64,000 bases of DNA from positions 806,001 to 870,000 of the forward strand of contig NW_025963784.1 of assembly GCF_023055435.1 (NCBI RefSeq), given 5' to 3'. Made by a program: the position numbers and the translations under genes. The notes beneath the pieces were generated by a model. That model made no database searches. It had not been told where the DNA came from and saw only the letters and a list, made by a program, of their open reading frames with translations. This stretch comes from Haliotis rufescens. Its lineage: Eukaryota. This document shows, in pieces, positions 1-64,000 of this stretch; positions within the stretch are counted from its first letter, which is position 1; the number at the start of each line of letters is the position of its first letter.

Positions 1-897
1 CATTGCAACTCCACAGTGCTCTGACAAGGACCAGGCTGGTTGCAGTTCTCCCGTTCTTCTCCTTCCACTTTGTAAGCATGTGTACAACTTGCATATATAG
101 TGAACATGGATGTGCAAAAGTCACTTGTTCGATAACCACGAGAGTAAGTCCAAGTTCGATGCCAACAGACTCGAACCCGATCCCGATGTGACTTGCAACA
201 AGGCTGAGATCTCGTCCCGACACAGGAGTATCAAACATCTCTTCATTTACAGCATATGCATGGTTCAGGTGTCTTGGCCCTACAACATTAAACTCACAAT
301 ATGCATACTTTTTACATGTGCGTGTGTTTTGTGTAATATATTGGCTTTCAAATTACCCATTAATATTCTTAATTATCTTAACGTATCTTAATATCAAATC
401 CTCTCAAAAATCCAAGGACAAAACATATTGTTATTATACCACAATATATAATGAAAACATTCTGGGGTACACATAAAAACTGGGAATTATGCTAAGCTTT
501 GACCTGATGAATCATACCAAAACACACAATCCGTCTTTTGAATTCAATGAAACAATAAACATGATTGAATGTACCTCTCTGGACCAGCTGTGGGTTATAC
601 TGGCAGGTTATGGGGTTGTCTGTCTTGGATATTTTCTGGAATCAAAATACAATGAGACATATTCGTGAATACTCGCTGCATCAAAATATTTCCCTCAGTT
701 TAAAAACATGATTGACAGCCGTAAGTAGGGCAATCTTACATATATACATACATAAAAAAACAGGCGCGAATGGACGTGCACACGCGTGGACGCACATAAA
801 CATTGACACGCTGACATACCAAGACGGAAAACACGAGAAATGAGTCTTCACATACCTGATATTTAAATCCTGACCAGCATAAAATAATATTGCCCAT
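1..897 (-). CDS. Death-domain-only protein, copy DD1 (3 exons: 897-856, 635-575, 279-<1; runs off the window)
   Basis: GT-AG splice sites with phases 0 and 1 join in frame: MGNIILCWSGFKYQ|KISKTDNPITCQYNPQLVQR|GPRHLNHAYAVNEEMFDTPVSGRDLSLVASHIGIGFESVGIELGL...HMLTKWKEKNG. The pattern matches a CRADD/PIDD-like death domain. Confidence 0.8.
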
Positions 898-993
898 GCT
901 GCCTGTATCTAACACTCCAGAGAGAATGTGAAACACACAACCGGACCCCCTCAGTATCTGAGAAAATATGAAACTGTCGACTACACAACTGCC

Positions 994-1100
994 TTTATAT
1001 ATAGAAAGATGGGGATTCCCCTACTTGTTGACTGAGTTGTCGGGAAACTGTCCAGCTCCAAATGTTACTTACAATTGATCTCGGGCTGCGGATTTTCGGA
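994..1100 (-). promoter_or_regulatory. DD1 promoter: TATAAA (999-994), kB site GGGGATTCCCC (1011-1021), TCCGAAAATCCG (1100-1089)
   Basis: The motif order and spacing recur upstream of the other family members. Confidence 0.65.
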
Positions 1101-3898
1101 TTGTATCTGCCATTAAAAAATGTGGTGTGGGGGTCAGATGTTGGTGTTCGTGCAGCTTTGATGATCAAATAGTATGTTNNNNNNNNNNNNNNNNNNNNNN
1201 NNNNNNNNNNNNNNNNNNNNNNNNNNNNNNNNNNNNNNNNNNNNNNNNNNNNNNNNNNNNNNNNNNNNNNNNNNNNNNNNNNNNNNNNNNNNNNNNNNNN
1301 NNNNNNNNNNNNNNNNNNNNNNNNNNNNNNNNNNNNNNNNNNCAACTTCAAACATTACATGAAGATGTTTCTGCAAAATTCTTTTTTTAAAAAAGCACCA
1401 CATTGTATTATATCCAGGTAATACTTAATGGGACAAATCTTACGAGTTGAATGGGCTTGAAAACACGAAGAGCTACTGAAGAGAAGAGGAAAAATAGTGG
1501 TGGTGTGGATTGGCATACATGAGAAATGAGACAGTCATGTTGTTAACCAAAGTCTCGTCATGTTAGTGTGCACCAATACACTTAAATGTGTTTCCTTTTC
1601 AATAGTACATAATATAATATGAACATATACACATTAGCAGGTCATTTTGCGTTGAGAGCTCAATGGGATATAATAGCATAGCGAAGAACTTCACTTGAAC
1701 TGATTGCGAAGGCGGAACATTCTTCTGTTTAATTGACCTCGATGTGTACGTACAGCAGTTGAATCATCTCACATTTATTCCCGAAACATCAAGTTTTGAT
1801 AAAAGCGACATGCCTAATGATAAAGGAATATCTTCTAATATATCCTCCTGTTCAATTTAATGTACTGGTTACAAAGGAATATCTGCGAAATAATAAAGGA
1901 ATATGTGTTAATATATCCTCCTGTTCAATTTAATGTACTGGTTACAAAGAGGAATATCGAAAAATGGTTACAGTATAAAACAATGTCACATTATCCCAAA
2001 TAGACTCAACATAATATGTTTTAGATATGGTACTAATATAACAGTTGCTGAAGTGCGCATTGGTTATTGCAGAGCGTGTGTCGGATCTTAAATAACTGAC
2101 AATTGAATAACCATTTTGAAATGCATTAATATTTCTTAATGGAGTTGTGACATGTGAATAAATCCAGTTGGAACAGAGAACCTCTGATTGACTGCGTCGG
2201 ATTTTCGGACTAGCAACGTCACAATCGCCGCCGACAAGTAAACGTTATTATCGTCTCTTGTACCGGGACTCTGGCTTTCTTGAATGACTTGGCGATCGAC
2301 TTCGTCTGTCATTACTCTGAAGCGGAGATTTTTTTTATCGAAAATACAACGTGAATAGTATTCTATTTCAACAGGTTTCACAGTTATATAGCAAGCATTT
2401 TACATGAAGTAAAATGTTAAACTCCCGCTTTGGACATTGTTATTGAACCCCAGGGGTAAAAAGCACTCAACATCTACGTTATTGTTCCAGGATCTAATGG
2501 TGGTAACATGTGACATACATTAGTGTAGAAACAGTACAAACTATACAAACATCTCGTTCTAGTGATGTTTCAAAGTGAATGTCATGTGGACCAATATGCC
2601 TTCAGCTTCATGCTGGTAACGACATTTTGCAACAACAAATAGCTTACATCTTTTATTAATTTTGTGAAAGTGGTGGGTGCATCTGGTAGAGCATTACATG
2701 CTAATCATTCTGTGGAATTCCTGGTGTCATCACTGATTTTCAGTGATCCATTCCACTTTTCATCACTATTTTTGATCTTTTCTATGCATAAAAAAGTGAC
2801 AGTGTTTCAGGCTTCTCTATTATTGAGAACATGACTTGTATGTTTGTCATTCAAATTCTTTTTCAAGTTATTTGTAGAATGTAAGAGAGTATATTATTGA
2901 ATACATAAAATCGGATTTTCGAAACAACTAGATTTTTCACCCCTACAACTCTGTTGCAATGGTGCATAGAAATGAGTGCAGTCACTAATAGTCCAAATGT
3001 TTTATGGTAAAAGTGTAGAAGACTGGATAGGATAGCCATTTCCTTGTCTGTGACGGGTTCCACCAGTGGGACAGGATACCTTTTCGCGAACTTCTGGTAT
3101 CATCTCTGTTTGATTTCATACCTGAGAACCACTACAGCCCATGACCGGTATCGCAAACTTCCAACCAGGAAATCTTCTTACAAATAGATTACAGCTACAA
3201 TAGAAAGTAAAACACTGATTGTCGTCCATAATCAATCAGCAAGATTCTACGACCGGCAAACCCTTGTGAAATTGTTCAAAAGAAGAGACAACAGATAAAC
3301 AGTACACTTGGAACAACATAACACAAATAATTTGACTGTTCAATCGTGACCCGACATTGTAGAGTCAAATCATAATGTGAGACGCAATTATGTCTCCGGA
3401 TTTTCGGATAACGGATGACGTTTAGGCCACATGTATTCATCCCTCGCTAGTTCATCCTCAAATAAAAGAGACAGAAAGACAAGTTGTTACAAAAAGCATC
3501 ACAGCAATTTATTAAAAGCATTTATTCTCAACACACACACATAGAATCACAATGTATTACAAACGGAAAAGATATTACTGTTTAAATGAAGAGTGTTCAG
3601 TTTGCATCTTGAGGAAACAGAAAATCAATCAGATCAGTCAGGATTCCAAATTATGTACAAAAGTCTCAGTGAACCTAGCATCGCGACTCGATATTTCAAA
3701 ACGGGAACCCAATCAATCAAAGATAACTGTACATGAGAAGACTGTTCAGTGCAGCGCTAGTATATGAGAGAACATAAATGTAGGCATGATTTCTCTGTAT
3801 GTTGTCGGGGAAACTCAGTGACGATTACTTATATACCCACTCGTGTATTCACAGCGTAAAGCAAGACAGCGTCATGTGCATACAGCTCTCCGACTTGA

Positions 3899-4826
3899 TT
3901 ACACAGACACAGTGGACGGTCCCTGAAGGATGTTGAGAATGTCCTCCCACTCAATGGTACACCTGTCATTGCAACTCCACAGTGCTCTGACAAGGACCAG
4001 GCTGGTTGCAGTTCTCCCGTTCTTCTCCTTCCACTTTGTAAGCATGTGTACAACTTGCATGTATAGTGAACATGGATGTGCAAAAGTCACTTGTTCGATA
4101 ACCACGAGAGTAAGTCCAAGTTCGATGCCAACAGACTCGAACCCGATCCCGATGTGACTTGCAACAAGGCTGAGATCTCGTCCCGACACAGGAGTATCCA
4201 ACATCTCTTCATTTACAGCATATGCATGGTTCACATGTCTTGGCCCTACAACATTAAACTCACAATAAACTACCTATTTACTTGTGTACATTGTGTGTGA
4301 TAGATGTAACAACACTCAGTTCGCTTTCATTATTCTAAATTAGCCTCACTAAACAAAAACAAAAAATACGACCCGTCCATCAATTCATCCACTCATCCAT
4401 ATGGTAATGTGGAAAAAATCATTGTGGTACTCATAGAGCTATACTTCCTGAAATATAAGACAAACAGATCGTTTCAATTCAATGAAACTAAAAAAATTAA
4501 ACAATGTGTTCCAACGTACCTCTCTCTGCCGGGTCGCGTTTATAATGGCAATTTATCGAGTTCCCTGTGGTGGTCAGTCTCTGGAATCGAATAAACACAG
4601 TTTTAAACACGATTGATAGCTACACTATCATAGCAATGGATCATCTTACATAAACTAAACTAAACAAAACAATGCAATAACAAATGCACGTGTACACACG
4701 CCGACGCGCATTATAAACATTGATACCTTAACGTTCGAATCGGGAAAGAACATGAAATAAGCCTGTGGCTGTATATATATCCACCTGATATCGGAATCTT
4801 GACCAGCATGAAACATTATTACCCAT
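3899..4826 (-). CDS. Death-domain-only protein, copy DD2 (exons 4826-4785, 4580-4520, 4245-3899; 149 aa, intact)
   Basis: MGNNVSCWSRFRYQ|RLTTTGNSINCHYKRDPAER|GPRHVNHAY...VASHIGIGFESVGIELGL...MLTKWKEKNGRTATSLVLVRAL. Exon sizes 42/61/347 nt give an open frame. Minus-strand AATAAA signals lie at about 3508-3526. Confidence 0.85.
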
Positions 4827-4912
4827 GCTGTGAGTATCTATGCTTCTACTTCACACACGTGTATCCCACAGCCAGCTGACACAGTCTGATACTGTCGACG
4901 GTTCTGACAATC

Positions 4913-5017
4913 TTTATATTTGGTAGTAGCGTAAGAGGATTCCCCTGCCTTTGGTAGGGAATTGTCAGTCACAGGCAACTTACAAACGGTTTTGGGATCG
5001 CAGTTCGGATTTTAGGA
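4913..5017 (-). promoter_or_regulatory. DD2 promoter: TATA, kB-like GGGGAATCCT (4945-4936), TCCTAAAATCCG (5017-5006); identical in DD6 (~37266-37370)
   Basis: Positionally conserved with the DD1, DD3, DD4 and DD8 promoters. Confidence 0.55.
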
Positions 5018-8000
5018 TTTCATTCGCCATATCAGGATGATAGGCATGGGTAAAATACTTGTGCCGGTAGTATAAACACTTGCGTCAGTCGTGTGTTTAT
5101 AGCCTTTTAGAAGTTGGAAGAATGTGACAAAATGAAACGTGTTTGGATGACAACTTCTTGCCCGTTCATCGTGTGAGGATGCAGGTGAAAGGTGAAGAAG
5201 TAGTCCTCAAATGTCGTAGCAAACAATAGAGAAGTTGTGATCCATAAGAGTTTCACGTGTGTTTGGATCATACTTGCACGCAAGTCATACCGATACTTGT
5301 CTTTTCTGGGCCATCTGTCTTGTTCAGGTGCAGTAAATAATACACTTGTTTAAGTTTATTCAGTTAAATTGTTCATGTTGGCTTTCATCAGATCATCTGT
5401 AGATACGCGTGTTCTCATTTTCCTTATCATCAATACACGGTATGCAGAAACTGATCAAGACAAGAACCATTAAAACCATTTCATCACATTTCTTTTGATG
5501 TTACGATTATAAATGATTCTGTCTTCAGTCTATGTATTTTGGCAAGGATGTTCAAACAAAAACTTTTGCATACGATATATGTGTCTCAAAGCAATATTAC
5601 CAAGGAACATGATACGTATATACATCGGTAAGTGTTGGAAGCTTACGCCGTAATATGATCAATTAGATCAAACCGATCTACCACACTAAAATCATCGATC
5701 CGAAAATCCGACAAAATGTTATACATGTAAATACATGTCGCTAGAGGAGCTGTACATACCGGAATGTGTACATAGGAACAGTTATGTTGCTGTGCGGATA
5801 AGGATATGAGTTCGCGGGTAGTGTCAGTAGGGGGTGTATACGATTTTACGTGCTGAATGGGCTTGAAAATATGAAGAAGAAATAAGGGGAAATATGAGCA
5901 GTGATGTGGTTTGGTATATTGAGGAAATGATATAACATGTTGTCTACATTCACTTGTCTCATCATATAAGTGTGCATCATATAAGTGTGCACAAAACACT
6001 TGAACCTGTGTAGTTGTCAATAGTGCATAAGATAACCAGGCAGTGATCAATACGTAGTGTAAAATTGACTTCCGCCAGAATAGATATAAATGATGTCTCA
6101 CTGTGACATGAGTGCATAACGAAGAACTTCCTTTGAACTAATTGTCTAGTGGAACGTTCTACTGTTTGATTGATGTCGATGTGCATTGGGAAGCAGTTCA
6201 GTCACCTCGCATCTACTCCCGATATATCCCGCGAAGACTGAGGGATAATCTGTAGTTAAAATTCTGTTCATTATTATAAAAGGAATATCTGCTAAAACCT
6301 AATCTTCGTCAGCTGAAGAGGAATATGCAGAATGGTTATAGTATACAACAATGTACGATTATCCCAGATAAACTCAATATTTTATGGTCAATATATCGTA
6401 CCCACGTTACACAGAACAATTGTCAGATATTAAGTAATTGGTGATTGAATAAATTATACATTTGAACTATACATGGGACAGGTTTTTGGACCAATGAAGT
6501 GAAATTTTCCATTTACAAAGAAAATATTTTACCTTCTCGTGTACCCGGACACAAGCTTACTTGAATGGCTTGACGATCGACTACGTCGGGTTCGATTCTC
6601 AACATGACAATAACGTTTATGACAAGTTTGATGCGCTTGTGGTATGTGGACATAATAAATTAAAATGTTAAAAACCTTGGTATCACGACTGCATACAAAA
6701 TAGTGGTTACTTTTATTATTCTGTTTCGTGTGAGAATTATGCATCACCTGTAGTTTGTGGTACTCTGTTAAAGTTAAATTGTGTGTAAATAGTAAAGCGG
6801 GCGGTAAGACGTTTCAGGATTTTCGGATTTTCGGACTGTCGTGAAAAGGCTTATTGAAAAGAAATGCATGTCGTTACGAATATGTTCTGATTTCTGTTTA
6901 CAAACACTTGAATATTTTTTTATCATTGCTATCACTGTGAGGTGGAAGTATTATAAGCCTGCGGCTCGTGGTATTTAACATAGGGCCGGACGCATTAAAC
7001 CACATGAACCCCTCGTGGTACTGCTAAAACGAATTTATCTTACTGACATGTTACACTTGTTAAAGAATTGAAGCAAAATCAAAATTGATAGAAAACAGAT
7101 GTTCGATTGAGCTGAGGATAACTTGTGCTATGTCACGCGACTTTCACTGACTCGGAAAAAGCGTGCGGCTTTTTGCTTCGAAGCGGGGTTGAAGGGATTC
7201 ATTCTCCCGCTCAATGATCACGTGATGCCCGTCTTCTTCGTGGCGGGGTATAAGCGATTATTCTCCCGCTGAGACATTTATGTTCCACCCAGGCAGAATG
7301 CATAGAACTTTATCAAGATCACGTGAACTAATCATATATCAACATTCTGAAATGGAGATATGATGGAACAGAACAGAGAATAATTAGAAATATCTGCCAA
7401 ACGTAAAGCAGATTTTTCGAATCTGACTTATCATAAGTGTGTGTTATTTTATGCAGTGTCAACTTAACTCGGAGGAAAACTGTAGCGCATATCATTCACG
7501 TTTACCACTATGGCAGAACCTCCGATCATGGGTATGTTTCTAACAAACCAACCATCATAATCAGCACAAATCTGGGATTCGAACTCACAATCAAAAGATT
7601 TCGTCACGCTGATTATGTACAGCTATCTGCAACGCATCAGACTACTAAGACACCACCTTGAGTCGTGGAAATGAAATGTTGGATATGTGACAAATCATTT
7701 ATTTTTCGCATTACCGAGCTCAACACTGTAGTATATGTTCCTTCCGATTGAAGTTAACTGAAATATGATAAAACACAAGACTACGATCTTTCATTATTCT
7801 TTGTATATTTCTGAGCGATATTTCACAGATCTAATGGAATCCAAAGCATTCCGAATTTAGTATTTCATATTATTACACAGGCCAGACAGGGAGCGGAAAA
7901 ATCCCCCGATAGGTGTGATAACTATATATATTTGCTATACATGAAGGCAAATCACATAGCCACTTTTACCTCGACACATCTGATCGCTGTACAGGCGGGG

Positions 8001-8060
8001 TGATATCTATATCAAAATATCATGATTCCACCATTTATTGAATGTATATTATTACTGAGA

Positions 8061-9708
8061 TTACAGTGACTGCAGGATGTTGAGAATGTCTTCCCATTCA
8101 ATCGTGCATCTCTCTTTACATGTCCAGAGTGCTTTGACCAGGACCAGATAGGTGGCCGAACTGCCATTCCACTGCTTCCATTTCGTGAGCATAATCAAGA
8201 TCTGCATATACATTGAACATGGGTGTGCAACTCTGCCCTGTTGAATAGCCACAACGCTGAGCCCAAATTCAATCTCGACATACTCAAAGCCGATCCCGAT
8301 ATGTCTCGCAACAAGGCCGAGATCTCGTCTGGTCACTGAAGTCTTGAGTTTTCCGTCATCACAGTGTGCTGAACCTATATGACAAATACAAGAGACACAA
8401 AATGTTATTTAACGGCTGTAATTAGATGTAAGAATAAAATATTAGTTCCGGAGGGCTGTTATTCCGACAAAACAGTTTAAGAGAAAAAATAACTGAAATG
8501 ATAACATGTGCATGGGAACCTAAAACATATTACAGTAAAACAGTTAAAGAGAAATACAGGAAACCACAGTGGACAATCATGTATCAGCTTTACATACAGA
8601 GCATTTCTATATGGAGCCTGACCAATTCCAAAGAAGCCTGCCGAAATCTATATATGATTCAACGTTTCGCAAATCATTTGAAAGGCAATTCCAGACCCGG
8701 TGGCCTCACAAACAAACGCATTCAGCCAGAACATTGATGTTGTTACCAGGGGATTCTCAGCTGAGGGAGTTTGAAGGAGTTGGTTTGACTTCTGATTTCA
8801 TGAACACTTTTATATTTTATTGATATAACATATGTTTTGAATTAACCTAACTCACTTACCGAACTATATTATTAAACAGCTAAAAAAAACCAACCAGAAT
8901 ATTTCAGAACAAAATGCATTCATAAATCTTCAAAACAGATATTATGAGAAATGAGTAAAACAAACCTTTCTTTACGATCTGCTGAATACAAAGACAGGTC
9001 AGTTCGTTGTTTGTCAGCCTCTAGAATAGAAAGTACACACTAACAGTACACTAACAGTGTTAAGCTCACATGCTGGATCATTTCTGGACACGCATTGCAT
9101 TTTGCTTCATAGTCAAAGAGTGAGTGAGTGAGTTTGGTTTAAAGTCGCTTTTAACAGTATTCCAGTTATATCACAACGTGTCAGCTTAATGTGGGAGGAA
9201 AGCCCGAAGTGATGCAAGTTTAAGATGTTTACCTCTTCGGTGAAACCCAGGAGCGCGGTTATGGTGCTGACAAACCTAGAAACATAATAGGGGCCAACCC
9301 CGGATTCGGCGTGCCAAATGGACGCACCTCTGCACAGGCGCCTTAGACGACTGGGCCACCCGTGCCCCCTCATAGTCAAAGAAAACATTAATATTTCACC
9401 ATGCTCGACTTGATATTTTCATTCGTACGGAATGATAAACAATCTGCAGAGTCATGTTGACATTAAAATGATAACTGTGTAAACACCTCACTGGGCTGCT
9501 GACTATCACTGACATAGTCAATGGAAATATCAAAGAGTGTGGTCAATCCCGGTAAAATAACATCGAGTATGATGAATTTAGAATGCTATACTCTGAGGGT
9601 CGAGTGCTGTTCAAGTTTTACAAATTGCACATTTGTCATATAAACTAGAAAGTCGTTAAGGCGTACCTGATATTGAATTCCTGGGGAGCACGACAGAATG
9701 TTCCGCAT
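8061..9708 (-). CDS. Death-domain-only protein, copy DD3, divergent (exons 9708-9667, 9020-8966, 8374-8061; Gly2 replaced by Arg)
   Basis: MRNILSCSPGIQYQ|RLTNNELTCLCIQQIVKK|GSAHCDDGKLKTSVTRRDLGLVARHIGIGFEYVEIEFGL...MLTKWKQWNG. Canonical splice sites; the frame stays open. Confidence 0.7.
9120..9369 (-). mobile_element. tRNA-derived SINE (second family) with 13-bp TSD
   Basis: TSD TCATAGTCAAAGA at 9107-9119 and 9370-9382, and a (TCAC)n tail. Homologous to 28124-28400. Confidence 0.85.
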
Positions 9709-9797
9709 GCTATCTGTATCTCAATCTTTATGACACTTATGTTTCGCCTGAAATGATCTGACTGAATCGAGAACTGGCAGCTACACGTGAGCAAATT

Positions 9798-9878
9798 GGG
9801 GAATCCCCACCACAATATGAAACTACTACTTCTCTATCGTTCATGTTCGCTTCCAGCAAGGATCTTCGGATTTTCGGA
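9798..9878 (-). promoter_or_regulatory. DD3 promoter: kB site GGGGAATCCCC (9798-9808) and CGGATTTTCGGA (9867-9878)
   Basis: Both motifs are conserved although the flanking sequence is strongly diverged from the other copies. Confidence 0.6.
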
Positions 9879-11933
9879 TTTTTAAAATCGATAGAAAGAT
9901 ATGGCGATTGTCTCGATGCAGTGTAATAATATGAATGGATCACTGAAAAACAATGATGACACCAGGTTTTTGTGAAAATGTTGAGCATGTCCTGCTCTAC
10001 TTGGGCGGCCCGCCACTCCCACAAATTTACTAAAGTAAGTGTGCAATGTTCCTGCCACGACGCTGGCCTCAACATAATCGTTTCTAGACCAGTGATCATA
10101 ATCATGAGTAAGCGTGACCATCCCATCGATTCAAATGAGTGCCATTAAGTTAGGAGGAGTGAAACGTCCCTGTAATGTCATGGCATGTCAGAGAATCGCG
10201 CATGATGTTGACAAGCAGCGTATTATGTTTGATAAAATCCTCCGAATGCCTACCATAAAATGTTTGAAATGACTTGAACAGGCCTTTGATGGTTCAACCT
10301 TACTTGAAATACTTAGTCATATGAAAGTTATGAAATGTAAGAGGTTATATTGTTGAATATTGTACACATAAAATCGAATTGTTGGACCCACTAGTTTTAT
10401 CACCAATACAAATCTGTTTCTGTAGCGTAGAGATGAGAGAACAGTCACCACTGTATCAACACATGCATGCTTCGTCTTGGCGCCAATCTCTTCCGTCATC
10501 CTTCTCAGTCTACATGCAAACGTGTTTTAAGTTTAACGGTAGGTGAAGAGGACATTTCCAAATTTGTGGCATCAGTGGCGATGACGTGCGATGCAGTTCC
10601 CGATTTGGACCATATGAGCCCGTGTTTGTTCCCAGTGCATAACACTGGCTTTTCGCTTTGATGTGTTTAGACGGTGCAACCAGTGGGACAGGACACGCTC
10701 ATCTTTACGCTGACACTTAGTATCATAACTATGTGATGGTTATAAAAAAAATACATGATAATGTTATCGCTTTTCTTTTTATTTGTTAGATTTGCGAAGA
10801 AGAAAATAGGCATGACAATTTGTTCAATAATGACCGTTCGACTGAAATAATAAGATATAATATAAATTGTATGTACGAGGCAATGTTTTGTAACATAAGT
10901 ACCTGCTTCTGTGATATAAGATTTGTGCATTATAACGACTGTTGAAAACATGGCAACAGTTGTCATTTGTTATCAATCTAAACAAGCACCAGCAAACATA
11001 TGCATAATCAATAATTGTTCATAAATCTAAAACAATATCTATTGTATATTAAGCCATAAGACCAATAAAACATTTTGCATATTGTTATTTACCAGGCTAT
11101 ATTTCGGCGTTGTTTAGACATTACTATGGGGCACTGGTTCATATACATAGGTAGCATGTTTTAAGGAAAATGTTTATGTCCATATATATCTCAGCCCATG
11201 CTGCATTAATGATGCGCATCTCTCTATAGATGTGATCACACCCCAGTTGCTGCACAAGGTGACCTGTCATAACCTGTCATCATTCCTGAAAACTACTACA
11301 GCCCATGACCTTACAAATAGAATAGAGCTAATATATAAAGTCAGAAAATAATGGCGTCCTTAATGAATCAAAAACGATTCTACAACCGGCAAACCTTATA
11401 ATAGTGTTCAAAATCAGAATAAACAGATAGACAGTACCCTTGAAATTACATTCTAAAAATATTTAGAATTTTCAATCCTTAATATAGTCGGGACATTTGT
11501 TATGTGAGAGGCAATTATGTTTCCGGATTTTCGGACTACGGATGACGTTTAGGGCACAGCTTGTCATCCCTCGGTCACTGTTCCGCGAATATCACAAGAG
11601 GCAGAATGACCAGTTCTTACAAAGGACATCAATGCAGTTTATTAACATACAAATACAATCACAATGTATTATATACGGAAATTAAATGATAACTGTACAT
11701 ATGATGAGTGTTTAGTGCGCAACTTGCACGAGGAAAAACATCATCCGGTTCAGTCATGGTGAATCTAGTATCGCGACTCGATATTTCAAAGGGATTGTTT
11801 CGCACAATCTAAATGTGCAGGTGCATGGCTACGCAGAAATAAATGTTAGTACCTGAAGGATGTTGAGAATATCCTCCCAATGAATAAATCAGTGATAACT
11901 GTACTTGAGAAGGTTGTTCAGAGCAGCACTTTA

Positions 11934-13235
11934 TTAACCTGACTTAGTGGACGGTCCCTGAAGAATGTTCAGAATGTCTTCCCACTCAATAGTACATTTC
12001 TCGTTGCATCTCCACAGTGCTCTGACGAGGACCAGGCTGGTGGCAGATCTTCCATTCTTCTCCATCCACTTCGTAAGCATGTGTACAACCTGCATGTACA
12101 GTGAATTTGGGTGTGCAAACGAGACTTGTTCGATAACCACGAGAGTAAGTCCAAGTTCGATGCCGACACACTCAAACCCTATCCCTATGTGACTTGCAAC
12201 AAGGCTGAGATCTCTTTCAGATACAGGGATATTCAGCCTCTCTTCATTCACAGCATATGCTTGGCTTCAGGGTGTTGTATCTACAAGAATCATCTCACAA
12301 TAAGCATGTTCNNNNNNNNNNNNNNNNNNNNNNNNNNNNNNNNNNNNNNNNNNNNNNNNNNNNNNNNNNNNNNNNNNNNNNNNNNNNNNNNNNNNNNNNN
12401 NNNNNNNNNNNNNNNNNNNNNNNNNNNNNNNNNNNNNNNNNNNNNNNNNNNNNNCTGTCAATTCCCTATCAATATTCTACGTTATTTTAACTTATCTTAA
12501 GATTAAATTTACTCGAAAACCAAAAAGAAATACATATTGTTAATGTACCACAACGTATAAAGAAAACGTTTGGGTGGATGCACAGACAATGGAAATAATG
12601 TCAAGCTTGCATCTAATAAAGCATAACGTGACACACTATCCAAATCTTACATTTAGTAAAACGATAAATGCGACTGAACGTACCTCTCAGTTCGAGCTGG
12701 TGGTTATAATAGCAGGTTATGTGGTCGTCTGTCTTGGACATTTTCTGGAATCAAAATGAACACAGTGAGTGAGTGAGTGAGTGAGTATGGTTTTACGCCG
12801 CTTTTAGAAATATCCCAGCAATATCACGGCGGGGAACACCAGAAATGGGCTTCACACATTGTACCCATGTCGGGAATCGAACCCGGGTCTTCGGCGTGAC
12901 GAGCGAACGCTTTAACCACTAGGCTACCCGACCGCCCCAAATGAACACAATGAGGCATATTCCTGGTGACGCTTGGATCCCGCATATTGTAAACTTTAAA
13001 CCTATTTTAAACCACGATTGAGAACTGTAGCGTCACAAGAAGTCTGGTAATGTTACATACACTAGTATAGATAAACAAACATAAAGTCGCATTTGCACGT
13101 GTACACACGAGGACGCGCATAAACATTGATGAACAGTGACAAGCTAACATTCATTAATTGTTGGGAAAATACGTGAAGGGATTCTTTATTTACCTGATAT
13201 CTGAATCTTGACCAGTATGAACAAATATTACCCAT
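11934..13235 (-). pseudogene. Death-domain gene copy DD4 with premature stop (exons 13235-13194, 12744-12684, 12280-11934)
   Basis: MGNICSYWSRFRYQ|KMSKTDDHITCYYNHQLELR|DTTP* has TGA at 12269-12267, where paralogue DD8 has TGG. The death domain downstream is otherwise open. Confidence 0.75.
12765..12938 (-). mobile_element. tRNA-derived SINE, full length, with 11-bp TSD
   Basis: A box TAGCCTAGTGG, B box GGTTCGATTCC and (TCAC)n tail. TSD AAATGAACACA at 12754-12764 and 12939-12949. The empty site is at ~44151-44161. Confidence 0.9.
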
Positions 13236-13350
13236 GCTGCCTGTATCTATGACGTCTAGTGAGAAAATGAAACACACATGTGTATCCTTCAGTCGCCGCG
13301 ACTATATGACTCCTTAACAAAATTACATTAAACACATATAAATAGGGAAA

Positions 13351-13435
13351 GGGGATTCCCCCTACTTGCTGTGCGGGAAGTGTTGTATGCCACGTGAACA
13401 ATCTTGTTCCGGCTCTCGGACTGCGGATTTTAGGA
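13351..13435 (-). promoter_or_regulatory. DD4 promoter: kB site GGGGATTCCCC (13351-13361) and CGGATTTTAGGA (13424-13435)
   Basis: Positional conservation; the kB site is 116 bp upstream of the ATG. Confidence 0.6.
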
Positions 13436-15724
13436 TTTCATAAACCATTTCAATCTTGGGGTGTGTGTGGGTGAAATAGCAGTGTTGGTTTGAGTTGAAT
13501 CATCAGTATGCACATCGTGTGCAGTGATACTGGGGCGGTGGGTAGCCCAGCGGTTATAGAGTGTACGTGTAGGTTAAGGGGCACCCGGATATGTAATGAT
13601 ATTGGCACTTAATTTCTATCATTAATAATAGATCTGTTTTATTAAATGATCTATTTGTTTACTTTGAGCGTGTTGCTTTCATGAACTCATGAAAACATTT
13701 GCCTGTTGTTCTCAGCACACGTTTCTTATCATCCGAAAAAAACGACAGAACGTGTGTCAGGTATTGACATATTCATTCACTACACACTTGACTTCGCCAG
13801 GAGAGATATCGTCCGCCTGTCTATAAATAGGGATTGTCCCTGTCGCACAACTAATACGATCGAACCAATAGTGTACAAATAGTATCAAATTCGAGTTTCC
13901 AATACACAGAATGTAGGCCTCAAATGATGTAAGAGTTATCAGAGATTGTGGTGATGTGACCTGGCAGTCTAGCCAGCCTAGCGCTGTGTAATAGATATAT
14001 ATACGAGCCCAGTGTATGGTGTCTTGCTGTGTTATCGCCCTTCATGTAAAGGAAGTTTAGTGGGGATTACATTACAGGCCATGGCACATTTTTCAAAAGT
14101 TTGTATTTGAAATCAGGAATAAATTGATGATGCAAATGTATCAAATAAGATAATGAGGAAAAACACACCCGTACGCATAACGATACTATTCTAATACAGA
14201 ATAAATAAGGTGCTTTTTTTCAATGCAAACATACTCAAACAGTCGGTAGTTAATTTGGAGCAGTCAAAGCTCTATTAAGGATTTGGCTTACAGCCGTGCC
14301 TTGATGAAACTAATACGTAACACCTGATCACGAACTGCACATGCCCCTTTGACAACCATGGTACAGTGTTTGAACCGATCTAGGTCCGAAAATCCGACAA
14401 ACGTCAACGTTGCAAGGCTATAAATATATGTCACTACATGGATGCACATACCGGCGTATATACATTGTAGCAGTGACTGGCAAAAGGTTCGTTGGAGTTA
14501 TGATGTCACACTCAAGTGGTTTTCGTACACTGTGACACCGATTGAGGTTAAGATTAATGGTAGGGTTCCGTTCCACAATATATAATTGTCAATGCACGAG
14601 AATAAATAAATATATGAATGTACCACTGAAAATCAATGATGACACCAGGTGTTCGAGGAAAGGGTAAGCATGTCCTGTTCTACCGGTAGCACCCGTCATT
14701 CATACAAAGCGATCGTAGCACCAGGGCGACCGTAACTCCCACACTTTAGCATGGACCTACGACAGTCGTAGCGCTAAGATCGCTTAGGAAAACGGGGCCT
14801 GCGAAGCCATACACAATGTAAAGGCGTCATATGTGGACAATATTAAGCTGAACATTTCCGGCAGCTATGTTGTTTGGTTAATGTATGTGACAGCAGTGTG
14901 CATGCAGTATTCTTCCAGGGGGAGGTGTAACTGACAAGATTAACAGGTACTGCACATGGCATTTAATTTATTTCGCAATATCATTTAGTGGGCGAAAACG
15001 TCCTTAGAGTATTTAGGGCTGCATGTCATTGTGTGTGGGAAGGCGAAAATGGCATTTAACAACTGACTCAAAGAAGCAAACATCCACAAGAAAATAATTG
15101 ATTGCAATACTGTTTACGGTTCAGCTAAGATACTACTGCTGCATATTATGTCCAGGAAACTCATTGAATACAGTATTGTTACTCGCTATTTCAACGTTTT
15201 AGAGTTTCCCAAGTGTAAACTACCTAGATACTTGGCTTCATAACGCGATTGTTTACAGACCGCCGTTATAAAGCTGGAATATTGCTGAGTGTGACTTTAA
15301 ACAACAAACGAACGAACGATCGAGATCTACATCCATCTGGTCAACCCTGTCCACCCTGTCACCCACCGCAATTTACCCACTTACCTTTTAATTCAAATCG
15401 TCTAAGCCAGAGAATAACAGTCTCTCGTATGTGCCGAAACAGGTTCCACAGCGTGTAAATGCAAAATTGTGCAAATGATCAGAGACCAAATCAATCAGGT
15501 ATGACACCAGGTCCTCACGAAAGGGTAAACATGCCCTGCTGTATCTGTACAACCTCCTACTCACCTAACGCTGCACTAAAACAATACTTCTGCCACACGG
15601 CCCTATCACTAGACCGCCTCCGTGGTCTAGTGATAGAGCATCCACACGGAGAGCGGAAGGTCCGTGCACGTCGCTATATAAGTGCACTAAACTTAGACGT
15701 GACCTTAAACCCAATTTCCCTTCC

Positions 15725-16290
15725 CTTCAGGTCTATCTTCGTAAAAATTAAGGTCTACCTTCCCATTGAATGAGTCAGCAGCACTGGGTTCACAGTGACC
15801 TTAAAGTATCCACATAGCCTGACCTGGTCATGTTTTAACGATGAGAACGATGGGAGCGTCCAAATCACTGAGATCAAAGCTTGGATATGATACCAGACTG
15901 TTCAAAGTCTATCCAGATCAGCTTCAACATCCTCCTGGAGCGGATATGGCACATGTCTTGTCTTGAAGAATCTGGGTGCAGAATCATCTGGTAATTAGCC
16001 TTGAGGTGAGGTGAAATTGGGTTTAACGTCGCGTCCAAGATTATTGCACTTATATAGCGACGTGCATGTACGTGTGTGTGTGTGGCTGCTTGTACTAGTC
16101 CGGACTGATGCCGATTTATAGTGCTAGTTCACTGAGATACCATGCCGCAGTTTAACATGAATACCCCACTCAGACACAGTATACTGACTCCGAGCCGACC
16201 AGTCCTTGTTTTAGCCCCTAAATACATGGGTGCAGAATCATCTGGTACAACTAAATTTGCCTTGGCTTCATTCAACTTTACTAGTCTTTC
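15725..16290 (-). mobile_element. Decayed Gypsy-type LTR retrotransposon pol fragment (paralogue at ~51375-51785)
   Basis: Minus-strand translation gives PRFFKTRHVPYPLQEDVEADLDRL...VRLCGYFKVTVNPVL across frameshifts. It is interrupted by the SINE at 15994-16226. Confidence 0.7.
15994..16226 (-). mobile_element. 5'-truncated SINE with (TCACC)n tail, flanked by a 21-bp direct repeat
   Basis: TGGGTGCAGAATCATCTGGTA at 15973-15993 and 16227-16247. The 3' end is near-identical to the insert at 59125-59186. The copy in unit B (~51640-51724) is internally deleted. Confidence 0.75.
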
Positions 16291-16689
16291 CCTTCCGAGT
16301 CTTACTTAATCATTATCGTTTGGTCTAAAACGTCTTGAGTCTAAATATATTGACTCCAACTAACAACAAAAACACATATTTCATAAACAACCTGTGAAAT
16401 GTTTTATGAAATATTGATTTTTAGTTTACTTTTCATTTTTGAAAGTCAGATTGAAACAATTTCAATATCTAAGACAAAATTGTTATGGATGATATCAATA
16501 TCGAACAGAGTTGAAACAATATTGATACAATGTTTTTCAAGTAAGCAAACTCAGATCAACCAAATTTCAACTTTAGAACAATGACAATACTGGGATACTT
16601 CAACGGAGGAAGACATTATTAATTATAATTATCTGTGTAAGTTGGGGTACAGGTTATGAAAATTGTTAAAAAACATCCTCGGCGACGTG

Positions 16690-16781
16690 GAGTACAATGT
16701 GTGAAGCCAATTTCTGGTGTCCCCCGCCGTGATATTGCTGGAATATTGCTAAAGCGGCGTAAAACCATACTCACTCACTCA
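16690..16781 (+). mobile_element. SINE 3' fragment (family of 12765-12938); paralogue at ~52191-52285
   Basis: Reverse-complement match to the 12765 SINE, ending in ACTC repeats. Confidence 0.7.
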
Positions 16782-17559
16782 TTCTCTCAGTGAGCATAGG
16801 TTGAACCAGGCAATAAAGATCAACAGAGGTCATTGTTACAATATCAGAAACCTTTGAAAACAATAGGTTTCTAACTGAGTAACATTTCTCTACTCATGTT
16901 GCCAGACAACAATATTGTAATTTGTAATATTATGTTATATTTTGATCAAGACCTGATTTGAAACCACAATAAAGTATGTATATTAAGTGGATTCACCTGA
17001 TCACGAAGACTGACGCTTTTTTGGATTGTTACTCGGACATGTACAATGCTCATCTTGAAATATGGTCACACAGTGTACTGCAGAAATAATGCAGGGTAAT
17101 AACAAATATCATCATTTAACATCGTTTGGTAAAACGCGGCCGGGGCTCGAACCACCTATTTTCCGCTCTCCGGACAGACTCGCTTTATTTTCCCCGCAAG
17201 CCACACACAGAACAACAAACCAATAACAGAACGTCCCCTGCGGTACAAGGAGAGACGTTTATGAAGCCCTGAGGCGTTATAACAAGACCAACACTGATGC
17301 GTAGACAAATACAGGGTACATAATGAATATTCATGCTTGGGTGTAGTTCAGAATATAACCTTTTGTCATCTACAGGTTCAAGTGAACAACCGATTATTTA
17401 TCACGCCTGTGTGACTCATGTCACTATTAATAACTTTACAAAATGGCGCCTAATCCGAAACCACCCGAGCCTTACCTGACAGGGAGAACCTCAGCCCTTA
17501 AAGTGGAGGAGATTGTTAACATTCTGAGGAGTCCAGATGAGAGCAAGACCATCCAGACT

Positions 17560-17662
17560 GCCCCCCCCCACCCACCCCCCCCCACCCCCCCCCCACCCAC
17601 CCCACCCCCCCCCCCCCCCACCCACCCCACCCCCCCCCCCCCCCCCCCCCCACCCCCACCCC
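17560..17662 (+). repeat. Poly-C tract in exon 1 of copy A (frame-preserving, +87 nt relative to copy B)
   Basis: Copy B has GCCCCCGTCACACCCCAG (53064-53081) at this position. Confidence 0.8.
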
Positions 17663-20600
17663 AGGGAGGGGAGGTGTACCTCTATAAGATTACCTCGGGA
17701 ATGAGAGAAGGTGAGGCAGTTGTGTTCAGGCTTAATATACAGCGGGTCAGGGATTAATACATATGAACAATGTTAATATTTCATGGAAAGCTGATATTAT
17801 TTATTACACAATTTGAATTCATTGGGGTTGTTAAGTACACATGACCAATGTCCTCAAAGCCACATTCATATACATGTACGTTATCAGTAATAGTCTGCTT
17901 GACGTCGGGGTCACCCTGCCCTGGTATCAGCTTCCTTTTACAGCCCTGTGATAACCGCTTTTATGTTCGCTAACATTGTTGACAAGTGATTGTCGTGCAA
18001 ATAAGTGACTACGTGAATTAAGTTTATTTGTCTGTATCATCATCAAAACGACTTCTTTTACTTATGTTCTATCTTTGTTTTTCTATTTACTCTTTCCATC
18101 CCCTCTACAACAATTGTGTACTTAAATAATGAACATTGTTTGATGTCAACTTGTAGAAAATCCATTGTTGGATTAATCAATATGGGCTAAACAAGAATCA
18201 AGTATCGTGTTGCATCTCAGGGAAGGAGAAAAGGACATGGTATTTATCATCACAACCTCTAATACAACATATTTATGCATGACCTTACAGCTGATTTGGC
18301 ATTAAGGTGGGTTGATTTTAGAGTTATGTTACACTATTGACTGTTCACAGTTTTATTAATTAACATCTACATCACAGGTGACACACTAACAAACAAAGCT
18401 TTTTGAGGGATAGTTCATCTTCAGGATTACAACATTGTTTGCAATGTTATGATGTTAATTTCTATTTGCAGATATCTGGAAGGATGACAAATATCACTTC
18501 CGAAGTGATGGAACCCGGAAGCAGCCTGGCTCGAGTCCAGTCATAGTGAAGCAGTACCACAAGGCTTACACCGAGGACAAGACAACAACAAGGGCCTTTG
18601 TCAGAGAAGCATCGTATCTGTACAACCAGCCTCTGAAACACATCCTAGTGCAATATATCGGGGACCACACACAAGCACAGCCTGCTCCACAACGCAAGAA
18701 GCGTGGTCAACAGACAGTTAATACCTCAGGTGACAGTAAATGTAGGAAAGTAGAATCAACTGGTGGAGCTGTGCAGTCAGGTGTCACGGAGAACAGTAAC
18801 TCCAACCTGGACCCTGAAGATCATTCATCACCGACAGGATTGGAAGACAACGGTAAATCAAACACTATTCTAGGTGTAACATTGAATGGAGCAAAGGTGT
18901 CAGAGACAGAAACAAAGAATGATCACGGCACAAATCAGAAACGCTGCGGGACAGGAGATCATAGAAGTGATGATGACATTGAATATTTAGGTACAACGTC
19001 AGGCTCCCCTGTCAAGAAACCTCGTTTGCAGCCTCAAGTTGAAAATGACCACACAGTTGTAACCTGTGTCAATAACACACACTTTTCTTATCTGTACACG
19101 TTTCTAGAAGAAGTAGAAAGAAATCGTGATGTGATAAAGGTCGTGCAACAAGTCCTAGCATCATCTAGGTTCTGGAACAAGGACTGTACCAACAAAGGCA
19201 ATCCGTGCTTGTCACACATTGAAGAGGTCGACAAAAACTGGAATCTAGATTCAATAAAAGCAAGGAACTGGGTTAAATGTGCTGTTAATACTGACGGTCT
19301 GAGCTGGAACCAAGACCTGTCAGTTTACATAAAGCTCATCGCAGCAGTACTTGTTGGAGCATGCCATACCAGGACTGAAGTACAGGACTTTGTGAAAAAC
19401 ACTGAAGGATCCTCCTTCACACCTGCAGCATGTACAAGAGGACGTCCCCCTGTCACGTGACTGTACATACACAGTTGGCTGCTACATCATCAGAGGAGAT
19501 GTTCTGTCTCGCCTGGAAACCAACGAGTGGCTGACAGATGAAGTAAGTTGTCCACCTGCAATATTTACACAATCACACAAACTACGTGCCTAGTTAACCA
19601 TCCAAGAAAATCATTTCATAGAACATGAGAGGCCTTCGATTTCATCAAATGATGTCAGTATTAGATATTAACTGGGGGCGTGAGGGTGGTGAGTGGTTCA
19701 GTCACCTAATACTCATTGATAGTGCCTTGAGGTAGGCGAGCTAGAGCTTGAGTTTGGTTAAACGCCTCTTTTTGACAGTAGTGTCATGGTGCGTTGGATT
19801 AAGTTATGAAGAAAGTGATGCACATCTTTGACGTTAACCACTTTGTTGATTCCCATGGTGAATCTGCATAGCGAAATGCGGCGCCTTGGACCACTGAAAC
19901 CCCATCTTAAGATTAATACAGTAATTTTTGGCGGTTTCTTCTTTTTACACCAGTATTAGTTAACTATCAATTCATATAATGGTGCTAATTATCAACTCAT
20001 TGCAATGCATCTCGATTCTGCAATGATGACACTACTCACCTGCAATGGGCATTGTACACAAAATCTAGTACATCACGAGTCAAATTGTCAGTCATTGCTA
20101 ACAGCCGATATATTCTCTTCATGATGAATATGTGATGTGCAGCGGATCCTGCTTTGATTTGAAATTACAAGCGTTCCGTTTGAAGCGAAAGCATTGGGCG
20201 ATTAAACAGTATAATAAACATTCTAATAAATGAACTCTTTCCTGTCTAGATCATGGACTCATACCTGCACCTCCTGGAGGGAGAGTGGTGTTCCCGTGTC
20301 AGCTTCCACTGTCTGGTGCTGCCTACAGAGACAATCCTACTGTGGGAGGCAGGACAGTACACAGACAGAATAAGGGGGAAAGATGTGAGTGACGTGAGAT
20401 TTTTATATTTCTTATAATTCTTTCATTCCGAGTGCACCATTGCATGTCCACCCTACCATGAACAAGGTCAAGACTCGAAAGATATTTTGCAGTAATTGTA
20501 TATTTTTTGTGATAACATATGATTCGTCTATGCCATGATTGCGTATTCAGTATGCTAGAAGTTATCACTTGCAATTGTGCGCACGAAGCGACCATATGCT

Positions 20601-23527
20601 GCAATGGGTTTCAATTGAGTCAAAGCCAGTAACCCCATTGATCCCATAATGCTATTCGTTTTCAATATGCAGTTGCAAAAGCAGATATTGCACAAGAACA
20701 TATTCGTCTTGCTACATATTACTTTACGAAGTGAAAATCTGGTTGTCAGAGAGGGGTCTTTAGAAGTTCTAAGTTCCAAGTTCATGATACCAATTCACTA
20801 ATATCTCTGTTACTGCATCATATCCAGCTTATGTGAAGCACGTGTTTCTTGATATATTGATCGTACACCGGAAAGGCATTTGTTTTTGAACTTACAGGAA
20901 AATTTGACAAACTACACGTGGATCTTAATGCCAGTGAACATGCCACGTAATCAACATTGGGTGCTACTGGTGGCTAATGTCAAGGATGGAACAGTGGGCG
21001 TGGTTAATTCTAAACCCTCCTTAGATGTGGAGGACAAGGTTGTACAACACTGGAGGTAGGTAGACAGAACAGTGGGCGTGGTCAATTCTAAACCCGCCTT
21101 ATATGTAGAACTCCCATTTGTACAACACTAGAGGTAGATAAAAGACAGGACGTGTGGCTGCACATTATAAATGTTAAAACCAAGCTATCCAATTTGAAAT
21201 GTTGAAATGTTGATTTCTCAAAAACAAACATGAATGTAAAAAAGATCCATCGAAAAATGTTCGATACACCCACATTTGTAGCTTTTACTTTTGGGTAGAA
21301 GATATAGAACAATCTGTTCACAGGGTTACCCAGTTCCCCAAATTGGTACACTGTGTGAATGATTTAAACGCCATAAATACAGTTATGTCACTCATTCATT
21401 TAAACCATAACATCTGTATTTGCTAACATAAAACCTAATTATGGACAAAGCAGGAGAGAACATCAGAAATGCCAGGACAGGATATTTTAGGCACTGCTGT
21501 ATTTACCTTCTTTTCTACCTTTACTTTAACACCAGTCCACATGAGTTGAAGACTTTATCGCCATCGAGTAATATACATGTATTCCTCAGGCTCTTTGTAA
21601 ACTACTTGAAATCTACGTCTAAGGAAGGGAGCAAGTTATGGATGAAGAAACAGTACCCAGTGATAGAACAGTCTGATGGACACAGCTGTGGGATATTCGT
21701 TCTGATGGTAGGTTGGTTTGAAGCTATGTTTTTTATATGAAAGGCAACATGTGTCTCAATAACCACGTATGAAAGATAGCTTTTCATTTCTAACTTTCAT
21801 ATTCTCAGGCTGCTGATGCAATTTTCTCGGAGAAGTCTCCAGGCATCATGAGGAACTGTCACGTTGAGAAATACAGGCTGTATGTACTTCAGAGGATACT
21901 ACAGTATGCCAAGGTCAAGGGAGATATGCAAGGTGGAGGAAATCACATCATGGCAGTTGATGGACTCGGTAATGACAAACACAAAATTCAAACTTCCATG
22001 CTGGGGACAACAGATGTACTGGAAAATAGCTGTTCAATGACAACAGAACAAGGAGGTCCAACTATTCATGAAGGAACCGACTGTGCTATCGCCAGTGATG
22101 AAAGTATGCATTCTGGAGATCATTACTATGTAACGTAATTGTAAGGCGTTACGGAAGGTATTATACTTTAGATCTATATATGCAATGGTGTATACTCCTT
22201 TCATACAAACGGTATTTGTTTTTACAGATACTGATGACCACCCATGTTTGGATCAGCACCTGTTGCATAAGCAGAAGATGGCGTGCTTGTTAGTGGTTGC
22301 TTTGGCGGAGAATAACCTGGAGGAGAGGATGCTATGGGCAGGGTCTGACACAGGGACTCGCGTGGAAAGAGAAACCTACAAAAAATATATTGTTTGGGCA
22401 CTTAAGGCTTTTGACATCAATGAAGAAGAATACACTGAAAATGTGATGAAACATATTCTATCCCAATTGACGGGATGCTGTCTCCATCATGAAGCAGGCT
22501 CATATAGAATAAGAAATCATAAAGTAGCAATAAAGCTAAGAGAAATACTGCTACGTGATGTTAGGCAGTTGGTTGAAAGGATGGATATCGAGTTCATATT
22601 TCGTTATGTGACATTTAGAGATGATCCAACTGAAGACGAACAACTAAATGTGTCTTTCAACCTCGAATTGAAACATGATGATCTGCATATTGTAGCGAAG
22701 CGGTTTGCTACAGCTTTACACGGCAGAAAGTTTGCCTTTGTGTGCATGCATTCCCTATTCAAGGTAGAGACATTTGTTGATATGGTTTGGGAGAAATTGT
22801 TGCATAATATGAACAAGGACAGTTGTGTACTGTTGAAAGTATTGTCAAATAATGACATTGTACATGGATATTCCTTTCTGTTTTGGGCGAGCATCACAGA
22901 CAACTCACATTTGTTGAGGAGAGCATTGTTCAGTGTTCAAATGAATGCAGAGAACAGAAAGGAAGCTTTGTTTGGAAGTTGCTTTGGGAATAGTTTAGCC
23001 AACTTCGATTACCTGTTTTCCAATAAAAACTGGAAGTTGGATAAGTTGTGGATGACACTACCCAAACTCCCAAGACCTCTTATCATTAAACTGCAGTTGG
23101 CAGTTGCAGATGATCTGGGAGTAAAGTTTGGTAAATGTTCACTTTTGCCTGTATGGGTGGGTTGTCTGCAGTGGCTTCCAGATTGTCACATTTGATAAAG
23201 ATGAGCAAGAAGAAATACAGGTCAAGAAAGAATACATATGTACATTTTGCATCCTTGTGTCTAAAGGGCAAAGATACCATGGATACAATTAGAAAAATTG
23301 GAAAACTGAATGTCAATATAAAAGGCCCTGAAGGATCAACACCTTTACATTACGCATGTGCAGTTGGAAATGTTAGCATTGTAAGCTATCTGTTACAGGA
23401 ACGAGTGGACATTGGTGAGCAAAACAAGAAGGGTGAAACTGGGCTTCATTTGGCATGTATATATGGAAACGCAGAAGTTGTTACAATGTTATTACAGAAC
23501 AAGGGAATAATTCATGTGAAAGATAAT

Positions 23528-25010
23528 GCTGGCCGCACACCTCTACATGATGCAGCCTGGCAGGGGCACAGGGAGGTTGTGGAGGTGTTATTACAGAACA
23601 AGGCAAATGTTTATGAGAAACGTGTTAATGGCAGCACACCTCTACATGATGCAGCCTGGCAGGGGCACAGGGAGGTTGTGGAGGTGTTATTACAGAACAA
23701 GGCAAATGTTTATGAGAAACGTGATGATGGCCGCACACCTCTACATCTTGCAGCCTACCAGGGACATAGGGTGGTGTGGAGGTGTTATTACAGAACAAGG
23801 CAAATGTGAATGAGAAAGATAAGGAAGGCGGCACACCTCTACATGATGCAGCCTGGCAGGGGCACAGGGAGGTTGTGGAGGTGTTATTACAGAACAAGGC
23901 AAATGTTTATGAGAAAGATAAGGAAGGCGGCACACCTCTACATCTTGCAGCCAGCCAGGGACATAGGGAGGTTGTGGAGGTGTTATTACAGAACAAGGCA
24001 AATGTTTATGAGAAAGATAAGGAAGGCGGCACACCTCTACATCATGCAGCCTGGCAAGGACATAGGGAGGTCGTGGAGGTGTTATTACAGAACAAGGCAA
24101 ATGTGAATGAGAAAGATAAGGAAGGCGGCACACCTCTACATGATGCAGCCAGCCAGGGACATAGGGAGGTTGTGGAGGTGTTATTACAGAACAAGGCAAA
24201 TGTTTATGAGAAACGTGTTAATGGCAGCACACCTCTACATGATGCAGCCTGGCAGGGGCATAGGGAGGTTGTGGAGGTGTTATTACAGAACAAGGCAAAT
24301 GTTTATGAGAAACGTGTTAATGGCAGCACACCTCTACATGATGCAGCCTGGCAGGGGCACAGGGAGGTTGTGGAGGTGTTATTACAGAACAAGGCAAATG
24401 TGGATGAGAAACGTGATGATGGCAGCACACCTCTACATCTTGCAGCCTACCAGGGACATAGGGAGGTTGTGGAGATGTTATTACAGAACAAGGCAAATGT
24501 TTATGAGAAACGTGTTAATGGCAGCACACCTCTACATGATGCAGCCTGGCAGGGGCACAGGGAGGTTGTGGAAGTGTTATTACAGAAAAAGGCAAATGTT
24601 TATGAGAAAGATAAGGAAGGCCGCACACCTCTACATCATGCAGCCTACCAGGGACATAGGGAGGTTGTGGAGGTGTTATTACAGAACAAGGCAAATGTGG
24701 ATGAGAAACGTGATGATGGCAGCACACCTCTACATCTTGCAGCCTACCAGGGACATAGGGAGGTTGTGGAGATGTTATTACAGAACAAGGCAAATGTTTA
24801 TGAGAAACGTGTTAATGGCAGCACACCTCTACATGATGCAGCCTGGCAGGGGCACAGGGAGGTTGTGGAAGTGTTATTACAGAAAAAGGCAAATGTTTAT
24901 GAGAAAGATAAGGAAGGCGGCACACCTCTACATCATGCAGCCAGCCAGGGACATAGGGAGGTTGTGGAGGTGTTATTACAGAACAAGGCAAATGTGGATG
25001 AGAAAGACGA
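23528..25010 (+). repeat. Tandem 99-bp ankyrin array, about 15 units, with a 297-bp higher-order duplication
   Basis: Repeating GxTPLHxAAxQGHREVVEVLLQNKANVxEK. A block near 24515 recurs 297 bp later. Confidence 0.9.
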
Positions 25011-25310
25011 TAAAGAAGAAACTGCTTTACAAAAAGCAGAGGCACAACATCACAATGATATTGCAAGGATTATAACTGAGGCAACAAATATACATGACCT
25101 GACAACCAACCATGGTACAATTATAGATAGGTAAGAGCAATGTGGAAATGATGCTTTAGTTGACAACCCAAACACATATATTGTATACGCTGTTTTGCAG
25201 AACAGTTTTGAAACCCTACGAAATCATATGAGACCTCGAAGAGGACAGTACCATCAGACATTTATCAAAATATCTATCATTTATCTAAGAATATAGACAG
25301 AGCATTTCTA

Positions 25311-25796
25311 TAAGGCCCCCCAAACAACATACTAAAAGTCCCAAATCAATCAATCAAATATGTCATGAGAGACCAACAGTGTATTGATATTGAATGTCTG
25401 TCCATGTCTTGGAGGTCATCTTGGAATTTTGGGCCAGTCAGTTAGTGTGACAAGTTTTATGCACATACGTCCAAGCACACTGTTTCAGATATAAATCTTC
25501 AACAGTCTAAACTCATATTTAGGAAAGTGTCGGCCATCTTGAAATTGCCGGCCATCTTGATGTTTTATAGATTTGTCAATAGTCGAAAACGATCAATAGT
25601 TGTGAATATCATTTTAAAACCATAATATGACTATTTTGCAACAGAACAAATGCTGTTTTTCATCAAAACATTGAACCTCATCTGAAATGTTGAAAATACT
25701 ATTGACAGTTTGTTGCCATATTGGATTATGTAAATTAGACATATTTCCCAAACTGGGATTGCTTGGGACTTTAAGTATGTTGTTTTGGGGACCTTG
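25311..25796. mobile_element. MITE / non-autonomous DNA transposon in the last intron
   Basis: TIRs of about 33 bp (AAGG(C/T)CCCCAAA(A)CAACATACT(A/T)AAAGTCCCAA) flanked by TA. An internally deleted paralogue lies at 62918-63191. Confidence 0.75.
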
Positions 25797-27539
25797 TAGA
25801 CATGCATTGTGGTGAGATGAACTTTATTGCTATTTGTTCCAAGGGAAACCTTATTTTCCATGGGCTACATATGTCAACGGGGACTTGCAAAAACGCTGAA
25901 ATTATGTTAACCAATATTTGAACTTAATTAGGCTTCACTGTGTATACTATTGAATGATTTCGCTGGAGGCTTTTACATCTTGATTTTGTATTATATGTCA
26001 CAATAGCATCACTATTTTGATTAAGTCCTATTTTCTCTGAAATGTTGTGTCAAGTGCATGTGGTATTGTTTCAGGGTGACAACCGATGGCCAGTTTCTTA
26101 TGAAATCATCGTCAGTTCCACATGGAAGCTATAACAATGGCGGTTTGCTTACATCCACACCACCAACATCAACGTGCCCCGTGAACCACGCATCAATAGA
26201 ATTGCCAGGGGTTTATGTTCCGAGTCAACTGGGACAAGCAGTTTCCACAGACAGACAAAGTGTTATTGAAGAGATCGCTTTGCAGTCATCCCAACCATAT
26301 CATATAGACGGAAATCTTAACAACCTCCATACAGATCCTGCACGCATGGAGATACGTTCACCCAATCAAAGAACAGAAGCTATATATGGAAACTCAAGTC
26401 ATGTTCCCACCTGTGTCCATGCTCCAGTAGTTGGTGACACAGTGCCTAGTTCAGATAACACTAGTAATTCTGAGAATGTCATCATTCACTACACTGAGTC
26501 TGGGGAAAAGATAGAGCTGCAGCAGCTCTAAAAGTGGTCTAGAAAGGAGTTATCATTGATAGTATGGTGTACAGTGATACAGTATACATATACAGTTTTA
26601 CAACCTCCTTCAGGAGTCAGTCGTCCGAATTTGGTTTGCAGAAAAAAACGAGTTATTTGTCACTTGTGTCGATGTAGCATTGATGTTTCGGTTAGCATAT
26701 CAATTCCATAAAAAGCAAACATTTTACTCTACAGATGCTAGGACCATAGCTTACTTCATGACGAAAAAATCCTCTATATTGCTTAGAGGATTACATAATA
26801 GATTCTTTCAAATGTTCCTAACTGGACATATGCGTATTTCAGTGTGAACCGAACTTTCCTTAGGCATTGTGTTAAGTTGAATCGAGTGAGTGTGTGAGTT
26901 GGATTTAACGCTGCTTTTAACAGTTTTCAAGTTATATCACTGCGTGACAGCTTAATGTGGGAGGAAAGCCCGAAGTGATGCAGGTCTCAGACGTTTACCA
27001 TTTCGGTGATTTGTGTCAATGTAGTTTTGACGTTTCTGTTTGCATCTCGATTCCATAAAAAAACCATTGTACGTTACAAATTCTAGGAACATGGCTAACT
27101 TTAATGTTTAGAAGATTACATAACAGTTTCTTACAAATGTTTATAACTGAACATATGCAGATTTCAGTGTGTTCCAAACTTTCTTAAAGCAAAGTATTTT
27201 GTTGAAATTACGGGAGTGAGTTAAGATTGACGTACACAATGAATGTTTGCAGCTACATGTCGCTGTGTAAAATATGTACTTGCAGGAACACGTGGGTGTC
27301 TTTCTATCATAGTCGGTATTGTCACTTTGATTTGTTTCTGCACCATTTCCAGTGTCAGAGTTGTGAAGTCTCACTCCCAAAACGAAGCCATGTAACCTGT
27401 TGCAATATAGACTTTAAAGTACGTTCACGGTGACCTCATATTCAGGAATATAATGACTGTTTTTGTAAAACGATTCGTCGTGAAGCACCACTTTAGATTA
27501 GATTGTAGCTAAATATGGTGTACACAGTTTTATTTATAT

Positions 27540-27870
27540 TCAATGTATTATCCTTCTTTCAAATATCTTATAAACACAAACTGCAAGTCTGAGAAGAATG
27601 TGGCTATTTTTGCTGTTCATTAACTGTACAAATTTTCTTCGTGATGGATACGTATAATAATAGTTAGGCAGGTATTTGATTCTTATATCCTCATATACTG
27701 GAAATATCAATAAAACATGGTATTCATTTTCTTGGTTACATTTGCAGAAAGGACACATCTATGTTAAAACATCATTATCTTTGGAGTGTCTGTATAACTG
27801 TATATTGAGGGTATATATACCACACCTGAACTTCGTTAAGCATCTGCGTAAAGGGAGAGAGTATCTGCCC
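27540..27870 (-). mobile_element. 3' remnant of a non-LTR retrotransposon ORF2
   Basis: CPFCK...ENEYHVLL.FP.Y..IR.KYLP.YY...P...KF..LM resembles the C-terminal CCHC region of invertebrate LINEs. Confidence 0.6.
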
Positions 27871-28123
27871 AGTGACGTTAAAATATGGTGCTCTTGTTAC
27901 CCCGCCTGGCGCTCAGCATTAAGGGGATAAGACTGGTCAATTTGTGGTCAGTATATTGTGTCAGAGTGGGGTATTCATGTTAAAACTTCGGTATGGTGTA
28001 TCAGTGGCTTGTTCTGTAAAAACGACATGAGCAGACACACATACATATACACACACGCGTGCATGCACGTTACTTCATATAAGAGCAGAATTCTTGAACG
28101 CAACGTTAAACCTCAAGATTTTC

Positions 28124-28400
28124 GGGGTACGGTGGCCCAGTAGTCTAGGGCGCCGCCATTTGCTGTGTAGAGTTGCGTCCCTTGGGGACGCCAGACACCT
28201 GTGATCCTGGGTTCGAATCCCGGTTCGCCCAGATTATGTTTCTAGGTTTGTCAGCACCATACCCGTCCTCTTGGGTTTCACCGAAGCGGTAAACGTCTGA
28301 GACCTGCATCACTTCGGGCTTTCCTCTCACATTAAGCTGACACGCCGTGATATAACTGGAATACTGTTAAAAACAGCGTTGAACCCAACTCACTCACTCA
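28124..28400 (+). mobile_element. tRNA-derived SINE (same family as 9120-9369)
   Basis: TGGCCCAGTAG A box, GGTTCGAATCC B box and ACTC-repeat tail. Fragments of this family also occur at ~26885-27010 (-) and ~30655-30745 (+). Confidence 0.85.
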
Positions 28401-30028
28401 CACACTCTGGAGATTTAATTAGAAAGGAAATTAGATTCAGCCCCACTCACACCCGACATTGACGAAACATGGTGATTGTCCCTTGCCGATCTCAAATTAT
28501 CAAGATTCATTTCAATTAAATATTATCGCAAGCCGCACTGCCACCGCCGTTACAAACATTATCCTGTCTTGTATCAAGTCAACAAAGTCAACTGTAGACA
28601 ATGTCAGGGATAGAAAAGGTTGAATAATGCATACCACGTTTACGGTAGCTGGTCAAAGGGAGGCAACTCTGTTTTCAGATATTATGTTAGCATTTGAAAA
28701 GTACGGAAGTTATCCTGACGAGACCTGGATACTGTTGGTAAAATGCTTACAGGCGTATTGTCAATAGAGGCATCACCTGTAGCTGTTCGTACTGGGCTAG
28801 AATGACTTTGTTTTCTGAATGTGGCAAATGTACGTAATAATGACGAAAGGTATAATGAAATGAAGTGCACTGATGTTTAAACAGCTTTAAATGTTCTGTT
28901 TTGTGTTGAACTCATTTTCCAGAATTGAAATAGTATTTTCCTGTTTTACATCATACCATGAAGGAAATTTGTTCTTCATCTCATGTACATGTAATTTTGA
29001 TCTTTTGATTACCACAACCATTGTACCTGTTACCTATTGTTCAGGTTGTGAGAAAGGGAGAGAAAACGTTTACGCTTACTTATGCTATTTCTAGTGATAT
29101 AAACAGAGGGACGGTTTGAATATTTGAAACGATGTACAATATGAAGGTTGTATAGCACTGGGATCGAATTACGAATTACGAATATGTTCTGATTACTGAC
29201 TTGAATAATCAGTTTTTTATTCAATTTAATTTAGAAAGTATGTGAATTTCTGAGTGATTTATCATTGCTATCACTGTGAGGTAGAGGTATTCGAATTCGT
29301 CAGAGATGTTTGTATGGATAAGAGCGACAAAACCCTTTGCATAATCACAAGAAATCTCTGTTGTAAGCAGACTCCATTTAACGATTCTGACTTTATTAAA
29401 AGCATCACTATGAACTTTCATTATTTCCGGGAGATATTTCCCATGTAAGCTCCAATCCGTAGCATTCTAAACTTAATAAATATACAACGCCAGAGAATAA
29501 CCAATCTTGATTATTCACCGAAACACATTCCATTGGGCGTAAAGGGCAAAATAGCGGGGAAAACTATAGGAATCGATTACTGATAATCACTGATGACACC
29601 ATGTCTTCCGAAAGTGTACGCATGTCCTGCCCAACCGGATTTTCGGATTTTCGGATATAACAATATTCGCATCTTTACCAGTCTTTCATATGTACAAACA
29701 CCAACAATATTGAGAAAGTCGTGCATTCACATATACATGTGCACACATTCGAACACATTCATGCACAGGAAACATATGCTGCAACCCCTGACTTCCCTCT
29801 CTGATCCCAGCACATCCTTTCCTTATGCCTGTATTATCAGCATACTACACGTAGGTCACCAAACATTGTATTTCTGACACTACTGTAGCGTCATGTCTTT
29901 ACATATGATAGTTCCTTGTATGTCCCACGACACTTAACATGCATGATACAAAGTATGACCCTTATATGTGTCACACAGTGATGGCTGTCTCTCTCACATG
30001 CACTGCAGTAATAATAAAGAAGGCCTAC

Positions 30029-30070
30029 CCGATATCGAAATCCTGACAAGCATGACCTAATATTCCCCAT
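30029..30070 (-). pseudogene. Orphan exon 1 of the death-domain family (MGNIRSCLSGFRYR|GT)
   Basis: A 42-nt exon homologous to the other exon 1s, with a GT donor, TATAAA (30146-30141) and GGGGACTCCC (30165-30174) upstream. No recognisable death-domain exon was found downstream. Confidence 0.65.
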
Positions 30071-32497
30071 GATCATATCCCATCTACGAATCCGCAGCGT
30101 GTGATATTGTGACACAGTTAACACAACGTAGCCAGCCAAGTTTATACATGCAGGACTGATGGGAGGGGACTCCCTTGTACAATTTACCGGCACATTGTAA
30201 ATCTCAGACTTATGTAACCAACAAATTTCTGTCATTTCTCCAAATCACGGACTTCGGATTCTCGGCTGTGAATCGCCATGTCATTCGCCATTTTCATTCA
30301 TACTCAGTGGTTATAGGCTGCTAATCAAATCTTCTCAATGTCCACACCTCGTGGAGTAAGCTGTCTACTTCAGATGCCCTAAAAGCGTGTTTGATACCTG
30401 TGAAGATGAAGATGAAGCTCAGGTTGTAGAAAAAGGAGGTACGTTTTAACCACAAGTGACTAAAGTATTGAGACGAAAACCCTAAAATCGTGTGGGATAA
30501 CACACGATATGTTGATGTTGAGCAGTATAATCAGTCAATTGAAGTTATGGTGTATCAATTGCCTGAAATGACCATTGAATGAAATTAAAACACCCTTGAA
30601 ACATATATATATATATATATGTACTTAGTCAACATTGTTTTCCTAGTTTTCAAACTTCGGGCTTTCCTCACACATGGGGCTGACACGCAACGATATAACT
30701 GTAATACTGTTAAAAGTGGCGTTAAACCCAACTCACTCACTCACTCTTAGTTTTTAGAACAGAGCACAGAGGGATGAACTGGTGGCCAGTCTTGGCGACG
30801 ATGTAATAATTATTTATCTCACAATAATGTCTGTTGCAGGAAACAAATAACACCACGCGTCCATTGCGTGTGTGTTGATGGGCATTTATTGAAGTATTAG
30901 ATGCCACGAAACTCATGCAGTGATAAGACACGGCAAAACGACAATAATTTGCACGCAATATCCGTCCCTGGATGTCGCAACTAACAAGACTGAGAGGTAG
31001 TGCATGATGTACACCATAAATCCGAAAATCCGGAAATGTACAAATGACAGACAACAACTTCATACATTTCCTGAAGATTGTTCTGTAGAATGTCTCTTTC
31101 ACACAAATGAAATATAAAAGGACCACAGTGTATTATATCCTTTCTGGGATGCTGACAACAATAGCACATACTGTAAGGTATAGGTGGCTTTAACGGGGTT
31201 TATGGGATTTTACGAGTTGAATGGGCTTGAAAACGCGTAGAGCTACAGAAGAGGAAAAATAGCGGTGGTGTGGATTGGCATACTGGGGAAATAATACAAT
31301 CATAATGTTAACCAAAATAAACCGTTTCGTCATGTAAGTGTGCACCAATACATTTATATGTGTTTCCTTTTCAATAGTACAAAATATTATATGAACATAT
31401 ACACGTTAGCAGGTCAGTTTGCGTTGAGAGCTCAATGGGATATGAAAACATAGCTTCACTTGAACCAATTGTGAAGGCGGAATTCTACAGTTTAGTTGAC
31501 CTCGATGTGTGCGGGCAGCAGTTGAAAAAGCGACAGTAGTTCAGGCTTATCTATTATTGAGATCATGACTTGTATGTTTGTCATTCGAATTCTGTTTGAA
31601 GCTATTTGTAGAATGTAAGGGAGGATATTTTTGAATGTATGAATGTAGGATTTTCGAAACAACTAGTTTTGTCACCACTACAAATCTGTTGCAATGGTGC
31701 ATAGATATGAGTATTAACATATGTTTTCCGCCATCCCTTTGCAATAAGCAATCACTTTATCCTTCGCTAGTTGTCAAAATGTTTTATGGTACAAGTGTAA
31801 GGGACATTTCTGAATTTGATGCATCAGTGACAAAAATGAAGTCCGATGCAATTCCCTATTTTGACCATATGATCCGTGTTTGTTCTGGTGAAAACTGGAT
31901 AGCCATTTCAATGTATGCGATGGGTGCCACCAGTGGGATACGATACGGTCACCTGTTCTCGAGCTTCTGGTATTATCACTATTTGATTTATACATGAGAA
32001 CTACTACAGCCATTGACCTGAATGTGCAAAATTCCAAAAACGAAATATTCTTACATATAGAATTCAGCTGTTGTAAAACACTAATTGGCTTCCATAATAA
32101 TTCAGAAAGAAGATTCTACGACCGGCAACAGATCAACAGTACACTTGGAACAACTTTACAAAAAAAATCAACCGTGACCGGACATAGTAGAGGCAAATCA
32201 TTATGTGAGAGGCAATTATGTGTCCGGATTTTCGGAGAACGGATGACGTTTAGGGCACATCTATTCATCCCTCGTTAGTTCATTCTTAAATATCACAAGA
32301 GACAGAAAGACAAGTTGTTACAAAAGGCATCACAGCAATTTATTTATAACATTTATTCTTAAGACATACAAATAGAATCACAATGTATTACAAACGGAAA
32401 GGATAACACTGAAGAGTGTTCAGTGTGCAACTTAAGGAAACAGGACATTATTCAGATCAGTGAGGATACAAAGTTATGTACAGAAGCCTCAGTGAAC

Positions 32498-33272
32498 CGT
32501 ATGCAAACGTAACTCGTTCGATAAGTCCAAGTTCGATGCCGACAATCTCGAACCCGATCCCGATGTGACTTGCAACAAGGCTGAGATCTCTGTCAGATAC
32601 AGGGGTATCCAACATCTCTTCATTCACAGCATATGCTTGGTTCCAGTGTGTTGGCCCTATAACAGTCATCTCACAATAAGCATACTCTTTACATGTGCGT
32701 GTGTTTTGTGTAATATATTGGCTTTCAAATTACCCATTAATATTCTAAATTATCTTAACGTATCTTAATATCAAATTCTCTCAAAAATCCAATAACAAAA
32801 CATATTGTTATTATATCACAATATATAATGAAAACATTCTAGGGTACACATAAAAAATAGGAATTATGCTAATTTCGGACCTGATGAATCATACCAAAAC
32901 ACACAATCCGTCTATTAAAGTCAATGAAACAATAAATAGGATTAGACGTACCCCTCTGTGCCAGCTGTGGGTTATCATGGCAGGTTATGGGGTTGTCTGT
33001 CTTGGATATTTTCTGGAATCAAAACACAATGAGAAATATTCGTGAATACTCGCTGCATCAAAATATTTCCCTCAGTTTAAAAACACGATTGACAGCCGTA
33101 AGTAGGGCAATCTTACATATATACAAACATAAAAAACAGTCGCGAATGGACGTGCACACGCGTGGACGCGCATAAACATTGATACGCTGACATACCAACA
33201 AGGAAATTACGAGAAATGAATTTGACCTACCTGATATTTGAATCCTGACCAGCATAAAACAATATTGCTCAT
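32498..33272 (-). pseudogene. Death-domain gene copy DD5, truncated (exons 33272-33231, 33012-32952, 32656-~32498)
   Basis: Starts MSNIVLCWSGFKYQ (Gly2 to Ser). Exon 3 has a 12-nt deletion, and the C-terminal half of the domain is deleted into the 3'UTR. The kB site is degenerate. Confidence 0.8.
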
Positions 33273-36248
33273 GCTGCCTGTATCTAACACTCCAGAGAGA
33301 AGGTGAAACACACAACCGTATCCCCTCAGAAACTGAGAAACAATGACACTGTCGTCTGTACACAACTGCCTTTATTTATAGAAATATGGAGACTCGCCTA
33401 CTTGCTGACTGAGTTTTCGGGATACTTTCCAGCTCCACATGTTACTTACAATTGATCTCGGACGGCGGATTTTCGGATTGTATCTGCCATTAAAAAATGT
33501 GGTGTGGGGGTCAGATGTTGGTGTTCGTGCAGCATTGATTATCAAATANNNNNNNNNNNNNNNNNNNNNNNNNNNNNNNNNNNNNNNNNNNNNNNNNNNN
33601 NNNNNNNNNNNNNNNNNNNNNNNNNNNNNNNNNNNNNNNNNNNNNNNNNNNNNNNNNNNNNNNNNNNNNNNNNNNNNNNNNNNNNNNNNNNNNNNNNNNN
33701 AACAACAACTTCAAACATTTCATGAAGATGTTTCTGCAGAATTCTTTTTAAAAAAAGCACCACATTGTATTATATCCAGGAAATACTTAATGGGACAAAT
33801 GTTACGAGTTGAATGGGCTACAGAAGAGAAGAGGAAAAATAGTGGTGGTGTGGGTTGGCATACTGGAGAAATGAGACAGTCATGTTGTTAACCAAAGTCT
33901 CGTCATGTAAGTGTGCACCAATACACTTAAATGTGTTTCCTTTTTAATAGTACATAATATAATATGAACATATACACGTTAGCAGGTCATTTTGCGTTGA
34001 GAGCTCAATGGGATATAATAGCATAGCGAAGAACTTCACTTGAACTGATTGCGAAGGCGGAACATTCTTCTGTTTAATTGACCTCGATGTGTACGTACAG
34101 CAGTTGAATCATCTCACATTTATTCCCGAAACATCAAGTTTTGATAAAAGCGACATGCCTAATGATAAAGGAATATCTTCTAATATATCCTCCTGTTCAA
34201 TTTAATGTACTGGTTACAAAGGAATATCTGCGAAATAATAAAGGAATATGTGTTAATATATCCTCCTGTTCAATTTAATGTACTGGTTACAAAGAGGAAT
34301 ATCGAAAAATGGTTACAGTATAAAACAAAGTCACATTATCCCAAATAGACTCAACATAATATGTTTTAGATATGGTACTAATATAACAGTTGCTGAAGTG
34401 CGCGTTGGTTATTGCAGAGCGTGTGTCGGATCTTAAATAACTGACAATTGAATAACCATTTTGAAATGCATTAATATTTCTTAATGGAGTTGTGACATGT
34501 GAATAAATCCAGTTGGAACAGAGAACCTCTGATTGACTGCGTCGGATTTTCGGACTAGCAACGTCACAATCGCCGCCGACAAGTAAACGTTATTATCGTC
34601 TCTTGTACCGGGACTCTGGCTTTCTTGAATGACTTGGCGATCGACTTCGTCTGTCATTACTCTGAAGCGGAGATTTTTTTTTTTTTATCGAAAATACAAC
34701 GTGAATAGTATTCTATTTCAACAGGTTTCACAGTTATATAGCAAGCATTTTACATGAAGTAAAATGTTAAACTCCCGCTTTGGACATTGTTATTGAACCC
34801 CAGGGGTAAAAAGCACTCAACATCTACGTTATTGTTCCAGGATCTAATGGTGGTAACATGTGACATACATTAGTGTAGAAACAGTACAAACTATACAAAC
34901 ATCTCGTTCTAGTGATGTTTCAAAGTGAATGTCATGTGGACCAATATGCCTTCAGCTTCATGCTGGTAACGACTTTTTGCAACAACAAATAGCTTACATC
35001 TTTTATTAAATTTGTGAGAGTGGTGGGTGCATCTGGTAGAGCATTACATGCTAATCATTCTGTGGAATTCCTGGTGTCATCACTGATTTTCAGTGATCCA
35101 TTCCACTTTTCATCACTATTTTTGATCTTTTCTATGCATAAAAAAGTGACAGTGTTTCAGGCTTCTCTATTATTGAGAACATGACTTGTATGTTTGTTAT
35201 TCAAATTCTTTTTCTTGTTATTTGTAGAATGTAAGAGAGTATATTATTGAATACATAAAATCGGATTTTCGAAACAACTAGATTTTTCACCCCTACAACT
35301 CTGTTGCAATGGTGCATAGAAATGAGTGCAGTCACTAATAGTCCAAATGTTTTATGGTAAAAGTGTAGAAGACTGCATAGGATAGCCATTTCCTTGTCTG
35401 TGACGGGTTCCACCAGTGGGACAGGATACCTTTTCGCGAACTTCTGGTATCATCTCTGTTTGATTTCATACCTGAGAACCACTACAGCCCATGACCGGTA
35501 TCGCAAACTTCCAACCAGGAAATCTTCTTACAAATAGATTACAGCTACAATAGAAAGTAAAACACTGATTGTCGTCCATAATCAATCAGCAAGTTTCTAC
35601 GACCGGCAAACCCTTGTGAAATTGTTCAAAAGAAGAGACAACAGATAAACAGTACACTTGGAACAACATAACACAAATAATTTGACTGTTCAATCGTGAC
35701 CCGACATTGTAGAGTCAAATCATATTGTGAGACGCAATTATGTCTCCGGATTTTCGGATTACGGATGACGTTTAGGCCACATGTATTCATCCCTCGCTAG
35801 TTCATCCTCAAATAAAAGAGACAGAAAGACAAGTTGTTACAAAAAGCATCACAGCAATTTATTAAAAGCATTTATTCTCAACACACACACATACAATCAC
35901 AATGTATTACAAACGGAAAAGATATTACTGTTTAAATGAAGAGTGTTCAGTTTGCATCTTGAGGAAACAGAAAATCAATCAGATCAGTCAGGATTCCAAA
36001 TTATGTACAAAAGTCTCAGTGAACCTAGCATCGCGACTCGATATTTCAAAACGGGAACCCAATCAATCAAAGATAACTGTACATGAGAAGACTGTTCAGT
36101 GCAGCGCTAGTATATGAGAGAACATAAATGTAGGCATGATTTCTCTGTATGTTGTCGGGGAAACTCAGTGACGATTACTTATATACCCACTCGTGTATTC
36201 ACAGCGTAAAGCAAGACAGCGTCATGTGCATTCAGCTCTCCGACTTGA

Positions 36249-37179
36249 TTACACAGACACAGTGGACGGTCCCTGAAGGATGTTGAGAATGTCCTCCCAC
36301 TCAATGGTACACCTGTCATTGCAACTCCACAGTGCTCTGACAAGGACCAGGCTGGTTGCAGTTCTCCCGTTCTTCTCCTTCCACTTTGTAGGCATGTGTA
36401 CAACTTGCATGTATAGTGAACATGGATGTGCAAAAGTCACTTGTTCGATAACCACGAGAGTAAGTCCAAGTTCGATGCCAACAGACTCGAACCCGATCCC
36501 GATGTGACTTGCAACAAGGCTGAGATCTCGTCCCGACACAGGAGTATCCAACATCTCTTCATTTACAGCATATGCATGGTTCAGGTGTCTTGGCCCTACA
36601 ACATTAAACTCACAATAAACTACCTATTTACTTGTGTACATTGTGTGTGATAGATGTAACAACACTCAGTTCGCTTTCATTATTCTAAATTAGCCTCACT
36701 AAACAAAAACAAAAAATACGACCCGTCCATCAATTCATCCACTCATCCATATGGTAATGTGGAAAAAATCATTGTGGTACTCATAGAGCTATACTTCCTC
36801 AAATATTATAAGACAAACAGATCGTTTCAATTCAATGAAACTAAAAAAATGAAACAATGTGTTCCAACGTACCTCTCTCTGCCGGGTCGCGTTTATAATG
36901 GCAATTTATCGAGTTCCCTGTGGTGGTCAGTCTCTGGAATCGAATAAACACAGTTTTAAACACAATTGATAGCTACACTATCATAGCAATGGATCATCTT
37001 ACATAAACTAAACTAAACAAAACAATGCAATAACAAATGCACGTGTACACACGCCGACGCGCATTATAAACATTGATACCTTAACGTTCGAATCGGGAAA
37101 GAACATGAAATAAGCCTGTGGCTGTATATATATCCACCTGATATCGGAATCTTGACCAGCATGAAACATTATTACCCAT
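36249..37179 (-). CDS. Death-domain-only protein, copy DD6 (exons 37179-37138, 36933-36873, 36595-36249; 149 aa)
   Basis: Near-identical to DD2, with MGNNVSC start. One Leu-to-Pro change (HMPTKW) falls in a conserved helix. Confidence 0.8.
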
Positions 37180-40100
37180 GCTGTGAGTATCTATGCTTCT
37201 ACTTCACACACGTGTATCCCACAGCCAGCTGACACAGTCTGATACTGTCGACGGTTCTGACAATCTTTATATTTGGTAGTAGCGTAAGAGGATTCCCCTG
37301 CCTTTGGTAGGGAATTGTCAGTCACAGGCAACTTACAACCGGTTTTGGGATCGCAGTTCGGATTTTAGGATTTCATTCGCCATATCAGGATGATAGGCAT
37401 GGGTAAAATACTTGTGCCGGTAGTATAAACACTTGCGTCAGTCGTGTGTTTATAGCCATTTAGAAGTTGGAAGAATGTGACAAAATGAAACGTGTTTGGA
37501 TGACAACTTCTTTCCCGTTCATCGTGTGAGGATGCAGGTGAAAGGTGAAGAAGTAGTCCTCAAATGTCGTAGCAAACAATAGAGAAGTTGTGATCCATAA
37601 GAGTTTCACGTGTGTTTGGATCATACTTTTCTGGGCCATCTGTCTTGTTCAGGTGCAGTAAATAATACACTTGTTTAAGTTTATTCAGTTAAATTGTTCA
37701 TGTTGGCTTTCATCAGATCATCTGTAGATACGCGTGTTCTCATTTTCCTTATCATCAATACACGGTATGCAGAAACTGATCAAGACAAGAACCATTAAAA
37801 CCATTTCATCACATTTCTTTTGATGTTACGATTATAAATGATTCTGTCTTCAGTCTATGTATTTTGGCAAGGATGTTCAAACAAAAACTTTTGCATATGA
37901 TATATGTGTCTCAAAGCAATATTACCAAGGAACATGATATGTATATACATCGGTAAGTGTTGGAAGCTTACGCCGTAATATGATTAATTAGATCAAATCG
38001 ATCTACTACACTAAAATCATCGATCCGAAAATCCGACAAAATGTTATACATGTAAATACATGTCGCTAGAGGAGCTGTACATACCGGAATGTGTACATAG
38101 GAACAGTTATGTTGCTGTGCGGATAAGGATATGAGTTCGCGGGTAGAGTCAGTAGGGGGTGTATACGATTTTACATGCTGAATGGGCTTGAAAATATGAA
38201 GAAGAAATGAGGGGAAATATGAGCAGTGATGTGGTTTGGTATATTGAGGAAATGATATAACATGTCGCTACATTTACATGTCTCATCATATAAGTGTGCA
38301 TCATATAAGTGTGCACAAAACACTTGAACTTGTGTAGTTGTCAATAGTGCATAAGATAACCAGGCAGTGATCAATACGTAGTGTAAAATTGACTTCCGCC
38401 AGAATAGGTATAAATGATGTCTCACTGTGACATGAGTGCATAACGAAGAACTTCCTTTGAACTAATTGTCTAGTGGAACGTTCTACTGTTTGATTGATGT
38501 CGATGTGCATGGGAAGCAGTTCAGTCACCTCGCATCTACTCCCGATATATACCGCGAAGACTGAGGGATCATCTGTAGTTAAAATTCTGTTCATTATTAT
38601 AAAAGGAATATCTGCTAAAACCTAATCTTCATCAGCTGAAGAGGAATATGCAGAATGGTTATAGTATACAACAATGTACGATTATCCCAGATAAACTCAA
38701 TATTTTATGGTTAATATATCGTACCCATCAGTGAGCATCAGAACAATTGTCAGATATTAAGTAATTGGTGATTGAATAAATTATACATTTGAATATACAT
38801 GGGACAGGTTTTTGGACCAATGAAGTGAAATTTTCCATTTACAAAGAAAATATTTTACCTTCTCGTGTACCCGGACACAGGCTTACTTGAATGGCTTGAC
38901 GATCGACTACGTCGGGTTCGATTCTCAACATGACAATAACGTTTATGACAAGTTTGATGCGCTTGTGGTATGTGGACATAATAAATTAAAATTAAAAACC
39001 TTGGTATCACGACTGCATACAAAATAGTGGTTACTTTTATTATTCTGTTTCGTGTGAGAATTACGCATCACCTGTAGTTTGTGGTACTCTGTTAAAGTTA
39101 AATTGTGTGTAAATAGTAAAGCGGGCGGTACGACGTTTCAGGACTTTCGGATTTTCGGACTGTCGTGAAAAGGCTTATTGAAAAGAAATGCATGTCGTTA
39201 CGAATATGTTCTGATTTCTGTTTACAAACACTTGAATATTTTTTTATCATTGCTATCACTGTGAGGTGGAAGTATTATAAGCCTGCGGCTCGTGGTATTT
39301 AACATAGGGCCGGACGCATTAAACCACATGAACCCCTCGTGGTACTGCTAAAACGAATTTATCTTACTGACATGTTACACTTGTTAAAGAATTGAAGCAA
39401 AATCAAAATTGATAGAAAACAGATGTTCGATTGAGCTGAGGATAACTTGTGCTATGTCACGCGACTTTCACTGACTCGGAAAAAGCGTGCGGCTTTTTGC
39501 TTCGAAGCGGGGTTGAAGGGATTCATTCTCCCGCTCAATGATCACGTGATGCCCGTCTTCTTCGTGGCGGGGTAAAAGCGACTATTCTCCCGCTGAGACA
39601 TTTATGTTCCACCCAGGCAGAATGCATAGTATTTTATCAAGATCACGTGAACTAATCATATATCAACATTCTGAAATGGAGATATGATGGAACAGAACAG
39701 AGAATAATTAGAAATATCTGTTAAACGTAAAGCAGATTTTTCGAATCTGACTTTATCATAAGTATGTGTTATTTTATGCAGTGTCAACTTAACTCGGAGG
39801 AAAACTGTAGCGCATATCATTCACGTTTACCACTATGGCAGAACCTCCGATCATGGGTATGTTTCTAACAAACCAACAATCATAATCAGCACAAATCTGG
39901 GATTCGAACTCACAATCATGGGATTTCGTCACGCTGATTATGTACAGCTATCTGCAACGCATCAGACTACTAAGACACCACCTTGAGTCGTGGAAATGAA
40001 GTGCTGGATATGTGACAAATCATTGTTGTTCGCATTACCGAGTTCATCACGGTAGTGTATGTTCCTTCCGATTGAAGTTAACTGAAATATGATAAAACAC

Positions 40101-40384
40101 AAGACTACGATCTTTCATTATTCTTTGTATATTTCTGAGCGATATTTCACAGATCTAATGGAATCCAAAGCATTCCGAATTTAGTATTTCATATTATTAC
40201 ACAGGCCAGACAGGGAGCGGAAAAATCCCCCGATAGGTGTGATAACTATATATATTTGCTATACATGAAGGCAAATCACATAGTCACTTTTACCTCGACA
40301 CATCTGATCGCTGTACAGGAGGGGTGATATCGATATCAAAATATCATGATTCCACCATTTATTGAATGTATATTATAACTGAGA

Positions 40385-41270
40385 TTACAGTGACTGCAGG
40401 ATGTGAGAATGTCTTCCCATTCAATCGTGCATCTCTCTTTACATGTCCAGAGTGCTTTGACCAGGACCAGATAGGTGGCCGAACTGCCATTCCACTGCTT
40501 CCATTTCGTGAGCATGGGTGTGCAACTCTGCCCTGTTGAATAGCCACAACGCTGAGCCCAAATTCAATCTCGACATACTCAAAGCCGATCCCGATATGTC
40601 TCGCAACAAGGCCGAGATCTCGTCTAGTCACTGAAGTCTTGAGTTTTCCGTCATCACAGTGTGATGAACCTATATGACAAATACAAGAGACACAAAATGT
40701 TATTTAACGGCTGTAATTAGATGTAAGAATGTAATATTAGTTCCGGAGAGCTGTTATTCCTACAAAACAGTTTAAGAGAAAAAATAACTGAAATGATAAC
40801 ATGGGCATGGGAAGCTAAAACATATCACAGTAAAACAGTTAAGGAGAAATACAGGAAACCACAGTGGACAATCATGTATCAGCTTTACATATAGAGCATT
40901 TCTATATGGAGCCTGACCAATTCCAAAGAAGCCTGCAGAAACCTATATATGATTCAACGTTTCGCAAATCATTTGAAAGGCAATTCCAGAACCGATGGCC
41001 TCACAAACAAACGCATTCAGCCAGAACATAGATGTTGTTACCCGGGGATTCGCAGCTGAGGGAGTTTGAAGGAGTTGGTTTGACTTCTGATTTCATGAAC
41101 ACTTATTGATATAGAATATGTTTTGAATTAACCTAACTCAGTTACCAAACTATATTATTAAACAGCTTAAAAACAAACTACCAGACAATTTCAGAAGAAA
41201 ATGTATTCATACAATCTTCGAAAGATATATAATGAAGAATGAGTAAAACAAACCTTTCTTAACGATCTGC
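40385..41270 (-). pseudogene. Death-domain gene copy DD7 (paralogue of DD3), inactivated
   Basis: 28-nt and 1-nt deletions in exon 3. A deletion of about 1 kb at ~41270 (equivalent to ~8982-9962) removes most of exon 2, exon 1 and the promoter. Confidence 0.8.
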
Positions 41271-43316
41271 TTTCAGCAGGTTTCCGTGAAAATGTTGAGC
41301 ATGTCCTGCTCTAGATCTACTTGGGAGGCCCGCCACTCCCACAAATTTACTGAAGTAAGTGTGCAATGTTCCTGCCACGACGTTGGCCTGAACATAATCG
41401 TTTCTAGACCAGTGATCATTATCATGAGCAATCGTGACCATCCCATCAATTCAAATGAGTCCTATTAGGAGGATTGAAACGTCCCTGTAATGTCATGGCA
41501 AGGGAAAGCCTCGCGCATGATGTTGACAAGCAGCGTGTTATGTTTGATAAAATCCTCTGAATGTCTACCATAAAATGGTGGAAATGACTTGAACAGGCCT
41601 TTGATGGTTCAACCTTACTTGAAATACTTAGTCCTATGAAAGTTATAAAATGTAAGAGGTTATATTGTTAAATATTGTACACATAAAATCGAATTGTTGC
41701 AGCCACTAGTTTTATCACCAATACAAATCTGTTTCTGTAGCGTAGAGATGCGAGAACAGTCACAATTGTATCAACACATGCATGCTTCGTCTTGGCGCCA
41801 ATCTCTTCCGTCATCCTTCTCAGTCTACAAGCAAAAGTGTTTTAAGTTTTACGGTAGGTGAAGAGGACATTTCCAAATTGGAAGCATCAGTGGCGATGAC
41901 GTGCGATGCAGTTTCCGATTTGGACCATATGAGCCCGTGTTTGTTCCCAGTGGATAACACTGGCTTTTCGCTTCGATGTGTTTAAGACGGTGCAACCAGT
42001 GGAACAGGACACGCTCATCTTTATGCTGACACTTGGTATCATAACTATGTGATAGTTATTAAAAAAATACATGATACTGTTATCGCTTTTCTTTTTATTT
42101 GTTAGATTTGTGAAGAAGAAAATAGGCATGACAATTTGTTCAATAATGACCGTTCGACTGAAATAATAAAATATAATATAAATTGTATGTCCGAGGCAAT
42201 GTTTTGCGACATAAGTACCTGCTTCTGTGATATAGGATTTGTGAATTATAACGACTGAAGAAAACATGGCAACAGTTGTCATTTGTTATCAGTCTAAACA
42301 AGCACCTGCAAACATATGCATAATAATTGTTCATATATCTAAAACAATATTTATTGTATATTAAGCCATAAGAACAACAGTAAATTTTGCATATTGTTAT
42401 TTACCAGGCTATATTTCGGTGTTGTTTAGATATTTTATGGGGTACTGGTTCATAAACATTGGTAGCATGTTTTAAGGAACATATTTATCTCACATATATT
42501 TATCCCACCCCATGCTGCATTGATGATGTGCATTTCTCTATAGATGTGATCACACACCACTGATGCTGCATAAGACGACCTGTCATAACCTGTCATCATT
42601 CCTGAGAACTACTACAGCCCATGACCAATATGTTTTATATACCAACCAGGAAATATCCTTACAAAAGGAATAGAGCTAATATATAATGTCAGAAAATAAT
42701 AGCGTCCTTAATGAATCAAAAACAATTCTACAACCGGCAAACCTTGTAATAGTGTTCAAAATCAGAGTCAACAGATAGACAGTACCCTTGAAATAACATT
42801 CTAAAAATATTTTTGAATTTTCAATCCTTAATACAGTCGGGACATTTGTTATGTGAGAGGCAATTATGTTCCCGGATTTTCGGACTACGGATGACGTTTA
42901 GAGCACAGCTTGTTATCCCTCGGTCACTGTTCCGCGAATATCACAAGAGGCAGAATGACCAGTTCTTACAAAGGACATCATAGCAGTTTATTAACATACA
43001 AATACAATCACAATGTATTATATACGGCAAATTAATGATAACTGTACATATGATGAGTGTTCAGTGCGCAACTTGCACGAGGAAGCAAAAATCATTCAGT
43101 TCAGTCATGATCCCAAATTGTGCACAGAAACCGAAGTGAATCTAGTATCGCGATTCGATATTTCAAAGCGGATGTTTCCTCTAAATGTGATTCGTACATG
43201 CAGGTGCATGGCTACGCAGAAATAGATGTTAGTCCCTGAAGCGTGTTGAGAATATCCTCCCAATCAATAAATCAGTGATAACTATACTTGAGAAGGATGT
43301 TCAGAGCAGCACTTTA

Positions 43317-44447
43317 TTAACCTGACATAGTGGACGGTCCCTGAAGAATGTTCAGAATGTCTTCCCACTCAATCGTACATTTCTCATTGCATCTCCACAG
43401 TGCTCTGACGAGGACCAGGCTGGTGGCAGATCTTCCATTCTTCTCCTTCCACTTCGTAAGCATGTGTACAACCTGCATGTACAGTGAATATGGGCGTGCA
43501 AACGTGACTTGTTCGATAACCACGAGAGTAAGTCCAAGTTCGATGCCGACACACTCAAACCCGATCCCAATGTGACTTGCAACAAGGCTGATATCTCTTT
43601 CAGATACAGGGATATTCAGCCTCTCTTCATTCACAGCATATGCTTGGTTCCAGGGTGTTGTACCTACAAGAACCATTCACAATAAGCATGTACNNNNNNN
43701 NNNNNNNNNNNNNNNNNNNNNNNNNNNNNNNNNNNNNNNNNNNNNNNNNNNNNNNNNNNNNNNNNNNNNNNNNNNNNNNNNNNNNNNNNNNNNNNNNNNN
43801 NNNNNNNNNNNNNNNNNNNNNNNNNNNNNNNNNNNNNNNNNNNNNNNNNNNNNNNNNNNNNNNNNNNNNNNNNNNNNNNNNNNNNNNNNNNNNNNNNNNN
43901 NNNNNNNNCAATTTTCCCTATCAATATTCTACGTTATTTTAACTTATCTTAAGATTAAATTCACTCACTTGTGGATGCACAAACAATGGGAATAATGTCA
44001 AGCTTGCATCTGATAAAGCATAACGTGACACACAATCCATATCTTACATTTAGTAAAACGATTAATGCGACTGAACGTACCTCTCAGTTCAAGCTGATGG
44101 TTATAATAGCAGGTAATGTGGTCGTCTGTCTTGGACATTTTCTGGAATCAAAATGAACACAATGAGGCATATTCCTGGTGACGCTTGGATCCCGCATATT
44201 GTAAACTTTATACCTGTTTTAAACCACGATTGAGAACTGTAGCATCACAAGAAGTAGGGTAATGTTACATACACTAGTATACAAAAATAAACATAAAGTC
44301 GCAATTGCACGTGTACACACGAGGACGCGCATAAACACTGATGAACAGTGTCACGCTGACATTCATTAATTTTAGGGAAAATACGTGAAGGGAATCTTCA
44401 CCTACCTGATATCTGAATCTTGACCAGTATGCAACAATATTACCCAT
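43317..44447 (-). CDS. Death-domain-only protein, copy DD8 (exons 44447-44406, 44141-44081, 43663-43317; 149 aa, intact)
   Basis: MGNIVAYWSRFRYQ|KMSKTDDHITCYYNHQLELR|GTTPWNQAYAVNEERLNIPVSERDISLVASHIGIGFECVGIELGL... Open frame with canonical splice sites. Confidence 0.85.
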
Positions 44448-44554
44448 GCTGCCTATATCTACGACGTCTCGTGAGAAAATGAAACACACATGTGTATCCC
44501 TCAGTCGCCGCGACAACTGTGCACAACTACTTTTAACACCTATGAATAGGGAAA

Positions 44555-44656
44555 GGGGATTCCCCCTGCTTGCAAGGCGAGAATTGTAGTAGGCGCTGAG
44601 GGACAGCGACCAGATGTGACAACCTTGTTCCGGCTCTCGGACTGCGGATTTTCGGA
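44555..44656 (-). promoter_or_regulatory. DD8 promoter: kB site GGGGATTCCCC (44555-44565) and CGGATTTTCGGA (44645-44656)
   Basis: Positional conservation; the kB site is 108 bp upstream of the ATG. Confidence 0.6.
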
Positions 44657-45415
44657 TTTCATAAGCCATTTCAGTCTTGGGGTGTGTGTGGGTGAAATAG
44701 CAGTGGCGGTGTAAGTACCTGTTTCACTCACTGGGCCTGCTTTCTAGTCCAGGTGCATTAAACGACTGGTTGGTTTGAGTTGAATCATCAGTATGCACAT
44801 CGTGTGCATTGATACTGGGGCGGTGGGTAGCCCAGCGGTTATAGAGTGTACGTGTAGGTAAAGGGGCATCCGGATATGTAGTGATATTGGCACTTAATTT
44901 CTATAATTAATAATATTTCTGTTTTATTAAATGATCTATCTCTTTACTTTGAGCGTGTTGCTTTCATCAACTCATGAAAACATTTACATTTAGTACTAAC
45001 GACTAAATGACTTTATCGCGCGTATCCAAACCATGGGCTAATTACGTCTGTAACCGAACCACCCCTCGTAACCCAATCACCCCGGGCCACCACTCGGCAC
45101 CGTGCCCGGGGAATAATCCCGCGCAAGCATCATCCCGCCCTTTGTTAGTCCGTCATTCGCGAGCAACCCTTCCCCAAGTACACACGTGTGTCACTGTAGC
45201 TAATCGCTTTCGCTTTGGACGTTTCTTTTGTACCCAGTCGCGACGGTTTTGCCGATTACGCTTCGAATACCATCTATTCCAACACTCGCCGTATCGCATT
45301 TACACAATCGCGACCGTTTCGCCGATAACGCTTTAAATACCATCTATTTTCAGCACTCGCCGTATCGCATTTATTCCGTTCTACTCCCGAACTTCACCCT
45401 CGGGACAATTTACGC

Positions 45416-46600
45416 TTGTGGAATACCAACTCACCACCTCGACCTTTCGTGATGCCTCCCAAGAGAAGAGCAACCGTCAACCACAAGCTTGTGAGGGGAG
45501 CCAAGCAGCCCAGGACAACCAGAAGACAAACCCCGGGAGTACACATTATGCAGGAGGCAACAGCTGATGGTGAGTCTTCCAATTACGGAAATATCGAAGG
45601 TGGCAACAGAATTAACGTACAATCGGCGCAGCTTGTAAATGCCGTGCAGGCTGCCAACTCGGCTACCCAGGTAAACGAGCAACTGGAAAAAATACTCCAG
45701 TTGCTGGAACATTCAGCGCCTGGCCCGGTTAGCGCAAACCAACAGGTAAGGCGTGGTTTTAGTTCTCCCGCCATTTCGCCCAACATAGGGAGAATCCCCG
45801 ATGCTCTCAACGAGGCCGACGGTGACGCGGCTTGGCCAGCCAATCACACCGCAAGATACGGGGATTCCCTTTCTTTCCGTGCGGACGGGATAGACGCGCA
45901 CGTCAAACAACAGGTGAGGGAAAAAATCTGGCGTGGCGAGTATGTCGACCTCGGCACAATACTACCAAACAACGAGGGAGGTCACGAGGACGGTACGATT
46001 ACCATGGCGTACGACTCCTCAGGTAAGGTAATTTTTAAACCAATTAAGCAGCAACCAAAGCGTCTGTCCCTGGCAAGCTGGACTTCAGCTTTCCACATTT
46101 TCATGTGTATATATGTTAGTAGGCACTCCGAAGTCCGCACACCCCAGGGGTTGCTGTCCTACATGGAAACCATAAGGACGGCGGCACTTCGATTCGGGGG
46201 GGATGCCTGGTCAACCTACGACCAACAATTCCGACACAGAATGTCAAGGGACCCCTCACGACGCTGGGACAACATCGACGGGGAGTTGTGGCTGAAGTAC
46301 ATGGTAACACAGCCGGTACGACAACCAGAATCAGGCGGACGGGGCGCAATGACACGCGTACAGGGGGACATCGCCAGTCAGGTATGCTGGGATTTCAATA
46401 AATTTGGCTGTAGCAGGGTCAACTGTAAGTACACTCACAAATGCGGTAAGTGTGGCAAACATTCCCACAGCTCTAGGACCTGCTTTCGAGGGAATGGGGT
46501 CCAACCGACCCCATACAAGCCCAATCAGCCTTTTCCTAACAGAAAACAAGCCGGCAAGGCAGGTAAATTCAATGGCCCCTTCCCCCGTGGACCTCAATGA
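45416..46600 (+). CDS. Gag-like ORF1 of the Ngaro/DIRS element (first ATG at 45452)
   Basis: KIWRGEYVDL, WTSAFHIF, WSTYDQQFR and a C-terminal zinc finger CWDFNKFGC..C.YTH.C..C..H....C. Confidence 0.8.
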   Translation: MWNTNSPPRPFVMPPKRRATVNHKLVRGAKQPRTTRRQTPGVHIMQEATADGESSNYGNIEGGNRINVQSAQLVNAVQAANSATQVNEQLEKILQLLEHSAPGPVSANQQVRRGFSSPAISPNIGRIPDALNEADGDAAWPANHTARYGDSLSFRADGIDAHVKQQVREKIWRGEYVDLGTILPNNEGGHEDGTITMAYDSSGKVIFKPIKQQPKRLSLASWTSAFHIFMCIYVSRHSEVRTPQGLLSYMETIRTAALRFGGDAWSTYDQQFRHRMSRDPSRRWDNIDGELWLKYMVTQPVRQPESGGRGAMTRVQGDIASQVCWDFNKFGCSRVNCKYTHKCGKCGKHSHSSRTCFRGNGVQPTPYKPNQPFPNRKQAGKAGKFNGPFPRGPQ

Positions 46601-48183
46601 AATGGCACCTTGGTTACGCCAATATGCTAGGGTCAATTACAGAGATGCAAATTATTTATGGGTAGGATTTAGCTTTGGCTTTAAGCTCGAGTTCCAGGGA
46701 AGCCGCACGGGTCGCCTGGCACGAAACTTGCGATCAGCCACGCACCAAGACACGGCAGGCTACGTGAAACAAAAACTACAAAAGGAAGTCGACCTTGGCA
46801 GGATGGCGGGCCCCTTCAAGGACACCCCCCTAGACAACCTCCAAGTATCCCCAATGGGCCTGGTGCCCATGAAGCAGCCAGGATATGGTCAGCACCTGGG
46901 TAAGCATGCGGAGGAATTCCGTCTAATTCACCATCTATCCTATCCCAGGGGTAAATCTATAAATGACTTCATAGACACAGAGGCCTGCTCCGTTGTGTAC
47001 GCTCGATTTGATGAAGCTACCCATATGGTTCAACAACTGGGAAAGGGAGCACTACTAGCAAAATTCGACATTCAGTCGGCCTTTAGAATTATACCAGTCC
47101 ACCCATCCGATTTCGAGCTGCTAGGCATCAGATTCGAAGGTGAGTTCTATTTCGATAAATACTTACCATTTGGCTGCTCCATATCTTGCGCCATATTTGA
47201 AACGTTTAGTACCTTCTTGCAATGGTGCATGCAATCGCATCTTCCAACGCGTCCGATCATGCATTACCTGGATGACTTCCTAACGGGGGGCCAAGCAGGC
47301 ACCAGCCACTGCTCAGACAACCTCAACGGATGCGTGAATACACTTGAACAGCTTGGGGTTCCTATTGCGCACGACAAGACGGTGGGCCCCACAACCAAAC
47401 TGACATTCCTAGGGCTGGAAATCGACACCATTGCAATGCAGATCAGAATCCCAGAGCCCAAGATCAAGGAGGCAACAAGAGAAATCCATGACATCCTGTC
47501 AACAGGTAACATCAAGGTCACAAAAAGGGCCCTTCAGTCCCTCATAGGCAAGCTTAACTTTATGTGCAGGGCTATACCAATGGCAAGGGCATTCAGCCGC
47601 AGGCTAATCGACCTGCTTAGCAAAGGTAAGCAACCATTTCACCACATTAGGATTACCACCTGGGTCAAGGAAGACCTACAAATGTGGTTAACATTTCTTA
47701 CGAGTTACAACGGCATTTCAGTGTTTCAGGACCAACTATGGGTGGACAGCGATTTCCTCCAGCTGTTTTCAGACGCAGCGGGCGGCGCCGGCTTTGGGGC
47801 CTACATGCAGGGCAAATGGTTTAACGGCGCATGGCCAACCCAGTGGGTGACGGATGGAACTACACGGGACTTGACGCTCCTGGAGCTGTTCCCCATCACA
47901 CTGGCCATCCAAATCTGGGGCAAGCAACTCGCAAACAAAAAGGTCCTCTTTTACAATAATCAACAAGCAGTCAACCAAGGCCCCCAGAGTGATGAGCCTA
48001 CTCCGTCGCCTAATCCTGCAGTGTCTCCGATTTAATATTATGTTTAAGGCGAAGTATGTATGTTCCACTGCTAACACTATTGCCGATGCTCTCTCGAGGT
48101 TTCAGCTCAAACGCTTCCGAGAGGCAGCACCAGCCGCGGACCAGAACCCCACACCTATCCCGTGCAACATATGGCTGATCTGA
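46404..48183 (+). CDS. Reverse transcriptase / RNase H ORF2 of the Ngaro/DIRS element, frameshifted near 47955
   Basis: FRLIHHLSYP, LAKFDIQSAFR, LPFGCSIS, HYLDDFL. RNase H motifs LFSDAAG and LLELFPI. The DN motif is lost by deletion, and NTIADALSRFQ continues in another frame. Confidence 0.9.
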
Positions 48184-48543
48184 GGCAGGAAGCCGCCACG
48201 GCGCAGCCCCAGAGCCCTCATCATTCACCTGGGCTCCAACGACCTGTGCTCGGTCAAGGGCAGCCAACTCTACCTTGACATGGTGGCATCAATCCTTCGG
48301 ATACAACTCCAGCTTCCTGACACCAGGATCATCGTATCCTCAATGCTGCCCAGGCGCTACTGGCACGATGCCAGGGACCCACTAAAGATCGAGGGGATGC
48401 GGAAGAATATCAACCGCCGACAGGCCAACCGAGTCAAAGACAAGACATGGTACGCCTGGGAGGGCGTCCACCTCAGCGACAAAGGCCTGTGTGTGTTTAC
48501 GGACAATTTATTGCATGCCCTGGCGCTCGTTTTGCGCCAGTAA
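48184..48543 (+). pseudogene. SGNH/GDSL hydrolase remnant (C-terminal part of the element's last ORF)
   Basis: IIHLGSNDL (block III), IIVSSMLPR and EGVHLS (block V). The N-terminal part and the tyrosine recombinase are missing. Confidence 0.7.
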
Positions 48544-51500
48544 AGATATTATCTCCACAGGTTAGTGTTTCCTTTCAGTACATAGGCAAGCCGGGCAACA
48601 ATGCTATCTCCGCGCATCGCGTGGCCGTGGGTGTGGGGTAGCACTCGGGGGCTTTGTTGCGGGGTTCTTGTGGGCTACACTGCTAGTAACAAATTAACTT
48701 GCTTCCAAATTAATACTCGTGCTTAAGGCTACCTGCTTTTCAGCGGGAATCTTTCTGGGGTTACCTGCTTCTCAGTGGGAACCTTGTCTTTCCCGACTTT
48801 TCAGCCGGGGAATCGTAAAATAACATACGTTGGGGCAAACAATTGCCCCGTATATGGGCCCGGCGGTTGTTTTGCTAATGGGGCCGGGCAGTGTGATCTG
48901 CTTTGGCCGGCTACCTGGGGCCGGGCAGCGGTAGTCTGACTTAGGCCAGCAGCGTGGAGCTGCTTTTGGCAGCGTGGGTGTTGCCAAGCAATGGTAGCGT
49001 TTAAATATGCTACCGTGGGGGCCGGACAGCGGTAGCAGTCCCAGGCCAGCAGCGCTAGCTGCTTTTTGGTGTACACAATTAGCAGCTAAGTAGCCCACTA
49101 GTACCTGCACACCCTCGGCCATTTAACCCAACCTCATCTTCTGTTTTTATTATAGGCACGGGAACCCACGGCTCGGTGGCCCGTGCCTCTCCTTGGCATA
49201 TCGCGGGATAATTGCCTGTTGTTCTCAGCACACGTTTCTTATCATCCGAAAAATCCGACAGAACGTGTGCCAGGTATTGACATATTCATTCACTACACAC
49301 TTGACTTCGCCAGGAGAGATATCGTCCGCCTGTCTATAAATAGCGGCCCATAAATAGGGATAGTCCCTGTCGCACAACTAATACGATCGAACCAATAGTG
49401 TACAAATAGTATCAAATTCGAGTTTCCAATACACAGAATGTAGGCCTCAAATGATGTAAGAGTCATCAGAGATTGTGGTGATGTGACCTGGCAGTCTTTT
49501 CAGCCTAGCGCTGTGTAATAGATATATATACGAGCCCAGTGTATGGTGTCTTGCTGTGTTATCGCCCTTCATGTAAAGGAAGTTTAGTGGGGATTACATT
49601 ACAGGCCATGGCACATTTTTCAAAAGTTTGTATTTGAAATCAGGAATAAATTTATGATGTAAAATGTATCAAATAAGATAATGAGGAAAAACACACCCGT
49701 ACGCATAACGATACTATTCTAATACAGAATAAATAAGGTGTTTTTTTTCAATGCAAACATACTCAACAGTCGATAGTTAATTTGGAGCAGTCAAAGCTCT
49801 ATTAAAGGCATATAACAGCCTTAGCTATAGAGGAAAGGACATTGTCTGTCTGTCTGTTCCAGTTGTTTGTATCTGCAACCCAACAATTAATTGAGGAGTT
49901 GATGACTCCGGTGCAGGTGAGGATTTGGCTTACAGACGTGCCTTGATGAAACTAATACGTAACACCTGATCACGAACTGCACATGCCCCTTTGACAACCA
50001 CGGTACAGTGTTTGAACCGATCTAGGTCCGAAAATCCGACAAACGTCAACCTTGCAAGGCTATAAATATATGTCGCTACATGGATGCACATACCGGCGTA
50101 TATACATTGTAGCAGTGACTGGCAAAAGGTTCGTTGGAGTTATGATGTCACACTCAAGTGGTTTTCGTACACTATGACACCGATTGAGTTTAAGATCGAA
50201 GGTAGGGTTCCGTTCCACAATATATAATTTTCAATGCATGAGAATAAATATATGACTGTACCATTGAAAATCAATGATGACACCAGGTGTTCGCGGAAAG
50301 GGTGCACATGTCCTGTCCTACCGGTAGCACCCGTCATTCATACAAAGCGATCGTAGCACCAGGACGACCGTAACTCCCACACTTGAGCATAGACCTACGA
50401 CAGTCGTAGCGCTAAGATCGCTTTGTGAAACGGGGCCTGCGAAGCCATACACAATGTAAAGGCGTCATATGTGGACAATATTAAGCTGAACCTTTCCGGC
50501 AGCTATGTTGTTTGGTTAATGTATGTGACAGCAGTGTGCATACAGTATTCTTCCAGGGGGAGGTGTAACTGATAAGATTATCAGGTACTGCACATGGCAT
50601 TTAATTCATTTCGCAATATCATTTAGTGGGCGAAAACGTGCTTAGAGTATTTAGGGCTGCATGTCATTGTGTGTGGGAAGGTGAAAATGACATTTAACAA
50701 CTGACTCAAAGAAGTAAACATCCACAAGAAAATAATTGATTGCAATACTGTTTACGGTTCAGCTAAGACACTACTGCTGCATATTATGTCCAGGAAACTC
50801 ATTGAATCCAGTATGGTTACTCGCTATTTCAACGTTTTAGTGTTTCCCAAGTGTAAACTGCGTACATGTAGATACTTGGCTACATAACGCGATTGTTTAC
50901 AGACCGCCGTTATAAAGCTGGAATATTGCTGAGTGTGGCGTTAAACAACAAACGAACGAACGAACGAGATCTACATCCATCTGGTCAACCCTGTCCACCC
51001 TGTCACCCACCTCTATTTACCCTCTTACCTTTTAATTCAAATCGTCTGAGCCAGAGAATATTCAGTCTCTATTATGTGGCGAAACAGGTTCCACAGCCTG
51101 TAAATGTAAAATTGTTCATATGATCAGAGACAAAATCAATCAGGTATGACACCAGGTCCTCACGAAAGGGTAAACATGCCCTGCTGTATCTATATAACCT
51201 CCTACTCACCTAACGCTGCACTCAAAACAATACTTCTGCCACACGGCTCTATCACTAAACCGCCTCTGTGGTCTAGTGATAGAGCATCCATCCGGAGAGC
51301 GGAAGGCACGTGCACGTCGCTATATAAGTGTACTAAACTTAGACGTGACCTTAAACCCAAGTTTCTTTCCCTTCAGGTCTTACTTCGTGAAATAACGTCT
51401 ACCTTTCGCATTGAATGCGTCAGCAGCACTGGGTTTTCAGTGATCTTAAAGTATCCACATTGTCTGACCTGGTCATGTTTTAACGATGGGAACGATGGGT

Positions 51501-52946
51501 GCGTCCAAATCACTGAGATCAAAGCTTGGATATGATACTCGACTGTTCAAAGTCTATCCAGATCAGCTTCAACATCCTCCTGGAGCGGATATGGCACATG
51601 TCTTGTCTTGAAGAATCTGGGTGCAGAATCATCTGGTAATTTGCCTTAAGGTGAGGTGAGGACACAGTTTACTGACTCCGAGCCGACCAGTCCTTGTTTT
51701 AGCCCCTTAATGCCGAGCGCCACATGGGTGCAGAATCATCTGGTACAGCTAAATTTGGCTTGGCTTCATTCAACTTCACTAGTCTTTCCCTTCCGAGTCT
51801 TACTTAATCATTATCGTTTGGTCTAAAACGTCTTGAGTCTAAATATATTGACTCCAACTAACAACAAAAACACATATTTCATAAACAACCTGTGATTTTT
51901 TTTTATGAAATATTGATTTTTAGTTTACTTTTCATTTTTGAAAGTCAGATTGAAACCATTTCAATATCTCAGACAAAATTGTTATGGATGATATCAATAT
52001 CGAACGGAGTTGAAACAATGTTGATACAATGTTTTTCAAGTAAGCAAACTCAGATCAACCAAATTTCAACATGAGAACAATGACAATGCTGGGATACTTC
52101 AATGGAGGAAGACATTATTAATTATAATTATCTGTGTAAGTTGGGGTACAGGTTATTATGAAAATTGTTAAAAAAACATCCTCGGCGACGAGGAGTACAA
52201 TGTGTGAAGCCAATTTCTGGTGTCCCCCGCCGTGATATTGCTGGAATATTGCTAAAAGCGGCGTAAAACCATACTCACTCACTCATTCTCTCAGTGAGCA
52301 AAGGTTGAACCAGGCAATAAAGATCAACAGAGGTCATTGTTACAATATCAGAAACCTTTGAAAACAATAGGTTTCTAACTGAGTAACATTTCTCTACTCA
52401 TGTCGCCAGACAACAATATTGTAATTTGTAATATTATGTTATATTTTGATCAAGACCTGATTTGAAACCACAATAAAGTATGTATATTAAGTGGATTCAC
52501 CTGATCACGAAGACTGACGCTTTTTTGGATTGTTACTCGGACATGTACAATGCTCATCTTGAAATATGGTCACACAGTGTACTGCAGAAATAATGCAGGG
52601 TAATAACAAATATCATCATTTAACGTCGTTTGGTAAAACGCGGCCGGGGCTCGAACCACCTATTTTCCGCTCTCCGGACAGACTCGCTTTATTTTCCCCG
52701 CAAGCCACACACAGAACAACAAACCAATAACAGAACGTCCCATGCGGTACAAGGAGAGACGTTTATGAAGCCCTGAGGCGTTATAACAAGACCAACACTG
52801 ATGCGTAGACAAATACAGGGTACATAATGAATATTCATGCTTGGGTGTAGTTCAGCATATAACCTTTTGTCATCTATAGGTTCAAATGAACAACTGATTA
52901 TTTATCACGGCTGTGTGACTCATGGGTCTATTAATAACTTTACAAA

Positions 52947-55900
52947 ATGGCGCCTAATCCGAAACCACCCGAGCCTTACCTGACAGGGAGAACCTCAGCC
53001 CTTAAAGTGGAGGAGATTGTTAACATTCTGAGGAGTCCAGATGAGAGCAATACCATCCAGACTGCCCCCGTCACACCCCAGGGAGGGGAGGTGTACCTCT
53101 ATAAGATAACCTCGGGAATGAGAGAAGGTGAGGCAGTTGTGTTCAGGCTCAATATACCGCGGGTAAGGGATTAATACATATGAACAATGTTAATATTTCA
53201 TGGAAAGCTGTTATTATTTATTAAACAATTTGAATTCAAAGGGTTTGTTATGCACACATGACCAATGTCCTCAAAAGCCACATTCATATACATGTACGTT
53301 ATTAGTAATAGTCTGCTTGACGTCGGGGTCACCCTGCCCTGGTATCAGCTTCCTTGTACAGCCCTGTGATAACAGATTTTATGTTCGTTAATATTGTTGA
53401 CAAGTGATTGTCATGCAATAAGTGACTACGTGAATTAAGTTTATTTGTCTATATCATTGTTTAAAACGACTTCTTTTGCAAAATGTTCTATCTTTGTTTT
53501 TCTTTTCACTCTTTCCATCCCCTTTACAACAATTGTGTACTTAAATAATGAACATTGTTTGATGTCAACTTATAGAAAATCCATTGTTGGATTAATCAAT
53601 ATGGGCTAAACAAGAATCAAGTATCGTGTTGCATCTCAGGGAAGGAGAAAAGGACATGGTATTTATCATCACAACCTCTAATACAACATATTTATGCATG
53701 ACCTTACAGCTGATTTGGCATTAAGGTGGGTTGATTTTAGAGTTATGTTGCACTATTGACTGTTCACAGTTTTATTAATTAACATCTACATCACAGGTGA
53801 CACACTAACACACAAAGAATTTTGGGGGATAGTTCATCTTCAGGATTACAACATTGTTTGCAATGTTATGATATTAATTTCTATTTGCAGATATCTGGAA
53901 GGATGACAAATATCACTTCAGAAGTGATGGAACTCGGAAGCAGCCTGGCTCAAGTCCAGTCATAGTGAAGCAGTACCACAAGGCTAACACCGAGGACAAG
54001 ACAACAACAAGGGCCTTTGTCAGAGAAGCATCGTATCTGTACAACCAGCCTCTGAAACACGTTCTAATGCAATATATCGGGGACCACACACAAGCACAGC
54101 CTGCTCCCCAACGCAAGAAGCGTGGCCAACAGACAGTTAATACCTCAGGTGACAGTAAATGTAGGAAAGTAGAATCAACTGGTGGAGCTGTGCAGTCAGG
54201 TGTCACGGAGAACACTAACTCCAACCTGGACCCTGAAGATCATTCATCACCGACAGAATTGGAAGACAATGGTAAATCAAACAGTATTCTAGGTGTAACA
54301 TTGAATGGAGCAAAGGTGTCAGAGACTGAAACAAAGAATGATCACGACACAAATCAGAAACGCTGCAGGACAGGAGATCATAGAAGTGATGATGACATTG
54401 AATATTTGGGTACAACGTCAGGCTCCCCTGTCAAGAAACCTCGTTTGCACCCTCAAGTTGAAAATGACAACACAGTTTTAACCTTTGTCAATAACACACA
54501 CTATTCTTATCTGTACACTTTTCTAGAAGAAGTAGAAAGAAATCGTGATGTGATAAAGGTCGTGCAACAAGTCCTAGCATTATCTAGGTGCTGGAACAAG
54601 GACTGTACCAACAAAGGCAATCCGTGCTTCTCACTCATTGAAGAGGTTGACAAAAACTGGAATCTAGATTCAATAAAAGCAAGGAACTTGGTTAAATGTG
54701 CTGTTAATACTGACGGTCTGAGCTGGAACCAAGACCGGTCAGTTTACATAAACCTCATCGCAGCAGTACTTGTTGGAGCATGCCATACCAGGACTGAAGT
54801 ACAGGACTTTGTGAAAACACTGAAGGATCCTCCTTCACACCTGCAGCATGTACAAGAGGACGTCCCCCTGTCACGTGAATGTACATACACAGTTGGCTGC
54901 TACACCATCAGAGGAGATGTTCTGTCTCGCCTGGAAACCAACGAGTGGCTGACAGATGAAGTAAGTTGTCCACCTGCAATATTTGCACAATCACACAAAC
55001 TACGTGCCTAGTTAACCATCCAAGAAAATCATTTCATAGAGCATGAGAGGCTTTCGATTTCATCAAATGATGTCAGTATTAGATATTAACTGGGGGCGTG
55101 AGGGTGGTGAGTGGTTCAGTCACCTAATACTCATTGATAGTGCCTTGAGGTAGGGGAGCTTGAGCTTGAGTTTGGTTAAACGCCTCTTTTTGACAGTAGT
55201 GTCATGGTGAGTTTGATTAAATTCTGAAGAAAGTGATGCACATCTTTGACGTTAACCACTTTGTTGATTCCCATGGTGAATCTGCATAGCGAAATGCGGC
55301 GCCTTGGACCACTGAGACCCCATCTTAAGATTAATACAGTAACTTTTGGCGGTTTCTTCTTTTTACACCAGTATTAGTTAACTATCAATTCATATAATGG
55401 TGCTTATTATCAACTCATTGCCATGCATCTCGATTCTGCAATGATAACACTACTCACCTGCAATGGGCATTGTACACAAAATCTAGTACATCACCAGTCA
55501 AATTGTCAGTCATTGCTAACAGCCGATATATTCTCTTCATGATAAATATGTGATGTGCAGCGGATCCTGCTTTGATTTGAAATTACAAGCGTTCCTTTTG
55601 AAGCAAACGCATTGGGCGATTAAACAGTATAATAAACATTCTAATAAATGAACTCTTTCCTGTCCAGATCATGGACACATACCTGCACCTCCTGGAGGGA
55701 GAGTGGTGTTCCCGTGTCAGCTTCCACTGTCTGGTGCTGCCTACAGAGACAATCCTACTGTGGGAGGCAGGACAGTACACAGACAGAATAAGGGGGAAAG
55801 ATGTGAGTGACGTGAGATTTTTATATTTCTTATAATTCTTTCATTCCGAGTGTACTATTGCATGTCCACCATACCATGAACAAGGGCAAGACTCGAAATA

Positions 55901-58900
55901 TATTTTGCAGTAGTTGTATATTTTTTGTGATAACATATGATTCGTCTATGCCATGATTGCGTATTCAGTATGCTAGAAGTTGTCACTTGCAATTGTGCGC
56001 ACGAAGCGACCATATGCTGCAATGGGTTTCAATTGAGTCAAAGCCAGTAACCCCATTGATCATAATGCTATTCGTTTTCAATATGCAGTTACAAAAGCAG
56101 ATATTGCACATGAACATATTCGTCTTGCTACATATTATTTTACGAAGTGAAAATCTGGTTGTCAGAGAGAGGTCTTTAGAAGTTCTAAGTTCCAAGTTCA
56201 TGATACCAATTCACTAATATCTCTGTTACTGCATCATATCCATCTTATGTGAAGCACGTGTTTCTTGATATATTGATCATACACCGGAAAGGCATTTGTT
56301 GTGAACTTTCAGGAAAATTTGACAAACTACACGTGGATCTTAATGCCAGTGAACATGCCACGTAATCAACATTGGGTGCTACTGGTGGCTAATGTCAAGG
56401 ATGGAACAGTGGGCGTGGTTAATTCTAAACCCTCCTTAGATGTGGAGGACAAAGTTGTAGAACACTGGAGGTAGGTGGACAGAACAGTGGGCGTGGTCAA
56501 TTCTAAACCCGCCTTAGATGTAGAAGACCCATTCGTACAACACTAGAGGTAGATACAAAAAACAAAGAGGACGTGTGGCTGCACATTATAAATGTTAAAA
56601 CCAAGCTATCCAATTTGAAATGTTGAAATGTTGATTTGTCAAAAACAAACATGAATGTAAATAAGACCCATCGAAAAATTCTCGATACACTCACATTTGT
56701 AGCTTTTACTTTTGGGTAGAAGATATAGAACAACTTGTTCACAGGGTTACTCAGTTCCCCAGATGGGTACACTGTGTGAATGATTATAACGCCATAAATA
56801 CAGTTATGTCACTGATTCATTTCAACCATAACATCTGTATTTGCTAACATTAAACCTAATGGTGGACAAAGCAGGAGAGAATATCAGAAATGCAAGGACC
56901 GGATATTTTAGACACTGCTGTATTTACCTTCTGCTCTACTTTTACTTTAACACCAGTCCACATGAGTTGAAGATGTTATTGCCATCGAGTAATATACATG
57001 TATTCCTCAGGCTCTTTGTAAACCACTTGAAATCTACGTCTAAGGAATGGAGCAAGTCATGGATGAAGAAACAGTACCCAGTGATAGAACAGTCTGATGG
57101 ACACAGCTGTGGGATATTCGTTCTGATGGTAGGTTGGTTTGAAGCTATGTTTTTGATATGAAAGGCAACATGTGTCTCAAAAACCACGTATGAAAGATAC
57201 CTTTTCATTTCTAACCTTCATATTCTCAGGCTGCTGATGCAATTTTGTCGGAGACGTCTCCAAGCATCATGAGGAACTGTCACGTAGAGAAATACAGGCT
57301 GTATGTGCTTCAGAGGATACTACAGTATGCCAAGGCCAAGGGAGATATGCAGGGTGGAGGAAATCACATGATGGCAGTTGATGGACAGAGTAATGTCACA
57401 AACGAAATTCAAACTGTAACGCTGGAGACAAGAGATGTACTGGAAAATATCTGTACAATATCAACAGAGCAAGGAGGTCCAACTATTCATGAAGAGGATG
57501 GACATGAAACACATGAAGGAACCGACTCTGCTGTCGCCAGTGATGAAAGTATGCATTCTGGAGATCATTACTATGTTACGGAATTGTAAGTCGTTACGCA
57601 AGGTATTATATTTTAAATCTACATGTGCAATGTTGTACACTGCTTTCTAACAAACGCTATTTGTTTTCACAGATACAGAGGACTATCCATGTTTGGATCA
57701 GCACTTGTTGCATAAGCAGGAGATGGCGTGCATGTTAGTGGTTGCTTTGGCGGAGAATAACCTGGAGGAGAGGATGCTATGGGCAGGGTCTGACACAGGG
57801 ACTCGCGTGGAAAGAGAAACCTACAAAAAATATATTGTTTGGGCACTTAAGGCTTTTGACATCAATGAAAAAGAATACACTGAAAATGTGATGAAACCTA
57901 TTTTATCCCAATTAACGGGATGCTGTCTCCATCATGAAGCAGGCTCATATAGAATAAGAAATCATAAAGTAGCAATAAAGCTAAGAGAAATACTGCTACG
58001 TGATGTTAGGCAGTTGGTTGAAAGGATGGATCTCGAGTTCATATTTCGTTATGTGACATTTAGAGATGATCCAACTGAAGAGGAACAACTAAATGTGTCT
58101 TTCAACCTCGAATTGAAACATGATGATCTGCATATTGTAGCGAAGCGGTTTGCTACAGCTTTACACGGCAGAAAGTTTGCCTTTGTGTGCATGCATTCCC
58201 TATTCCAGGTAGAGACATTTGTTGATATGGTTTGGGAGAAATTGTTGCATAATATGAACAAGGACAGTTCTGTACTGTTGAAAGTATTGTCAAATAATGA
58301 CATTGTACATGGATATTCCTTTCTGTTTTGGGCGAGCATCACAGACAACTCACATTTGTTGAGGAGAGCATTGTTCAGTGTTCAATTGAATGCAGAGAAC
58401 AGAAAGGAAGCTTTGTTTGGAAGTTGCTTTGGGAATAGTTTGGCCAACTTCGATTACTTGTTTTCCAATAAAAACTGGAAGTTGGATAAGTTGTGGATGA
58501 CACTACCCAAACTCCCAAGACCTCTTATCATTAAACTGCAGTTGGCAGTTGCAGATGATCTGGGAGAAAAGTTTGGTAAATGTTCACTTTTGGACATTGC
58601 CTGTATGGGTGGGTTGTCTGCAGTGGCTTCCAGATTGTCACATTTGATAAAGATGAGCAAGAAGAAAAACAGGTCAAGAAAGAATACATATGTACATTTT
58701 GCATCCTTGTGCCTAAAGGGCAAAGATACCATGGATACAAGTACAAAAATTGGAAAACTGAATGTCAATATAAAAGGCCCTGAAGGATCAACACCTTTAC
58801 ATTACGCATGTGCAGTTGGAAATGTTAGCATTGTAAGCTATCTGTTACAGGAAGTAGTGGACATTGGTGAGCAAAACAAGAAGGGTGAAACTGGGCTTCA

Positions 58901-61900
58901 TTTGGCATGTATATATGGAAACGCAGAAGTTGTTACAATGTTATTAAAGAACAAGGGAATAATTCATGTGAAAGATAATGCTGGCCGCACACCTCTACAT
59001 GATGCATCCAGGCAGGGACATAGGGAGGTTGTGGAGGTGTTATTACAGAACAAGACAAATGTGGATGAGAAAGATAAGGAAGGCCGCACACCTCTACATG
59101 ATGCATCCTGGCAGGGACATAAGGTGAGGTGAGGTGAAATGGGGTTTAACGTCGCGTCCAAGATTATTGCACTTATATAGCGACGTCAGGGACATAAGGA
59201 GGTTGTGGAGCAGTTATTACTGAACAAGGCAAATGTGAATGAGAAACGTCGAGATGGCAGCACACCTCTACATGATGCAGCCTTGCAGGGACATAGAGAG
59301 GTTGTGGAGGTGTTATTACAGAACAAGGCAAATGTGGATGAGAAACATCAAGAAGGCAGCACACCTCTACATGATGCATCCTGGCAGGGACATAGGGAGG
59401 TTGTGGAGGTGTTATTACAGAACAAGGCAAATATGGATGAGAAAGATCAAGAAGGCAGCACACCTCTACATCTTGCAGCCTACCAGGGACATAGGGAGGT
59501 TGTGGAGGTGTTATTACAGAACAAGGCAAATGTGCATGAGAAACGTAATGATGGCTGCACACCTCTACATAATGCAGCCTACCAGGGACATCGGGAGATT
59601 GTGGAGGTGTTATTACAGAACAAGGCAAATGTGGATGAGAAACATCAAGAAGGCAGCACATCTCTACATCTTGCAGCCTACCAGGGACATAGGGAGGTTG
59701 TGGAGGTGTTATTACAGAACAAGGCAAATGTGAATGAGAAACGTAATGATGGCCGCTCACCTCTACATCATGTGGCCTACCACGGACACAGGGAGGTTGT
59801 GGAGGTGTTATTACAGAACAAGACAAATGCATATGAGAAAGATAAGGAAGGCCGCACACCTCTACATGATGCAGCCTGGCAGGGACACAGGGAGGCTGTG
59901 GATGTGTTATTACAGAACAAGGCAAATGTGGATGACAAACGTGATGATGGCCGCACACCTCTACATCTTGCAGCCTCCCACGGACATAGGGATGTTGTGG
60001 AGTTGTTACTACAGAACAAGGCAAATGTGGATGAGAAACGTCAAGATGGCAGCACATCTCTACATGATGCAGGCTACCGGGGACATAGGGAGGTTGTGGA
60101 GTTGTTATTACAGAACAAGGCAAATGTGAATGAAAAACGTAATGGTGGCCGCACACCTCTACATCATGCAGCCAACCAGGGACACAGGGAGGTTGTGGAG
60201 GTGTTATTACAGAACAAGACAAATGTAGATAAGAAAGATAAGGAAGGCCGCACACCTCTACATGATGCAGCCTGGCAGGGACACAGGGAGGTTGTGGATG
60301 TGTTATTACGGAACAAGGCAAATGTGGATGACAAACGTGATGATGGCCGCACATCTCTACATGATGCAGCCTACCGGGGACATAGGGAGGTTGTGGAGGT
60401 GTTATTACAGAACAAGGCAAATGTGAATGAGAAACGTAATGATGGCACCACACCTCTACATCGTGCAGCCTACCAGGGACATAGGGAGGTTGTGGAGTTG
60501 TTATTACAGAACAAGGCAAATGTGGATGAGAAACATCAAGAAGGCAGCACACCTCTACATCTTGCAGCCTCCCACGGACATAGGGAGGTTGTGGAGTTGT
60601 TATTACAGAACAAGGCAAATGTGGATGAGAAAGATAAGGAAGGCCGCACACCTCTACATCGTGCAGCCTGGCAAGGACATCGGGTGGTTGTGGATGTGTT
60701 ATTACGGAACAAGGCAAATGTGGATGACAAACGTGATGATGGCCGCACACCTTTACATGATGCAGCCAGGCAGGGACACAGGGAGGTTGTGGAGGTGTTA
60801 TTACAGAACAAGGCAAATGTGGATGGGAAAGATAAGGAAGGCCGCACACCTCTACATCTTGCAGCCTCCCACGGACATAGGGAGGTTGTGGAGTTGTTAT
60901 TACAGAACAAGGCAAATGTGGATGAGAAAGATAAGGAAGGCCGCACCCCTGTACATCGTGCAGCCTGGCAAGGACATCGGGTGGTTGTGGATGTGTTATT
61001 ACGGAACAAGGCAAATGTGGATGACAAACGTGATGATGGCCGCACACCTTTACATGATGCAGCCAGGCAGGGACACAGGGAGGTTGTGGAGGTGTTATTA
61101 CAGAACAAGGCAAATGTGGATGGGAAAGATAAGGAAGGCCACACACCTCTACATCTTGCAGCCTCCCACGGACATAGGGAGGTTGTGGAGTTGTTATTAC
61201 AGAACAAGGCAAATGTGGATGAGAAAGATAAGGAAGGCCGCACACCTCTACATCGTGCAGCCTGGCAAGGACATCGGGTGGTTGTGGAGGTGTTTTTACA
61301 GAACAAGGCAAATGTGGATGAGAAACGTGAAGGTGGCAGCACACCTCTACATCTTGCAGCCTACCAGGGACATTGGATCGTTGTGGAGTTGTTATTACAG
61401 AACAAGGCAAATGTGGATGAGAAAGATAAGGAAGGCCGCACACCTCTACATCGTGCAGCCTGGCAAGGACATCGGGTGGTTGTGGATGTGTTATTACGGA
61501 ACAAGGCAAATGTGGATGACAAACGTGATGATGGCCGCACACCTTTACATGATGCAGCCAGGCAGGGACACAGGGAGGTTGTGGAGGTGTTATTACAGAA
61601 CAAGGCAAATGTGGATGGGAAAGATAAGGAAGGCCGCACACCTCTACATCTTGCAGCCTCCCACGGACATAGGGAGGTTGTGGAGTTGTTATTACAGAAC
61701 AAGGCAAATGTGGATGAGAAAGATAAGGAAGGCCGCACCCCTGTACATCGTGCAGCCTGGCAAGGACATCGGGTGGTTGTGGATGTGTTATTACGGAACA
61801 AGGCAAATGTGGATGACAAACGTGATGATGGCCGCACACCTTTACATGATGCAGCCAGGCAGGGACACAGGGAGGTTGTGGAGGTGTTATTACAGAACAA

Positions 61901-63933
61901 GGCAAATGTGGATGGGAAAGATAAGGAAGGCCACACACCTCTACATCTTGCAGCCTCCCACGGACATAGGGAGGTTGTGGAGTTGTTATTACAGAACAAG
62001 GCAAATGTGGATGAGAAAGATAAGGAAGGCCGCACACCTCTACATCGTGCAGCCTGGCAAGGACATCGGGTGGTTGTGGAGGTGTTTTTACAGAACAAGG
62101 CAAATGTGGATGAGAAACGTGAAGGTGGCAGCACACCTCTACATCTTGCAGCCTACCAGGGACATTGGATCGTTGTGGAGTTGTTATTACAGAACAAGGC
62201 AAATGTGGATGAGAAAGATAAGGAAGGCCGCACACCTCTACATCGTGCAGCCTCCCACGCACATAGGGAGGTTGTGGAGTTGTTATTACAGAACAAGGCA
62301 AATGTGGATGAGAAAGATAAGGAAGGCCGCACACCTCTACATCGTGCAGCCTGGCAAGGACATCGGGTGGTTGTGGAGGTGTTATTACAGAACAAGGCAA
62401 ATGTGGATGAGAAACGTCAAGATGGCAGCACACCTCTACATCTTGCAGCCTACCAGGGACATCGGGTGGTTGTGGAGGTGTTATTACAGAACAAGGCCAA
62501 TTTGGATGAGAAACGTCAAGATGGCAGCACACCTCTACATGATGCAGCCTGGCAGGGACATAGGAAGGTTGTGGAGTTGTTATTACAGAACAAGGCAAAT
62601 GTTTATGAGAAAGACGATAAAGAAGAAACTGCTTTACAAAAAGCAGAGGCGCAACATCACGATGATATCGCAAGGATTATAACTGAGGCAACAACTTTAC
62701 ATGACCTGACAACCAACCATGGTACAATTATAGATAAGTAAGAGCAATGTGGAAATCATGCTTGAGTTGACAGCCCAAACACATATATTGTATACGCTGT
62801 TTTGCAGAACAGTTTTGAAATCTCACGAAACCATATGAGACCTCGAAGAGGACAGTACCATCAGACATTTATCAAAATATCTATCATTTATCTAAGAATA
62901 TAGACAGAGCATTTCTACAAGGCCCCCCAAACAACATACTAAAAGTCCCAAATCAATCAATCAAATATGTCATGAGAGACCAACAGTGTATTGATATTGA
63001 ATGTCTCTCCATGTCTTGGAGGTCATCTTGGAATTTTGGGCCAGTCAGTTAGTGTGACAAGTTTTATGCAAATACGTCCCAGCACACTGTTTCAGAGATA
63101 AAAGCTTCAACAGTCTAAACTTATGTAAATTAGACATATTTCCCAAACTGGGATTGCTTGGGACTTTAAGTATGTTGTTTTGGGGACCTTGTAGACATGC
63201 ATTGTGGTGAGATGAACTCTATTGCTATTTGTTCCAAGTGAAACCTTATTTTCCATGGGCTACATATGTCAATGGGGACTTTGCAAAAACGCTAAAATTA
63301 TGTTAACCAATATTTGAACTTAATTAGGCTTCACTGTGTATACTATTGAATGATTTCGCTGGAACCTTTTACATCTTGATTTTGTATTATATATCACAAT
63401 AGCATCATTATTTTGATTAAGTCCTATTTTCTCTGAATTACTGTGTCAAGTGCATGTGATATTGTTTCAGGGTGACAACCGATGGCCAGTTTCTTATGAA
63501 ATCATCGTCAATTCCACACGGAAGCTATAACAATGGCGGTTGGCTTACATCCACACCACTAACATCAACGTGCCCAGTGAACCAGACATCAGTAGAACTG
63601 CCAGGGGTGTATGTTCCGGGCCAACTAGGACAGGCAGTTTCCACAGACAGACAAAGTGTTATGGAAGAGAGATACATCGCCTTGAAGTCATCCCAACCAT
63701 ATCATATAGACGGAAATCTTAACAACCTCCTTACAGATCCTGCACGCTTGGAGATACGTTCACCCAATCAAAGATCAGAAACCATATATGGAATCTCAAG
63801 TCATGTTCCCACCTATGTCCATGCTCCAGTAGTTGGTGACACATTGCCTAGTTCAGATGCCACTAGTAATTCTGAGAATGTCATCATTCACTACACTGAG
63901 TCTGGGGAAATGATAGAGCTGCAGCAGCTCTAA
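52947..63933 (+). CDS. CG-1-like / Ulp1(C48) protease / ankyrin-repeat protein, copy B (exons 52947-53127, 53891-54960, 55668-55802, 56313-56470, 57011-57128, 57230-57548, 57673-62737, 63471-63933; about 2477 aa if 59124-59198 is spliced out)
   Basis: All introns are GT-AG with compatible phases; the exon 6 donor is the least certain. Motifs: EEIVNIL..P.TPQGGEVYLY..WKDDKYHF..FVREASYL..LMQYIGD (CG-1-like); WLTDE, QHWVLLV, VVNS, EQSDGHSCG (C48 peptidase); TPLHxAAxxGH repeats. The only stop lies inside the insertion, at 59130-59132. Confidence 0.75.
58982..62620 (+). repeat. Tandem 99-bp ankyrin array, about 36 units, with 297-bp and 792-bp higher-order duplications
   Basis: Same consensus as the copy A array. 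An 8-repeat block ending GHWIVVE recurs at a 792-bp offset (for example 61342 and 62134). Confidence 0.9.
59125..59186 (-). mobile_element. 62-bp SINE 3'-end insertion in the ankyrin exon, with 13-bp TSD
   Basis: CAGGGACATAAGG is duplicated at 59112-59124 and 59187-59199. The insert matches ~16003-16063. Confidence 0.9.
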
Positions 63934-64000
63934 AAGTGGTCTAGAAAGGAGTTATCATTGTTATTATGGTGTCCAGTGTTTCAGTATACATAAACAGTTT

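Follow-up and report, generated by a model that had tools for sequence, protein, structure and literature searches.

Leader-bearing CRADD-type death-domain genes in a tandem cluster of Haliotis rufescens: candidate inducible, membrane-tethered decoys

A tandem array of small genes, in which a 42-nt first exon encoding a predicted N-myristoylation signal is joined to a CRADD-type death domain (DD) exon, is spread over a 64,000-nt stretch of the Haliotis rufescens genome (GCF_023055435.1, NW_025963784.1, 806,001-870,000, forward strand; this whole stretch is hereafter the window). Their intact products are tentatively regarded here as NF-kappaB-induced, membrane-tethered, CARD-less CRADD-type DD decoys damping DD-adaptor signalling, a reading to which a probability of about 0.45 is assigned. 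Since gene models of the family are already present in databases, the gain lies in interpretation: leader-bearing models were known, while the CRADD-type assignment of exon 3, the proposed replacement of CARD and the promoter kappaB sites are newly added.

The pattern ATG-N33-TATC[AG]G-GT, searched on both strands, occurs eight times and always on the minus strand (897, 4826, 9708, 13235, 30070, 33272, 37179 and 44447), the copies at 9708 (DD3) and 33272 (DD5) beginning MRN and MSN, which agrees with the loss of Gly2 ascribed to them by a first-pass annotation. The six N-termini quoted there are all encoded at the remaining positions in 42-nt exons running from ATG to CAG or CGG with GT following. 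Its three-exon structure holds as well: in seven such models 14/14 donors are GT, 14/14 acceptors are AG and the frame is kept, exon 2 being 61 nt long, or 55 nt in the DD3 copy (8966-9020). Judged from sequence, the 42-nt exon 1 is real and spliced in frame onto the DD exon in the gene models, which are arranged as follows.

856..897, minus strand: DD1 exon 1, MGNIILC..., with Gly2-Asn3, Leu6 and Cys7
575..635, minus strand: DD1 exon 2, 61 nt
1..279, minus strand: DD1 exon 3 (DD), cut by the window edge (127 codons of DD1 lie inside), 98% identity with DD2 exon 3
4785..4826, minus strand: DD2 exon 1, MGNNVSC...
4520..4580, minus strand: DD2 exon 2, 61 nt
3899..4245, minus strand: DD2 exon 3 (DD), 149-aa product, Pfam Death 25.0 bits; a run X1 contig ends at 4245
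9667..9708, minus strand: DD3 exon 1, MRN, without Gly2 and Trp8
8966..9020, minus strand: DD3 exon 2, 55 nt
8061..8374, minus strand: DD3 exon 3 (divergent DD), open, 136-aa product
13194..13235, minus strand: DD4 exon 1, MGNICSY...
12684..12744, minus strand: DD4 exon 2, 61 nt
11934..12280, minus strand: DD4 exon 3, frame interrupted by TGA at codon 39 (12267-12269), probably a null copy
30029..30070, minus strand: orphan exon 1, MGNIRSC..., exon 2 and DD exon absent downstream
33231..33272, minus strand: DD5 exon 1, MSN, without Gly2
32952..33012, minus strand: DD5 exon 2, 61 nt
32457..32656, minus strand: DD5 exon 3 (truncated DD), 100-aa product
37138..37179, minus strand: DD2b exon 1, MGNNVSC..., same as DD2 exon 1
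36873..36933, minus strand: DD2b exon 2, 61 nt
36249..36595, minus strand: DD2b exon 3, 149-aa product, Leu-to-Pro in a DD helix, Pfam 16.7 bits
40385..40669, minus strand: DD3b remnant of exon 3, deletions of 28 nt and 1 nt; breakpoint near 41271 with loss of exon 1 and the greater part of exon 2
44406..44447, minus strand: DD4b exon 1, MGNIVAY..., Ala6, residues 2-8 without Cys
44081..44141, minus strand: DD4b exon 2, 61 nt, containing Met16, the start of RefSeq model P0002
43317..43663, minus strand: DD4b exon 3 (DD), 149-aa product

A length of about 149 aa, earlier ascribed to all six Gly2-bearing proteins, is confirmed for 4826 (DD2), 37179 (DD2b) and 44447 (DD4b), which combine Gly2 with an open DD frame, as does 897 up to the window edge. 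It is ruled out for 13235 by the TGA and for 30070, where tblastn and blastn found neither exon 2 nor DD exon between 30070 and 13300; another ATG, in the same frame, stands 6 nt before the predicted start of the latter exon. Tandem duplication with broken copies is evident in the cluster, the window consisting of two blocks with 90-97% identity and four of the nine gene remnants (DD4, DD5, DD3b and 30070) being broken or partial. Together with the placement of identical H. rufescens family proteins on two contigs, these features would suit a cluster that has little function and is for the most part debris of duplication in decay, or a region doubled in assembly. Such an outcome is considered very unlikely in view of the low ratio of pN (0.04) to pS (0.27-0.29) in the DD of paralogs (pN/pS about 0.15), intact relatives in four Haliotis species, conserved promoter motifs and contigs of presumed RNA runs that stop at exon borders. 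In exon 2, pN is about equal to pS; by these values the DD is under purifying selection and exon 2 is not. As a separate matter, Rfam gave a single tRNA-like match in the window.

Comparison of the DD exons with Pfam Death (PF00531), which had been proposed as a check, returned matches for 5/7 scanned ORFs, three of them above the curated cut-off of 22.6 bits (DD2 25.0, DD4 25.6, DD4b 23.1) and two below it (DD3 19.2, DD2b 16.7), with no match for DD5 and DD3b in the same seven-ORF scan. The predicted structure of the database protein P0001 comprises a leader of low confidence and a confident six-helix death fold at residues about 45-142 (pLDDT >90 for 92 residues), and the best structural match of this model is the RAIDD DD (TM 0.87 by target, 1.7 A). 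In a profile search of PDB the CRADD DD came first (E 4e-21; next protein 4e-13), and ESM Atlas returned generic DD clusters only. By sequence profile and modelled structure, the DD is of CRADD type. The DD-only architecture assumed in the first-pass annotation is sustained by the finding of Death as the sole domain, with CARD absent, in six family proteins scanned; no match to a local CARD profile is listed among P0001-P0014, and lack of any hydrophobic segment outside the DD in family proteins means that they are not CARD-DD-TM. Longer fused forms were absent among 8000 candidates in a weak search. Residues 37-146 align at 99.7% probability with the linker and DD of CARD-DD proteins up to their C-terminus, the aligned relatives carrying gastropod CRADD-like names. 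Because exon 3 corresponds to the linker and DD of gastropod CRADD-like CARD-DD adaptors, the leader has likely replaced the CARD of such a protein. In the careful tree of 34 hand-picked rows (an earlier quick tree had 82/117 rows) the family has support of 99/99 and falls inside an unstarred 20-row group (90/85) containing 3/7 CARD-DD rows and 0/7 Roco rows, with the sister group not resolved; the tree label "DZIP-DD" is an assignment that we presume.

Within the leader, exon 1 of DD2 (4826) shares 81-90% identity with those of DD1, DD4 and DD4b (897, 13235 and 44447), whereas the 60 nt upstream and intron 1 reach only 34-55% in the same comparison. Gly2 is kept in 6/8 window exons using codons GGC, GGT and GGG, and Asn3 in 8/8 window copies and 8/8 database leaders examined, while Ser6 occurs in 4/6 Gly2 window copies and 3/8 database leaders. 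The M-G-x-x-x-S consensus formerly read from the six N-termini fits four of them and fails for 897 (Leu6) and 44447 (Ala6), and it was rejected as the family motif; the invariant motif, as far as sequence goes, is Met-Gly-Asn in Gly2-bearing copies. Ser6 and Cys7 are both variable, DD4b having neither. According to the available part of PMC4736023, Asn or Gln at position 3 allows myristoylation without Ser6, and anchoring by myristate requires a second signal. Asn3 may substitute for Ser6 in this way, and myristoylation of the leader, itself a prediction, is likely to proceed via Gly2-Asn3.

The description of exon 1 as hidden had to be dropped, since 10/14 Haliotis database proteins begin MGN, including RefSeq models of three species (H. 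cracherodii, H. rubra and H. rufescens; in H. asinina the motif is internal). These models, named "death domain-containing protein CRADD-like" or uncharacterized LOC, belong to the same family, and neither acylation nor function is mentioned in their names; among relatives found, the MGN leader is confined to Haliotis. A published study of the DD-only forms was not met among titles and abstract openings on Haliotis death-domain expansion, and one survey dropped hits without the usual domains, as stated in the accessible portion of PMC11463336. For splicing, contigs from 4 of 24 listed sequencing runs covered 1343-12311, with exons 1-2 of DD1 and DD4 lying outside; 14 rows of the run listing were taken as RNA by guess, none being so labelled on record. 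The proposed junctions are partly backed by them: three contigs of one sample end at predicted exon 3 acceptors, run X2 contigs read through DD2 intron 2, and the exon 1-exon 2 joint is not among the 15 of 136 joints listed for these four runs and this interval.

The same body of data may be read as DD-only regulators whose leader is no working lipid anchor, or whose transcripts in many cases start at Met16 of exon 2 and yield soluble decoys. Three of the 14 models (P0002, P0006, P0014) are leaderless, P0002 being identical to DD4b residues 16-149 from Met16; in 5/16 leaders residue 6 is Leu or Phe, which mismatches a PROSITE-type myristoylation pattern; and short ORFs lie upstream of DD4 and DD4b (in DD1, DD2 and DD2b the start context is 6 nt-3 / G+4, and the 130 nt before the start contain no ATG). 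DD3, with its open frame and perfect kappaB site, is devoid of Gly2, implying that membrane anchoring is dispensable in some copies. We nevertheless find such leader-independent action improbable, given that Gly2-Asn3 is kept across four species despite synonymous codon change, that conservation is higher in exon 1 than in its flanking sequence or in exon 2, and that 10/14 models begin MG.

Upstream of the first exons, matching to the kappaB consensus revealed the following sites, given without strand.

1011..1021: kappaB-type site upstream of DD1, perfect
4935..4945: kappaB-like site upstream of DD2, 1 mismatch
9798..9808: kappaB-type site upstream of DD3, perfect
13351..13361: kappaB-type site upstream of DD4, perfect
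30165..30174: kappaB consensus match upstream of the orphan exon
33388-33398: DD5 kappaB site, 3 mismatches
44555..44565: kappaB-type site upstream of DD4b, perfect

A perfect site is present in four promoters and a near match in three others, at 100-126 nt 5' of ATG, the most eroded site belonging to the broken MSN copy (DD5). Where 3.6 strand-matches were expected, the scan gave 20, grouped at 7 places of which 5 lie 5' of an exon 1; being paralogous, the promoter sites are not independent observations. Their presence suggests induction by NF-kappaB or infection, and in combination with the CRADD-type DD it tilts the reading to an inducible decoy over the nucleation or capping of filaments put forward initially.

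In the proposed decoy mechanism, Rel would switch the genes on via kappaB sites; the initiator Met would be removed and Gly2 myristoylated, with Cys7 palmitoylation and/or Trp8-Phe11-Tyr13 with a +2/+3 patch as the second anchor; exon 2 would serve as a 20-aa near-neutral spacer; and the DD would join CRADD-like CARD-DD adaptors, or other DD proteins, in their assemblies and, having no CARD, break the relay to caspases there. A complex prediction in which the family DD and the CARD-DD domain of H. asinina were paired (3+3 copies) scored 0.22 against a mark of 0.34, which speaks neither for nor against such contact. Molluscan CRADD has been proposed as the sole CARD-caspase activator (PMC11463336, in part), and mammalian domain-only paralogs are described as decoys in the sections available of PMC3775265 and PMC4915194. 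Domain-only proteins may also activate, as CARD16 promotes caspase-1 assembly (PMC4420773, excerpt), and with this precedent the acylated DD could itself be an activator, which, concentrated at the membrane, would seed assembly of soluble CARD-DD adaptors as an anchor in trans, and kappaB induction would then prime the pathway; in the strongest form it would take the place of the MAVS transmembrane anchor. Binding of RIG-I CARDs by oyster MAVS, a CARD-DD-TM protein, depends on the TM segment (PMC5557890, in part), MAVS was not found in five abalone proteomes in the part of PMC11103948 available, and PIDD, the mammalian CRADD nucleator, was not found in lophotrochozoans in that of PMC11463336; abalone CARD-DD proteins have no hydrophobic segment, and P0024 also matches the CARD_2 model. 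We rate activation as rather unlikely, because many broken copies and fast turnover would be more natural for tunable inhibitors than for a core adaptor, and Aplysia is without MAVS too (PMC9334734), but the MGN leader is found in Haliotis only. Its elaboration into a split adaptor, where an NF-kappaB-induced acylated DD anchors soluble CARD-DD in trans instead of oyster MAVS or mammalian PIDD and swappable leader exons choose the membrane, is scarcely probable.

Placed among known systems, the preferred decoys are closest to CRADD/RAIDD (PDB 2o71, 2of5) and gastropod CRADD-like proteins by the DD matches and linker alignment given above, and unlike them have no CARD and carry instead a leader of 34 aa in which an acylation signal is predicted. 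TRAM/TICAM2, a myristoylated single-domain immune adaptor placing signalling on the membrane, is similar in design, but has a TIR domain and is a positive bridging adaptor. ARC/NOL3, with its Pro/Glu-rich tail, is also a myristoylated (here predicted) death-fold protein, but is CARD-based, encoded by a single gene and without homology by any search. Its N-myristoylation is demonstrated and it represses apoptosis (PMC10752898 and PMC4200515, both in part). Oyster MAVS shares a molluscan DD on the membrane (here predicted; PMC5557890, excerpt), but combines a C-terminal TM anchor and CARD in one chain. CARD16/17/18 and POP1/2 are likewise single death-fold domains, lineage-restricted and duplication-born; COPs are neighbours on one chromosome arm, and COPs and POPs are described as decoys (PMC3775265, in part). 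Their domains are CARD or PYD, whereas here it is a molluscan DD with added leader exons and a decoy role by analogy only, and the relation is one of analogy, not membership.

If the decoy reading is true, abalone would have independently evolved inducible domain-only regulators akin to primate COPs/POPs, for death domains, with a lipid anchor gained through exon replacement. The family offers a small testable entry to molluscan CRADD/caspase-2 signalling, which is without APAF-1 and PIDD, and to abalone immunity, reportedly without MAVS, and a copy-number-variable immune cluster of this kind could matter for how farmed and endangered Haliotis resist disease.

Scanning both strands for the exon 1 shape returned eight copies, every one on the minus strand (ATG at 897 in DD1, 4826 in DD2, 9708 in DD3, 13235 in DD4, 30070 in an orphan exon, 33272 in DD5, 37179 in DD2b and 44447 in DD4b), and the six N-termini quoted in the first-pass annotation were found at the positions it gave. 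Its proposal that exon 1 splices in frame to the death-domain (DD) exon held for seven copies, each with an exon 2 of 55 or 61 nt and a DD exon (28/28 borders GT/AG, frame intact), and failed for the orphan, for which no DD body was found between 30070 and 13300; this exon, with an in-frame ATG 6 nt upstream of its start, is likely a gene cut at a duplication junction. DD4 proved not to encode a full DD protein, being stopped at codon 39; the DD5 product (MSN) has 100 aa and a truncated DD, and a further DD remnant (40385-40669) lacks exon 1 and bears deletions. Gly2 is combined with an open DD frame in DD2, DD2b, DD4b and, in its visible part, DD1, which extends past the window edge. Exon 1 sequence is constrained, DD2 being 81-90% identical there to DD1, DD4 and DD4b versus 49-55% in the 60 nt upstream, 34-52% in intron 1 and 59-64% in exon 2, with Gly2 encoded by three different codons among the copies. 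Purifying selection acts on the DD (pN 0.04 vs pS 0.27-0.29) and not on exon 2. That the copies are mostly decaying duplicates seems quite improbable.

Intron 1 of DD4 (449 nt, vs 264 nt in DD4b) contains a tRNA-like sequence at 12862-12933 (minus strand; Rfam 30.1 bits), likely a SINE insertion, and a high-copy repeat similar to it occupies about 9118-9369 in DD3 intron 1. A 37-nt duplicate of the DD exon end lies in the 3' regions of DD4 and DD4b (11849-11885 and 43232-43268, minus strand); short upstream ORFs (13236-13340 and 44448-44495, minus strand) precede the ATG of these two genes, with none in DD1, DD2, DD3 and DD5.

A block of ~32 kb is present twice in the window, each time with minus-strand DD genes and a plus-strand ankyrin-repeat gene, and the two may be true tandem copies or two haplotypes.

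Paired segments of the duplicated block
1343-8983 and 33706-41271, 97.1% identity
9960-12309 and 41274-43691, 90.5% identity
17657-25005 and 53074-60434, 93.3% identity

The multi-exon ankyrin-repeat gene (18459-26847 and 53878-64000, plus strand) is arranged head to head with the cluster of DD genes; its repeat array spans about 1.6 kb in one copy vs 3.5 kb in the other, and a catalytic motif like that of Ulp1/C48 proteases, weakly supported by Pfam (E 0.1), occurs in the exons upstream. Only the second block holds a retroelement (45329-48543, plus strand) whose ORFs, gag-like, reverse transcriptase (RVT_1, E 4e-14) and GDSL-like, overlap; by its layout it is presumably DIRS-like.

Exon 1 can no longer be called hidden, the leader (the N-terminal part from exons 1-2) being already in database models: 10 of 14 Haliotis family proteins, all predicted XP_ models, start with MGN (H. 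cracherodii, H. rubra, H. rufescens), one from H. asinina has the motif internally behind a 59-aa extension, and three lack the leader. The exon 3 ORF matched Haliotis proteins only, and the H. rufescens RefSeq model P0002 is identical to DD4b over residues 16 to 149, which marks the window as abalone DNA. Transcript evidence consists of contigs only, from 4 of 24 listed runs whose RNA status is guessed, and it agrees in part with the predicted junctions at exon 3 acceptors: one X1 contig ends at 4245, the predicted DD2 acceptor, with 67 unaligned letters past that point, and in X1 and X3, two runs of one sample, contigs end at 12279, which is one base within the DD4 acceptor (12280). On the other side, X2 contigs continue through DD2 intron 2, and no exon 1 joint occurs among the 15 joints listed of 136.

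The proposed M-G-x-x-x-S consensus fits four of the six quoted N-termini and not the other two; the invariant motif is Met-Gly-Asn, with Asn3 in 16/16 and Gly2 in 14/16 leaders compared, and Ser6 in 8/16, seven of these with Gly2. Asn or Gln at position 3 is stated in PMC4736023, citing Utsumi 2001, to allow myristoylation without Ser6; the paper also describes membrane binding by myristate alone as weak, and sperm hexokinase as acquiring a dual acylation signal via a swapped N-terminal exon. Cys occurs within residues 2-8 in 14/16 leaders. Residues 1-20 carry a net charge of +2 to +3 (DD3 +1) and Trp8, Phe11 and Tyr13. Because of the Met-Gly-Asn pattern, the position-3 rule and these charged and aromatic residues, acylation of the leader is predicted as likely. 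That the proteins are instead soluble decoys we consider unlikely.

The structure model of family protein P0001 combines a confident helical bundle with a low-confidence leader, and the RAIDD DD is its best structural match (E 1.3e-4, the sole one <=0.001 among 285); a family-plus-relatives profile likewise ranks the CRADD DD first in PDB (4e-21; next 4e-13). Since exon 3 (residues 37-146) aligns through the C-terminus with linker and DD of CARD-DD proteins (99.7% probability) from H. asinina, Patella, Nucella and Elysia, the leader likely took the place of the CARD. Related DDs also occur at ends of Roco proteins. A 34-row tree supports the Haliotis DD-only family (99/99) inside a group taking 3/7 CARD-DD and 0/7 Roco rows (90/85), its sister not being resolved there. 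MG starts were found in 0/51 short and 2/39 long Met-starting distant DD relatives; restriction of the leader to Haliotis is tentative, because single-exon gene calls, which would miss a leader, may account for many of the short rows.

Recent exchange of the DD between leaders is apparent for DD1 and DD2, since their exon 3 is 98% identical behind upstream, intron and exon 2 sequences of only 52-64%. Between window positions 1-320 and 3967-4286 the exon 3 sequences of DD1 and DD2 share 96.6-98% identity, and the 5' halves of the two genes differ, that of DD1 being 91-93% identical to that of DD5. The pattern points to an event close to the acceptor of exon 3, either gene conversion or unequal crossing-over.

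Promoter sites are an addition of the present analysis, absent from the first-pass annotation. The pattern which we take to be the kappaB consensus gave 20 strand-matches at seven places in the window (3.6 expected; reached by 0/100 shuffles), five upstream of an exon 1 and two in the retroelement. Located 100-126 nt ahead of the ATG, the kappaB 11-mer matches perfectly in DD1, DD3, DD4 and DD4b and has one mismatch in DD2/DD2b, two in the orphan and three in broken DD5; a TATA-like box follows in 5/8 copies. These sites are paralogous, hence not independent, and are retained though the promoters otherwise diverged. Abalone has a Rel homologue (PMC11103948), and we infer Rel induction of the DD genes. 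Separately, the 12-nt motif TCCGAAAATCCG (<=1 mismatch) has 26 matches in the window vs 0.06 expected (1089-1100, 5006-5017, 9867-9878, 13424-13435, 33466-33477, 37359-37370 and 44645-44656 among them), about 160-210 nt upstream of 7/8 exon 1 copies, with a variant ahead of the orphan, as well as at other places. The motif may represent a repeat end or a binding site for a transcription factor, its GAAA core being reminiscent of IRF elements.

The gene models are already known and every ingredient has precedent. COPs and POPs serve as the model of decoys made from a duplicated single domain (PMC3775265, PMC4915194), and ARC/NOL3 is described as a death-fold repressor that is myristoylated (PMC10752898, PMC4200515). 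The combination appears undescribed, no report of the Haliotis family or of myristoylated DD-only proteins in molluscs being found in open-access literature. The main rival, that the DD-only proteins are nucleators, we hold to be somewhat unlikely; in its favour, oyster MAVS is described as CARD-DD-TM (PMC5557890), MAVS is reportedly absent from abalone (PMC11103948), and soluble CARD-DD proteins are retained in abalone. On the other side, Aplysia is likewise described as lacking MAVS (PMC9334734). A Rel-induced, acylated, CARD-less DD acting as a decoy at the membrane is the most likely reading, to which we assign a probability of roughly 0.45. In molluscs CRADD is proposed as the only CARD-caspase activator, with APAF-1 and PIDD given as absent (PMC11463336). 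Rel would switch the DD genes on, the leader would become acylated, and the CARD-less DD may join or capture CRADD-like or other DD assemblies at the membrane, where the relay would stop.

Follow-up and report, generated by a model that had tools for sequence, protein, structure and literature searches.

A Haliotis-specific tandem array of neighbouring death-domain and ankyrin–Ulp1 genes with a putative role in immune or cell-death signalling

Introduction

A 64,000-nt stretch of the Haliotis rufescens genome (C6:806001–870000, hereafter the window) sets small death-domain (DD) genes against a large gene with a long ankyrin array, raising the question of whether the two families form a working pair or simply lie side by side. 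To our knowledge, molluscs are without adaptive immunity and depend on expanded innate gene families, and we know of few molluscan innate expansions with a defined architecture or partner logic. Abalones are farmed, endangered and affected by infectious disease. A first-pass annotation read the locus as an undescribed immune cassette. The domains, motifs and linkage reported here uphold parts of that reading, whereas the role and the coupling stay putative; as to novelty, our literature search found no paper describing the gene pair or the large-gene architecture, but amplification of abalone ankyrin genes has been published (PMC12627906). We think it rather probable that the window samples part of a tandem array, peculiar to Haliotis, whose core is a co-inherited pair serving one immune or cell-death pathway, a function that we infer.

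Results

Architecture of the window and the array

Self-BLAST resolves the window into two tandem, collinear units, 91–97% identical (Table 1). Each contains four three-exon DD genes on the minus strand, some decayed, and one large gene on the plus strand, the layout that had been claimed for the locus. The genes had also been called head-to-head; the orientation bears this out, but not a compact bidirectional promoter, because between the DD and large-gene start codons lie 4.2 kb in unit 1 and 8.5 kb in unit 2. Unit 2 differs from unit 1 by an additional 4.5 kb retroelement and a longer ankyrin array, and the stretch 8984–9959, in the region of DD gene 3, is found in unit 1 only. Gaps of N occupy two homologous places per unit, none of the four falling in coding exons. 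We ruled out a transposon origin of the unit, there being no transposase and all units lying in tandem in a single orientation; the only retroelement of the window is a secondary insertion.

Table 1 Features of the two units in the window (positions in nt from the window start)
Feature	Position	Strand	Details
Unit 1	~1–26600		
DD gene 1, unit 1	2–1021	−	DD exon 2–286, clipped by window start; exon 2 ~573–638; exon 1 856–897 (MGNIILC...); kB-like palindrome 1011–1021
N gap	1179–1342		Starts ~160 nt upstream of the kB site of DD gene 1, unit 1
DD gene 2, unit 1	3899–4945	−	Intact; DD exon 3899–4245; exon 2 4520–4580; exon 1 4785–4826 (MGNNVSC...); TATA-like box near 4918; kB-like GGGGAATCCT at 4936–4945
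DD gene 3, unit 1	8070–9808	−	Divergent paralogue, 63–66% identical; DD exon 8070–8360; exon 1 near 9690 (MRN start); kB palindrome 9798–9808
DD gene 4, unit 1	11934–13361	−	DD exon 11934–12293; exon 2 12682–12747; exon 1 13194–13235 (MGNICSY...); kB palindrome 13351–13361
N gap	12312–12454		Intron 2 of DD gene 4, unit 1
Large gene, unit 1	17443–26531	+	Frameshifts at 19395 (+1) and ~23144 (−7)
E1	17443–17709	+	CG-1-like domain interrupted by an 87-nt (CCN)n insert
E2	18471–19545	+	Carries the +1 frameshift at 19395
Ulp1 exons	20250–20392, 20898–21056, 21588–21713, 21809–22105	+	
Helical region and ankyrin repeats	22227–25134	+	~18 repeats
Last exon	26058–26531	+	
Orphan DD-gene promoter and exon 1	30029–30174	−	Exon 1 30029–30070 (MGNIRSC...); kB-like GGGAGTCCCC at 30165–30174
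Unit 2	~32500–64000		
DD gene 1, unit 2	32499–33290	−	Pseudogene; DD exon truncated (32499–32669); exon 2 32950–33015; exon 1 begins MSN (Gly2 lost); kB site degenerate or lost
N gap	33549–33700		Unit 2 counterpart of 1179–1342; likewise starts ~160 nt upstream of the DD gene 1 kB site
DD gene 2, unit 2	36249–37298	−	Intact; DD exon 36249–36595; exon 2 36871–36936; exon 1 37138–37179; kB-like site near 37289–37298
DD gene 3, unit 2	40402–40655	−	Pseudogene; DD exon frameshifted; exon 1 and promoter deleted, junction 41271–41274
DD gene 4, unit 2 (RefSeq LOC124127415)	43317–44565	−	DD exon 43317–43676; exon 2 44079–44144; exon 1 44406–44447 (MGNIVAY...); kB palindrome 44555–44565
N gap	43694–43908		Intron 2 of DD gene 4, unit 2
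Retroelement	44705–49212	+	Between DD gene 4 and large gene; unit 2 only
Gag-like ORF	45416–46600		
Reverse-transcriptase ORF	46404–48035		RVT_1 (Pfam)
Large gene, unit 2	52947–63933	+	Near-intact; 75-nt insert with stops 59130–59204
E1 and E2	52947–53126, 53890–54963	+	CG-1-like domain encoded by E1 plus the first part of E2
Ulp1 exons	55665–55810, 56313–56471, 57009–57134, 57230–57550	+	His in the second, Gln and Cys in the third
Helical region and ankyrin repeats	57672–62741	+	~39 repeats
Last exon	63472–63933	+	

The arrangement extends further than the first-pass annotation described: the window belongs to a tandem array that spans at least 340 kb, the unit recurring on C6, on C72 and on the chromosome-scale C594 (41.58–41.93 Mb). 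Across these three places, whose mutual assembly redundancy inflates the copy counts of both families, DD exons number at least 150, every one on the minus strand, and the large gene has 27 copies of its helical domain and ~35 of its second exon (E2), all on the plus strand and found nowhere else. C594 by itself carries at least 30 DD exons and nine large genes in 340 kb.

Death-domain genes and their promoters

Of the three exons of a DD gene, the first codes for an acylation-motif start (MGNxxSC), the second for a short linker and the third for the DD. Three window ORFs match Pfam Death (PF00531) at 23.1–25.8 bits, just above the curated cut-off of 22.6, which array and paralogue exons also exceed in a genome scan. 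Searched against solved structures, the family profile finds CRADD (E = 7e-12), ankyrin-3 (1e-9) and PIDD (2e-7). An AlphaFold2 model adopts a death-domain fold (pLDDT 78.5); all of its top 25 Foldseek matches in the PDB are death domains, including that of RAIDD (TM 0.83, rmsd 2.1). The presence of a death domain is thus agreed on by Pfam, profile and predicted fold, and on sequence the domain is of the CRADD/ankyrin/PIDD type. It is also under purifying selection as judged by dN/dS (0.13–0.18 between DD classes).

DD-family proteins are ~130–150 aa long; the annotated ones measure 117–149 aa, apart from one 201-aa model bearing an upstream extension, and PF00531 is their sole recorded domain; neither a CARD nor another effector domain was found in the annotated family proteins. 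The 35 residues N-terminal to the DD consist of the acylation motif and linker, and orthology to CRADD/RAIDD was rejected, there being no N-terminal CARD joined to the DD. The consensus for N-myristoylation and S-palmitoylation is a Met-Gly start with a Cys nearby and, at position 6, a small residue. Array members, which the first-pass annotation had called lipid-anchored, carry such a Met-Gly with a nearby Cys, present in five intact exon 1 copies of the window and kept in four Haliotis species; two decayed window copies have lost it. The small DD proteins are probably anchored to the membrane, with N-terminal lipidation predicted from this motif. In older DD paralogues (RefSeq proteins), a basic stretch and a Cys cluster replace the Met-Gly motif.

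The DD promoters of the window follow a common order, in which a kB-like palindrome 104–126 nt upstream of the ATG precedes, by ~25 nt, a TATA-like box, and exon 1 then begins MGN; this agrees with the shared layout described earlier. Rel/NF-κB sites follow the consensus GGGRNWYYCC, and the candidate site of the DD promoters is GGGGAATCCCC. The motif matches the window 20 times against 3.6 expected. Combined with a start codon at fixed spacing, it has 69 matches in the genome against one for a control; ~62 lie in the arrays and three at the DD locus on C605, and they comprise at least five promoter sequence classes. Upstream of ~65 DD start codons the palindrome keeps a constant distance, and the genes may be under NF-κB control, a putative assignment from the motif. 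An nhmmer promoter profile and tblastn gave no match to the promoters or to exons 1 and 2 at distant DD loci, and RefSeq proteins from those loci start differently from array members.

Turnover by birth and death, also part of the original description, is visible in the window. Three of the eight DD genes are pseudogenes; unit 2 DD gene 1 has lost Gly2 and the kB site; DD gene 3 of unit 1 begins MRN, so Gly2 is lost; and downstream of the orphan exon 1 no DD exon was detected within the window. Contigs assembled from presumed-RNA runs of two organisms cover nothing beyond the DD exon with its 3′ UTR, stopping where the acceptor is predicted; for DD gene 2 of unit 1 they span 3800–4245.

The large plus-strand gene

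The large gene encodes, in order, a CG-1-like domain, a Ulp1/C48 peptidase, a helical region and ankyrin repeats. Statements on the full-length protein rest on three database proteins (P0001, P0011 and P0018) together with exon-level references. With its two frameshifts, the unit 1 gene is probably a pseudogene on its sequence. Among array copies in general, DD genes included, pseudogenes are many; between recent large-gene duplicates, dN/dS is 0.4–0.7.

The peptidase claim of the first-pass annotation is borne out. PF02902 scores 25.7 bits on the window exon 20880–21059, above its 20.7 cut-off, and matches the relatives P0001 (8e-11) and P0011 (4e-17) in Pfam. All six paralogue lineages examined keep the peptidase His, oxyanion Gln and Cys, and the canonical catalytic Asp position, which we place by what we take to be the SENP1 spacing, holds Asn in five of them, the C24 paralogue alone having Asp. 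The ubiquitin-like protease may well be active.

The CG-1 claim fared less well, with repeatable full-coverage matches in its favour but scores below the Pfam cut-off in every copy (PF03859, 16.9–22.3 bits against 23.5). P0001 (19.7 bits) and P0011 (16.9 bits) both align over profile positions 7–114 of 116, so the match is full-length in two paralogues just 20–23% identical in the helical region. Six-frame matches in a third subfamily are weak, and those in the array score 19–22 bits; the nearest Atlas clusters by language model are CG-1 (scores 0.84–0.89), which we treat as a lead only. We regard a CG-1-like assignment of the N-terminal domain as plausible on these alignments. The true CG-1 gene of the H. 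rufescens genome is located on C212. A Pfam scan of full-length P0001 at E up to 1 contained neither TIG/IPT nor IQ motifs, and an identity with CAMTA was rejected on that ground. Searching the Atlas for the joint CG-1 and Ulp1 architecture in other taxa returned just generic Ulp1 clusters.

Ankyrin repeats have a 99-nt period and match Pfam Ank and Ank_2 with E down to 1e-231. As had been claimed, the arrays differ between units both in copy number (~18 against ~39, with 12 + 34 in register) and in surface residues, variation being clustered at sites that map to the canonical concave surface. Over all large proteins, repeat number ranges from 18 to ~80, and the array probably varies between haplotypes as well as copies.

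The helical region is lineage-restricted and grades into degenerate ankyrin repeats. Foldseek gave no significant match for its fold; VIA-align gave a weak ankyrin-like similarity over residues 142–268 (Z 6–8) and a weak winged-helix-like match for the first 90 residues. A STAND (NACHT/NB-ARC) NTPase identity was rejected, with no NTPase in the Pfam scans and no such fold. Neither a death fold nor an NTPase fold was found by Foldseek or VIA-align, and therefore no structural reason for DD binding emerged. A complex prediction of the helical region and first four ankyrin repeats with the DD protein P0002 scored 0.00 and is uninformative.

Linkage at older loci

DD-family exons lie 10–20 kb from large-gene paralogues at three old loci, C594:5.33 Mb, C27:178 kb and C594:21.84–21.86 Mb, where the paralogues share only 20–23% helical-region identity with the array copy. 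That the same two families neighbour each other at these loci is new here. By a rough estimate from ~30 non-array DD loci, chance alone would place the families together ~0.007 times across eight paralogue loci. DD identities are 62–65% between C27 and C594:5.3 Mb, 38–50% between C594:5.3 and 21.8 Mb and 29–36% between the array and the rest; in the same order, helical-region identities are 54%, 39% and 20–23%. The divergence ranks agree over the four loci, and DD and large genes therefore duplicated as a block. Against the prospect, raised in the first-pass annotation, that the families are unlinked at other loci, we thus find them together at three anciently diverged ones with matching ranks. 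Since the same pairing recurs there, both genes probably work together.

Orientation is not kept, with both genes on the same strand at C594:5.33 Mb and a mixed arrangement at C594:21.8 Mb. The C24 large-gene paralogue has no DD exon within 20 kb upstream, and at the DD-only loci C605 and C445 a large gene was not detected. Both families were found only in Haliotis. Linkage at paralogous loci can come passively from one ancestral adjacency.

Discussion

Proposed mechanism and competing explanations

Reading the parts together, we propose that the array formed by repeated duplication of a multi-gene unit around a co-inherited gene pair. The small proteins would be membrane-tethered, inducible DD adaptors or decoys, which may start or cap oligomers of CRADD/PIDD-type DDs. 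In the large proteins, a variable ankyrin module would serve for binding and be coupled to a protease, either an isopeptidase for ubiquitin-like proteins or a processing enzyme, and to a head that may bind DNA. Small and large proteins would belong to a single pathway of innate-immune or cell-death signalling, where they would probably be matched partners. Lipidation, NF-κB control, protease activity, DNA binding, interaction and the biological role of the pair all enter this scheme as inferred steps. A more specific version, in which an abalone-specific matched-pair immune system joins each hypervariable ankyrin–Ulp1 sensor/effector to a cognate membrane-tethered DD partner of its own and diversifies by block duplication, seems to us decidedly unlikely; were it true, the animal would have a large repertoire differing between individuals, comparable in principle to the paired NLRs of plants although made of wholly different domains.

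Adjacency was kept at the array and three other loci while the proteins fell to 20–36% identity. This, together with the agreement in divergence rank, a DD evolving under purifying selection and the narrow taxonomic range shared by both families, argues against the view that an ancestral adjacency was copied by segmental duplication and that the genes are ordinary lineage expansions, passive neighbours without a functional link. We consider that view somewhat unlikely, though it can draw on several facts: a single ancestral pair could give rise to all pairs, spacing and orientation vary among loci, start codons 4–8 kb apart leave no shared promoter, C605 and C445 have DD genes only, the C24 paralogue stands without a nearby DD exon, and abalone chromosomes that accumulate duplicates are known (PMC12627906). 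Intragenomic conflict would offer another account of co-inheritance, with the Ulp1-protease protein and a neutralising partner forming a selfish, toxin–antidote or drive-like pair amplified by that conflict and not by pressure from pathogens. Adjacent partners that diverge in step, extreme tandem amplification with rapid pseudogenization, a one-genus range and a haplotype-variable region all suit such a pair, and in Wolbachia CidA/CidB there is already a case of a Ulp1-type enzyme whose cognate partner is encoded next to it. It is nevertheless very improbable: germline expression or transmission distortion is without support, the NF-κB-like promoter motif and CRADD-type DD suggest somatic signalling, and no toxin-like domain was identified.

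The array might also be an assembly artefact, its units being two haplotypes, or the same reads placed twice, joined in tandem. Several features invite this suspicion, namely C6:212–240 kb matches identical to unit 1 of the window, collinearity between C6:1–92 kb and C594, the offset staying at 41,662,507 throughout, the mirroring of C6:940–1025 kb by C72, and four N gaps at homologous places. The units differ, however, by 3–9%, by the 4.5 kb retroelement, by a 1 kb indel and in pseudogene states; C594 alone holds at least 30 DD exons and nine large genes; and three further Haliotis species have annotated members of both families. K-mer depth in an independent DNA run was 70–130 for contigs shared between units against 12–16 for the unit-specific piece, which is suggestive only. 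We judge an artefact very improbable. The locus provides a concrete, testable module, comprising a conserved gene pair with matching divergence, a candidate inducible element, a predicted anchor, a putative protease and a variable ankyrin array. It sits in the haplotype-variable, ankyrin-rich kind of region that has been linked in the literature to resilience, and if the pair does serve defence, one would naturally look to variation in copy number and repeats as a candidate cause of unequal disease resistance.

Relation to known systems

Among marine-invertebrate immune expansions, the ankyrin genes of abalone Chr9 are alike in their tandem birth and death within a haplotype-variable region (PMC12627906). 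That study describes abalone chromosomes, variable between haplotypes, on which ankyrin genes have been duplicated and duplicates have built up massively; it reports domain enrichment only, without DD genes, the CG-1-like/Ulp1 architecture or a conserved pair. Paired plant NLRs (RRS1/RPS4) are similar in principle only, as adjacent and often divergent genes that duplicate and diverge as matched pairs; the abalone proteins are without NB-ARC or NACHT in Pfam scans, and domains and kingdom are unrelated.

The large protein resembles CAMTA (CG-1, TIG, ankyrin, IQ) in following a CG-1-like N-terminus with ankyrin repeats. It differs in its inserted Ulp1 domain and lineage-specific helical region, in having no TIG or IQ, in a CG-1 match below the Pfam cut-off and in its 18–80 ankyrin repeats where CAMTA has a few. 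From Ulp1/SENP C48 proteases, with which it shares an above-cut-off Pfam match and the retained His, Gln and Cys, the peptidase departs by the Asp-to-Asn change in five of six lineages and by fusion to CG-1-like and ankyrin modules. NF-κB p105/p100 and Relish, again alike in principle only, combine a DNA-binding head, an ankyrin block, a DD and activation by proteolysis; their head is a Rel homology domain, whereas the abalone head is CG-1-like, the DD lies in separate neighbouring genes and the protease is built in.

A long ankyrin array associated with an ankyrin-type DD recalls ankyrin-R/B/G, ANKDD1 and DAPK1, but in abalones the array and DD occupy separate polypeptides encoded on opposite strands, and there is no ZU5-UPA. 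Membrane anchoring of ankyrin-G is also reported to proceed by palmitoylation (PMC4820748). CRADD/RAIDD and the PIDDosome are close in that the abalone DD profile matches CRADD best, then ankyrin and PIDD DDs; unlike CRADD, the abalone proteins are without a CARD, bear an acylation motif at the N-terminus and exist in dozens of copies. CRADD is reported as the only CARD-domain activator in molluscs (PMC11463336), and the NCBI label of the black-abalone DD members is 'CRADD-like'.

Two collinear units in the window

The cluster is real, genus-restricted and massively amplified, and its core consists of two families, death-domain (DD)-only genes and CG-1-like/Ulp1/ankyrin genes, that duplicate and diverge together. 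The assembly searched comprises 1.33 Gb in 615 contigs, the window lying at 806001–870000 of contig C6. Self-BLAST resolves the duplication proposed in the first-pass annotation into unit 1 (~1–26600) and unit 2 (~32500–64000), collinear and 91–97% identical. Tblastn and a family HMM place four DD exons in each unit, all on the minus strand, in agreement with the approximate number given there. The retroelement confined to unit 2 has no long terminal repeats detectable by self-BLAST. The N gaps have flanks that are homologous between units, and no coding exon is touched by them.

Features of the two units and of distant loci (window coordinates unless a contig is given)
Feature	Position	Description
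N gap	1179–1342	Starts ~160 nt upstream of kB site, first DD gene of unit 1
N gap	33549–33700	Starts ~160 nt upstream of kB site, first DD gene of unit 2
N gap	12312–12454	Intron 2, fourth DD gene of unit 1
N gap	43694–43908	Intron 2, fourth DD gene of unit 2
DD1, unit 2		Truncated; Gly2 gone; kB site degenerate
DD3, unit 1		MRN start
DD3, unit 2		Frameshifted; without exon 1 and promoter
Orphan promoter and exon 1	30029–30174	
Retroelement	44705–49212	GC-rich, 4.5 kb; unit 2 only, between DD gene 4 and large gene; gag-like ORF (zinc-finger match) and RVT_1 ORF
(CCN)n expansion, unit 1 large gene	17566–17652	87 nt, in frame, proline run; within CG-1-like exon; neither unit 2 nor the paralogue on comparison stretch L001 has it
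+1 frameshift, unit 1 large gene	19395	
−7 frameshift, unit 1 large gene	near 23144	
DD exons near large paralogue	C594:5,336,608–5,338,502	Two (LOC124124211)
DD exon near large paralogue	C27:178,344–178,682	One
DD exons near large paralogue	C594:21,840,467–21,862,058	Five

Death-domain genes and their promoters

The ORF at 43317–43676 is 99% identical to an H. rufescens RefSeq protein (LOC124127415; P0002). Three window ORFs narrowly exceed the Pfam Death cut-off, and a profile from twelve family members matches solved structures of CRADD (7e-12), ankyrin-3 (1e-9) and PIDD (2e-7). For an AlphaFold2 model of the domain (pLDDT 78.5), the top 25 PDB matches are all death domains (RAIDD, TMt 0.83). 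Upstream of 3899–4245, a three-exon gene with compatible reading phases can be traced on the minus strand: exon 1 encodes 14 residues with a Met-Gly-Asn start and Ser or Cys at positions 6–7, exon 2 is a 61-nt linker and the third is the DD exon. Exons 1 and 2 were located in other window copies too. RefSeq models from H. cracherodii and H. rubra are identical in structure to the window gene; that of H. asinina has the acylation-type start motif, but internally. Between older DD classes, a dN/dS of 0.13–0.18 (at dS 0.4–1.6) indicates long-term purifying selection.

The pattern GGGRNWYYCC, a Rel/NF-κB-like (kB) palindrome, occurs 20 times in the window against 3.6 expected, most of these being multiple matches to the same five palindromic sites. 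In window DD genes retaining exon 1, the site lies 104–126 nt upstream of the ATG and is followed after ~25 nt by a TATA-like box; a conserved stretch reaches into the start codon. Genome-wide, a kB site and start codon at 95–125 nt spacing give 69 matches, and the reversed control a single one. The arrays (copies of the unit on contigs C6, C72 and C594) account for about 62 of the 69, and a C605 locus with DD genes only for 3; the matches comprise at least five promoter classes, with the motif kept and the intervening sequence different. The exon 1 pattern recurs in 65 copies, all at these loci; on C6, a strict kB match accompanies 24 of 37, and among the remainder several show variants differing by one letter or a slightly reduced spacing. 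The common layout first proposed for these promoters is recovered as a fixed-distance kB site with a TATA-like box, a conserved promoter element of Rel/NF-κB type and a candidate for inducibility.

Birth-and-death turnover, also suggested at first inspection, is visible within the window as decayed copies and an orphan exon 1. Across many units, two DD subfamilies each recur with the same single in-frame stop within the match (‘1 TAG’, ~20 copies; ‘1 TGA’, ~25); either these are pseudogene lineages that multiplied along with the unit, or the matches run into an intron.

The large gene

Exons were mapped by tblastn with a black-abalone large protein (P0001; XP_071097650, 2079 aa), 92% identical over the queried region. 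The Ulp1 assignment stands: Pfam Peptidase_C48 matches the window exon 20880–21059, P0001 (8e-11) and the distant paralogue P0011 (4e-17). Catalytic His and Cys and the oxyanion Gln are kept in all six paralogue lineages, the canonical Asp being Asn in five. The CG-1 claim holds in part, with repeatable, near-full-length matches that all score below the Pfam cut-off (P0001, 19.7 bits; P0011, 16.9 bits; both spanning nearly the entire 116-position profile). A six-frame genome scan gives 19–22 bits for a third array subfamily and 64 bits for a true CG-1 gene on C212, and the nearest Atlas clusters to residues 1–130 are all CG-1. Given these repeatable sub-threshold scores and neighbours, we call the domain CG-1-like: probably homologous to CG-1, not a demonstrated family member. 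The helical region is an orphan, with four matches among 1.84 billion representatives, the three with source looked up being Haliotis proteins; in its model (pLDDT 62.6) just the second half is ankyrin-like, and degenerate.

Its proline-coding expansion and two frameshifts make the unit 1 large gene a probable pseudogene. The unit 2 copy is open except within ankyrin repeat 5, where a 75-nt insert (59130–59204) has a 9-nt duplication, GGACATAAG, on either side. The first 66 nt of this insert run from GTGAGG to CAG, so that their removal as a mini-intron would preserve the frame, adding three residues to the protein. The expected divergence of the ankyrin arrays is evident both in copy number (~18 repeats in unit 1, ~39 in unit 2) and in surface residues, entropy being highest at in-register positions 1, 3, 8, 11 and 33, the canonical concave surface. 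In unit 2, a 792-bp (eight-repeat) stretch is duplicated exactly and in tandem (60591–61382 = 61383–62174), either through very recent expansion or through an effect of assembly.

Extent of the array and assembly redundancy

Scored matches to the DD exon number at least 150, all but three on the minus strand of C6 (300–1,020,898), C72 and C594:41.58–41.93 Mb. The helical exon gives 27 matches in the same arrays, on the plus strand without exception, and the second exon of the large gene (E2) ~35. The latter include a divergent ‘type B’ large gene (29–33% identity in E2) interspersed in these arrays, at C6:657001–668000 and eight further E2-type matches; it retains the order CG-1-like, Ulp1, ankyrin and has the best CG-1 scores among array copies, its helical region being too divergent for detection.

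Part of this copy count is assembly redundancy: matches at C6:212–240 kb are identical to those of unit 1, C6:1–92 kb is collinear with C594 at a single constant offset (41662507 onward), and C72 mirrors C6:940–1025 kb (940000–1025956). The two versions of an ankyrin ORF within the C6/C594 collinear stretch are 33 aa, equal to one repeat, apart in length (2712 versus 2745 aa). The C594 array may be represented by alternative haplotypes in C6 and C72; on C594 alone, 340 kb contain no fewer than 30 DD exons and 9 large genes. In a DNA run, contigs common to both units have depths of 70–130 versus 12–16 for a unit 1-specific piece, only suggestive of multiple copies. The array fits the ‘non-syntenic homologous chromosomes’ published for abalones, one of them enriched in duplicated ankyrin genes, in a paper that does not mention death domains (PMC12627906). 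Separately, true CG-1 (CAMTA-type) exons occur seven times at C212:299555–806118, spaced ~70–150 kb apart with near-identical scores, through either real tandem duplication or assembly redundancy.

Pairing of the two families beyond the array

Distant large-gene paralogues with unchanged domain order lie at C594:5.32 Mb (LOC124124203; P0011, 3808 aa), C24:35.96 Mb, C27:0.14–0.16 Mb and C594:21.88 Mb; E2 matches alone point to a few more. The first-pass annotation had set linkage at other loci as the test of its pairing; scanning the genome with Pfam Death and with an HMM of the family shows the two families to be neighbours, not unlinked, at three distant loci, with family DD exons 10–20 kb from the large paralogue. 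For eight paralogue loci, chance would give ~0.007 such co-occurrences, on a rough estimate that takes ~30 DD loci outside the arrays across 1.33 Gb. Pairwise identities across four loci are 62–65%, 38–50% and 29–36% for the DD and 54%, 39% and 20–23% for the helical region, ranking the loci in the same way. Given this linkage and the matching ranks, the pair has undergone duplication as a block and has been kept as one.

Relative orientation varies between paired loci, and no DD exon lies within 20 kb upstream of the C24 paralogue. The distant-locus DD proteins, without Met-Gly, have a basic stretch and a Cys cluster just before a common W-S/P-G-Y-Q motif; together these would offer a different route to the membrane anchoring predicted for Met-Gly copies. 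Two DD-only loci, at which a large gene was undetected, comprise C605:45762528–45772793 (two oppositely oriented genes with a kB-like site and MGN start) and C445:17669656–17730590 (a cluster of five or six members of the family, distant at 36% identity).

Taxonomic range and possible roles

Among 5.8 billion proteins, single-protein and profile queries returned DD-family matches solely from H. rufescens, H. cracherodii, H. rubra and H. asinina, in a word-limited search that could miss distant relatives in other taxa. Matches to the large protein are likewise from Haliotis alone. A literature search found no published description of the pair or of the CG-1-like/Ulp1/ankyrin architecture.

Death domains form oligomers with one another, and a DD protein that lacks a CARD can serve as an adaptor or decoy; genes with Rel sites are made inducible by them. 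From these properties, the small proteins are probably DD adaptors or decoys of the CRADD/PIDD branch, inducible and tethered to the membrane. Ankyrin concave surfaces bind proteins and Ulp1/SENP enzymes cleave ubiquitin-like modifiers, so the large proteins are probably variable binders that also carry a protease and possibly a DNA-binding head. Both probably serve one common immune or cell-death pathway. Molluscs reportedly rely on a single CRADD as CARD-caspase activator (PMC11463336), which makes a modulatory role plausible for the abalone family, whose CRADD-type DD, unlike CRADD itself, is not joined to a CARD.

Transcription

Over 3800–9799, we surveyed reads from one DNA run and from three runs, of two organisms, whose RNA origin is a guess. 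In the DNA run, 30 of 30 bins are covered; outside repeats, the RNA-type runs cover just 3800–4245 (last exon and 3′ UTR of DD2) and, weakly, 7810–8170. The alignment of a 389-nt RNA-type contig ends exactly at the predicted acceptor 4245, leaving 54 letters beyond it unplaced, which supports transcription and splicing of DD2-like genes; being 96% identical, the contig may derive from a paralogue of DD2. In the DNA run, very high-copy repeats (word depth up to 860,000) occupy 7000–7199, 7400–7599 and 9000–9400, the last of these falling within a unit 1-specific stretch (8984–9959); a tRNA-like motif in their loose ends suggests a tRNA-derived SINE.

Follow-up and report, generated by a model that had tools for sequence, protein, structure and literature searches.

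The window (the whole stretch of DNA that was analysed, 64 kb in length) belongs to a Haliotis-like genome and carries arrays of small death-domain (DD) genes, together with two copies of a plus-strand gene for a protein that combines a CG-1-like domain, a Ulp1 (C48) peptidase and an ankyrin array. A 12-letter word, CGGATTTTCGGA, recurs in and around the DD genes, whose own features are the following; the kB sites and polyadenylation signals given here and below are consensus matches only.

856..897, minus strand: coding part of g1 exon 1, MGNIILCWSGFKYQ
1011..1021: g1 kB-type site, GGGGATTCCCC; a TATA-like sequence lies at about 995-1002 on the minus strand
1089..1100, plus strand: g1 promoter-class motif, 192 bp upstream of the ATG, an extra CGG half-site 7 bp before it
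3902..4246, minus strand: g2 death-domain exon (PF00531)
4935..4945: g2 kB-type site, GGGGAATCCTC on the minus strand
5006..5017, plus strand: g2 promoter-class copy, 180 bp upstream of the ATG, second CpG changed C-to-A as at 37359
8070..8360, minus strand: g3 death-domain exon, the most divergent paralogue
9798..9809: g3 kB-type site
9859..9878, plus strand: g3 promoter-class motif, perfect at 9867 (159 bp upstream of the ATG), an AGGA unit upstream
11940..12266, minus strand: g4 death-domain exon
13351..13362: g4 kB-type site
13424..13435, plus strand: g4 promoter-class copy, 189 bp upstream of the ATG, second CpG changed C-to-A
30029..30070: exon 1 of g5, a truncated gene for which no DD exon was found
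30165..30174: g5 kB-type site
30255..30266, plus strand: g5 promoter-class copy with 2 mismatches, 185 bp upstream of the ATG, a CGGA unit 7 bp before it
33388..33398: g6 kB site, decayed; the g6 DD exon is broken
33466..33477, plus strand: g6 promoter-class motif
37359..37370, plus strand: g7 promoter copy with one mismatch
43323..43664, minus strand: g9 death-domain exon, 100% identical over 107 aa to H. rufescens LOC124127415
44555..44566: g9 kB-type site
44645..44656, plus strand: g9 promoter-class motif, 198 bp upstream of the ATG, a CGGA unit 7 bp before it

By the general rule, Gly2 of the g1 exon 1 product presumably marks it for myristoylation.

In this single 64-kb window, CGGATTTTCGGA occurs 20 times without mismatch, the expectation being 0.00 (0 in 100 of 100 shuffles), and 26 times with at most one mismatch, against 0.08 expected; copies with two mismatches lie at 9859, 30255, 31647 and 39140. 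All 20 perfect copies fall within or adjoin the DD arrays, where the initial annotation had seen them concentrated, and the positions it gave were exact for 13 of 13 perfect copies and for 6 of 6 given approximately. Its one-mismatch copies at 2912, 5006 and 13424 were recovered, others being at 6816, 35262 and 37359, and its "triple" at 29636 consists of three CGGA units forming two overlapping 12-mers (29636 and 29644). It had seen no copy in the large plus-strand gene, and none was counted between 14600 and 29500, the region holding the first copy of that gene, nor in 50300-64000, where the second lies, nor in a retroelement at 44986-49212. The core is made of two CGGA units with an 8-bp period, and the TTTT spacer is fixed, being present in 20/20 period-8 CGGA pairs. 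A third CGGA unit often stands 7-8 bp from the core (in 9 cases a CGGA pair of period 7 adjoins the motif). The element amounts to two or three tandem CGGA half-sites set in CpG-rich DNA.

Self-comparison of the window shows two segmental copies, 93-97% identical, which supply much of the raw 12-mer count. Since this duplication inflates the total, the fair number is not 20 copies, it is the nine non-homologous flank classes in which the word occurs, classes that have nothing in common except the word. Among the 793 12-mers with at least three copies in the window, the motif ranks top by this measure, the best unrelated 12-mer reaching three classes.

The most regular of these settings is the promoter. 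In 8/8 genes that keep exon 1 (these eight representing about five deep lineages), the start codon is preceded at 159-198 bp by a copy with at most two mismatches, which stands 69-90 bp beyond a kB site; the chance of such a copy is 0.0014 per 50-bp window. Most of these genes have, in addition, one to three further copies of either orientation in the 2.5 kb upstream. The second CpG has been lost (TTCG to TTAG) in three of the eight promoters, at 5006, 13424 and 37359; single-mismatch variants at C positions of the motif are C-to-A in 4/4 copies, which represent few independent events. The three positional classes described initially hold, with the promoter copies 69-90 bp beyond the kB site, a second group about 100-115 bp past a minus-strand AATAAA (3397, 11524, 32225, 35747 and 42873) and a third, in inverted orientation, 0.85-1.15 kb ahead of a start codon. 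The copies outside the promoters are these:

2198..2209, plus strand: intergenic class, paralogue at 34543
2912..2923, plus strand: one-mismatch copy of a decaying class, paralogues at 35262 and 31647, 9/12 relic at 10375
3397..3408, plus strand: post-polyA class, a third CGGA at +7 and then a TGACGT word, in a conserved block of about 50 bp
5699..5710, minus strand: inverted class, paralogues at 14385, 38024 and 50027
6816..6835, plus strand: triple AGGA/CGGA/CGGA with 8-bp period, paralogue at 39140-39159
11524..11535, plus strand: post-polyA class
14385..14396, minus strand: inverted class
29636..29655, plus strand: triple CGGA (two overlapping 12-mers), 426-434 bp downstream of the g5 ATG
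31021..31032, minus strand: inverted copy with flanks unrelated to every other class
32225..32236, plus strand: post-polyA class
34543..34554, plus strand: paralogue of 2198
35747..35758, plus strand: post-polyA class
38024..38035, minus strand: inverted class
39148..39159, plus strand: paralogue of 6824
42873..42884, plus strand: post-polyA class
49245..49257, minus strand: variant copy with five T in the spacer (period 9 bp); the paralogue near 13731 has decayed
50027..50038, minus strand: inverted class

That the word persists while its flanks diverge was borne out by comparing deep paralogues. Across 14 deep pairs of promoters the flanks have an identity of 0.36-0.57, against 0.44 ± 0.08 for pairs of unrelated DNA, and 9-12 of the 12 motif letters are kept; conservation of the motif has P < 0.02 in 12/14 pairs, values that are optimistic, the motif having been chosen after the fact and the pairs not being independent. 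The inverted class keeps 12/12 letters with flanks at 0.38-0.56. When promoters were compared without alignment, 11 of 15 pairs had the motif among their top-scoring shared 12-mers, the four exceptions being g1-g5, g2-g5, g4-g5 and the close pair g4-g9. The post-polyA copies belong to a block that is conserved over a broad stretch, with flanks at 0.69-0.81 and P of 0.013-0.075, and the class 2912/31647/10375 decays at the pace of neutral DNA, the relic at 10375 showing C-to-T. The further argument that the word survives despite carrying two CpGs proved weak, because the arrays that bear the motif are rich in CpG, with an observed/expected ratio of 0.80-0.82 where the motif-free gene has 0.41-0.45 (a proxy for methylation), and CpG-context divergence there is only about 1.3-1.6 times GpC-context divergence.

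These observations lead us to propose that the word, a conserved tandem CGGA repeat, is probably the site of one sequence-specific transcription factor working with NF-kB at the promoters of small DD genes, a prediction made from sequence. The factor, presumably multimeric, would occupy the clustered CGGA sites in unmethylated DNA and either keep the promoter open or set its threshold; Rel/NF-kB at the kB site would then turn the DD gene on during immune signalling, and the post-polyA copies might serve the next gene as an upstream enhancer, or form a boundary.

Could the word be a functionless relic, namely the end of a transposon, the tail of a repeat or a seed of (CGGATTTT)n prone to slippage, spread by tandem duplication and gene conversion? 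Such an origin has points in its favour: the two near-identical segmental copies, DD exons that are mosaic (those of g1 and g2 are 96.6% identical), the weak CpG decay in the array region and the position of the 29636 triple, which abuts a copy of a high-copy dispersed element. Moreover, (CGGATTTT)n forms low-complexity repeats at 69 unrelated metagenome loci, so that the word can arise without the proposed function; the 20-mer is found in those 69 and in 2 viral loci, and in one locus (L018) it lies within a dispersed-repeat-like unit. Yet a relic would hardly account for nine flank classes sharing only the word, for flanks that are saturated where the motif is not, or for a fixed distance to the ATG in all promoters. 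Membership of a common dispersed repeat had been named at the outset as the finding that would overturn the binding-site proposal. At 6/6 tested motif sites depth is at background, against 30,910 at the neighbouring dispersed repeat, a test that excludes repeats of motif plus flank and not of the bare 12-mer. Compared with two copies of the high-copy element, the flanks of the motif show no match (9/20 anchored identities at best; of 64 local scores, one exceeds the 99% null), and a search around the motif copies revealed no long terminal inverted repeats. A high-copy dispersed repeat or transposon end was thus rejected on the flank classes, the depth at the six tested sites and the lack of long inverted repeats, and a functionless relic in general seems unlikely.

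A boundary, termination or recombination signal, insulating packed genes or driving turnover of the repeat unit instead of partnering NF-kB, is also an unlikely function for the word. Five copies do follow AATAAA at a distance of about 100-115 bp, oriented like those of the promoters, and one contig joint, in run X11, stops at base 1 of the 3397 copy. But the gene-proximal copy stands at a fixed distance from both kB site and ATG, the post-polyA copies go back to one ancestral site and at the same time lie 1.8-2.5 kb ahead of the following gene, the ends of self-comparison blocks show no obvious coincidence with motif copies by eye, and a single joint is no evidence of a hotspot.

The initial annotation had also suggested, speculatively, that the neighbouring CG-1-like protein reads the word. 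The gene is present as follows:

17434..26531, plus strand: CG-1-like domain, Ulp1 (C48) peptidase and ankyrin array; no motif copy
52938 onward: second copy of the same gene

The domain next door does look CG-1-like, but nothing ties it to the motif. Against Pfam CG-1 (PF03859) the N-terminal domain scores 23.0 bits in P0007, just under the cut-off of 23.5, which homologues pass (P0010, 30.9 bits). CG-1 is joined to a MULE transposase domain in 2/28 scanned proteins, and several have two to six tandem CG-1 domains. The structure model (pLDDT 94.9) resembles SSR4, NAC and WRKY folds (Foldseek E 0.006 for SSR4 and 0.03 for NAC; profile search E 0.015 for WRKY). The gene has been duplicated along with the DD arrays. 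One could imagine that this protein, or a related Mutator-transposase-derived factor, is the reader, the repeat unit carrying regulator and targets together; transposase-derived transcription factors have been described (PMC13538051). Nevertheless, adjacency is the sole link between gene and motif, CAMTA CG-1 domains bind CGCG/CGTG and not CGGA, Foldseek gives E-values no better than 0.006, the 3 kb or so upstream of the gene start hold no motif copy, and long terminal inverted repeats did not turn up around copies of the motif. We regard this reader as highly improbable, and just as improbable the circuit it would imply, in which each unit of about 32 kb is self-contained and a Mutator-derived CG-1/SUMO-protease/ankyrin regulator reads the abalone immune element of its NF-kB-driven DD targets. 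If true, a domesticated transposase-type regulator would have been duplicated together with those targets.

To return to the site for a transcription factor acting with NF-kB, the 12-mer was not found in the literature searched, where no cis-regulatory element for mollusc immune genes was found beyond NF-kB-type consensus matches. A near-invariant word of 12-14 letters can be counted across a whole abalone genome, a count that would predict a co-regulated gene set, and the word is usable directly as bait for its reader. Should it mark immune promoters genome-wide, it would offer a handle on the wiring of inducible defence in abalone, animals reported to be without MAVS (PMC11103948); should it be confined to the DD array, it would be a regulatory site of an ordinary, local kind and of modest interest.

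The proposal that the word is a selected protein-binding site thus stands as regards conservation beyond the flanks and its place outside dispersed repeats at six sites, while the readers named for it fit poorly. The kB consensus GGRNNYYCC ends in YCC; the word reads GGATTTTCG, with no YCC end, and canonical kB sites are found separately, at a distance of 69-90 bp, so that the word was rejected as a kB site. IRF needs GAAA-NN-GAAA, the ISRE/IRF element being GAAANNGAAA. The motif resembles it in the CCGAAA half-site on the genes' coding strand and in its immune-type promoters, and departs from it in a four-letter spacer, an invariant TCCG with the second GAAA mostly absent, and a natural GAAA-to-TAAA variant; 0/9 matches to GAAANNGAAA in the window overlap a motif copy. 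IRF and Rel each seem very unlikely as reader. An ETS factor is rather unlikely. ETS proteins want a purine after GGA(A/T), whereas T follows GGAT in 14/14 first half-sites and a pyrimidine follows the second GGA, often GGAC, in 13/14; the 8-bp period is also unlike tandem GABP-type sites. What the motif shares with these is the direct repeat of GGA cores and the C-to-A change before GGA (at 5006, 13424, 6816, 9859 and 31647), ETS sites tolerating C or A there, a tolerance matched by all four single-mismatch variants.

Given a binding site, a DEAF-1/SAND-type CpG reader is our single best, though tentative, guess, with a better fit than IRF or ETS. DEAF1 recognises repeats of a TTCG half-site, the CpGs of which stand 6 nt apart in 23/58 selected sequences; it tolerates variable spacing (6-11 nt tested) and is blocked by methylation (PMC4274154). 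In the motif, likewise, two direct-repeat CpG half-sites have their CpGs 6 nt apart (20/20 perfect copies), in CpG-rich DNA and in immune-type promoters beside NF-kB sites. TT precedes the second CG by definition of the word and usually the first (T at -2 in 10/14 and at -1 in 9/14 non-independent representatives). Drosomycin and Metchnikowin are reported to require DEAF1 in Drosophila (PMC3750155). The motif fails on two points. Human DEAF1 prefers GG after the CpG (TTCGGG), less strictly in the second half-site (PMC4274154), yet GA follows the first CG in 14/14 and the second in 12/14 representatives. CpG mutation abolishes DEAF1 binding (PMC4274154), and silkworm Deaf1 did not recognise a mutant TTCG core (PMC6001065), yet TTAG replaces TTCG in three of the eight promoters. 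The fixed spacer letters and a third unit at 5-nt CpG spacing, outside the tested 6-11, also differ, and an adapted 6-space pattern, TTCGKNNNTTCGK, matches four motif sites and one other place. A lineage-specific zinc-finger or transposase-derived protein is possible to a similar degree, spread over many candidates. Insulator and general regulatory factors with clustered sites include BEAF-32 and Reb1. JRK is an example of a transposase-derived factor (PMC13538051). Although the motif matches no known motif, it resembles the site clusters of such factors in being present several times, in either orientation, near promoters and beyond 3' ends.

The 12-mer CGGATTTTCGGA, with two CGGA units at an 8-bp period, occurs 20 times in the window against 0.00 copies expected from 100 dinucleotide shuffles, and 26 times when up to one mismatch is allowed (0.08 expected). 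Eight perfect copies lie in 1-14600, 11 in 29500-44985 and one at 50027; the positions listed in the initial annotation were all exact on recount. Its claim that the large plus-strand gene is free of the motif was confirmed, since neither of the two large genes holds a copy, and none lies in the retroelement at 44986-49212. Grouping the copies by flank homology gave nine classes that have only the word in common, and the recurrence of the motif is therefore more than duplication. It ranks first among the 793 12-mers with at least three copies, while the best non-overlapping 12-mer reaches three flank classes. A second recurrent word, ACGAATATGTTC(T), has five copies in three flank classes in the whole window, with positions at 657, 6876, 20698 and 29178.

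TTTT is the spacer in all 20 CGGA pairs of the window that show the 8-bp period. Nine CGGA pairs spaced at 7 bp sit next to the motif; in promoters they precede it, and in the copies past polyadenylation signals they follow it. One motif copy has a spacer of five Ts. T occupies position -2 in 10 of 14 representatives and position -1 in nine, and in 13 of them the letter after the word is a pyrimidine. From this pairing and these flanking letters, the unit is a direct repeat of two or three (TT)CGGAY half-sites. Where a single mismatch affects one of the C positions, the change is always C-to-A. The CpG observed/expected ratio is 0.80-0.82 in the arrays versus 0.41-0.45 in the motif-free large gene, whose CpG poverty partly explains the absence of the motif there; with this ratio as a proxy, the CpG-rich context would fit a factor working in unmethylated DNA. 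The copies do carry two CpGs, as was pointed out initially, but the argument from their persistence is weak, CpG-context divergence in the arrays being only 1.3-1.6 times that of the GpC control.

The arrays consist of minus-strand ORFs that encode death domains (DD; PF00531). Over 107 aa, one of the proteins matches Haliotis rufescens LOC124127415 with 100% identity, and relatives occur in H. cracherodii and H. rubra, which marks the DNA as abalone-like. The window is made of two segmental copies, 93-97% identical; each holds a single large gene on the plus strand and roughly four DD genes. The DD genes (g1 to g9) have three coding exons, and exon 1, located eight times, encodes MGN-type N-termini; the DD exon is missing from g5, exon 1 and the promoter are missing from g8, and g6 is broken. 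The DD exons of g1 (1-320) and g2 (3967-4286) are 96.6% identical and their promoters only about 54%, which points to gene conversion or exon swapping. An N-terminal glycine is a lipid-anchoring (myristoylation) signal, and the MGN-type termini suggest such anchoring; Gly2 is lost in g3 and g6. The following starts could combine a myristoylation with a palmitoylation signal, and suggest that the DD-only proteins may be membrane-anchored adaptors or decoys.

MGN..[S/C] starts of DD-only proteins (window positions)
856-897, minus strand, start of a DD-only protein
4785-4826, minus strand, start of a DD-only protein
13194-13235, minus strand, start of a DD-only protein
30029-30070, minus strand, start of a DD-only protein
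44406-44447, minus strand, start of a DD-only protein

Every gene with exon 1 (8/8) carries a motif copy 159-198 bp upstream of its ATG, perfect in four genes, with one mismatch in three and with two in one. In each gene the motif is placed 69-90 bp beyond an NF-kB-type (kB) site, that of g6 being decayed. In 14 deep promoter pairs, aligned with the motif excluded, flank identity is 0.36-0.57 against 0.44 +/- 0.08 for unrelated pairs, and 9-12 of the 12 motif letters are kept; P values for this comparison are optimistic, since the word was picked post hoc and the pairs have common ancestry. The inverted copies keep 12/12 letters at a flank identity of 0.38-0.56. Less weight falls on the post-polyA class, whose surrounding block is conserved overall (flank identity 0.69-0.81), and the class at 2912, 31647 and the relic 10375 is decaying. 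The earlier proposal that the motif persists while its flanks diverge holds for the deep promoter pairs and the inverted class. None of the 40 substitutions shown (of 623; 4 of 24 runs) falls in a motif copy, where about 0.6 would be expected, too few to discriminate. The conserved post-polyA block is about 50 bp long (3370-3425, with paralogues at 11500-11555, 32200-32255 and 42850-42905); it also has GCAAT and TGACGT, which we take to be C/EBP- and CRE-like words, and is a candidate enhancer.

The motif is thus enriched, conserved, fixed in promoter position, clustered in two orientations and set in a CpG-rich context. We regard it as a real, well-conserved, predicted cis-element at one locus of one genome, and probably as a clustered transcription-factor site working together with NF-kB. 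A protein would bind the motif, the bound factor would cooperate with NF-kB, and the DD genes would undergo immune induction. Its importance would rise if a genome-wide count showed that it marks immune promoters.

A common dispersed repeat was considered as an origin of the copies. Contigs of 4 of the 24 listed sequencing runs were placed on 1900-7100 at 80% likeness, their depth not being equal to copy number. In run X1, six motif-holding bins are at background depth (585, 425, 604, 243, 66 and 279), while the bin with the dispersed element at 2720-2753 reaches 30,910. The depth test covers the motif together with its flanks, and it excludes a high-copy repeat of that kind at these six bins. 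The high-copy element, which has a TCACTGA-TTT-TCAGTGA hairpin, is found near several motif copies, at no fixed distance or orientation.

Copies of the high-copy dispersed element (window positions)
2652-2753, element with hairpin
9929-10034, element with hairpin
14612-14694, element with hairpin
15495-15530, element with hairpin
29540-29635, element with hairpin

Its sequence did not match the motif flanks, and derivation of the motif from its GATTTTC hairpin was rejected. A LINE 3'-tail origin was rejected because the flank classes have no common 5' flank, and no long terminal inverted repeats were found around motif copies in the window. The sole Rfam match is tRNA-like (12862-12933, inside a SINE) and the word occurs in both orientations, so there is no sign that the motif is a structured RNA. 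SINE copies derived from tRNA and ending in (GAGT)n tails lie at 12763-12933 and 16683-16792. The retroelement at 44986-49212, similar to Ngaro/DIRS elements, has zinc-finger, reverse transcriptase and GDSL-hydrolase-like ORFs; its insertion point is upstream of g9, some 35 bp away from the 5-T motif variant. A contig joint in three of the four runs (4919-4987) omits the stretch with the g2 kB site, and another in run X11 (3364-3397) stops at the first letter of the 3397 motif.

The triple form, a 20-mer, was found in 69 metagenome loci and two viral loci, which counts against the binding-site reading. These are mostly low-complexity tandem sequence, with one inside an animal-like repeat (5 of 71 examined in full). 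No DD relative is encoded in any of the 71, and beyond the motif they have no sequence in common with the window, except for one 32-bp match in locus L016. The kB-plus-motif pattern gave no locus in the viral collection, and the DD protein no match in the collection searched. Three CGGATTTT units and an inverted copy lie between two genes of a giant-virus contig (L001, 1001-1043), and an animal-like contig has a triple motif within a TGACCTTGACCTTTGACC-rich repeat (L018, 1689-1708).

The neighbouring CG-1-like domain had been put forward, speculatively, as a reader of the motif; adjacency is all that ties the two together, and we consider this role very improbable. In H. rufescens, LOC124125549 and LOC124125553 match the large gene.

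Copies of the large gene (window positions)
17434-26531, plus strand, CG-1-like domain, Ulp1/C48 peptidase and long ankyrin array
52938-64000, plus strand, same layout

Frame breaks seem to be present in both copies, near 23140-23770 and 59130-59190. The label 'CG-1-like' is fair: the protein falls just below the Pfam CG-1 cut-off and its homologues pass it. The CG-1-like domain is N-terminal, spanning residues 10-135 or so, and has 85 relatives (E up to 0.001). Five other proteins among 28 scanned have the CG-1/Ulp1/ankyrin layout, and two CG-1 relatives among the 28 carry MULE transposase domains; relatives with this layout are 1,200-4,100 aa long, and some CG-1 relatives have 2-6 tandem CG-1 domains. 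The model of the N-terminal domain (pLDDT 94.9) weakly resembles SSR4, NAC and WRKY folds (E 0.006 or worse), and a profile search gave WRKY at E 0.015.

Text searches, which do not reach subscription papers and figure-only logos, turned up no printed mention of the motif. The exact 12-mer, its extensions and 10-mer pieces occur only in papers on unrelated subjects; nothing on the motif was found in the literature on mollusc motifs or ATAC, mollusc DEAF1, CRADD-like genes in abalone infection, or tandem ETS/kB enhancers, and a DEAF1 consensus string gave no match. Compared with the ETS, IRF and kB consensuses, an IRF reader, one of the initial candidates, is contradicted by the motif spacing and the TAAA variant. 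For ETS, another initial candidate, the C/A exchange would be accounted for, but the T that follows GGAT would not. The motif is not classed as a DEAF-1 element proper, because three of the eight promoters have TTAG instead of the second TTCG, CGG is followed by A and not by G, and the spacer does not vary. Among known readers, DEAF-1 nevertheless fits best. Human DEAF1 selects for TTCG half-sites in repeat, the CpGs being 6 nt apart in 23 of 58 selected sequences, and methylation blocks its binding (PMC4274154); Drosomycin and Metchnikowin depend on the fly DEAF-1 orthologue (PMC3750155).

What the first reader, a model, noticed from the sequence alone, without database searches (positions are those of the whole stretch)
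52947..63933. Unusual architecture: CG-1-like DNA-binding domain + Ulp1/C48 protease + helical region + about 40 ankyrin repeats
Seen: exons 1-2 give EEIVNILRS..TAPVTPQGGEVYLYK..DIWKDDKYHFR..VKQYHKA..FVREASYLY..VLMQYIGD. By eye this tracks the CG-1 (CAMTA) pattern EI..IL..P..P.SGSLFLF..FRKDGH.W..YY.H..FQRR.YWL..IV.VHY. Exons 2-6 give a C48 peptidase that the ORF track splits. NLS-like (PQRKKRG, PVKKPRL) and SIM-like (SDDDIEYLG) motifs lie between the two. Established: CAMTAs combine CG-1 with ankyrins but have TIG and IQ domains rather than a protease, and Ulp1 domains are known cargo of Mutator-like and Zisupton transposons. Inference: a chimeric gene with a transposon-derived N-terminus joined to a repeat sensor. 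No transposase catalytic domain is visible.
Basis: partly seen in the sequence, partly recalled or inferred. Interest (0 to 1): 0.85.

Follow-up and report, generated by a model that had tools for sequence, protein, structure and literature searches.

The report
Transposase-derived CG-1/Ulp1 protease–ankyrin gene in abalone
This is a real, expressed abalone gene that joins a CAMTA-type (CG-1) DNA-binding domain and a SUMO-protease-like domain, both apparently inherited from a Mutator-like transposon, to about 40-45 ankyrin repeats, and it belongs to a tandem gene family found so far only in abalones.

Summary
I read nine + strand exons at 52947-63933, giving about 2,480 aa. Spliced contigs from four RNA-like runs show the six GT..AG joints from exon 1 to exon 7. 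These include 57548|57673, which joins the protease exons to the helical/ankyrin exon, so the stop at 57587-57589 is intronic.

- **CG-1:** exon 1 and the start of exon 2 match the two colinear halves of Pfam CG-1. A full-length relative passes Pfam's threshold. A paralogue's domain folds confidently, and its best PDB matches are Ssr4, WOPR, GCM, NAC and WRKY, the clan in which CG-1 was placed.
- **Protease:** the C48 domain keeps His, Gln and Cys, but Asn replaces the Asp.
- **"Helical region":** about 150 aa are unassigned and about 210 aa are degenerate ankyrin repeats.
- **Origin:** the N-terminal module is homologous (hhalign E 4e-22) to the N-terminus of MULE transposases, some of which have CG-1 – MULE – C48 – PHD. 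One such element lies about 0.4 Mb from the family's array. The gene has no transposase core.
- **Family:** about 20 distinct copies, all named members from Haliotis, under purifying selection, interleaved with death-domain genes.

Function is inferred, not shown. First readers noted the same architecture on other DNA of this genome (s1-813598, s1-805557, s1-816368).

The parts
52947..53127 (+). Exon 1: start codon and N-terminal half of the CG-1-like domain (helix plus first strand)
   Evidence: Pfam CG-1 positions 6-43, 15.1 bits. 9 of 11 paralogous exon-1 equivalents hit CG-1 as their only family, best E 3.6e-4. Joint 53127|53891 seen in 3 runs.
53891..54090 (+). Exon 2, first ~67 codons: C-terminal half of the CG-1-like domain, with invariant D..x3..F (the DxxxW position), Q-P, Y-x-G
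   Evidence: Paralogue equivalents hit Pfam CG-1 positions 40-114. Invariant columns in A1/A3. dN/dS 0.16 among 9 close paralogues.
54091..54460 (+). Exon 2 middle: low-complexity linker with basic NLS-like and acidic SIM-like motifs
   Evidence: Translation. Variable in length and sequence among paralogues. Disordered in the model of the paralogue.
54461..54960 (+). Exon 2 end: conserved helical pre-domain running into the start of the C48 domain (W-L-x-D-E)
   Evidence: Conserved block in A1. Helices at pLDDT 80-96 in the paralogue model. Joint 54960|55668 in 4 runs.
55668..55802 (+). Exon 3: C48 N-terminal helices
   Evidence: Aligns to the C48 regions of P0006 and P0003. Joint 55802|56313 in 2 runs.
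56313..56470 (+). Exon 4: C48 core with catalytic His (H-W) and Asn at the Asp position
   Evidence: Pfam PF02902 25.6 bits, over the 20.7 cut-off. Alignment. Joint 56470|57011 in 3 runs.
57011..57128 (+). Exon 5: C48 oxyanion Gln and catalytic Cys (Q-S-D-G-H-S-C-G)
   Evidence: Weak Pfam hit to C48 positions 161-177. Alignment. Joint 57128|57230 in 4 runs.
57230..57548 (+). Exon 6: end of the C48 domain plus an acidic linker. The donor is at 57548|57549, and the in-frame stop at 57587-57589 lies in the intron.
   Evidence: Joint 57548|57673 in 4 runs, with 175-255 nt on the shorter side. Single contigs span exons 4-5-6-7.
57673..59123 (+). Exon 7: ~150 aa unassigned helical/hairpin domain, ~210 aa degenerate ankyrin repeats, then 3.6 canonical ankyrin repeats
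   Evidence: AlphaFold2 model, pLDDT 74. All 50 best PDB matches are ankyrin proteins over residues ~152-364, Z 9-11. Pfam Ank. Conserved at 22-24% identity in the giant paralogues.
59124..59198 (+). Short intron 7 (66 or 75 nt, both multiples of three), flanked by a 9-bp direct repeat
   Evidence: Read from the sequence only: donor AAG|GTGAGG, acceptors at 59189 or 59198. Not tested with RNA.
59190..62737 (+). Exon 8: 35 ankyrin repeats of exactly 33 aa, including an 8-repeat block duplication. Variation is concentrated at repeat positions 20-22, 24, 29, 32 and 33.
   Evidence: TRF period 99, 34.6 copies, 86% matches. Per-position entropy. Pfam. The donor at 62738 was read from the sequence; otherwise the frame stops at 62739-62741.
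63471..63933 (+). Probable exon 9: 153-aa tail with no known domain
   Evidence: In frame with the donor at 62738. Present ~9-10 kb downstream of exon 2 in 28 paralogous places at 84-99% identity, 24 of them without a stop. No Pfam family. The splice was not tested with RNA.

Best explanation
This is a bona fide, expressed nine-exon gene of the red abalone (Haliotis rufescens). It encodes a protein of about 2,480 aa. The parts, in order, are a zinc-less CG-1-type DNA-binding domain of the WRKY/GCM1 fold, a disordered basic linker, a C48/Ulp1-like cysteine protease (His, Asn, Gln, Cys), an unassigned domain of about 150 aa, about 45 ankyrin repeats and a 153-aa tail. Shown: the domains, the splicing of exons 1-7, purifying selection, and the tandem family. 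Inferred origin: the CG-1 and C48 parts descend from a Mutator-like (MULE) transposase of the type CG-1 - DDE core - C48 - PHD. That ancestor lost its catalytic core and was fused to an ankyrin array. The gene then multiplied by tandem duplication in the abalone lineage, with ankyrin number and surface residues diversifying. Inferred mechanism: the protein enters the nucleus, and the CG-1 domain tethers it to specific DNA, possibly sequences related to the ancestral transposon's binding sites. The variable ankyrin solenoid selects protein partners. The protease removes SUMO or another ubiquitin-like modifier from them, or cleaves them. The co-amplified death-domain genes on the opposite strand suggest a role in innate immunity, cell death or genome defence.
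For: Gene and transcript: six GT..AG joints from exon 1 to exon 7 appear in contigs of four RNA-like runs from four studies, with introns almost uncovered. Single contigs span exons 4-7.

CG-1: the exon-1 and exon-2 halves match colinear halves of PF03859. The full-length relative P0006 (H. cracherodii) scores 30.9 bits, over the 23.5 cut-off, and also has C48 and ankyrin repeats. The family profile retrieves proteins with CG-1 at 56-137 bits. The fold is alpha-beta5 at pLDDT ~95, and its top PDB matches are Ssr4 Z 8.1, WOPR 7.8 and 7.5, GCM 7.3 and NAC 7.2, as PMC9252788 reports for CG-1.

Protease: PF02902 passes its cut-off, and His, Gln and Cys are conserved.

MULE link: P0083 is CG-1 (36.5 bits) + MULE. 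P0107 is CG-1-like + MULE + C48 + PHD. 8 of 24 longer relatives carry MULE. hhalign gives probability 99.5%, E 3.7e-22 over 137 columns, including a ~70-residue extension beyond the CG-1 domain that the long abalone paralogues share with the transposases. The abalone's own MULE + C48 element is at C594:42.334 Mb, 0.4 Mb from the array.

Selection and family: dN/dS is 0.16 (CG-1 half) to 0.33. There are 26 exon-2 copies at 79-100% identity, about 20 of them distinct, all on the + strand at ~30-35 kb spacing. All named members are from Haliotis.

Death-domain genes: at least 150 matches, almost all confined to the same intervals and on the opposite strand.
Against: No biochemical function was tested. 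The window's own exons do not pass the CG-1 threshold singly, and the joined protein was not searched. The folded N-terminus was a paralogue's (P0005, about 35% identical), not this copy's. The usual catalytic Asp is Asn in this copy and in most family members, so activity is not assured. One relative (P0175) has lost both His and Cys. No single contig spans the whole mRNA, and with ~90% identical paralogues the contigs may come from several copies. The joints 7|8 and 8|9 were not tested. The direction of transfer (transposon to host gene) rests on distribution only. No terminal inverted repeats were found around the nearby MULE. The relation between this family's C48 and the MULE C48 is only ~23% identity (E 4e-10 at best) and was not compared with the host's own SENPs. 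The immune role rests on neighbourhood alone.
Confidence: 0.7

Rival explanations
1. There are two genes: a short CG-1/protease gene that ends at the stop at 57587-57589, and a separate ankyrin gene starting in exon 7.
For: An in-frame stop follows exon 6 if the donor at 57548 is not used. Some database models are truncated (P0005 680 aa, P0011 lacks the N-terminus).
Against: All four runs show the joint 57548|57673, with 175-255 nt on the shorter side. Depth drops over the bin holding the intron (57549-57672). Contigs span exons 4-5-6-7. RefSeq models in three Haliotis species carry CG-1 + C48 + ankyrin in one protein.
Confidence: 0.04
2. The unit is not a host gene but cargo of a mobile element. 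On this view the copies arose by transposition of a non-autonomous MULE, and the reading frame is decaying.
For: The N-terminal module is homologous to MULE transposases. There are many copies. Some copies carry stops, for example the second copy in this window.
Against: The copies lie head-to-tail on one strand at regular ~30-35 kb spacing within one chromosomal interval and its unplaced scaffolds (C6, C72). They share intron positions and neighbouring genes, which is the pattern of tandem segmental duplication. dN/dS is 0.16-0.33. The gene is spliced and expressed. There is no DDE core.
Confidence: 0.05
3. The transfer went the other way: a MULE captured the CG-1 and C48 parts from a host gene of this kind (transduplication), or the two acquired them independently.
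For: MULEs are known to capture host fragments, including Ulp1 domains (Kaonashi elements; PMC13317346). The C48 similarity between family and MULE is modest.
Against: MULE-type relatives of the N-terminal module are numerous: 636 representatives at E<=0.001, and 8 of the 24 longer ones scanned carry MULE. The fusion with ankyrin repeats was seen only in Haliotis. An N-terminal WRKY/GCM1-fold DNA-binding domain is the standard layout of MULE transposases (Babu et al. 2006, as cited in PMC9252788). The shared ~70-residue extension after the domain is part of the transposase.
Confidence: 0.15
4. The protease domain is catalytically dead and serves only as a SUMO/Ubl-binding or scaffold module. 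The protein would then be a DNA-tethered ankyrin adaptor.
For: Asn replaces the catalytic Asp in this copy and in P0001, P0006 and P0011. P0175 has lost His and Cys.
Against: His, Gln and Cys are kept in nearly all members, and P0003 keeps Asp. From my own knowledge, not tested here: some clan-CE proteases work with a Cys-His-Asn triad, for example the African swine fever virus pS273R protease.
Confidence: 0.2
5. The N-terminal domain is a generic WRKY/GCM1-fold domain of MULE transposases, and 'CG-1' is only the nearest Pfam label, not specific kinship with the CAMTA domain.
For: The abalone's own MULE ORF gets a weak WRKY hit rather than CG-1. The window's exons are below the CG-1 threshold. 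No CG-1 structure exists in the PDB for comparison.
Against: CG-1 is the best or only Pfam family for the family's N-termini. It passes the curated threshold in P0006, P0083 and others at up to 137 bits. No conserved Cys/His zinc ligands occur among the invariant columns, as in the zinc-less CG-1/WOPR/Ssr4 subgroup. The D-x3-aromatic motif is invariant.
Confidence: 0.1

Closest known systems
CAMTA / SR transcription activators (CG-1 - TIG - ankyrin - IQ)
   Same: Both have an N-terminal CG-1-type DNA-binding domain, with the two halves colinear with PF03859, followed further on by ankyrin repeats. Both have basic nuclear-localisation-like motifs.
   Different: This gene has no TIG and no IQ domain (no Pfam hits). 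It has a C48 protease and about 45 ankyrin repeats rather than a few. It belongs to a tandem multigene family. Its CG-1 domain is nearest to transposase-borne ones and, in the long paralogues, carries their ~70-residue extension.
MULE (Mutator-like) transposases with an N-terminal WRKY/GCM1-fold domain and a C-terminal Ulp1 domain (for example plant Kaonashi/KI-MULEs), and the CG-1 - MULE - C48 - PHD proteins found here (P0083, P0107, P0139)
   Same: The N-terminal domain plus its extension is homologous (E 3.7e-22). The order of DNA-binding domain then C48 is the same. A related element lies 0.4 Mb from the array.
   Different: The gene has no DDE/MULE core, no SWIM and no PHD. Instead it has introns, an ankyrin array, tandem rather than dispersed copies, and purifying selection.
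Domesticated MULE transposase genes (FHY3/FAR1, MUSTANG)
   Same: These are host genes that keep the transposase's DNA-binding domain for a cellular role.
   Different: Those keep the degenerate transposase core and SWIM domain and act as transcription factors. This gene has lost the core and kept the protease instead.
SENP/Ulp1 deSUMOylases (peptidase family C48)
   Same: The Pfam C48 domain is present, with His, Gln and Cys in the usual order and spacing.
   Different: Asn stands at the Asp position. The domain is flanked by a DNA-binding domain and a giant ankyrin array. Substrate is unknown.
Ankyrin-repeat sensors of fungal and animal NLR/STAND proteins
   Same: Both have a long, near-perfect ankyrin array with variation at the binding surface, copy-number variation among paralogues and tandem amplification. 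There is a weak language-model resemblance of the pre-ankyrin region to the winged-helix/DUF7791 arm of fungal NLRs (score 0.84, lead only).
   Different: No NTPase domain was detected anywhere. The resemblance is below the tool's own reliability line.

Membership tests
CG-1 domain (Pfam PF03859) | Score at or above the curated cut-off (23.5 bits) | tested here: inconclusive
   Window exon 1 alone scores 15.1 bits, and exon 2 alone has no hit. The joined exons were not searched. Family members do pass: P0006 at 30.9 bits. Transposase relatives pass too: P0083 at 36.5 bits, others up to 137 bits.
CG-1 domain (Pfam PF03859) | Whole domain covered colinearly | tested here: met
   Exon 1 matches model positions 6-43. 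Exon-2 starts of paralogues match 40-114. Full-length relatives match 5-114.
CG-1 domain / WRKY-GCM1 clan | Alpha-beta5 fold like Ssr4-N, WOPR and NAC (Holm 2022), with the D-x3-W loop-stabilising motif | tested here: met
   The paralogue model has H15-23 and five strands at pLDDT ~95. Its top six PDB matches are Ssr4, WOPR (two), GCM, NAC and WRKY33 at Z 8.1-5.5, and the next unrelated match is at 4.7. D6 and F10 are invariant in A1, and the transposase relatives have D-x3-W. The model is of a paralogue, not of this copy.
CG-1 domain | Sequence-specific DNA binding | not testable with these tools
   Needs EMSA, PBM or DAP-seq.
CAMTA family | TIG/IPT domain and IQ calmodulin-binding motifs after CG-1 | tested here: not met
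   No TIG or IQ hit in any exon or in full-length relatives. This is not a CAMTA.
Peptidase C48 (Ulp1/SENP) | Pfam PF02902 above its cut-off (20.7 bits) | tested here: met
   Exon 4 alone scores 25.6 bits. Relatives score 44-63 bits over model positions 2-206.
Peptidase C48 (Ulp1/SENP) | Catalytic His, Asp, Gln and Cys | tested here: inconclusive
   His (exon 4), Gln and Cys (exon 5) are present. Asn stands at the Asp position in this copy and most members, and Asp is kept in P0003.
MULE transposase (PF10551 / Transposase_mut) | DDE catalytic core | tested here: not met
   No MULE hit in any exon or in the full-length relatives of the family. P0107 residues 190-660 find nothing at this locus. 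hhalign covers only the N-terminal 142 columns.
Ankyrin repeat proteins | Tandem 33-aa repeats matching PF00023/PF12796 | tested here: met
   34 Ank stretches in exon 8 and 3 in exon 7. 99-bp period, 34.6 copies.
STAND / NLR | P-loop NTPase (NACHT or NB-ARC) before the repeats | tested here: not met
   No NTPase family hit in the window's exons or in P0001, P0003 or P0006. Only a weak feature-level resemblance of the pre-ankyrin region.

The most novel reading that the evidence does not exclude
Two linked readings. (a) The CG-1 domain, so far known as the hallmark of CAMTA transcription factors, is primarily a DNA-binding domain of a widespread clade of Mutator-like transposases (CG-1 - DDE - C48 - PHD). 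CAMTAs and this abalone family would then be independent domestications. (b) In abalones the domesticated DNA-binding/protease module, fused to a hypervariable ankyrin array and co-amplified with death-domain-only genes, forms a new two-gene nuclear surveillance system against viruses or transposons, without a STAND NTPase.
Probability: 0.2. Interest if true: 0.8.

Novelty: new variant of a known kind. Interest (0 to 1): 0.6.

Why it matters
Three points.

1. **A sequence-level link for CG-1.** In the held library, CG-1 had been tied to the WRKY/GCM1 clan only by predicted structure (PMC9252788). This result ties it directly to Mutator-like transposases, the classic carriers of that fold. That makes the origin of the CAMTA DNA-binding domain testable. 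Full-text searches found no paper connecting the CG-1 domain with transposases or with Ulp1 plus ankyrin.

2. **A clean animal example of domestication.** A transposase has kept its DNA-binding and protease parts, lost the catalytic core and gained a repeat array.

3. **A candidate abalone immune locus.** Abalones are farmed and threatened animals with poorly known immunity. A large, expressed, fast-diversifying tandem family interleaved with death-domain genes is a candidate immune or genome-defence locus worth expression and association studies.

Tried and rejected
- The joined, spliced protein was never built or searched. Exons were searched one by one by reference, so there is no whole-domain Pfam score for this copy.
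- The long paralogous 'exon 2' ORFs of 517-967 aa (L013-L018) gave no significant Pfam family as whole ORFs (one gave three sub-threshold, unrelated hits). They are long versions of exon 2, not intronless genes.
- BLASTP of window exon 2 against the transposase P0107 was not significant. Only the family profile shows the link.
- The PDB holds no CG-1 relative by sequence, so a direct CG-1 fold match cannot be made.
The contigs of the CG-1 - MULE - C48 proteins could therefore not be inspected for terminal repeats, and their organisms remain unknown.
- No inverted repeats of at least 20 bp were found in 10 kb around the abalone's own MULE.
- Foldseek on the exon-7 model gave nothing at E<=0.001. 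VIA-align shows ankyrin for residues ~152-364 only, and residues 1-150 stay unassigned.
- The protein-atlas hit to fungal NLR winged-helix/DUF7791 clusters scored 0.84, below the tool's reliability line, and was kept as a lead only.
- Read laying is capped at one call, so the joints 7|8 and 8|9 were not tested.
- No listed run is on record as RNA. I take X1, X2, X5 and X11 for RNA because their contigs skip introns at GT..AG.
- Stretches of N in the window (about 33.5-33.7 kb and 43.7-43.9 kb) were left alone.

Full report
**Observation.**
From the splice signals I read this model:
- exon 1: 52947-53127
- exon 2: 53891-54960
- exon 3: 55668-55802
- exon 4: 56313-56470
- exon 5: 57011-57128
- exon 6: 57230-57548
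- exon 7: 57673-59123
- exon 8: 59190 (or 59199) to 62737
- probable exon 9: 63471-63933

Together these give about 2,480 aa. Searched exon by exon, Pfam gives CG-1 as the only family for exon 1 (15.1 bits, E 0.02, model positions 6-43). It gives Peptidase_C48 above its cut-off for exon 4 (25.6 against 20.7 bits), a weak C48 hit for exon 5, and overwhelming ankyrin hits for exons 7 and 8.

**One transcript.**
Contigs of four runs from four studies were laid on 53040-58800. The runs are labelled only as guessed RNA, but they leave most intronic bins at or near zero depth and skip the introns at GT..AG. All six predicted joints are seen:
- 53127|53891 in 3 runs
- 54960|55668 in 4 runs
- 55802|56313 in 2 runs
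- 56470|57011 in 3 runs
- 57128|57230 in 4 runs
- 57548|57673 in 4 runs, with 175-255 nt on the shorter side

Single contigs span exons 4-5-6-7.

There are limits. No contig spans everything. With ~90% identical paralogues the contigs may come from several copies. Joints 7|8 and 8|9 lie outside the laid stretch.

Exon 9 is supported indirectly. It is in frame with a donor at 62738. It recurs 9-10 kb downstream of exon 2 in 28 paralogous places, 24 of them without a stop.

**Organism and family.**
A relative found by the profile search (XP_048244847) sits on a contig of 54,236,743 bases, the length of contig C594 of this genome. The genome is therefore Haliotis rufescens.

Exon 2 has 26 matches at 79-100% identity. 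All are on the + strand, spaced about 30-35 kb apart on C594:41.61-41.89 Mb and on the scaffolds C6 and C72. Several pairs have identical scores and are probably duplicate assemblies, so about 20 copies are distinct. Further paralogues at about 30% identity are interleaved or lie elsewhere. Some of them have a giant last exon, with open frames of 2,500-3,000 aa.

Open frames through the ankyrin exon range from 431 to 2,745 aa among close copies, so repeat number varies widely. All named members are 'uncharacterized proteins' of H. rufescens, H. cracherodii, H. rubra and H. asinina.

Among nine distinct close paralogues, dN/dS is 0.16 for the CG-1 half, 0.34 for the linker and 0.33 for the pre-protease block. 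A second, partly broken copy lies at about 18.5-26.5 kb of this window.

**Is the N-terminus a CG-1 domain?**
Four independent lines agree.

1. The Pfam CG-1 model was run over the whole 1.33-Gb genome in six frames. Besides CAMTA-like loci on C212, it found ten exon-2 starts of this family's paralogues at model positions 40-114 with 16.9-22.3 bits. These are colinear with the exon-1 match to positions 6-43. One further weak hit (C24:25720263, 16.8 bits) was not identified. 9 of 11 exon-1 equivalents and 5 of 12 exon-2 starts hit CG-1 on their own, with best E values of 3.6e-4 and 1.4e-4.
2. A profile of 16 exon-2 equivalents (A1) was searched against 1.84 billion representatives and found 636 proteins at E<=0.001. 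Among them the full-length H. cracherodii protein P0006 has CG-1 at 30.9 bits (above the 23.5 cut-off) + C48 + ankyrin. P0001 and P0003 (3,808 and 4,108 aa) have the same order of domains. Non-abalone hits have CG-1 at 56-137 bits, among them a Capitella 'CG-1 domain-containing protein'.
3. An AlphaFold2 model of P0005, the H. rubra orthologue of paralogue L014, gives residues 1-125 at pLDDT about 95 with one helix and five strands. Among 48,161 PDB chains the six best matches are Ssr4-N (7k7v, Z 8.1, 121 residues aligned), WOPR (4qtj 7.8; 4m8b 7.5), GCM (1odh 7.3), NAC (7xlj 7.2) and WRKY33 (5.5). The next unrelated chain scores 4.7. Holm 2022 (PMC9252788) placed CG-1 in the WRKY/GCM1 clan together with these families and describes the same alpha-beta5 topology and a D-x3-W loop-stabilising motif.
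4. In the family alignment D6 and F10 are invariant, the transposase relatives have D-x3-W, and no Cys/His zinc ligands are conserved.

No CG-1 structure is in the PDB by sequence, so a direct match is impossible. The protein is not a CAMTA, because TIG and IQ are absent.

**Protease.**
The C48 domain runs from the end of exon 2 (W-L-x-D-E) to the start of exon 6. Aligned with relatives, this copy has the catalytic His (exon 4) and the oxyanion Gln and catalytic Cys (exon 5). Asn stands where Ulp1 has Asp. Most family members share the Asn, P0003 keeps Asp, and P0175 has lost His and Cys. From my own knowledge, some clan-CE proteases use Cys-His-Asn, so activity is plausible but not shown.

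**The 'helical region'.**
The first 364 aa of exon 7 were modelled at pLDDT 74. Residues ~152-364 are degenerate ankyrin repeats: all 50 best PDB matches are ankyrin proteins at Z 9-11. Residues 1-150 are helices with a beta hairpin and remain unassigned. A protein-atlas resemblance to winged-helix/DUF7791 modules of fungal NLRs scored only 0.84 and is a lead only. No NTPase domain exists.

Exon 8 holds 35 exact 33-aa repeats, including an 8-repeat block duplication. Variation is concentrated at positions 20-22, 24, 29, 32 and 33, the usual ankyrin binding surface.

**Transposon origin.**
Among relatives of the N-terminal module:
- P0083 is CG-1 (36.5 bits) + MULE transposase.
- P0107 is CG-1-like + MULE + C48 + PHD.
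- P0139 is MULE + C48 + PHD.
- P0144 adds SWIM.

Of 24 longer non-abalone hits, 10 carry CG-1, 8 MULE, 4 PHD and 3 C48.

Profile-profile comparison of the family with seven such transposases gives probability 99.5% and E 3.7e-22 over 137 columns. These columns cover the CG-1 C-half and a ~70-residue extension (P-H-G-N-S-K ... R-T-C-P-S-V) that the long abalone paralogues share with the transposases. This window's subfamily has lost that extension.

The abalone genome has its own element at C594:42,334,119-42,337,084. It has an ORF with a weak WRKY hit + MULE + Transposase_mut, followed by an ORF with C48 (23 bits), about 0.4 Mb from the array. No inverted repeats were found around it.

The family's C48 is about 23% identical to the C48 of P0107 (E 4e-10 for P0003). 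No DDE core is present in the gene.

Ulp1 domains in MULEs are documented for plants (Kaonashi; PMC13317346). MULE-type relatives are numerous, whereas the ankyrin fusion was seen only in Haliotis. The simplest history is therefore domestication of a transposase that lost its core. The reverse direction is not excluded.

**Context.**
Between the two copies in this window, on the minus strand, lie short ORFs with a Death domain. The ORF at 43320-43676 scores 23.1 bits against a cut-off of 22.6, and the one at 36252-36554 is weaker. At least 150 matches to this ORF are almost all confined to the same intervals of C6, C72 and C594:41.59-41.92 Mb, always on the strand opposite to the CG-1/C48/ankyrin genes. 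The two gene kinds were therefore amplified together. This is the only hint of an immune or cell-death role.

**Literature.**
Full-text searches found no paper linking the CG-1 domain with transposases, or CG-1 with Ulp1 and ankyrin. The single hit for 'MULE transposase' plus 'CG-1' concerns a nematode gene named Cg-1.

**Verdict.**
It is best filed as a new variant of known kinds: a transposase-derived host gene and a lineage-specific ankyrin expansion. The wider point is that CG-1 is a DNA-binding domain of a clade of Mutator-like transposases. First readers noted the same architecture on other stretches of this genome (s1-813598, s1-805557, s1-816368).

Noticed in passing
window 36252-36554, 40362-40631, 43320-43676 (minus strand): Short death-domain-only ORFs lie between the two family copies (Pfam Death, 23.1 bits for the third). 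At least 150 matches in the genome are almost all confined to the same tandem array and lie on the strand opposite to the CG-1/C48/ankyrin genes.
   Followed up: partly
window ~18471-26531 (+ strand): A second copy of the same gene family: exon-2 equivalent at 18471-19543, C48 exons at ~20871-21934, ankyrin repeats at ~23100-25134, tail exon at 26058-26531. It carries stops in exon 2 and in the helical exon, so it is probably a pseudogene. An identical-scoring twin lies at C6:234672.
   Followed up: partly
G000:C212:299555-806118: The strongest CG-1 matches in the genome (64 bits, CAMTA-like, two exons each) occur seven times at ~70-140 kb spacing on one contig. This is either a tandem array of CAMTA-like genes or repeated assembly.
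   Followed up: no
G000:C594:42334119-42337084 (L042:3120-6081): A Mutator-like element with a 714-aa ORF (weak WRKY, MULE, Transposase_mut) followed by a 230-aa ORF with a C48 domain, about 0.4 Mb from the array. Degenerate copies lie on C334, C556 (three in tandem), C24 and C46. No terminal inverted repeats were found within 10 kb.
   Followed up: partly
window 59124-59198: The short intron inside the ankyrin array is flanked by a 9-bp direct repeat (GGACATAAG) and has two possible acceptors, both keeping the frame. This looks like an insertion turned into an intron, as another first-reader note proposes. It was not tested with RNA.
   Followed up: no
window 45416-48035 (+ strand): Retroelement remains: one ORF with a reverse transcriptase domain (53 bits), preceded by an ORF with a weak CCCH zinc-finger hit. 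They lie in the spacer upstream of the gene.
   Followed up: no
proteins P0009, P0010, P0012, P0013: Proteins with two to five tandem CG-1 domains, one of them from the annelid Capitella teleta. I do not know this architecture for CG-1.
   Followed up: no

Follow-up and report, generated by a model that had tools for sequence, protein, structure and literature searches.

The window analysed here, a 64,000-nucleotide stretch of the Haliotis rufescens genome, contains two copies (A and B) of a gene with an ankyrin array. Array B forms the 3' part of the eight-exon gene LOC125377905 (seven introns), whose product carries, in order, a weak CG-1-like domain, a Ulp1/C48 protease, a helical domain and the ankyrin array, and no NTPase. 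With 34 Pfam Ank matches (33-residue repeats) between 59190 and 62738, array B belongs to an ankyrin repeat protein. The first-pass annotation had estimated about 15 units for copy A and about 36 for copy B, and these are the numbers of 99-bp units that we found; it overlooked the gene as a whole, the insertion in unit 2 of copy B and the frameshift in unit 3 of copy A. Long open reading frames in other frames across both arrays were rejected as genes, being shadows of the repeat, and an Rfam search of 49000-64000 returned no match.

Gene structure, splicing and damage

Six introns of copy B were tested with reads mapped to 52900-59300, a range that stops before exon 8. Five are spliced in all three RNA-like runs, which come from three studies, and the sixth, downstream of exon 4, in one of the three; none is spliced in the DNA-like run. 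The three runs, none of which is recorded as RNA, were treated as such because spliced joints are present in them and absent from the DNA-like run. Spliced transcripts of LOC125377905 or a close relative exist. Where reads and copy B differ in amino acid, the reads carry the family residue at nine of ten testable positions, and the expressed form may therefore be an allele or paralog other than copy B. Up to the insertion, the spliced coding sequence equals H. rufescens XP_048247946.1 in 1144/1144 residues, and the RefSeq model identical to copy B stops after three array units.

Table 1. Positions of the genes, domains, arrays and rearrangements in the window.
Feature	Position	Strand	Evidence or remark
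Copy B exon 1: start codon and N-terminal half of CG-1-like domain	52947..53127	+	spliced joint in 3/3 RNA-like runs, 0 in DNA-like run
Copy B exon 2: remainder of CG-1-like domain, linker carrying two basic clusters, protease start	53891..54960	+	read joints; GT-AG ends
Copy B exon 3: protease domain	55668..55802	+	read joints
Copy B exon 4: Ulp1/C48 catalytic His, Asn for usual Asp	56313..56470	+	Peptidase_C48 E 2.9e-5; homolog P0006 aligned to SENP1
Copy B exon 5: protease oxyanion Gln, catalytic Cys	57011..57128	+	read joints; SENP1 alignment; family motif conservation
Copy B exon 6: protease end, acidic linker	57230..57548	+	read joints
Copy B exon 7: helical domain, pair of divergent ankyrins ahead of the 36-unit array, then capping repeat	57673..62737	+	ORF, Pfam, read joints
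Copy B exon 8: low-complexity C-terminal tail	63471..63933	+	splicing inferred; GT-AG ends preserve frame
Mostly helical domain, ~340 aa	57705..58730	+	no Pfam hit
Array B: 36 ankyrin units of 99 bp	58965..62603	+	variable at positions 1, 2, 3, 5, 10, 13, (14)
75-nt insertion in array B unit 2	59124..59198	-	62-bp 3' end of high-copy retroposon-like repeat between 12-13-bp direct repeats
Exact 874-bp duplication in array B	60588..62253	+	lag 8 units (792 bp); 60588 vs 61380; covers eight units
Copy A of gene	17443..26531	+	frameshifts ~19395 (+1), 23145 (-7), 23770 (-1)
Array A: 15 ankyrin units of 99 bp	23513..24996	+	frameshift in unit 3
First copy of large duplicated segment	1343..26598	+	88-97% blockwise identity to 33706-64000; N gap 33549-33700 between

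Both copies are broken. The insertion in copy B is in frame and brings two stops, and on the plus strand it starts with GT and finishes with AG. Its direct repeats lie at 59112-59123 and 59187-59198; the retroposon-like repeat behind it has a 98% identical copy at 16002-16063 and shows very high read depth with unrelated flanks in four runs. Among the reads over 52900-59300, no listed contig bridges the insertion or the array, and no joint among the 15 listed of 17 removes the insertion. In copy A, array unit 3 is frameshifted and a C-rich run (17566-17656) lies within exon 1. The duplicated segment that holds the two copies ends near N gaps or outside the 64-kb window. Between A and B, the non-repeat exons have a pN/pS of 0.91 (90 of 2685 and 29 of 789), a near-neutral divergence, and the introns differ by 3-12%; copy B carries 24 derived residues and copy A 38. 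The two copies look like dying family members.

Domains and gene family

The protease is the most conserved region of the family (4% mean difference vs 7-13% elsewhere), and Peptidase_C48 matches exceed the Pfam cut-off (E 3.5e-12 for P0022). When homolog P0006 is aligned with SENP1, the His, Gln and Cys coincide and an Asn stands where SENP1 has its catalytic Asp. Of the family proteins compared, 23 cover both the catalytic His and the catalytic Cys motif; all of them keep the two motifs, and at the Asp position 21 have Asn and two have Ser. Triads of His, Asn and Cys occur in some bacterial clan CE enzymes. The CG-1 match is weaker: copy B exon 1 gives E 0.032 and whole homologs 7e-4 to 7e-5, and the scores, 19.7-23.0 bits over profile positions 7-114 of 116, stay below the Pfam cut-off of 23.5. 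A weak search for relatives of the CG-1-like region of P0010, transposases included, found none among 317 candidates. PMC3169594, on a nematode gene named Cg-1, has no bearing on the domain.

The helical domain has four relatives among 1.84 billion representatives, all from Haliotis. Structure models reach a mean pLDDT of 37 and 42, with a helix-hairpin-helix at pLDDT under 50; Foldseek gave no match at E up to 0.001, a PDB sequence search gave one chance hit, and an Atlas lead to WHD_GPIID scored 0.82-0.83, below 0.9. The domain may be a winged helix plus degenerate ankyrins. Pfam detects no NTPase in the family proteins, so that they lack the central P-loop NTPase of NLR/STAND proteins, and a Walker A motif is absent from seven of eight proteins, the eighth, P0010, having one isolated match in a linker that is absent from P0031. 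With no NTPase there is therefore no NLR switch. In the six subfamily members examined, hydropathy revealed neither a signal peptide nor a membrane segment, and subfamily proteins contain two basic clusters.

Over a dozen H. rufescens gene models have the protease-helical-ankyrin layout, as do two H. cracherodii proteins without interruption (2079 and 2310 aa), and numerous long-array paralogs are present in other assemblies. Array length ranges from 1 to about 36 units: complete models have 1, 7, 24 and 31, and the window copies 15 and 36. A distant subfamily (H. rufescens LOC124124203 and H. rubra LOC124268339), whose middle domain is 23-26% identical, retains the layout together with a separate block of near-identical repeats. 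A tail like that of exon 8 also occurs in homologs P0002, P0004, P0018 and P0019. Many family gene models are partial or truncated, and the automatic names of homologs (ankyrin-3-like, phosphatase 6 subunit-like, latrocrustotoxin-like) reflect the repeats only. Our literature search, which covered few subscription papers, found none on the abalone family or on a protease-without-NTPase layout, and the accessible portion of the PMC13229213 main text mentions no ANK, SENP or NLR.

Shuffling and focused variation in the arrays

Units were numbered with the T of the TPLH motif as position 6. For entropy and identity, the boundary units B1 and A1, the interrupted B2 and the frameshifted A3 were set aside and identical units collapsed, giving 25 distinct units of 34 in B and 11 of 13 in A, with mean nucleotide identities of 87% and 90%. 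On nucleotide identity, both arrays thus belong to the high-internal-conservation (HIC) class (repeats about 85% or more identical over at least 100 aa). As the first-pass annotation had proposed, the arrays use separate variant sets: no unit is identical between them, and their binding-face codes (8 in A, 21 in B) do not overlap. Repeat shuffling, also proposed there, is evident in array B from exact block duplications of eight and three units and from four gametes at 129 of 351 informative site pairs, with at least 10 recombination intervals in 99 bp, figures that recurrent mutation can inflate. The variants are multi-nucleotide blocks that adjoin invariant silent sites.

The positions classically randomised in DARPins, the designed ankyrin repeat proteins, are 2, 3, 5, 13, 14 and 33. 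In our arrays these six carry 39% (B) and 55% (A) of the amino-acid entropy, shares with p 0.0026 and 0.0028, respectively, by exact permutation across all 1,107,568 sets of six positions. With A and B taken together, the five highest entropies fall, in order, at 2, 10, 13, 5 and 3; 142 pooled distinct family units from two abalone species rank 13, 2, 10, 5 and 3 highest (p = 179/1,107,568), at protein level and with a unit finder that skips units with indels, so that counts shift slightly. Ten arrays together yield 105 binding-face codes, of which only 10 recur across arrays. The same five positions are those randomised in the ANK-N5C library (PMC4308713), a set that we adopted after the entropies had been seen and that fits better than the classic one. 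By the placement given in that paper, rather than by a model of the array, these hypervariable sites lie on the concave binding face. The concentration of variation at binding-surface positions thus holds in A, in B and in the pooled units, and its location suggests a ligand-recognition surface. The asserted match to DARPin positions holds with qualifications: position 33 is invariant and positions 1 and 10, outside the classic set, vary strongly. Likewise, because array B varies moderately at 14, 18, 22, 31 and 32, the description of an almost constant scaffold suits A better than B.

At the binding-face codons, pN is 2.7-3.4 times pS (P 0.016-0.064 in neutral simulations), in tests with roughly 21 silent sites available per unit. 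The observed ratio was exceeded by 17-45 of 700 neutral simulations with pS set slightly low, and by 8-18 of 500 under a better calibration that included CpG hypermutation. First and second codon positions have a diversity of 0.33 in the target codons and of 0.069 at the seven sites listed in PMC4308713 as variable but non-binding; four-fold silent sites have 0.076. CpG decay fails to account for the minor alleles at target codons, since 15 of the 26 are transversions. The scaffold codons of array B have a pN/pS of 0.7-1.0. Per-site rank tests gave p 0.0006-0.025, values that are too optimistic because linked sites were taken as independent. The per-codon comparison of aligned 99-bp units, which had been suggested as a check on diversifying selection, shows focused entropy and more non-synonymous than synonymous diversity on the face, but with moderate significance, few silent sites, broken copies and a near-neutral ratio outside the array.

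A predicted recognition surface and its alternatives

The reading that we favour, by a modest lean, is a tandemly multiplied abalone family in which a Ulp1/SENP-type protease is joined to a long variable ankyrin array, predicted as a binding surface and likely serving intracellular defence. Unequal crossover and gene conversion would homogenise the scaffold, the same exchange would reshuffle a set of long-standing hairpin and helix-1 variants, and selection would keep the binding-face codons diverse. The soluble, probably nuclear protein would bind a foreign or selfish target via the array, and the predicted protease, alone or freed from autoinhibition, may strip off SUMO or some other ubiquitin-like tag. 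Turnover of the family would be by birth and death. A bolder form, which we hold to be rather improbable, is an NTPase-free intracellular immune receptor: a germline natural-DARPin library, reshuffled at sub-repeat scale across the tandem cluster and wired to a putative deSUMOylase or deubiquitinase, would give each individual its own set of targeted proteases against pathogen or transposon proteins.

The arrays might also have formed with no diversifying selection, through concerted evolution, past purifying selection on the fold, neutral changes at tolerant ankyrin positions and decay of the copies; this would be an ordinary decaying repeat gene. The ratio of 0.91 outside the array, the breakage of both window copies, the many partial or truncated models and the 2-6% of neutral simulations that attain the observed ratio are all in line with it, and it is at these positions that unrelated natural ankyrins show their greatest variability. 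Yet in both arrays the target codons have about four times the diversity of silent sites and of tolerant non-binding positions, the variant blocks adjoin silent sites that do not vary, and ten arrays from two species repeat the pattern, so we consider neutrality rather doubtful. Assembly error could account for part of the picture, with A and B as unmerged haplotypes and the eight-unit duplication, the C-run and some frameshifts as artefacts. The N gap between the copies, the exactness of the 874-bp duplication, the resemblance of the C-rich run to low-quality sequence and the early stop of the RefSeq model invite this suspicion. It is very unlikely given the intron divergence of A and B, their lack of a common unit and the long-array paralogs in other assemblies, and all statistics were computed on distinct units only.

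A third possibility, which we judge unlikely, is a domesticated transposon-derived nuclear protein engaged in genomic conflict, whose CG-1-like domain would bind DNA, whose protease would edit chromatin SUMO and whose array would track endogenous partners that evolve fast, transposon proteins for instance, rather than pathogens; alternatively, the gene may be cargo of a mobile unit. CG-1-like heads are found on animal Mutator-like transposases. The weak CG-1 match, the basic clusters and the position of the gene within a repeat-rich duplicated segment fit this origin, and plant MULE transposons carry C48 proteases (PMC6117577). Against this origin, no family member has a transposase domain, the CG-1-like region of P0010 has no relative among the candidates searched, and the gene has seven introns; Pfam found no MULE/DDE transposase in the family proteins or in the subset of window ORFs scanned.

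For the favoured defence reading, the closest precedent is in fungal NLRs with HIC ANK, TPR or WD40 sensors (Dyrka et al. 2014, PMC4986451; Ament-Velasquez and Saupe 2026, PMC13449251). Like these, the abalone genes have units over 85% alike, repeat-number variation and shuffling, residues of the ankyrin hairpin and inner helix that vary and may be under selection, and an enzyme domain on the N-terminal side. By analogy, the array gene is likely a self-diversifying sensor of this kind. Unlike the fungal genes, it is animal and has no NACHT, NB-ARC or other NTPase, its enzyme is a Ulp1/C48 protease after a CG-1-like domain, its repeat-number variation is known between paralogs and species only, and a cell-death or non-self role is putative. 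The repeat behaviour is thus already known from fungal NLRs, where such near-identical repeats are well described; metazoans contribute 0.8% of them (PMC4986451). The mollusc case, with its large gene cluster and a ubiquitin-like protease replacing the NTPase, is a candidate for intracellular recognition diversity in long-lived antibody-free invertebrates, in a farmed and disease-hit genus. The protease resembles Ulp1/SENP enzymes, including the transposon-borne Kaonashi ULP-like genes (PMC6117577), in its C48 match and aligned His, Gln and Cys, and departs from them in the Asn for Asp, the fusion to a variable ankyrin array and the lack of a transposase. An abalone chromosome enriched in duplicated ankyrin genes has been discussed as defence-related (PMC12627906), on domain enrichment alone; the accessible text mentions no LOC125377905-type family, protease or repeat-level variation. 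With ANK-N5C (PMC4308713) and DARPins (PMC8683736) the arrays share a constant 33-residue frame. Unlike those designed libraries, they are natural, run to 36 units, keep position 33 invariant and vary position 1, draw on limited sets of residues (6-12, with 2-4 common) that recombination reassorts, and are binders by prediction only. The five positions on which evolution settled are those that protein engineers chose to randomise.

Variable positions of the ankyrin units

Both copies of the abalone gene in the window, copy A and copy B, carry an array of 99-bp ankyrin units, and the counts proposed in the first-pass annotation (~15 and ~36) proved exact. We numbered positions so that the T of TPLH is 6, which matches the capping sequence printed in PMC4308713. 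Boundary units (A1 and B1), a unit with an insertion (B2) and a frameshifted unit (A3) were excluded and identical units counted once, leaving 25 of 34 units in array B and 11 of 13 in array A. The suggestion that variation falls largely at the positions randomized in designed ankyrin repeat proteins (DARPins) held, with qualifications. The six classic DARPin positions (2, 3, 5, 13, 14 and 33) carry 39% of the entropy in B and 55% in A (p = 0.0026 and 0.0028 when every possible six-position set is considered), but position 33 is invariant, and positions 10 and 1, outside this set, vary. When both arrays were pooled with the units of 13 homologous proteins (142 distinct units), entropy was highest at positions 13 (2.43 bits), 2 (2.30), 10 (2.30), 5 (2.05) and 3 (1.57), followed by 18, 14, 1 and 31. 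The top five are the five randomized in the designed ANK-N5C library (PMC4308713).

Ten arrays with at least six distinct units contain 105 binding-face codes, 10 of which occur in more than one array. Arrays A and B have none in common, bearing out the view that the copies use different variant sets. Several hairpin and helix-1 variants are common to H. rufescens and H. cracherodii, which suggests that array diversity is largely a reassortment of old variants.

Table. Features of the window
Feature	Positions	Detail
Large segment, first copy	about 1343-26598	
Large segment, second copy	about 33706-64000	
Gene of copy B	52947-63933	eight exons
Array A	23513-24996	15 units
Array B	58965-62603	36 units
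78-bp tandem duplication, copy A	20989-21137	
78-bp tandem duplication, copy B	56404-56552	
C-rich run	17566-17656	copy A exon 1
Insertion	59124-59198	copy B unit 2, 75 nt
Further copies of the interrupting short repeat	15668-15721, 16002-16063, 28077-28112, 51314-51365	83-98% identical
4.2-kb element	44985-49212	
gag-like ORF, weak CCCH zinc finger	45329-46600	4.2-kb element
Reverse transcriptase	46353-48035	4.2-kb element, E 4e-14
GDSL/SGNH hydrolase	48184-48543	4.2-kb element, E 7e-4

Repeat shuffling and possible selection

Array B holds an exact 874-bp duplication whose copies lie 8 units apart, together with exact 189-bp matches spaced 3 units apart; array A has a 261-bp match at a 3-unit spacing. 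In the four-gamete test, 129 of the 351 informative site pairs in B and 59 of the 136 in A show all four combinations, with minimum recombination intervals of 10 and 3, figures that recurrent mutation can inflate. Block duplications and four-gamete pairs in both arrays support the repeat shuffling proposed earlier. No A unit is closer to a B unit than to its nearest fellow A unit, a pattern of concerted evolution within each array. Assembly error is a rival reading here: the 874-bp duplication could be such an error or a recent event.

At the target codons, that is the binding-face positions, pN is 0.28-0.35 and unit-wide pS 0.10-0.11, a ratio of 2.7-3.4; the ANK-N5C position set was chosen after the data had been seen. 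Coalescent simulations with neutral target codons, linked or freely recombining, reached this ratio in 17-45 of 700 runs (12 settings) and in 8-18 of 500 runs (8 settings with better calibration, half of which included six-fold CpG mutation). Neutral drift at sites tolerant of change would agree with the A-B divergence over non-repeat exons (pN/pS 0.91) and with the B scaffold (0.7-1.0), both of which count against selection (the A scaffold, by contrast, gives 0.14-0.44). However, off-face positions that vary in natural ankyrins are as quiet (diversity 0.069) as silent sites (0.076), against 0.33 at the target codons. Given the simulation frequencies and these quiet positions, we rate the support for diversifying selection as consistent but moderate: the ratio speaks for the earlier claim, tempered by up to 45 of 700 neutral runs and by the non-repeat exons.

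Gene architecture and proposed role

GT-AG joints for five of six tested introns of copy B appear in each of three RNA-like runs, all from different studies, and the sixth in one RNA-like run only; a DNA-like run contained none of the six. Relative to copy B, the read contigs show differences of about 2.3% in exon 2 and <1% in exon 7 and may therefore derive from another allele or a close paralog. The predicted protein comprises a weak CG-1 match (under the Pfam cut-off), a linker with basic clusters, a Peptidase_C48 domain, an acidic linker, an unassigned helical domain, a pair of divergent ankyrins, the array and a tail. The protease, the most conserved region of the family proteins, aligns to SENP1 (E 3.5e-4); it retains His, Gln and Cys, and has Asn at the site of Asp. 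In both copies, the end of protease exon 4 and the splice donor that follows recur in the adjoining downstream intron as a 78-bp tandem duplication.

Relatives of the helical domain were found in Haliotis alone; its two predicted models are of poor quality, and its domain-similarity (Atlas) match of 0.82-0.83 to the winged helix preceding ankyrins in fungal NLRs is a lead only. The protease-helical-ankyrin layout recurs in a distant subfamily from H. rufescens and H. rubra, where the block of near-identical repeats is a different one; the design thus predates the array studied here. In its members P0010 (H. rufescens LOC124124203, residues about 1500-2190) and P0031 (H. rubra), this block has hairpins of variable length that include Asp, Gly or Ala runs, and six isoforms of unequal length are annotated. 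In the H. rufescens models P0007 and P0008 the array joins the helical domain earlier, so that either the lead ankyrins or the greater part of that domain is missing, through internal deletions or prediction errors.

The array behaves like the high internal conservation (HIC) sensor domains of fungal NLRs (PMC4986451); HIC NLRs occur in animals as well (PMC13449251). NLRs possess an NTPase, whereas domain and motif searches found none in the family proteins examined, and the abalone protein is therefore not an NLR. It would be soluble and probably nuclear, with the array forming a long composite binding face, rebuilt by crossover and conversion and kept diverse by selection; the attached protease might strip a ubiquitin-like tag off bound targets, or signal upon binding. 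Defence is the most likely role, given the analogy with the fungal receptors and the expansion of ankyrin genes in abalone, which are linked to defence (PMC12627906). A rival reading gives the protein a transposon-derived chromatin role. Transposon-borne Ulp1-like genes (PMC6117577), DARPins (PMC8683736) and ANK-N5C (PMC4308713) also entered the comparison. The literature searched contained no description of this abalone family. Homologs were exclusively from Haliotis. The abalone ankyrin-defence link reportedly goes back to Picone 2015 and Shiel 2017.

The two copies and their damage

The large segment is present twice, separated by an N gap, with blocks 88-97% identical. The copies are more likely tandem paralogs than a pair of haplotypes, because their introns differ by 3-12% and many adjoining paralogs are listed in other assemblies. 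Up to its insertion, the joined exons of copy B translate to a sequence identical to H. rufescens XP_048247946.1 (LOC125377905) over 1144 of 1144 residues. The insertion is in frame with two stops and consists of 62 bp of a high-copy retroposon-like repeat between 12-13-bp direct repeats; without it copy B has an open frame of 2477 codons. Its terminal dinucleotides are GT and AG, made together with the target duplication, and the RefSeq protein continues through the site uninterrupted, so for that protein the insertion may have been removed by splicing, treated as an intron in the model, or missing altogether. None of the listed read contigs bridges it. It is a possible intron in the making, since exact splicing would restore the frame.

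Among 40 of 373 read differences from B, 20 are exonic and 11 change a residue; in 9 of 10 testable cases among those listed, the reads carry the family residue. Copy B appears to be decaying. Uninterrupted gene models are known with 1, 7, 24 and 31 array units. Copy A is broken by three frameshifts and also contains a C-rich run (net +87 bases, in frame) that is probably low-quality sequence. The 4.2-kb element, present in copy B only, resembles a DIRS/Ngaro retrotransposon.

What the first reader, a model, noticed from the sequence alone, without database searches (positions are those of the whole stretch)
59112..59199. SINE-tail insertion that looks like a newly born, frame-neutral intron
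Seen: a 62-bp inverted SINE end with a 13-bp TSD interrupts the ankyrin exon and introduces TGA at 59130. The junction forms a strong phase-0 donor AAG|GTGAGG at 59124, and a branch-like TTTAAC lies at 59145-59150. All three downstream AGs (59180, 59189, 59198) are in frame, giving introns of 57, 66 or 75 nt. Use of 59198, supplied by the TSD, restores the original sequence exactly. Copy A has no such insertion. Inference: possible intron gain from a retroelement, or a splice switch between a short form (~4 repeats) and the full-length form. The polypyrimidine tract is weak, so it may simply be a null allele.
Basis: partly seen in the sequence, partly recalled or inferred. Interest (0 to 1): 0.75.

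Follow-up and report, generated by a model that had tools for sequence, protein, structure and literature searches.

The report
Young SINE fragment interrupting an ankyrin exon
A very recent 62-base piece of a common abalone jumping element sits inside the coding exon of one copy of a large gene family; it has intron-like ends, but nothing yet shows that the cell splices it out.

Summary
Bases 59125-59186 are the last 62 bases of an abundant abalone SINE with a (CACCT)n tail. It lies antisense to the gene and is flanked by a perfect 13-bp target-site duplication. About 28,000 copies of its 3' part exist in this 1.33-Gb genome. The fragment sits in the large ankyrin exon of copy B, adds two in-frame stops, and is absent from all 29 other family loci fetched.

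Removing 59124-59198 (75 nt, GT..AG) restores the frame exactly. The public RefSeq model XP_048247946.1 (LOC125377905, Haliotis rufescens) does exactly this.

That model is weak evidence. RefSeq models of two sister genes carry gaps inside intact ankyrin ORFs; the one whose ends I worked through is non-canonical. Three RNA-like runs confirm two upstream introns of the family but show no joint at the insert. They also lack copy-B-specific letters at the sites checked, so they cannot decide.

The acceptor is unlike the gene's six real introns. The same "tail gives GT, duplication gives AG" arrangement occurs in 7 of 28 other SINE copies, so it is a by-product of integration.

Most likely this is a fresh disruptive insertion; intron birth is open. 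The scan noted the gene family elsewhere, but not this insertion.

The parts
59112..59124 (.). Left copy of the 13-bp target-site duplication CAGGGACATAAGG. Its last G is the first base of the candidate donor.
   Evidence: D2, 100% identical pair
59125..59186 (-). 62-bp 5'-truncated 3' end of the abundant Haliotis SINE with a (CACCT)n tail. The SINE sense strand is the minus strand, so the gene strand reads (AGGTG)n.
   Evidence: family features as described in PMC4758252 (passages)
59187..59199 (.). Right copy of the target-site duplication. It supplies the AG at 59197-59198.
59124..59198 (+). 75-nt candidate intron (GT..AG, phase 0). Its removal restores the uninterrupted repeat. Public model XP_048247946.1 treats it as an intron.
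   Evidence: not seen as a joint
59130..59132 (+). First in-frame stop (TGA) brought in by the insert.
59178..59180 (+). Second in-frame stop (TAG). Its AG is also the first listed candidate acceptor (57-nt intron).
59129..59135 (+). Two further tail-derived GT donors, at 59129 and 59134. With the three listed acceptors, both shift the frame.
   Evidence: read directly in the sequence
57673..59123 (+). Upstream part of the large exon of copy B: a helical region and about 4 ankyrin repeats.
   Evidence: joint 57548>57673
59199..62741 (+). Downstream part of the same exon. It stays an open frame in the same phase as the upstream part and encodes about 36 ankyrin repeats.
23660..23672 (+). Empty site in copy A (CAGGGGCACAGGG), a single copy with no insert.
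16005..16238 (-). Second, longer (233 nt) 5'-truncated copy of the same SINE in the window, with a 21-bp target-site duplication.

Best explanation
A very young, 5'-truncated copy of the abalone SINE with a (CACCT)n tail was reverse-transcribed into the large ankyrin-repeat exon of one gene. That gene is copy B, RefSeq LOC125377905. It belongs to a tandem family of at least 24 members in red abalone that joins a CG-1-like domain, an Ulp1-type protease and a variable ankyrin array.

The gene strand is the strand that primed reverse transcription. Its nicked end ...AAGG paired with the RNA tail, so the copy begins TGAGGTGAGG..., and the 13 bases before the nick were duplicated. This mechanism alone produces AAG|GTGAGG on the left and ...AAG|G on the right.

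As DNA, the insert breaks the reading frame's sense with two in-frame stops. The most likely outcome is a truncated or decayed product: about 4 repeats instead of about 40, with the stop 3.6 kb before the exon's end and one more intron downstream. Such a loss would be tolerated because the family is large and its repeat number already varies.

Shown: the insertion, its family, its youth, its uniqueness to copy B, and the frame arithmetic.
Inferred: the priming by microhomology, the consequence for the protein, and the absence of efficient splicing.
For: - Insertion and duplication are confirmed.
- The SINE is abundant and the fragment is identical to the consensus.
- None of 29 other family loci holds the SINE 32-mer, and all 23 aligned full-length paralogs run straight through the site.
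- There are two in-frame stops.
- All six real introns of this gene are 101-763 nt, end in a pyrimidine tract plus CAG, and are 61-66% A+T. The candidate is 75 nt, ends in AAG after a purine-rich stretch, has 8 of 20 pyrimidines, is 53% A+T, and has two competing AGs just upstream.
- Three tandem donors exist, and only one keeps the frame.
- Among 28 other SINE copies with a detectable duplication, 8 have an exact-restoring GT..AG. Seven of these use the tail donor plus an AG from the duplication, so the arrangement is a by-product of integration.
- No joint at 59123>59181, 59190 or 59199 appears in any of 4 runs, while the two upstream introns are seen in 3 of 3 RNA-like runs and 0 of 1 DNA-like run.
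- RefSeq models of sister genes hold gaps of 39 nt (GC..TA ends, no alternative placement) and 486 nt (begins AA as mapped) inside ORFs that have no stop.
- A sister model (P0003) shows one more coding exon after the ankyrin exon, so the new stop lies far upstream of the last junction.
Against: - The public model XP_048247946.1 maps exactly onto copy B and removes exactly 59124-59198. That could rest on real split reads that I could not see.
- The donor is strong. By my own comparison with the recalled consensus MAG|GTRAGT, 8 of 9 positions fit.
- Branch-like motifs exist at 59145-59150 and 59172-59176.
- The downstream 1,178-codon frame is intact, though this is also expected for any young insertion.
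- The RNA-like runs laid carry only non-copy-B letters at the listed copy-B-specific sites in 57229-57548 and at 58947. The missing joint is therefore not a real test.
Confidence: 0.55

Rival explanations
1. A true newborn intron. The spliceosome uses the tail-derived donor at 59124 and the AG at 59198 supplied by the duplication, removes 75 nt and restores the original protein. The insertion is then nearly neutral, and this is a SINE-made intron caught at birth.
For: GT..AG with exact restoration. The RefSeq model uses exactly this intron. The donor is strong. SINE-made and other transposon-made introns are known, including ones where the duplication supplies one splice site (passages of PMC2394776; PMC11282704; PMC12130899).
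Against: The acceptor is the weakest of three: AAG, purine-rich, with two AGs within 20 nt upstream, and unlike all six real introns here. It is shorter than any confirmed intron of this gene. No joint appears in 4 runs. RefSeq models of this family are unreliable inside the array.
Confidence: 0.15
2. Partial rescue by the better acceptors. Splicing runs from 59124 to 59180 or 59189 (57 or 66 nt). This removes both stops but leaves 18 or 9 extra bases, which adds six or three residues inside one ankyrin repeat.
For: Both acceptors are in frame and have better contexts (TATATAG| and GTCAG|, 11 of 20 pyrimidines each) than 59198. The CTTAT motif at 59172-59176 lies 14 nt before 59189.
Against: No joint was seen. 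These would be very short introns compared with the 101-nt minimum confirmed here. The public model does not use them.
Confidence: 0.12
3. The insertion is private to the assembled haplotype, or is an assembly artefact. The modelled 'intron' would then only reflect transcripts from insertion-free alleles or paralogs aligned across a 75-nt gap.
For: At the listed copy-B-specific sites, all 4 runs, including the DNA-like run, show only the other letter. A gap bounded by a duplication can always be slid to GT..AG if one exists. Sister models show gaps of that alignment kind.
Against: A perfect 13-bp duplication and a consensus-identical SINE end are the signature of a real retrotransposition event, not of a mis-join. 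No empty-site contig was seen in the DNA-like run either.
Confidence: 0.1

Closest known systems
Haliotis MESC-superfamily SINE (Matetovici et al. 2016, PMC4758252; passages read)
   Same: Terminal (CACCT)n repeats; an internal (CA)n microsatellite in longer copies; variable-length target-site duplications; very high copy number in an abalone genome.
   Different: Only the last 62 bases are present here. I did not compare the central MESC domain with the published consensus because the supplements are closed. ARAGORN found no tRNA in a full-length copy.
SINE-made introns: the p-SINE1-derived intron in rice catalase A, and Alu 'intronization' in human 3' UTRs (as described in Sela et al. 2007, PMC2394776; passages read)
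   Same: A SINE inserts into an exon and the insert, or part of it, is removed as a new and often alternative intron.
   Different: Those cases have cDNA or EST proof; this one has none. The human cases lie in UTRs, whereas this one is in coding sequence. Here one splice site would come from the duplicated target.
Introners: transposons that create introns on insertion, with one splice site carried by the element and the other co-opted from the target-site duplication (PMC11282704, PMC9860276, PMC12130899; passages read)
   Same: The element carries GT and the duplication gives AG. Removal restores the exon exactly. Seven of 28 other copies of this SINE have the same geometry.
   Different: Introners are defined by many spliced copies in many genes. 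Most are DNA transposons, with non-LTR retroelements about 5% of classified cases. I have one unverified case and made no genome-wide test.
Ordinary disruptive retroelement insertion in a coding exon (null or truncating allele)
   Same: Target-site duplication, 5' truncation, premature stops, and a redundant multigene family that can tolerate the loss.
   Different: Frame-neutral length and canonical GT..AG ends leave a way out by splicing.

Membership tests
Haliotis MESC SINE | 3' terminal (CACCT)n repeats | tested here: met
   On the gene strand the insert starts TGAGGTGAGGTGAAAT. All 30 fetched copies show (GGTGA)n in that orientation. The feature is stated in PMC4758252.
Haliotis MESC SINE | Expandable (CA)n microsatellite inside the element | tested here: met
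   (GT)n runs of variable length follow the 3' region in the fetched copies, read in antisense. This part is not present in the 62-bp fragment itself.
Haliotis MESC SINE | tRNA-derived head with A and B boxes | tested here: inconclusive
   ARAGORN found 0 tRNA genes in the full-length copy L010. A B-box-like GGTTCGATCCCC is visible by eye in the printed copies (the box consensus is recalled). A head 32-mer has 22,167 matches in the genome.
Haliotis MESC SINE | MESC central domain sequence | not tested
Spliceosomal intron (newly gained) | Removed from the transcript, shown by split reads or cDNA | tested here: inconclusive
   No joint at the insert in X1, X3, X4 or X15. At the listed copy-B-specific sites these runs show only non-copy-B letters. 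Contigs break in the repeat array, and SINE depth swamps 59042-59275.
Spliceosomal intron (newly gained) | Canonical GT..AG ends in a phase that keeps the frame | tested here: met
   59124 GT, 59197-59198 AG, 75 nt, phase 0.
Spliceosomal intron (newly gained) | Acceptor context like the organism's real introns (pyrimidine tract, CAG) | tested here: not met
   All six real introns of this gene end in a pyrimidine tract plus CAG. The candidate ends GGGACATAAG with 8 of 20 pyrimidines.
Introner-type element | Many copies of one element serve as spliced introns in different genes | not tested
   This needs the genome's gene annotation intersected with all SINE copies, which these tools do not offer.
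Introner-type element | Element supplies one splice site and the target-site duplication supplies the other | tested here: met
   True here and in 7 of 28 other copies with a detectable duplication.

The most novel reading that the evidence does not exclude
The abalone SINE with a (CACCT)n tail may be a latent animal 'introner'. Its tail primes on ...AG(G) target ends. About a quarter of its insertions, read on the priming strand, are therefore born with a consensus donor (NAG|GTGAGG) and an AG from the duplication that restores the host sequence exactly. Copy B would be such an intron caught within its first generations, in a coding exon, and the same element may have seeded other short introns in abalone genes.
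Probability: 0.13. Interest if true: 0.75.

Novelty: new member of a known kind. Interest (0 to 1): 0.4.

Why it matters
Recently gained introns with a known source are rare in animals. Proven SINE-made introns in coding sequence are very few; the rice catalase A case is the one cited in PMC2394776.

If the 75 nt are really spliced, this would be a dated, mechanistically transparent intron birth in a mollusc. It would also point to a SINE whose integration chemistry pre-forms both splice sites.

If they are not spliced, this is an ordinary fresh knockout of one member of a redundant, fast-changing gene family. It would also be a warning that the public gene model hides two stop codons behind an unverified 75-nt intron.

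Tried and rejected
- A BLAST-type search of the genome with the 62-bp insert found nothing, not even itself, because very common words are skipped. I replaced it with pattern counts.
- My first Pfam call used the wrong frame and was rejected for stop codons. I corrected the coordinates. That gave ankyrin families only; the two small upstream exons gave no family at E up to 0.01.
- I hoped the RNA contigs would show split or unsplit forms. They confirm two family introns but say nothing on the insert.
- I tested whether the contigs came from copy A. Only 23 of the 39 listed other letters equal copy A. Over a set of 30 sites taken from the X1 columns, no assembled paralog fits all; the best fit 27 of 30, and copy B fits 11 of 30.
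- A protein search with the 114-residue exon piece just before the insert looked for short transcript-derived fragments that would show what follows ...WQGHK. It found 1 unrelated protein among 41 candidates.
- Folding the 75 nt as RNA gave nothing unusual (z = -1.33). The 7-bp inverted repeat inside the insert is part of the SINE end.
- The duplication finder mis-assigned the window's own copy, picking a 22-nt match to the next ankyrin repeat. I dropped that row from the 28-copy count. Three of the other 31 copies examined gave no duplication (L001, L012, L029).
- A word search of earlier findings for a similar SINE/intron note found nothing.
- Literature: four searches. The intron-length search yielded nothing I used. 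I did not search for the locus name, so I make no claim that this locus is absent from print.
- A splice switch with a function of its own (short versus long form) stays pure conjecture and I did not pursue it.
- I could not see the supplements of PMC4758252, which hold the SINE consensus sequences and duplication tables.
Full report
WHAT IS THERE

The window holds two copies of a long gene, copy A near 17,400-26,500 and copy B near 52,900-63,900. In copy B, the large exon that encodes the ankyrin repeats is interrupted at 59125-59186 by 62 bases. These are flanked by a perfect 13-base direct repeat, CAGGGACATAAGG, at 59112-59124 and 59187-59199. At the homologous place, copy A has a single copy of that 13-mer (with three base differences) and lacks exactly 75 columns.

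The open frames on either side, 57693..59132 and 59205..62741, are in the same phase. Read straight through, the insert gives ...WQGHKVR*GEMGFNVASKIIALI*RRQGHKEVVEQL, so it carries two in-frame stops, at 59130 and 59178.

A fourth AG ends at 59162. Two more GT donors lie in the tail, at 59129 and 59134, and with any of the three listed acceptors they would shift the frame.

WHAT THE INSERT IS

A 32-mer from the insert occurs 27,920 times in this 1.33-Gb genome with up to two mismatches (reversed-pattern control 0). It occurs once more in the window, at 16018.

The 30 copies fetched show an element of about 350-400 bases. On the strand shown here it begins with (GGTGA)n. It then contains the region found in the insert and a variable (GT)n run, and it ends in a GC-rich head with a B-box-like motif. 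Most copies have target-site duplications of 7-21 bases.

In sense orientation this is a SINE ending in (CACCT)n with an internal (CA)n microsatellite. Matetovici et al. 2016 describe exactly this for the Haliotis members of their MESC superfamily (PMC4758252, passages). I could not compare the central domain because the supplements are closed, and ARAGORN found no tRNA in one full copy.

Protein names returned by public sources show that the genome is the red abalone, Haliotis rufescens.

The insert is the last 62 bases of this SINE, antisense to the gene. It is identical to the majority consensus of the 30 copies at all 62 positions, 32 of which were the selection pattern. With its perfect duplication, it is a very young, strongly 5'-truncated retrotransposition event.

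Shorter copies are common. In the sample, insert lengths ran from 164 to 405 bases. The 3' 32-mer is more frequent than a head 32-mer (27,920 against 22,167), although the head may be shared with other families.

THE HOST GENE

Copy B belongs to a tandem family. A 1,672-base probe finds 24 full-length matches including itself, plus 6 partial ones, on contigs C6, C72 and C594. The nearest relatives are 97% identical.

None of the 29 other loci holds the SINE 32-mer, and all 23 aligned full-length paralogs run uninterrupted through the site. The insertion is therefore unique to copy B.

The three nearest paralogs have intact ankyrin exons with about 19, 35 and 8 repeats. Repeat number is evidently free to vary in this family.

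A sister model (P0003) shows that one more coding exon follows the ankyrin exon. Copy B has the homologous frame at 63472..63933. The new stop at 59130 therefore lies about 3.6 kb before the end of a non-terminal exon. By the usual rule (recalled, not tested here) this position invites nonsense-mediated decay.

THE PUBLIC GENE MODEL

A protein search with the intact exon of a 97% paralog, followed by a cluster look-up, brought up P0128. This is XP_048247946.1, 'uncharacterized protein LOC125377905 [Haliotis rufescens]', 1,187 residues.

Exact matching lays residues 1-1182, except residue 661 where two segments meet, on copy B. The segments start or end at 52947-53126, 53890-54960, 55668-55802, 56313-56471, 57012-57128, 57230-57547, 57675-59123 and 59199-59312. 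The annotation thus already treats 59124-59198 as an intron, giving ...WQGHK|EVVEQLLL...

The model then ends oddly. After ...REVVEV come five residues, QHTST, and a stop. These five read like the ankyrin repeat in a shifted frame, and the exact mapper could place them only on an earlier stretch.

How much is this model worth? Two sister models that I could lay on fetched loci carry gaps inside the repeat array although the genomic frame there has no stop. One is a 39-base gap in L042 that begins GC, ends TA and cannot be slid to any other placement. The other is a 486-base gap in L046 that begins AA as mapped. Such gaps look like evidence from other alleles or paralogs aligned onto a repeat array, not like splicing. 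A 75-base gap bounded by a duplication can be placed at 14 positions, and an aligner will choose the one that reads GT..AG. The model is therefore a lead, not proof.

READS

One search for runs and one laying of reads were allowed. I laid four runs on 56000-59500. Three have a size typical of transcriptomes and are labelled 'RNA?' (X1, X3, X4). One is DNA-sized (X15).

X1, X3 and X4 each have one contig joining 57127>57229 (101 nt) and 57548>57673 (124 nt) with GT..AG ends; X15 has none. The three are therefore RNA, and the family is expressed and spliced as modelled.

No run shows a joint from 59123 to 59181, 59190 or 59199. This is weak evidence for three reasons.
- The longest contig pieces listed stop at 58939-59006, inside the repeat array.
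- Depth over 59042-59275 is swamped by other SINE copies, up to 2.2 million in X15.
- At the listed copy-B-specific sites in 57229-57548 and at 58947, all four runs show only the other letter.

Of the 39 listed other letters, 23 equal copy A. Over a set of 30 sites taken from the X1 columns, copy B fits 11 and the best assembled paralogs fit 27. These animals therefore carry and express a relative of copy B that is not in the assembly, and they cannot speak for copy B itself.

A further protein search for short transcript-derived fragments ending near ...WQGHK found none.

HOW GOOD ARE THE SPLICE SIGNALS?

The donor AAG|GTGAGG fits 8 of 9 positions of the recalled metazoan consensus.

The six real introns of this gene are 101-763 nt long and 61-66% A+T, and all end in a pyrimidine tract plus CAG. 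The 75-nt candidate is 53% A+T. It ends GGGACATAAG, has 8 of 20 pyrimidines before the AG, and has two other AGs 9 and 18 bases upstream.

If the insert is spliced at all, the acceptors at 59180 or 59189 look more likely. They would leave six or three extra residues in one repeat.

WHY THE ENDS LOOK LIKE AN INTRON

On the gene strand the order is duplication, tail complement, element, duplication. This is the order expected for the strand whose nicked 3' end primed reverse transcription (established model of target-primed reverse transcription, recalled). The end ...AAGG can pair with the RNA tail ...CACCU, and extension then writes TGAGGTGAGG... A target ending in AG(G) therefore yields NAG|GTGAGG on the left and, through the duplication, ...AG|G on the right.

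I tested this on the copies in hand. Of the 31 other copies examined, 28 had a detectable duplication. Eight of these have a GT..AG pair whose removal would restore the target exactly. Seven of the eight use the tail donor and an AG from the duplication. The sample is small, and the copies were taken in genome order from contig C1.

The intron-like geometry is therefore a frequent by-product of how this SINE integrates. It is mostly found in non-coding DNA, where it means nothing. The same fact feeds the bold reading: whenever the element lands antisense in an exon, about a quarter of insertions would be born with both splice sites in place.

VERDICT

The best-supported reading (0.55) is a fresh, disruptive SINE insertion in one member of a large, redundant family. 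Its intron-like ends follow from the integration mechanism, and its splicing is unproven.

Real intron birth, either exact (0.15) or through the better acceptors (0.12), is not excluded and is assumed by the public annotation. An artefact or private-allele reading of the model (0.10) also remains open.

COMPARISON WITH WHAT IS KNOWN

SINE-made introns have been reported: in the coding region of rice catalase A, and as Alu 'intronization' in human 3' UTRs (PMC2394776, passages). Transposons that carry one splice site and borrow the other from their duplication are the 'introners' (PMC11282704, PMC9860276, PMC12130899, passages). Non-LTR retroelements make up about 5% of classified introner families.

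If validated, this would be a new member of a known kind, notable for being in an animal coding exon and datable. As it stands, it is a well-documented candidate.

Earlier scan notes had described the gene family in other windows, but not this insertion.

Noticed in passing
window 23135-23195 and 23776-23809 (copy A): Copy A's large exon is broken into three overlapping frames (22185..23195, 23135..23809, 23776..25134). The alignment shows a one-base gap in copy A and its twin locus (L038, L039) inside a repeat. Copy A itself therefore looks frame-shifted, so it may be a pseudogene or carry assembly errors.
   Followed up: partly
L042:3469-3507 and L046:3693-4178: RefSeq models of two sister genes (P0002, P0121) skip 39 and 486 bases inside ankyrin arrays whose genomic frame has no stop. 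The 39-base gap begins GC and ends TA. These are probably alignment artefacts in the public annotation.
   Followed up: partly
window 59307-59321 and every 99 bases along 58982-62620: Each ankyrin repeat contains GAG|GTGTTATTACAG|AAC, that is a GT followed by a pyrimidine-rich stretch and CAG. The public model of copy B ends its mapped part at such a motif (59312) and then shifts frame.
   Followed up: no
G000 contigs C6, C72 and C594 (loci L033/L034, L038/L039, L040/L041, L046/L047, L049/L050): In these pairs of family loci on different contigs or far apart, the two members differ from copy B by the same or nearly the same number of bases. The small contigs may be alternative haplotypes or recent block duplications of the array on C594. 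Copy B has no partner closer than 97%.
   Followed up: no
window 15983-16238: The second copy of the same SINE is 233 bases long and 5'-truncated. It has a 21-base target-site duplication and about eight extra bases between the duplication and the tail.
   Followed up: partly
window 59149-59155 and 59180-59186: A perfect 7-bp inverted repeat lies inside the SINE end (ACGTCGC / GCGACGT, 24 bases apart). In the pre-mRNA it would overlap the A at 59149 inside the branch-like TTTAAC and the G of the first listed acceptor. The fold of the 75 nt as a whole is not unusual (z = -1.33).
   Followed up: partly
window 60536-62134: The downstream array of copy B contains long, nearly identical internal blocks; for example, the minus-strand ORFs 60536..61342 and 61361..62134 give almost the same translation. 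This points to recent block duplication within the array.
   Followed up: no
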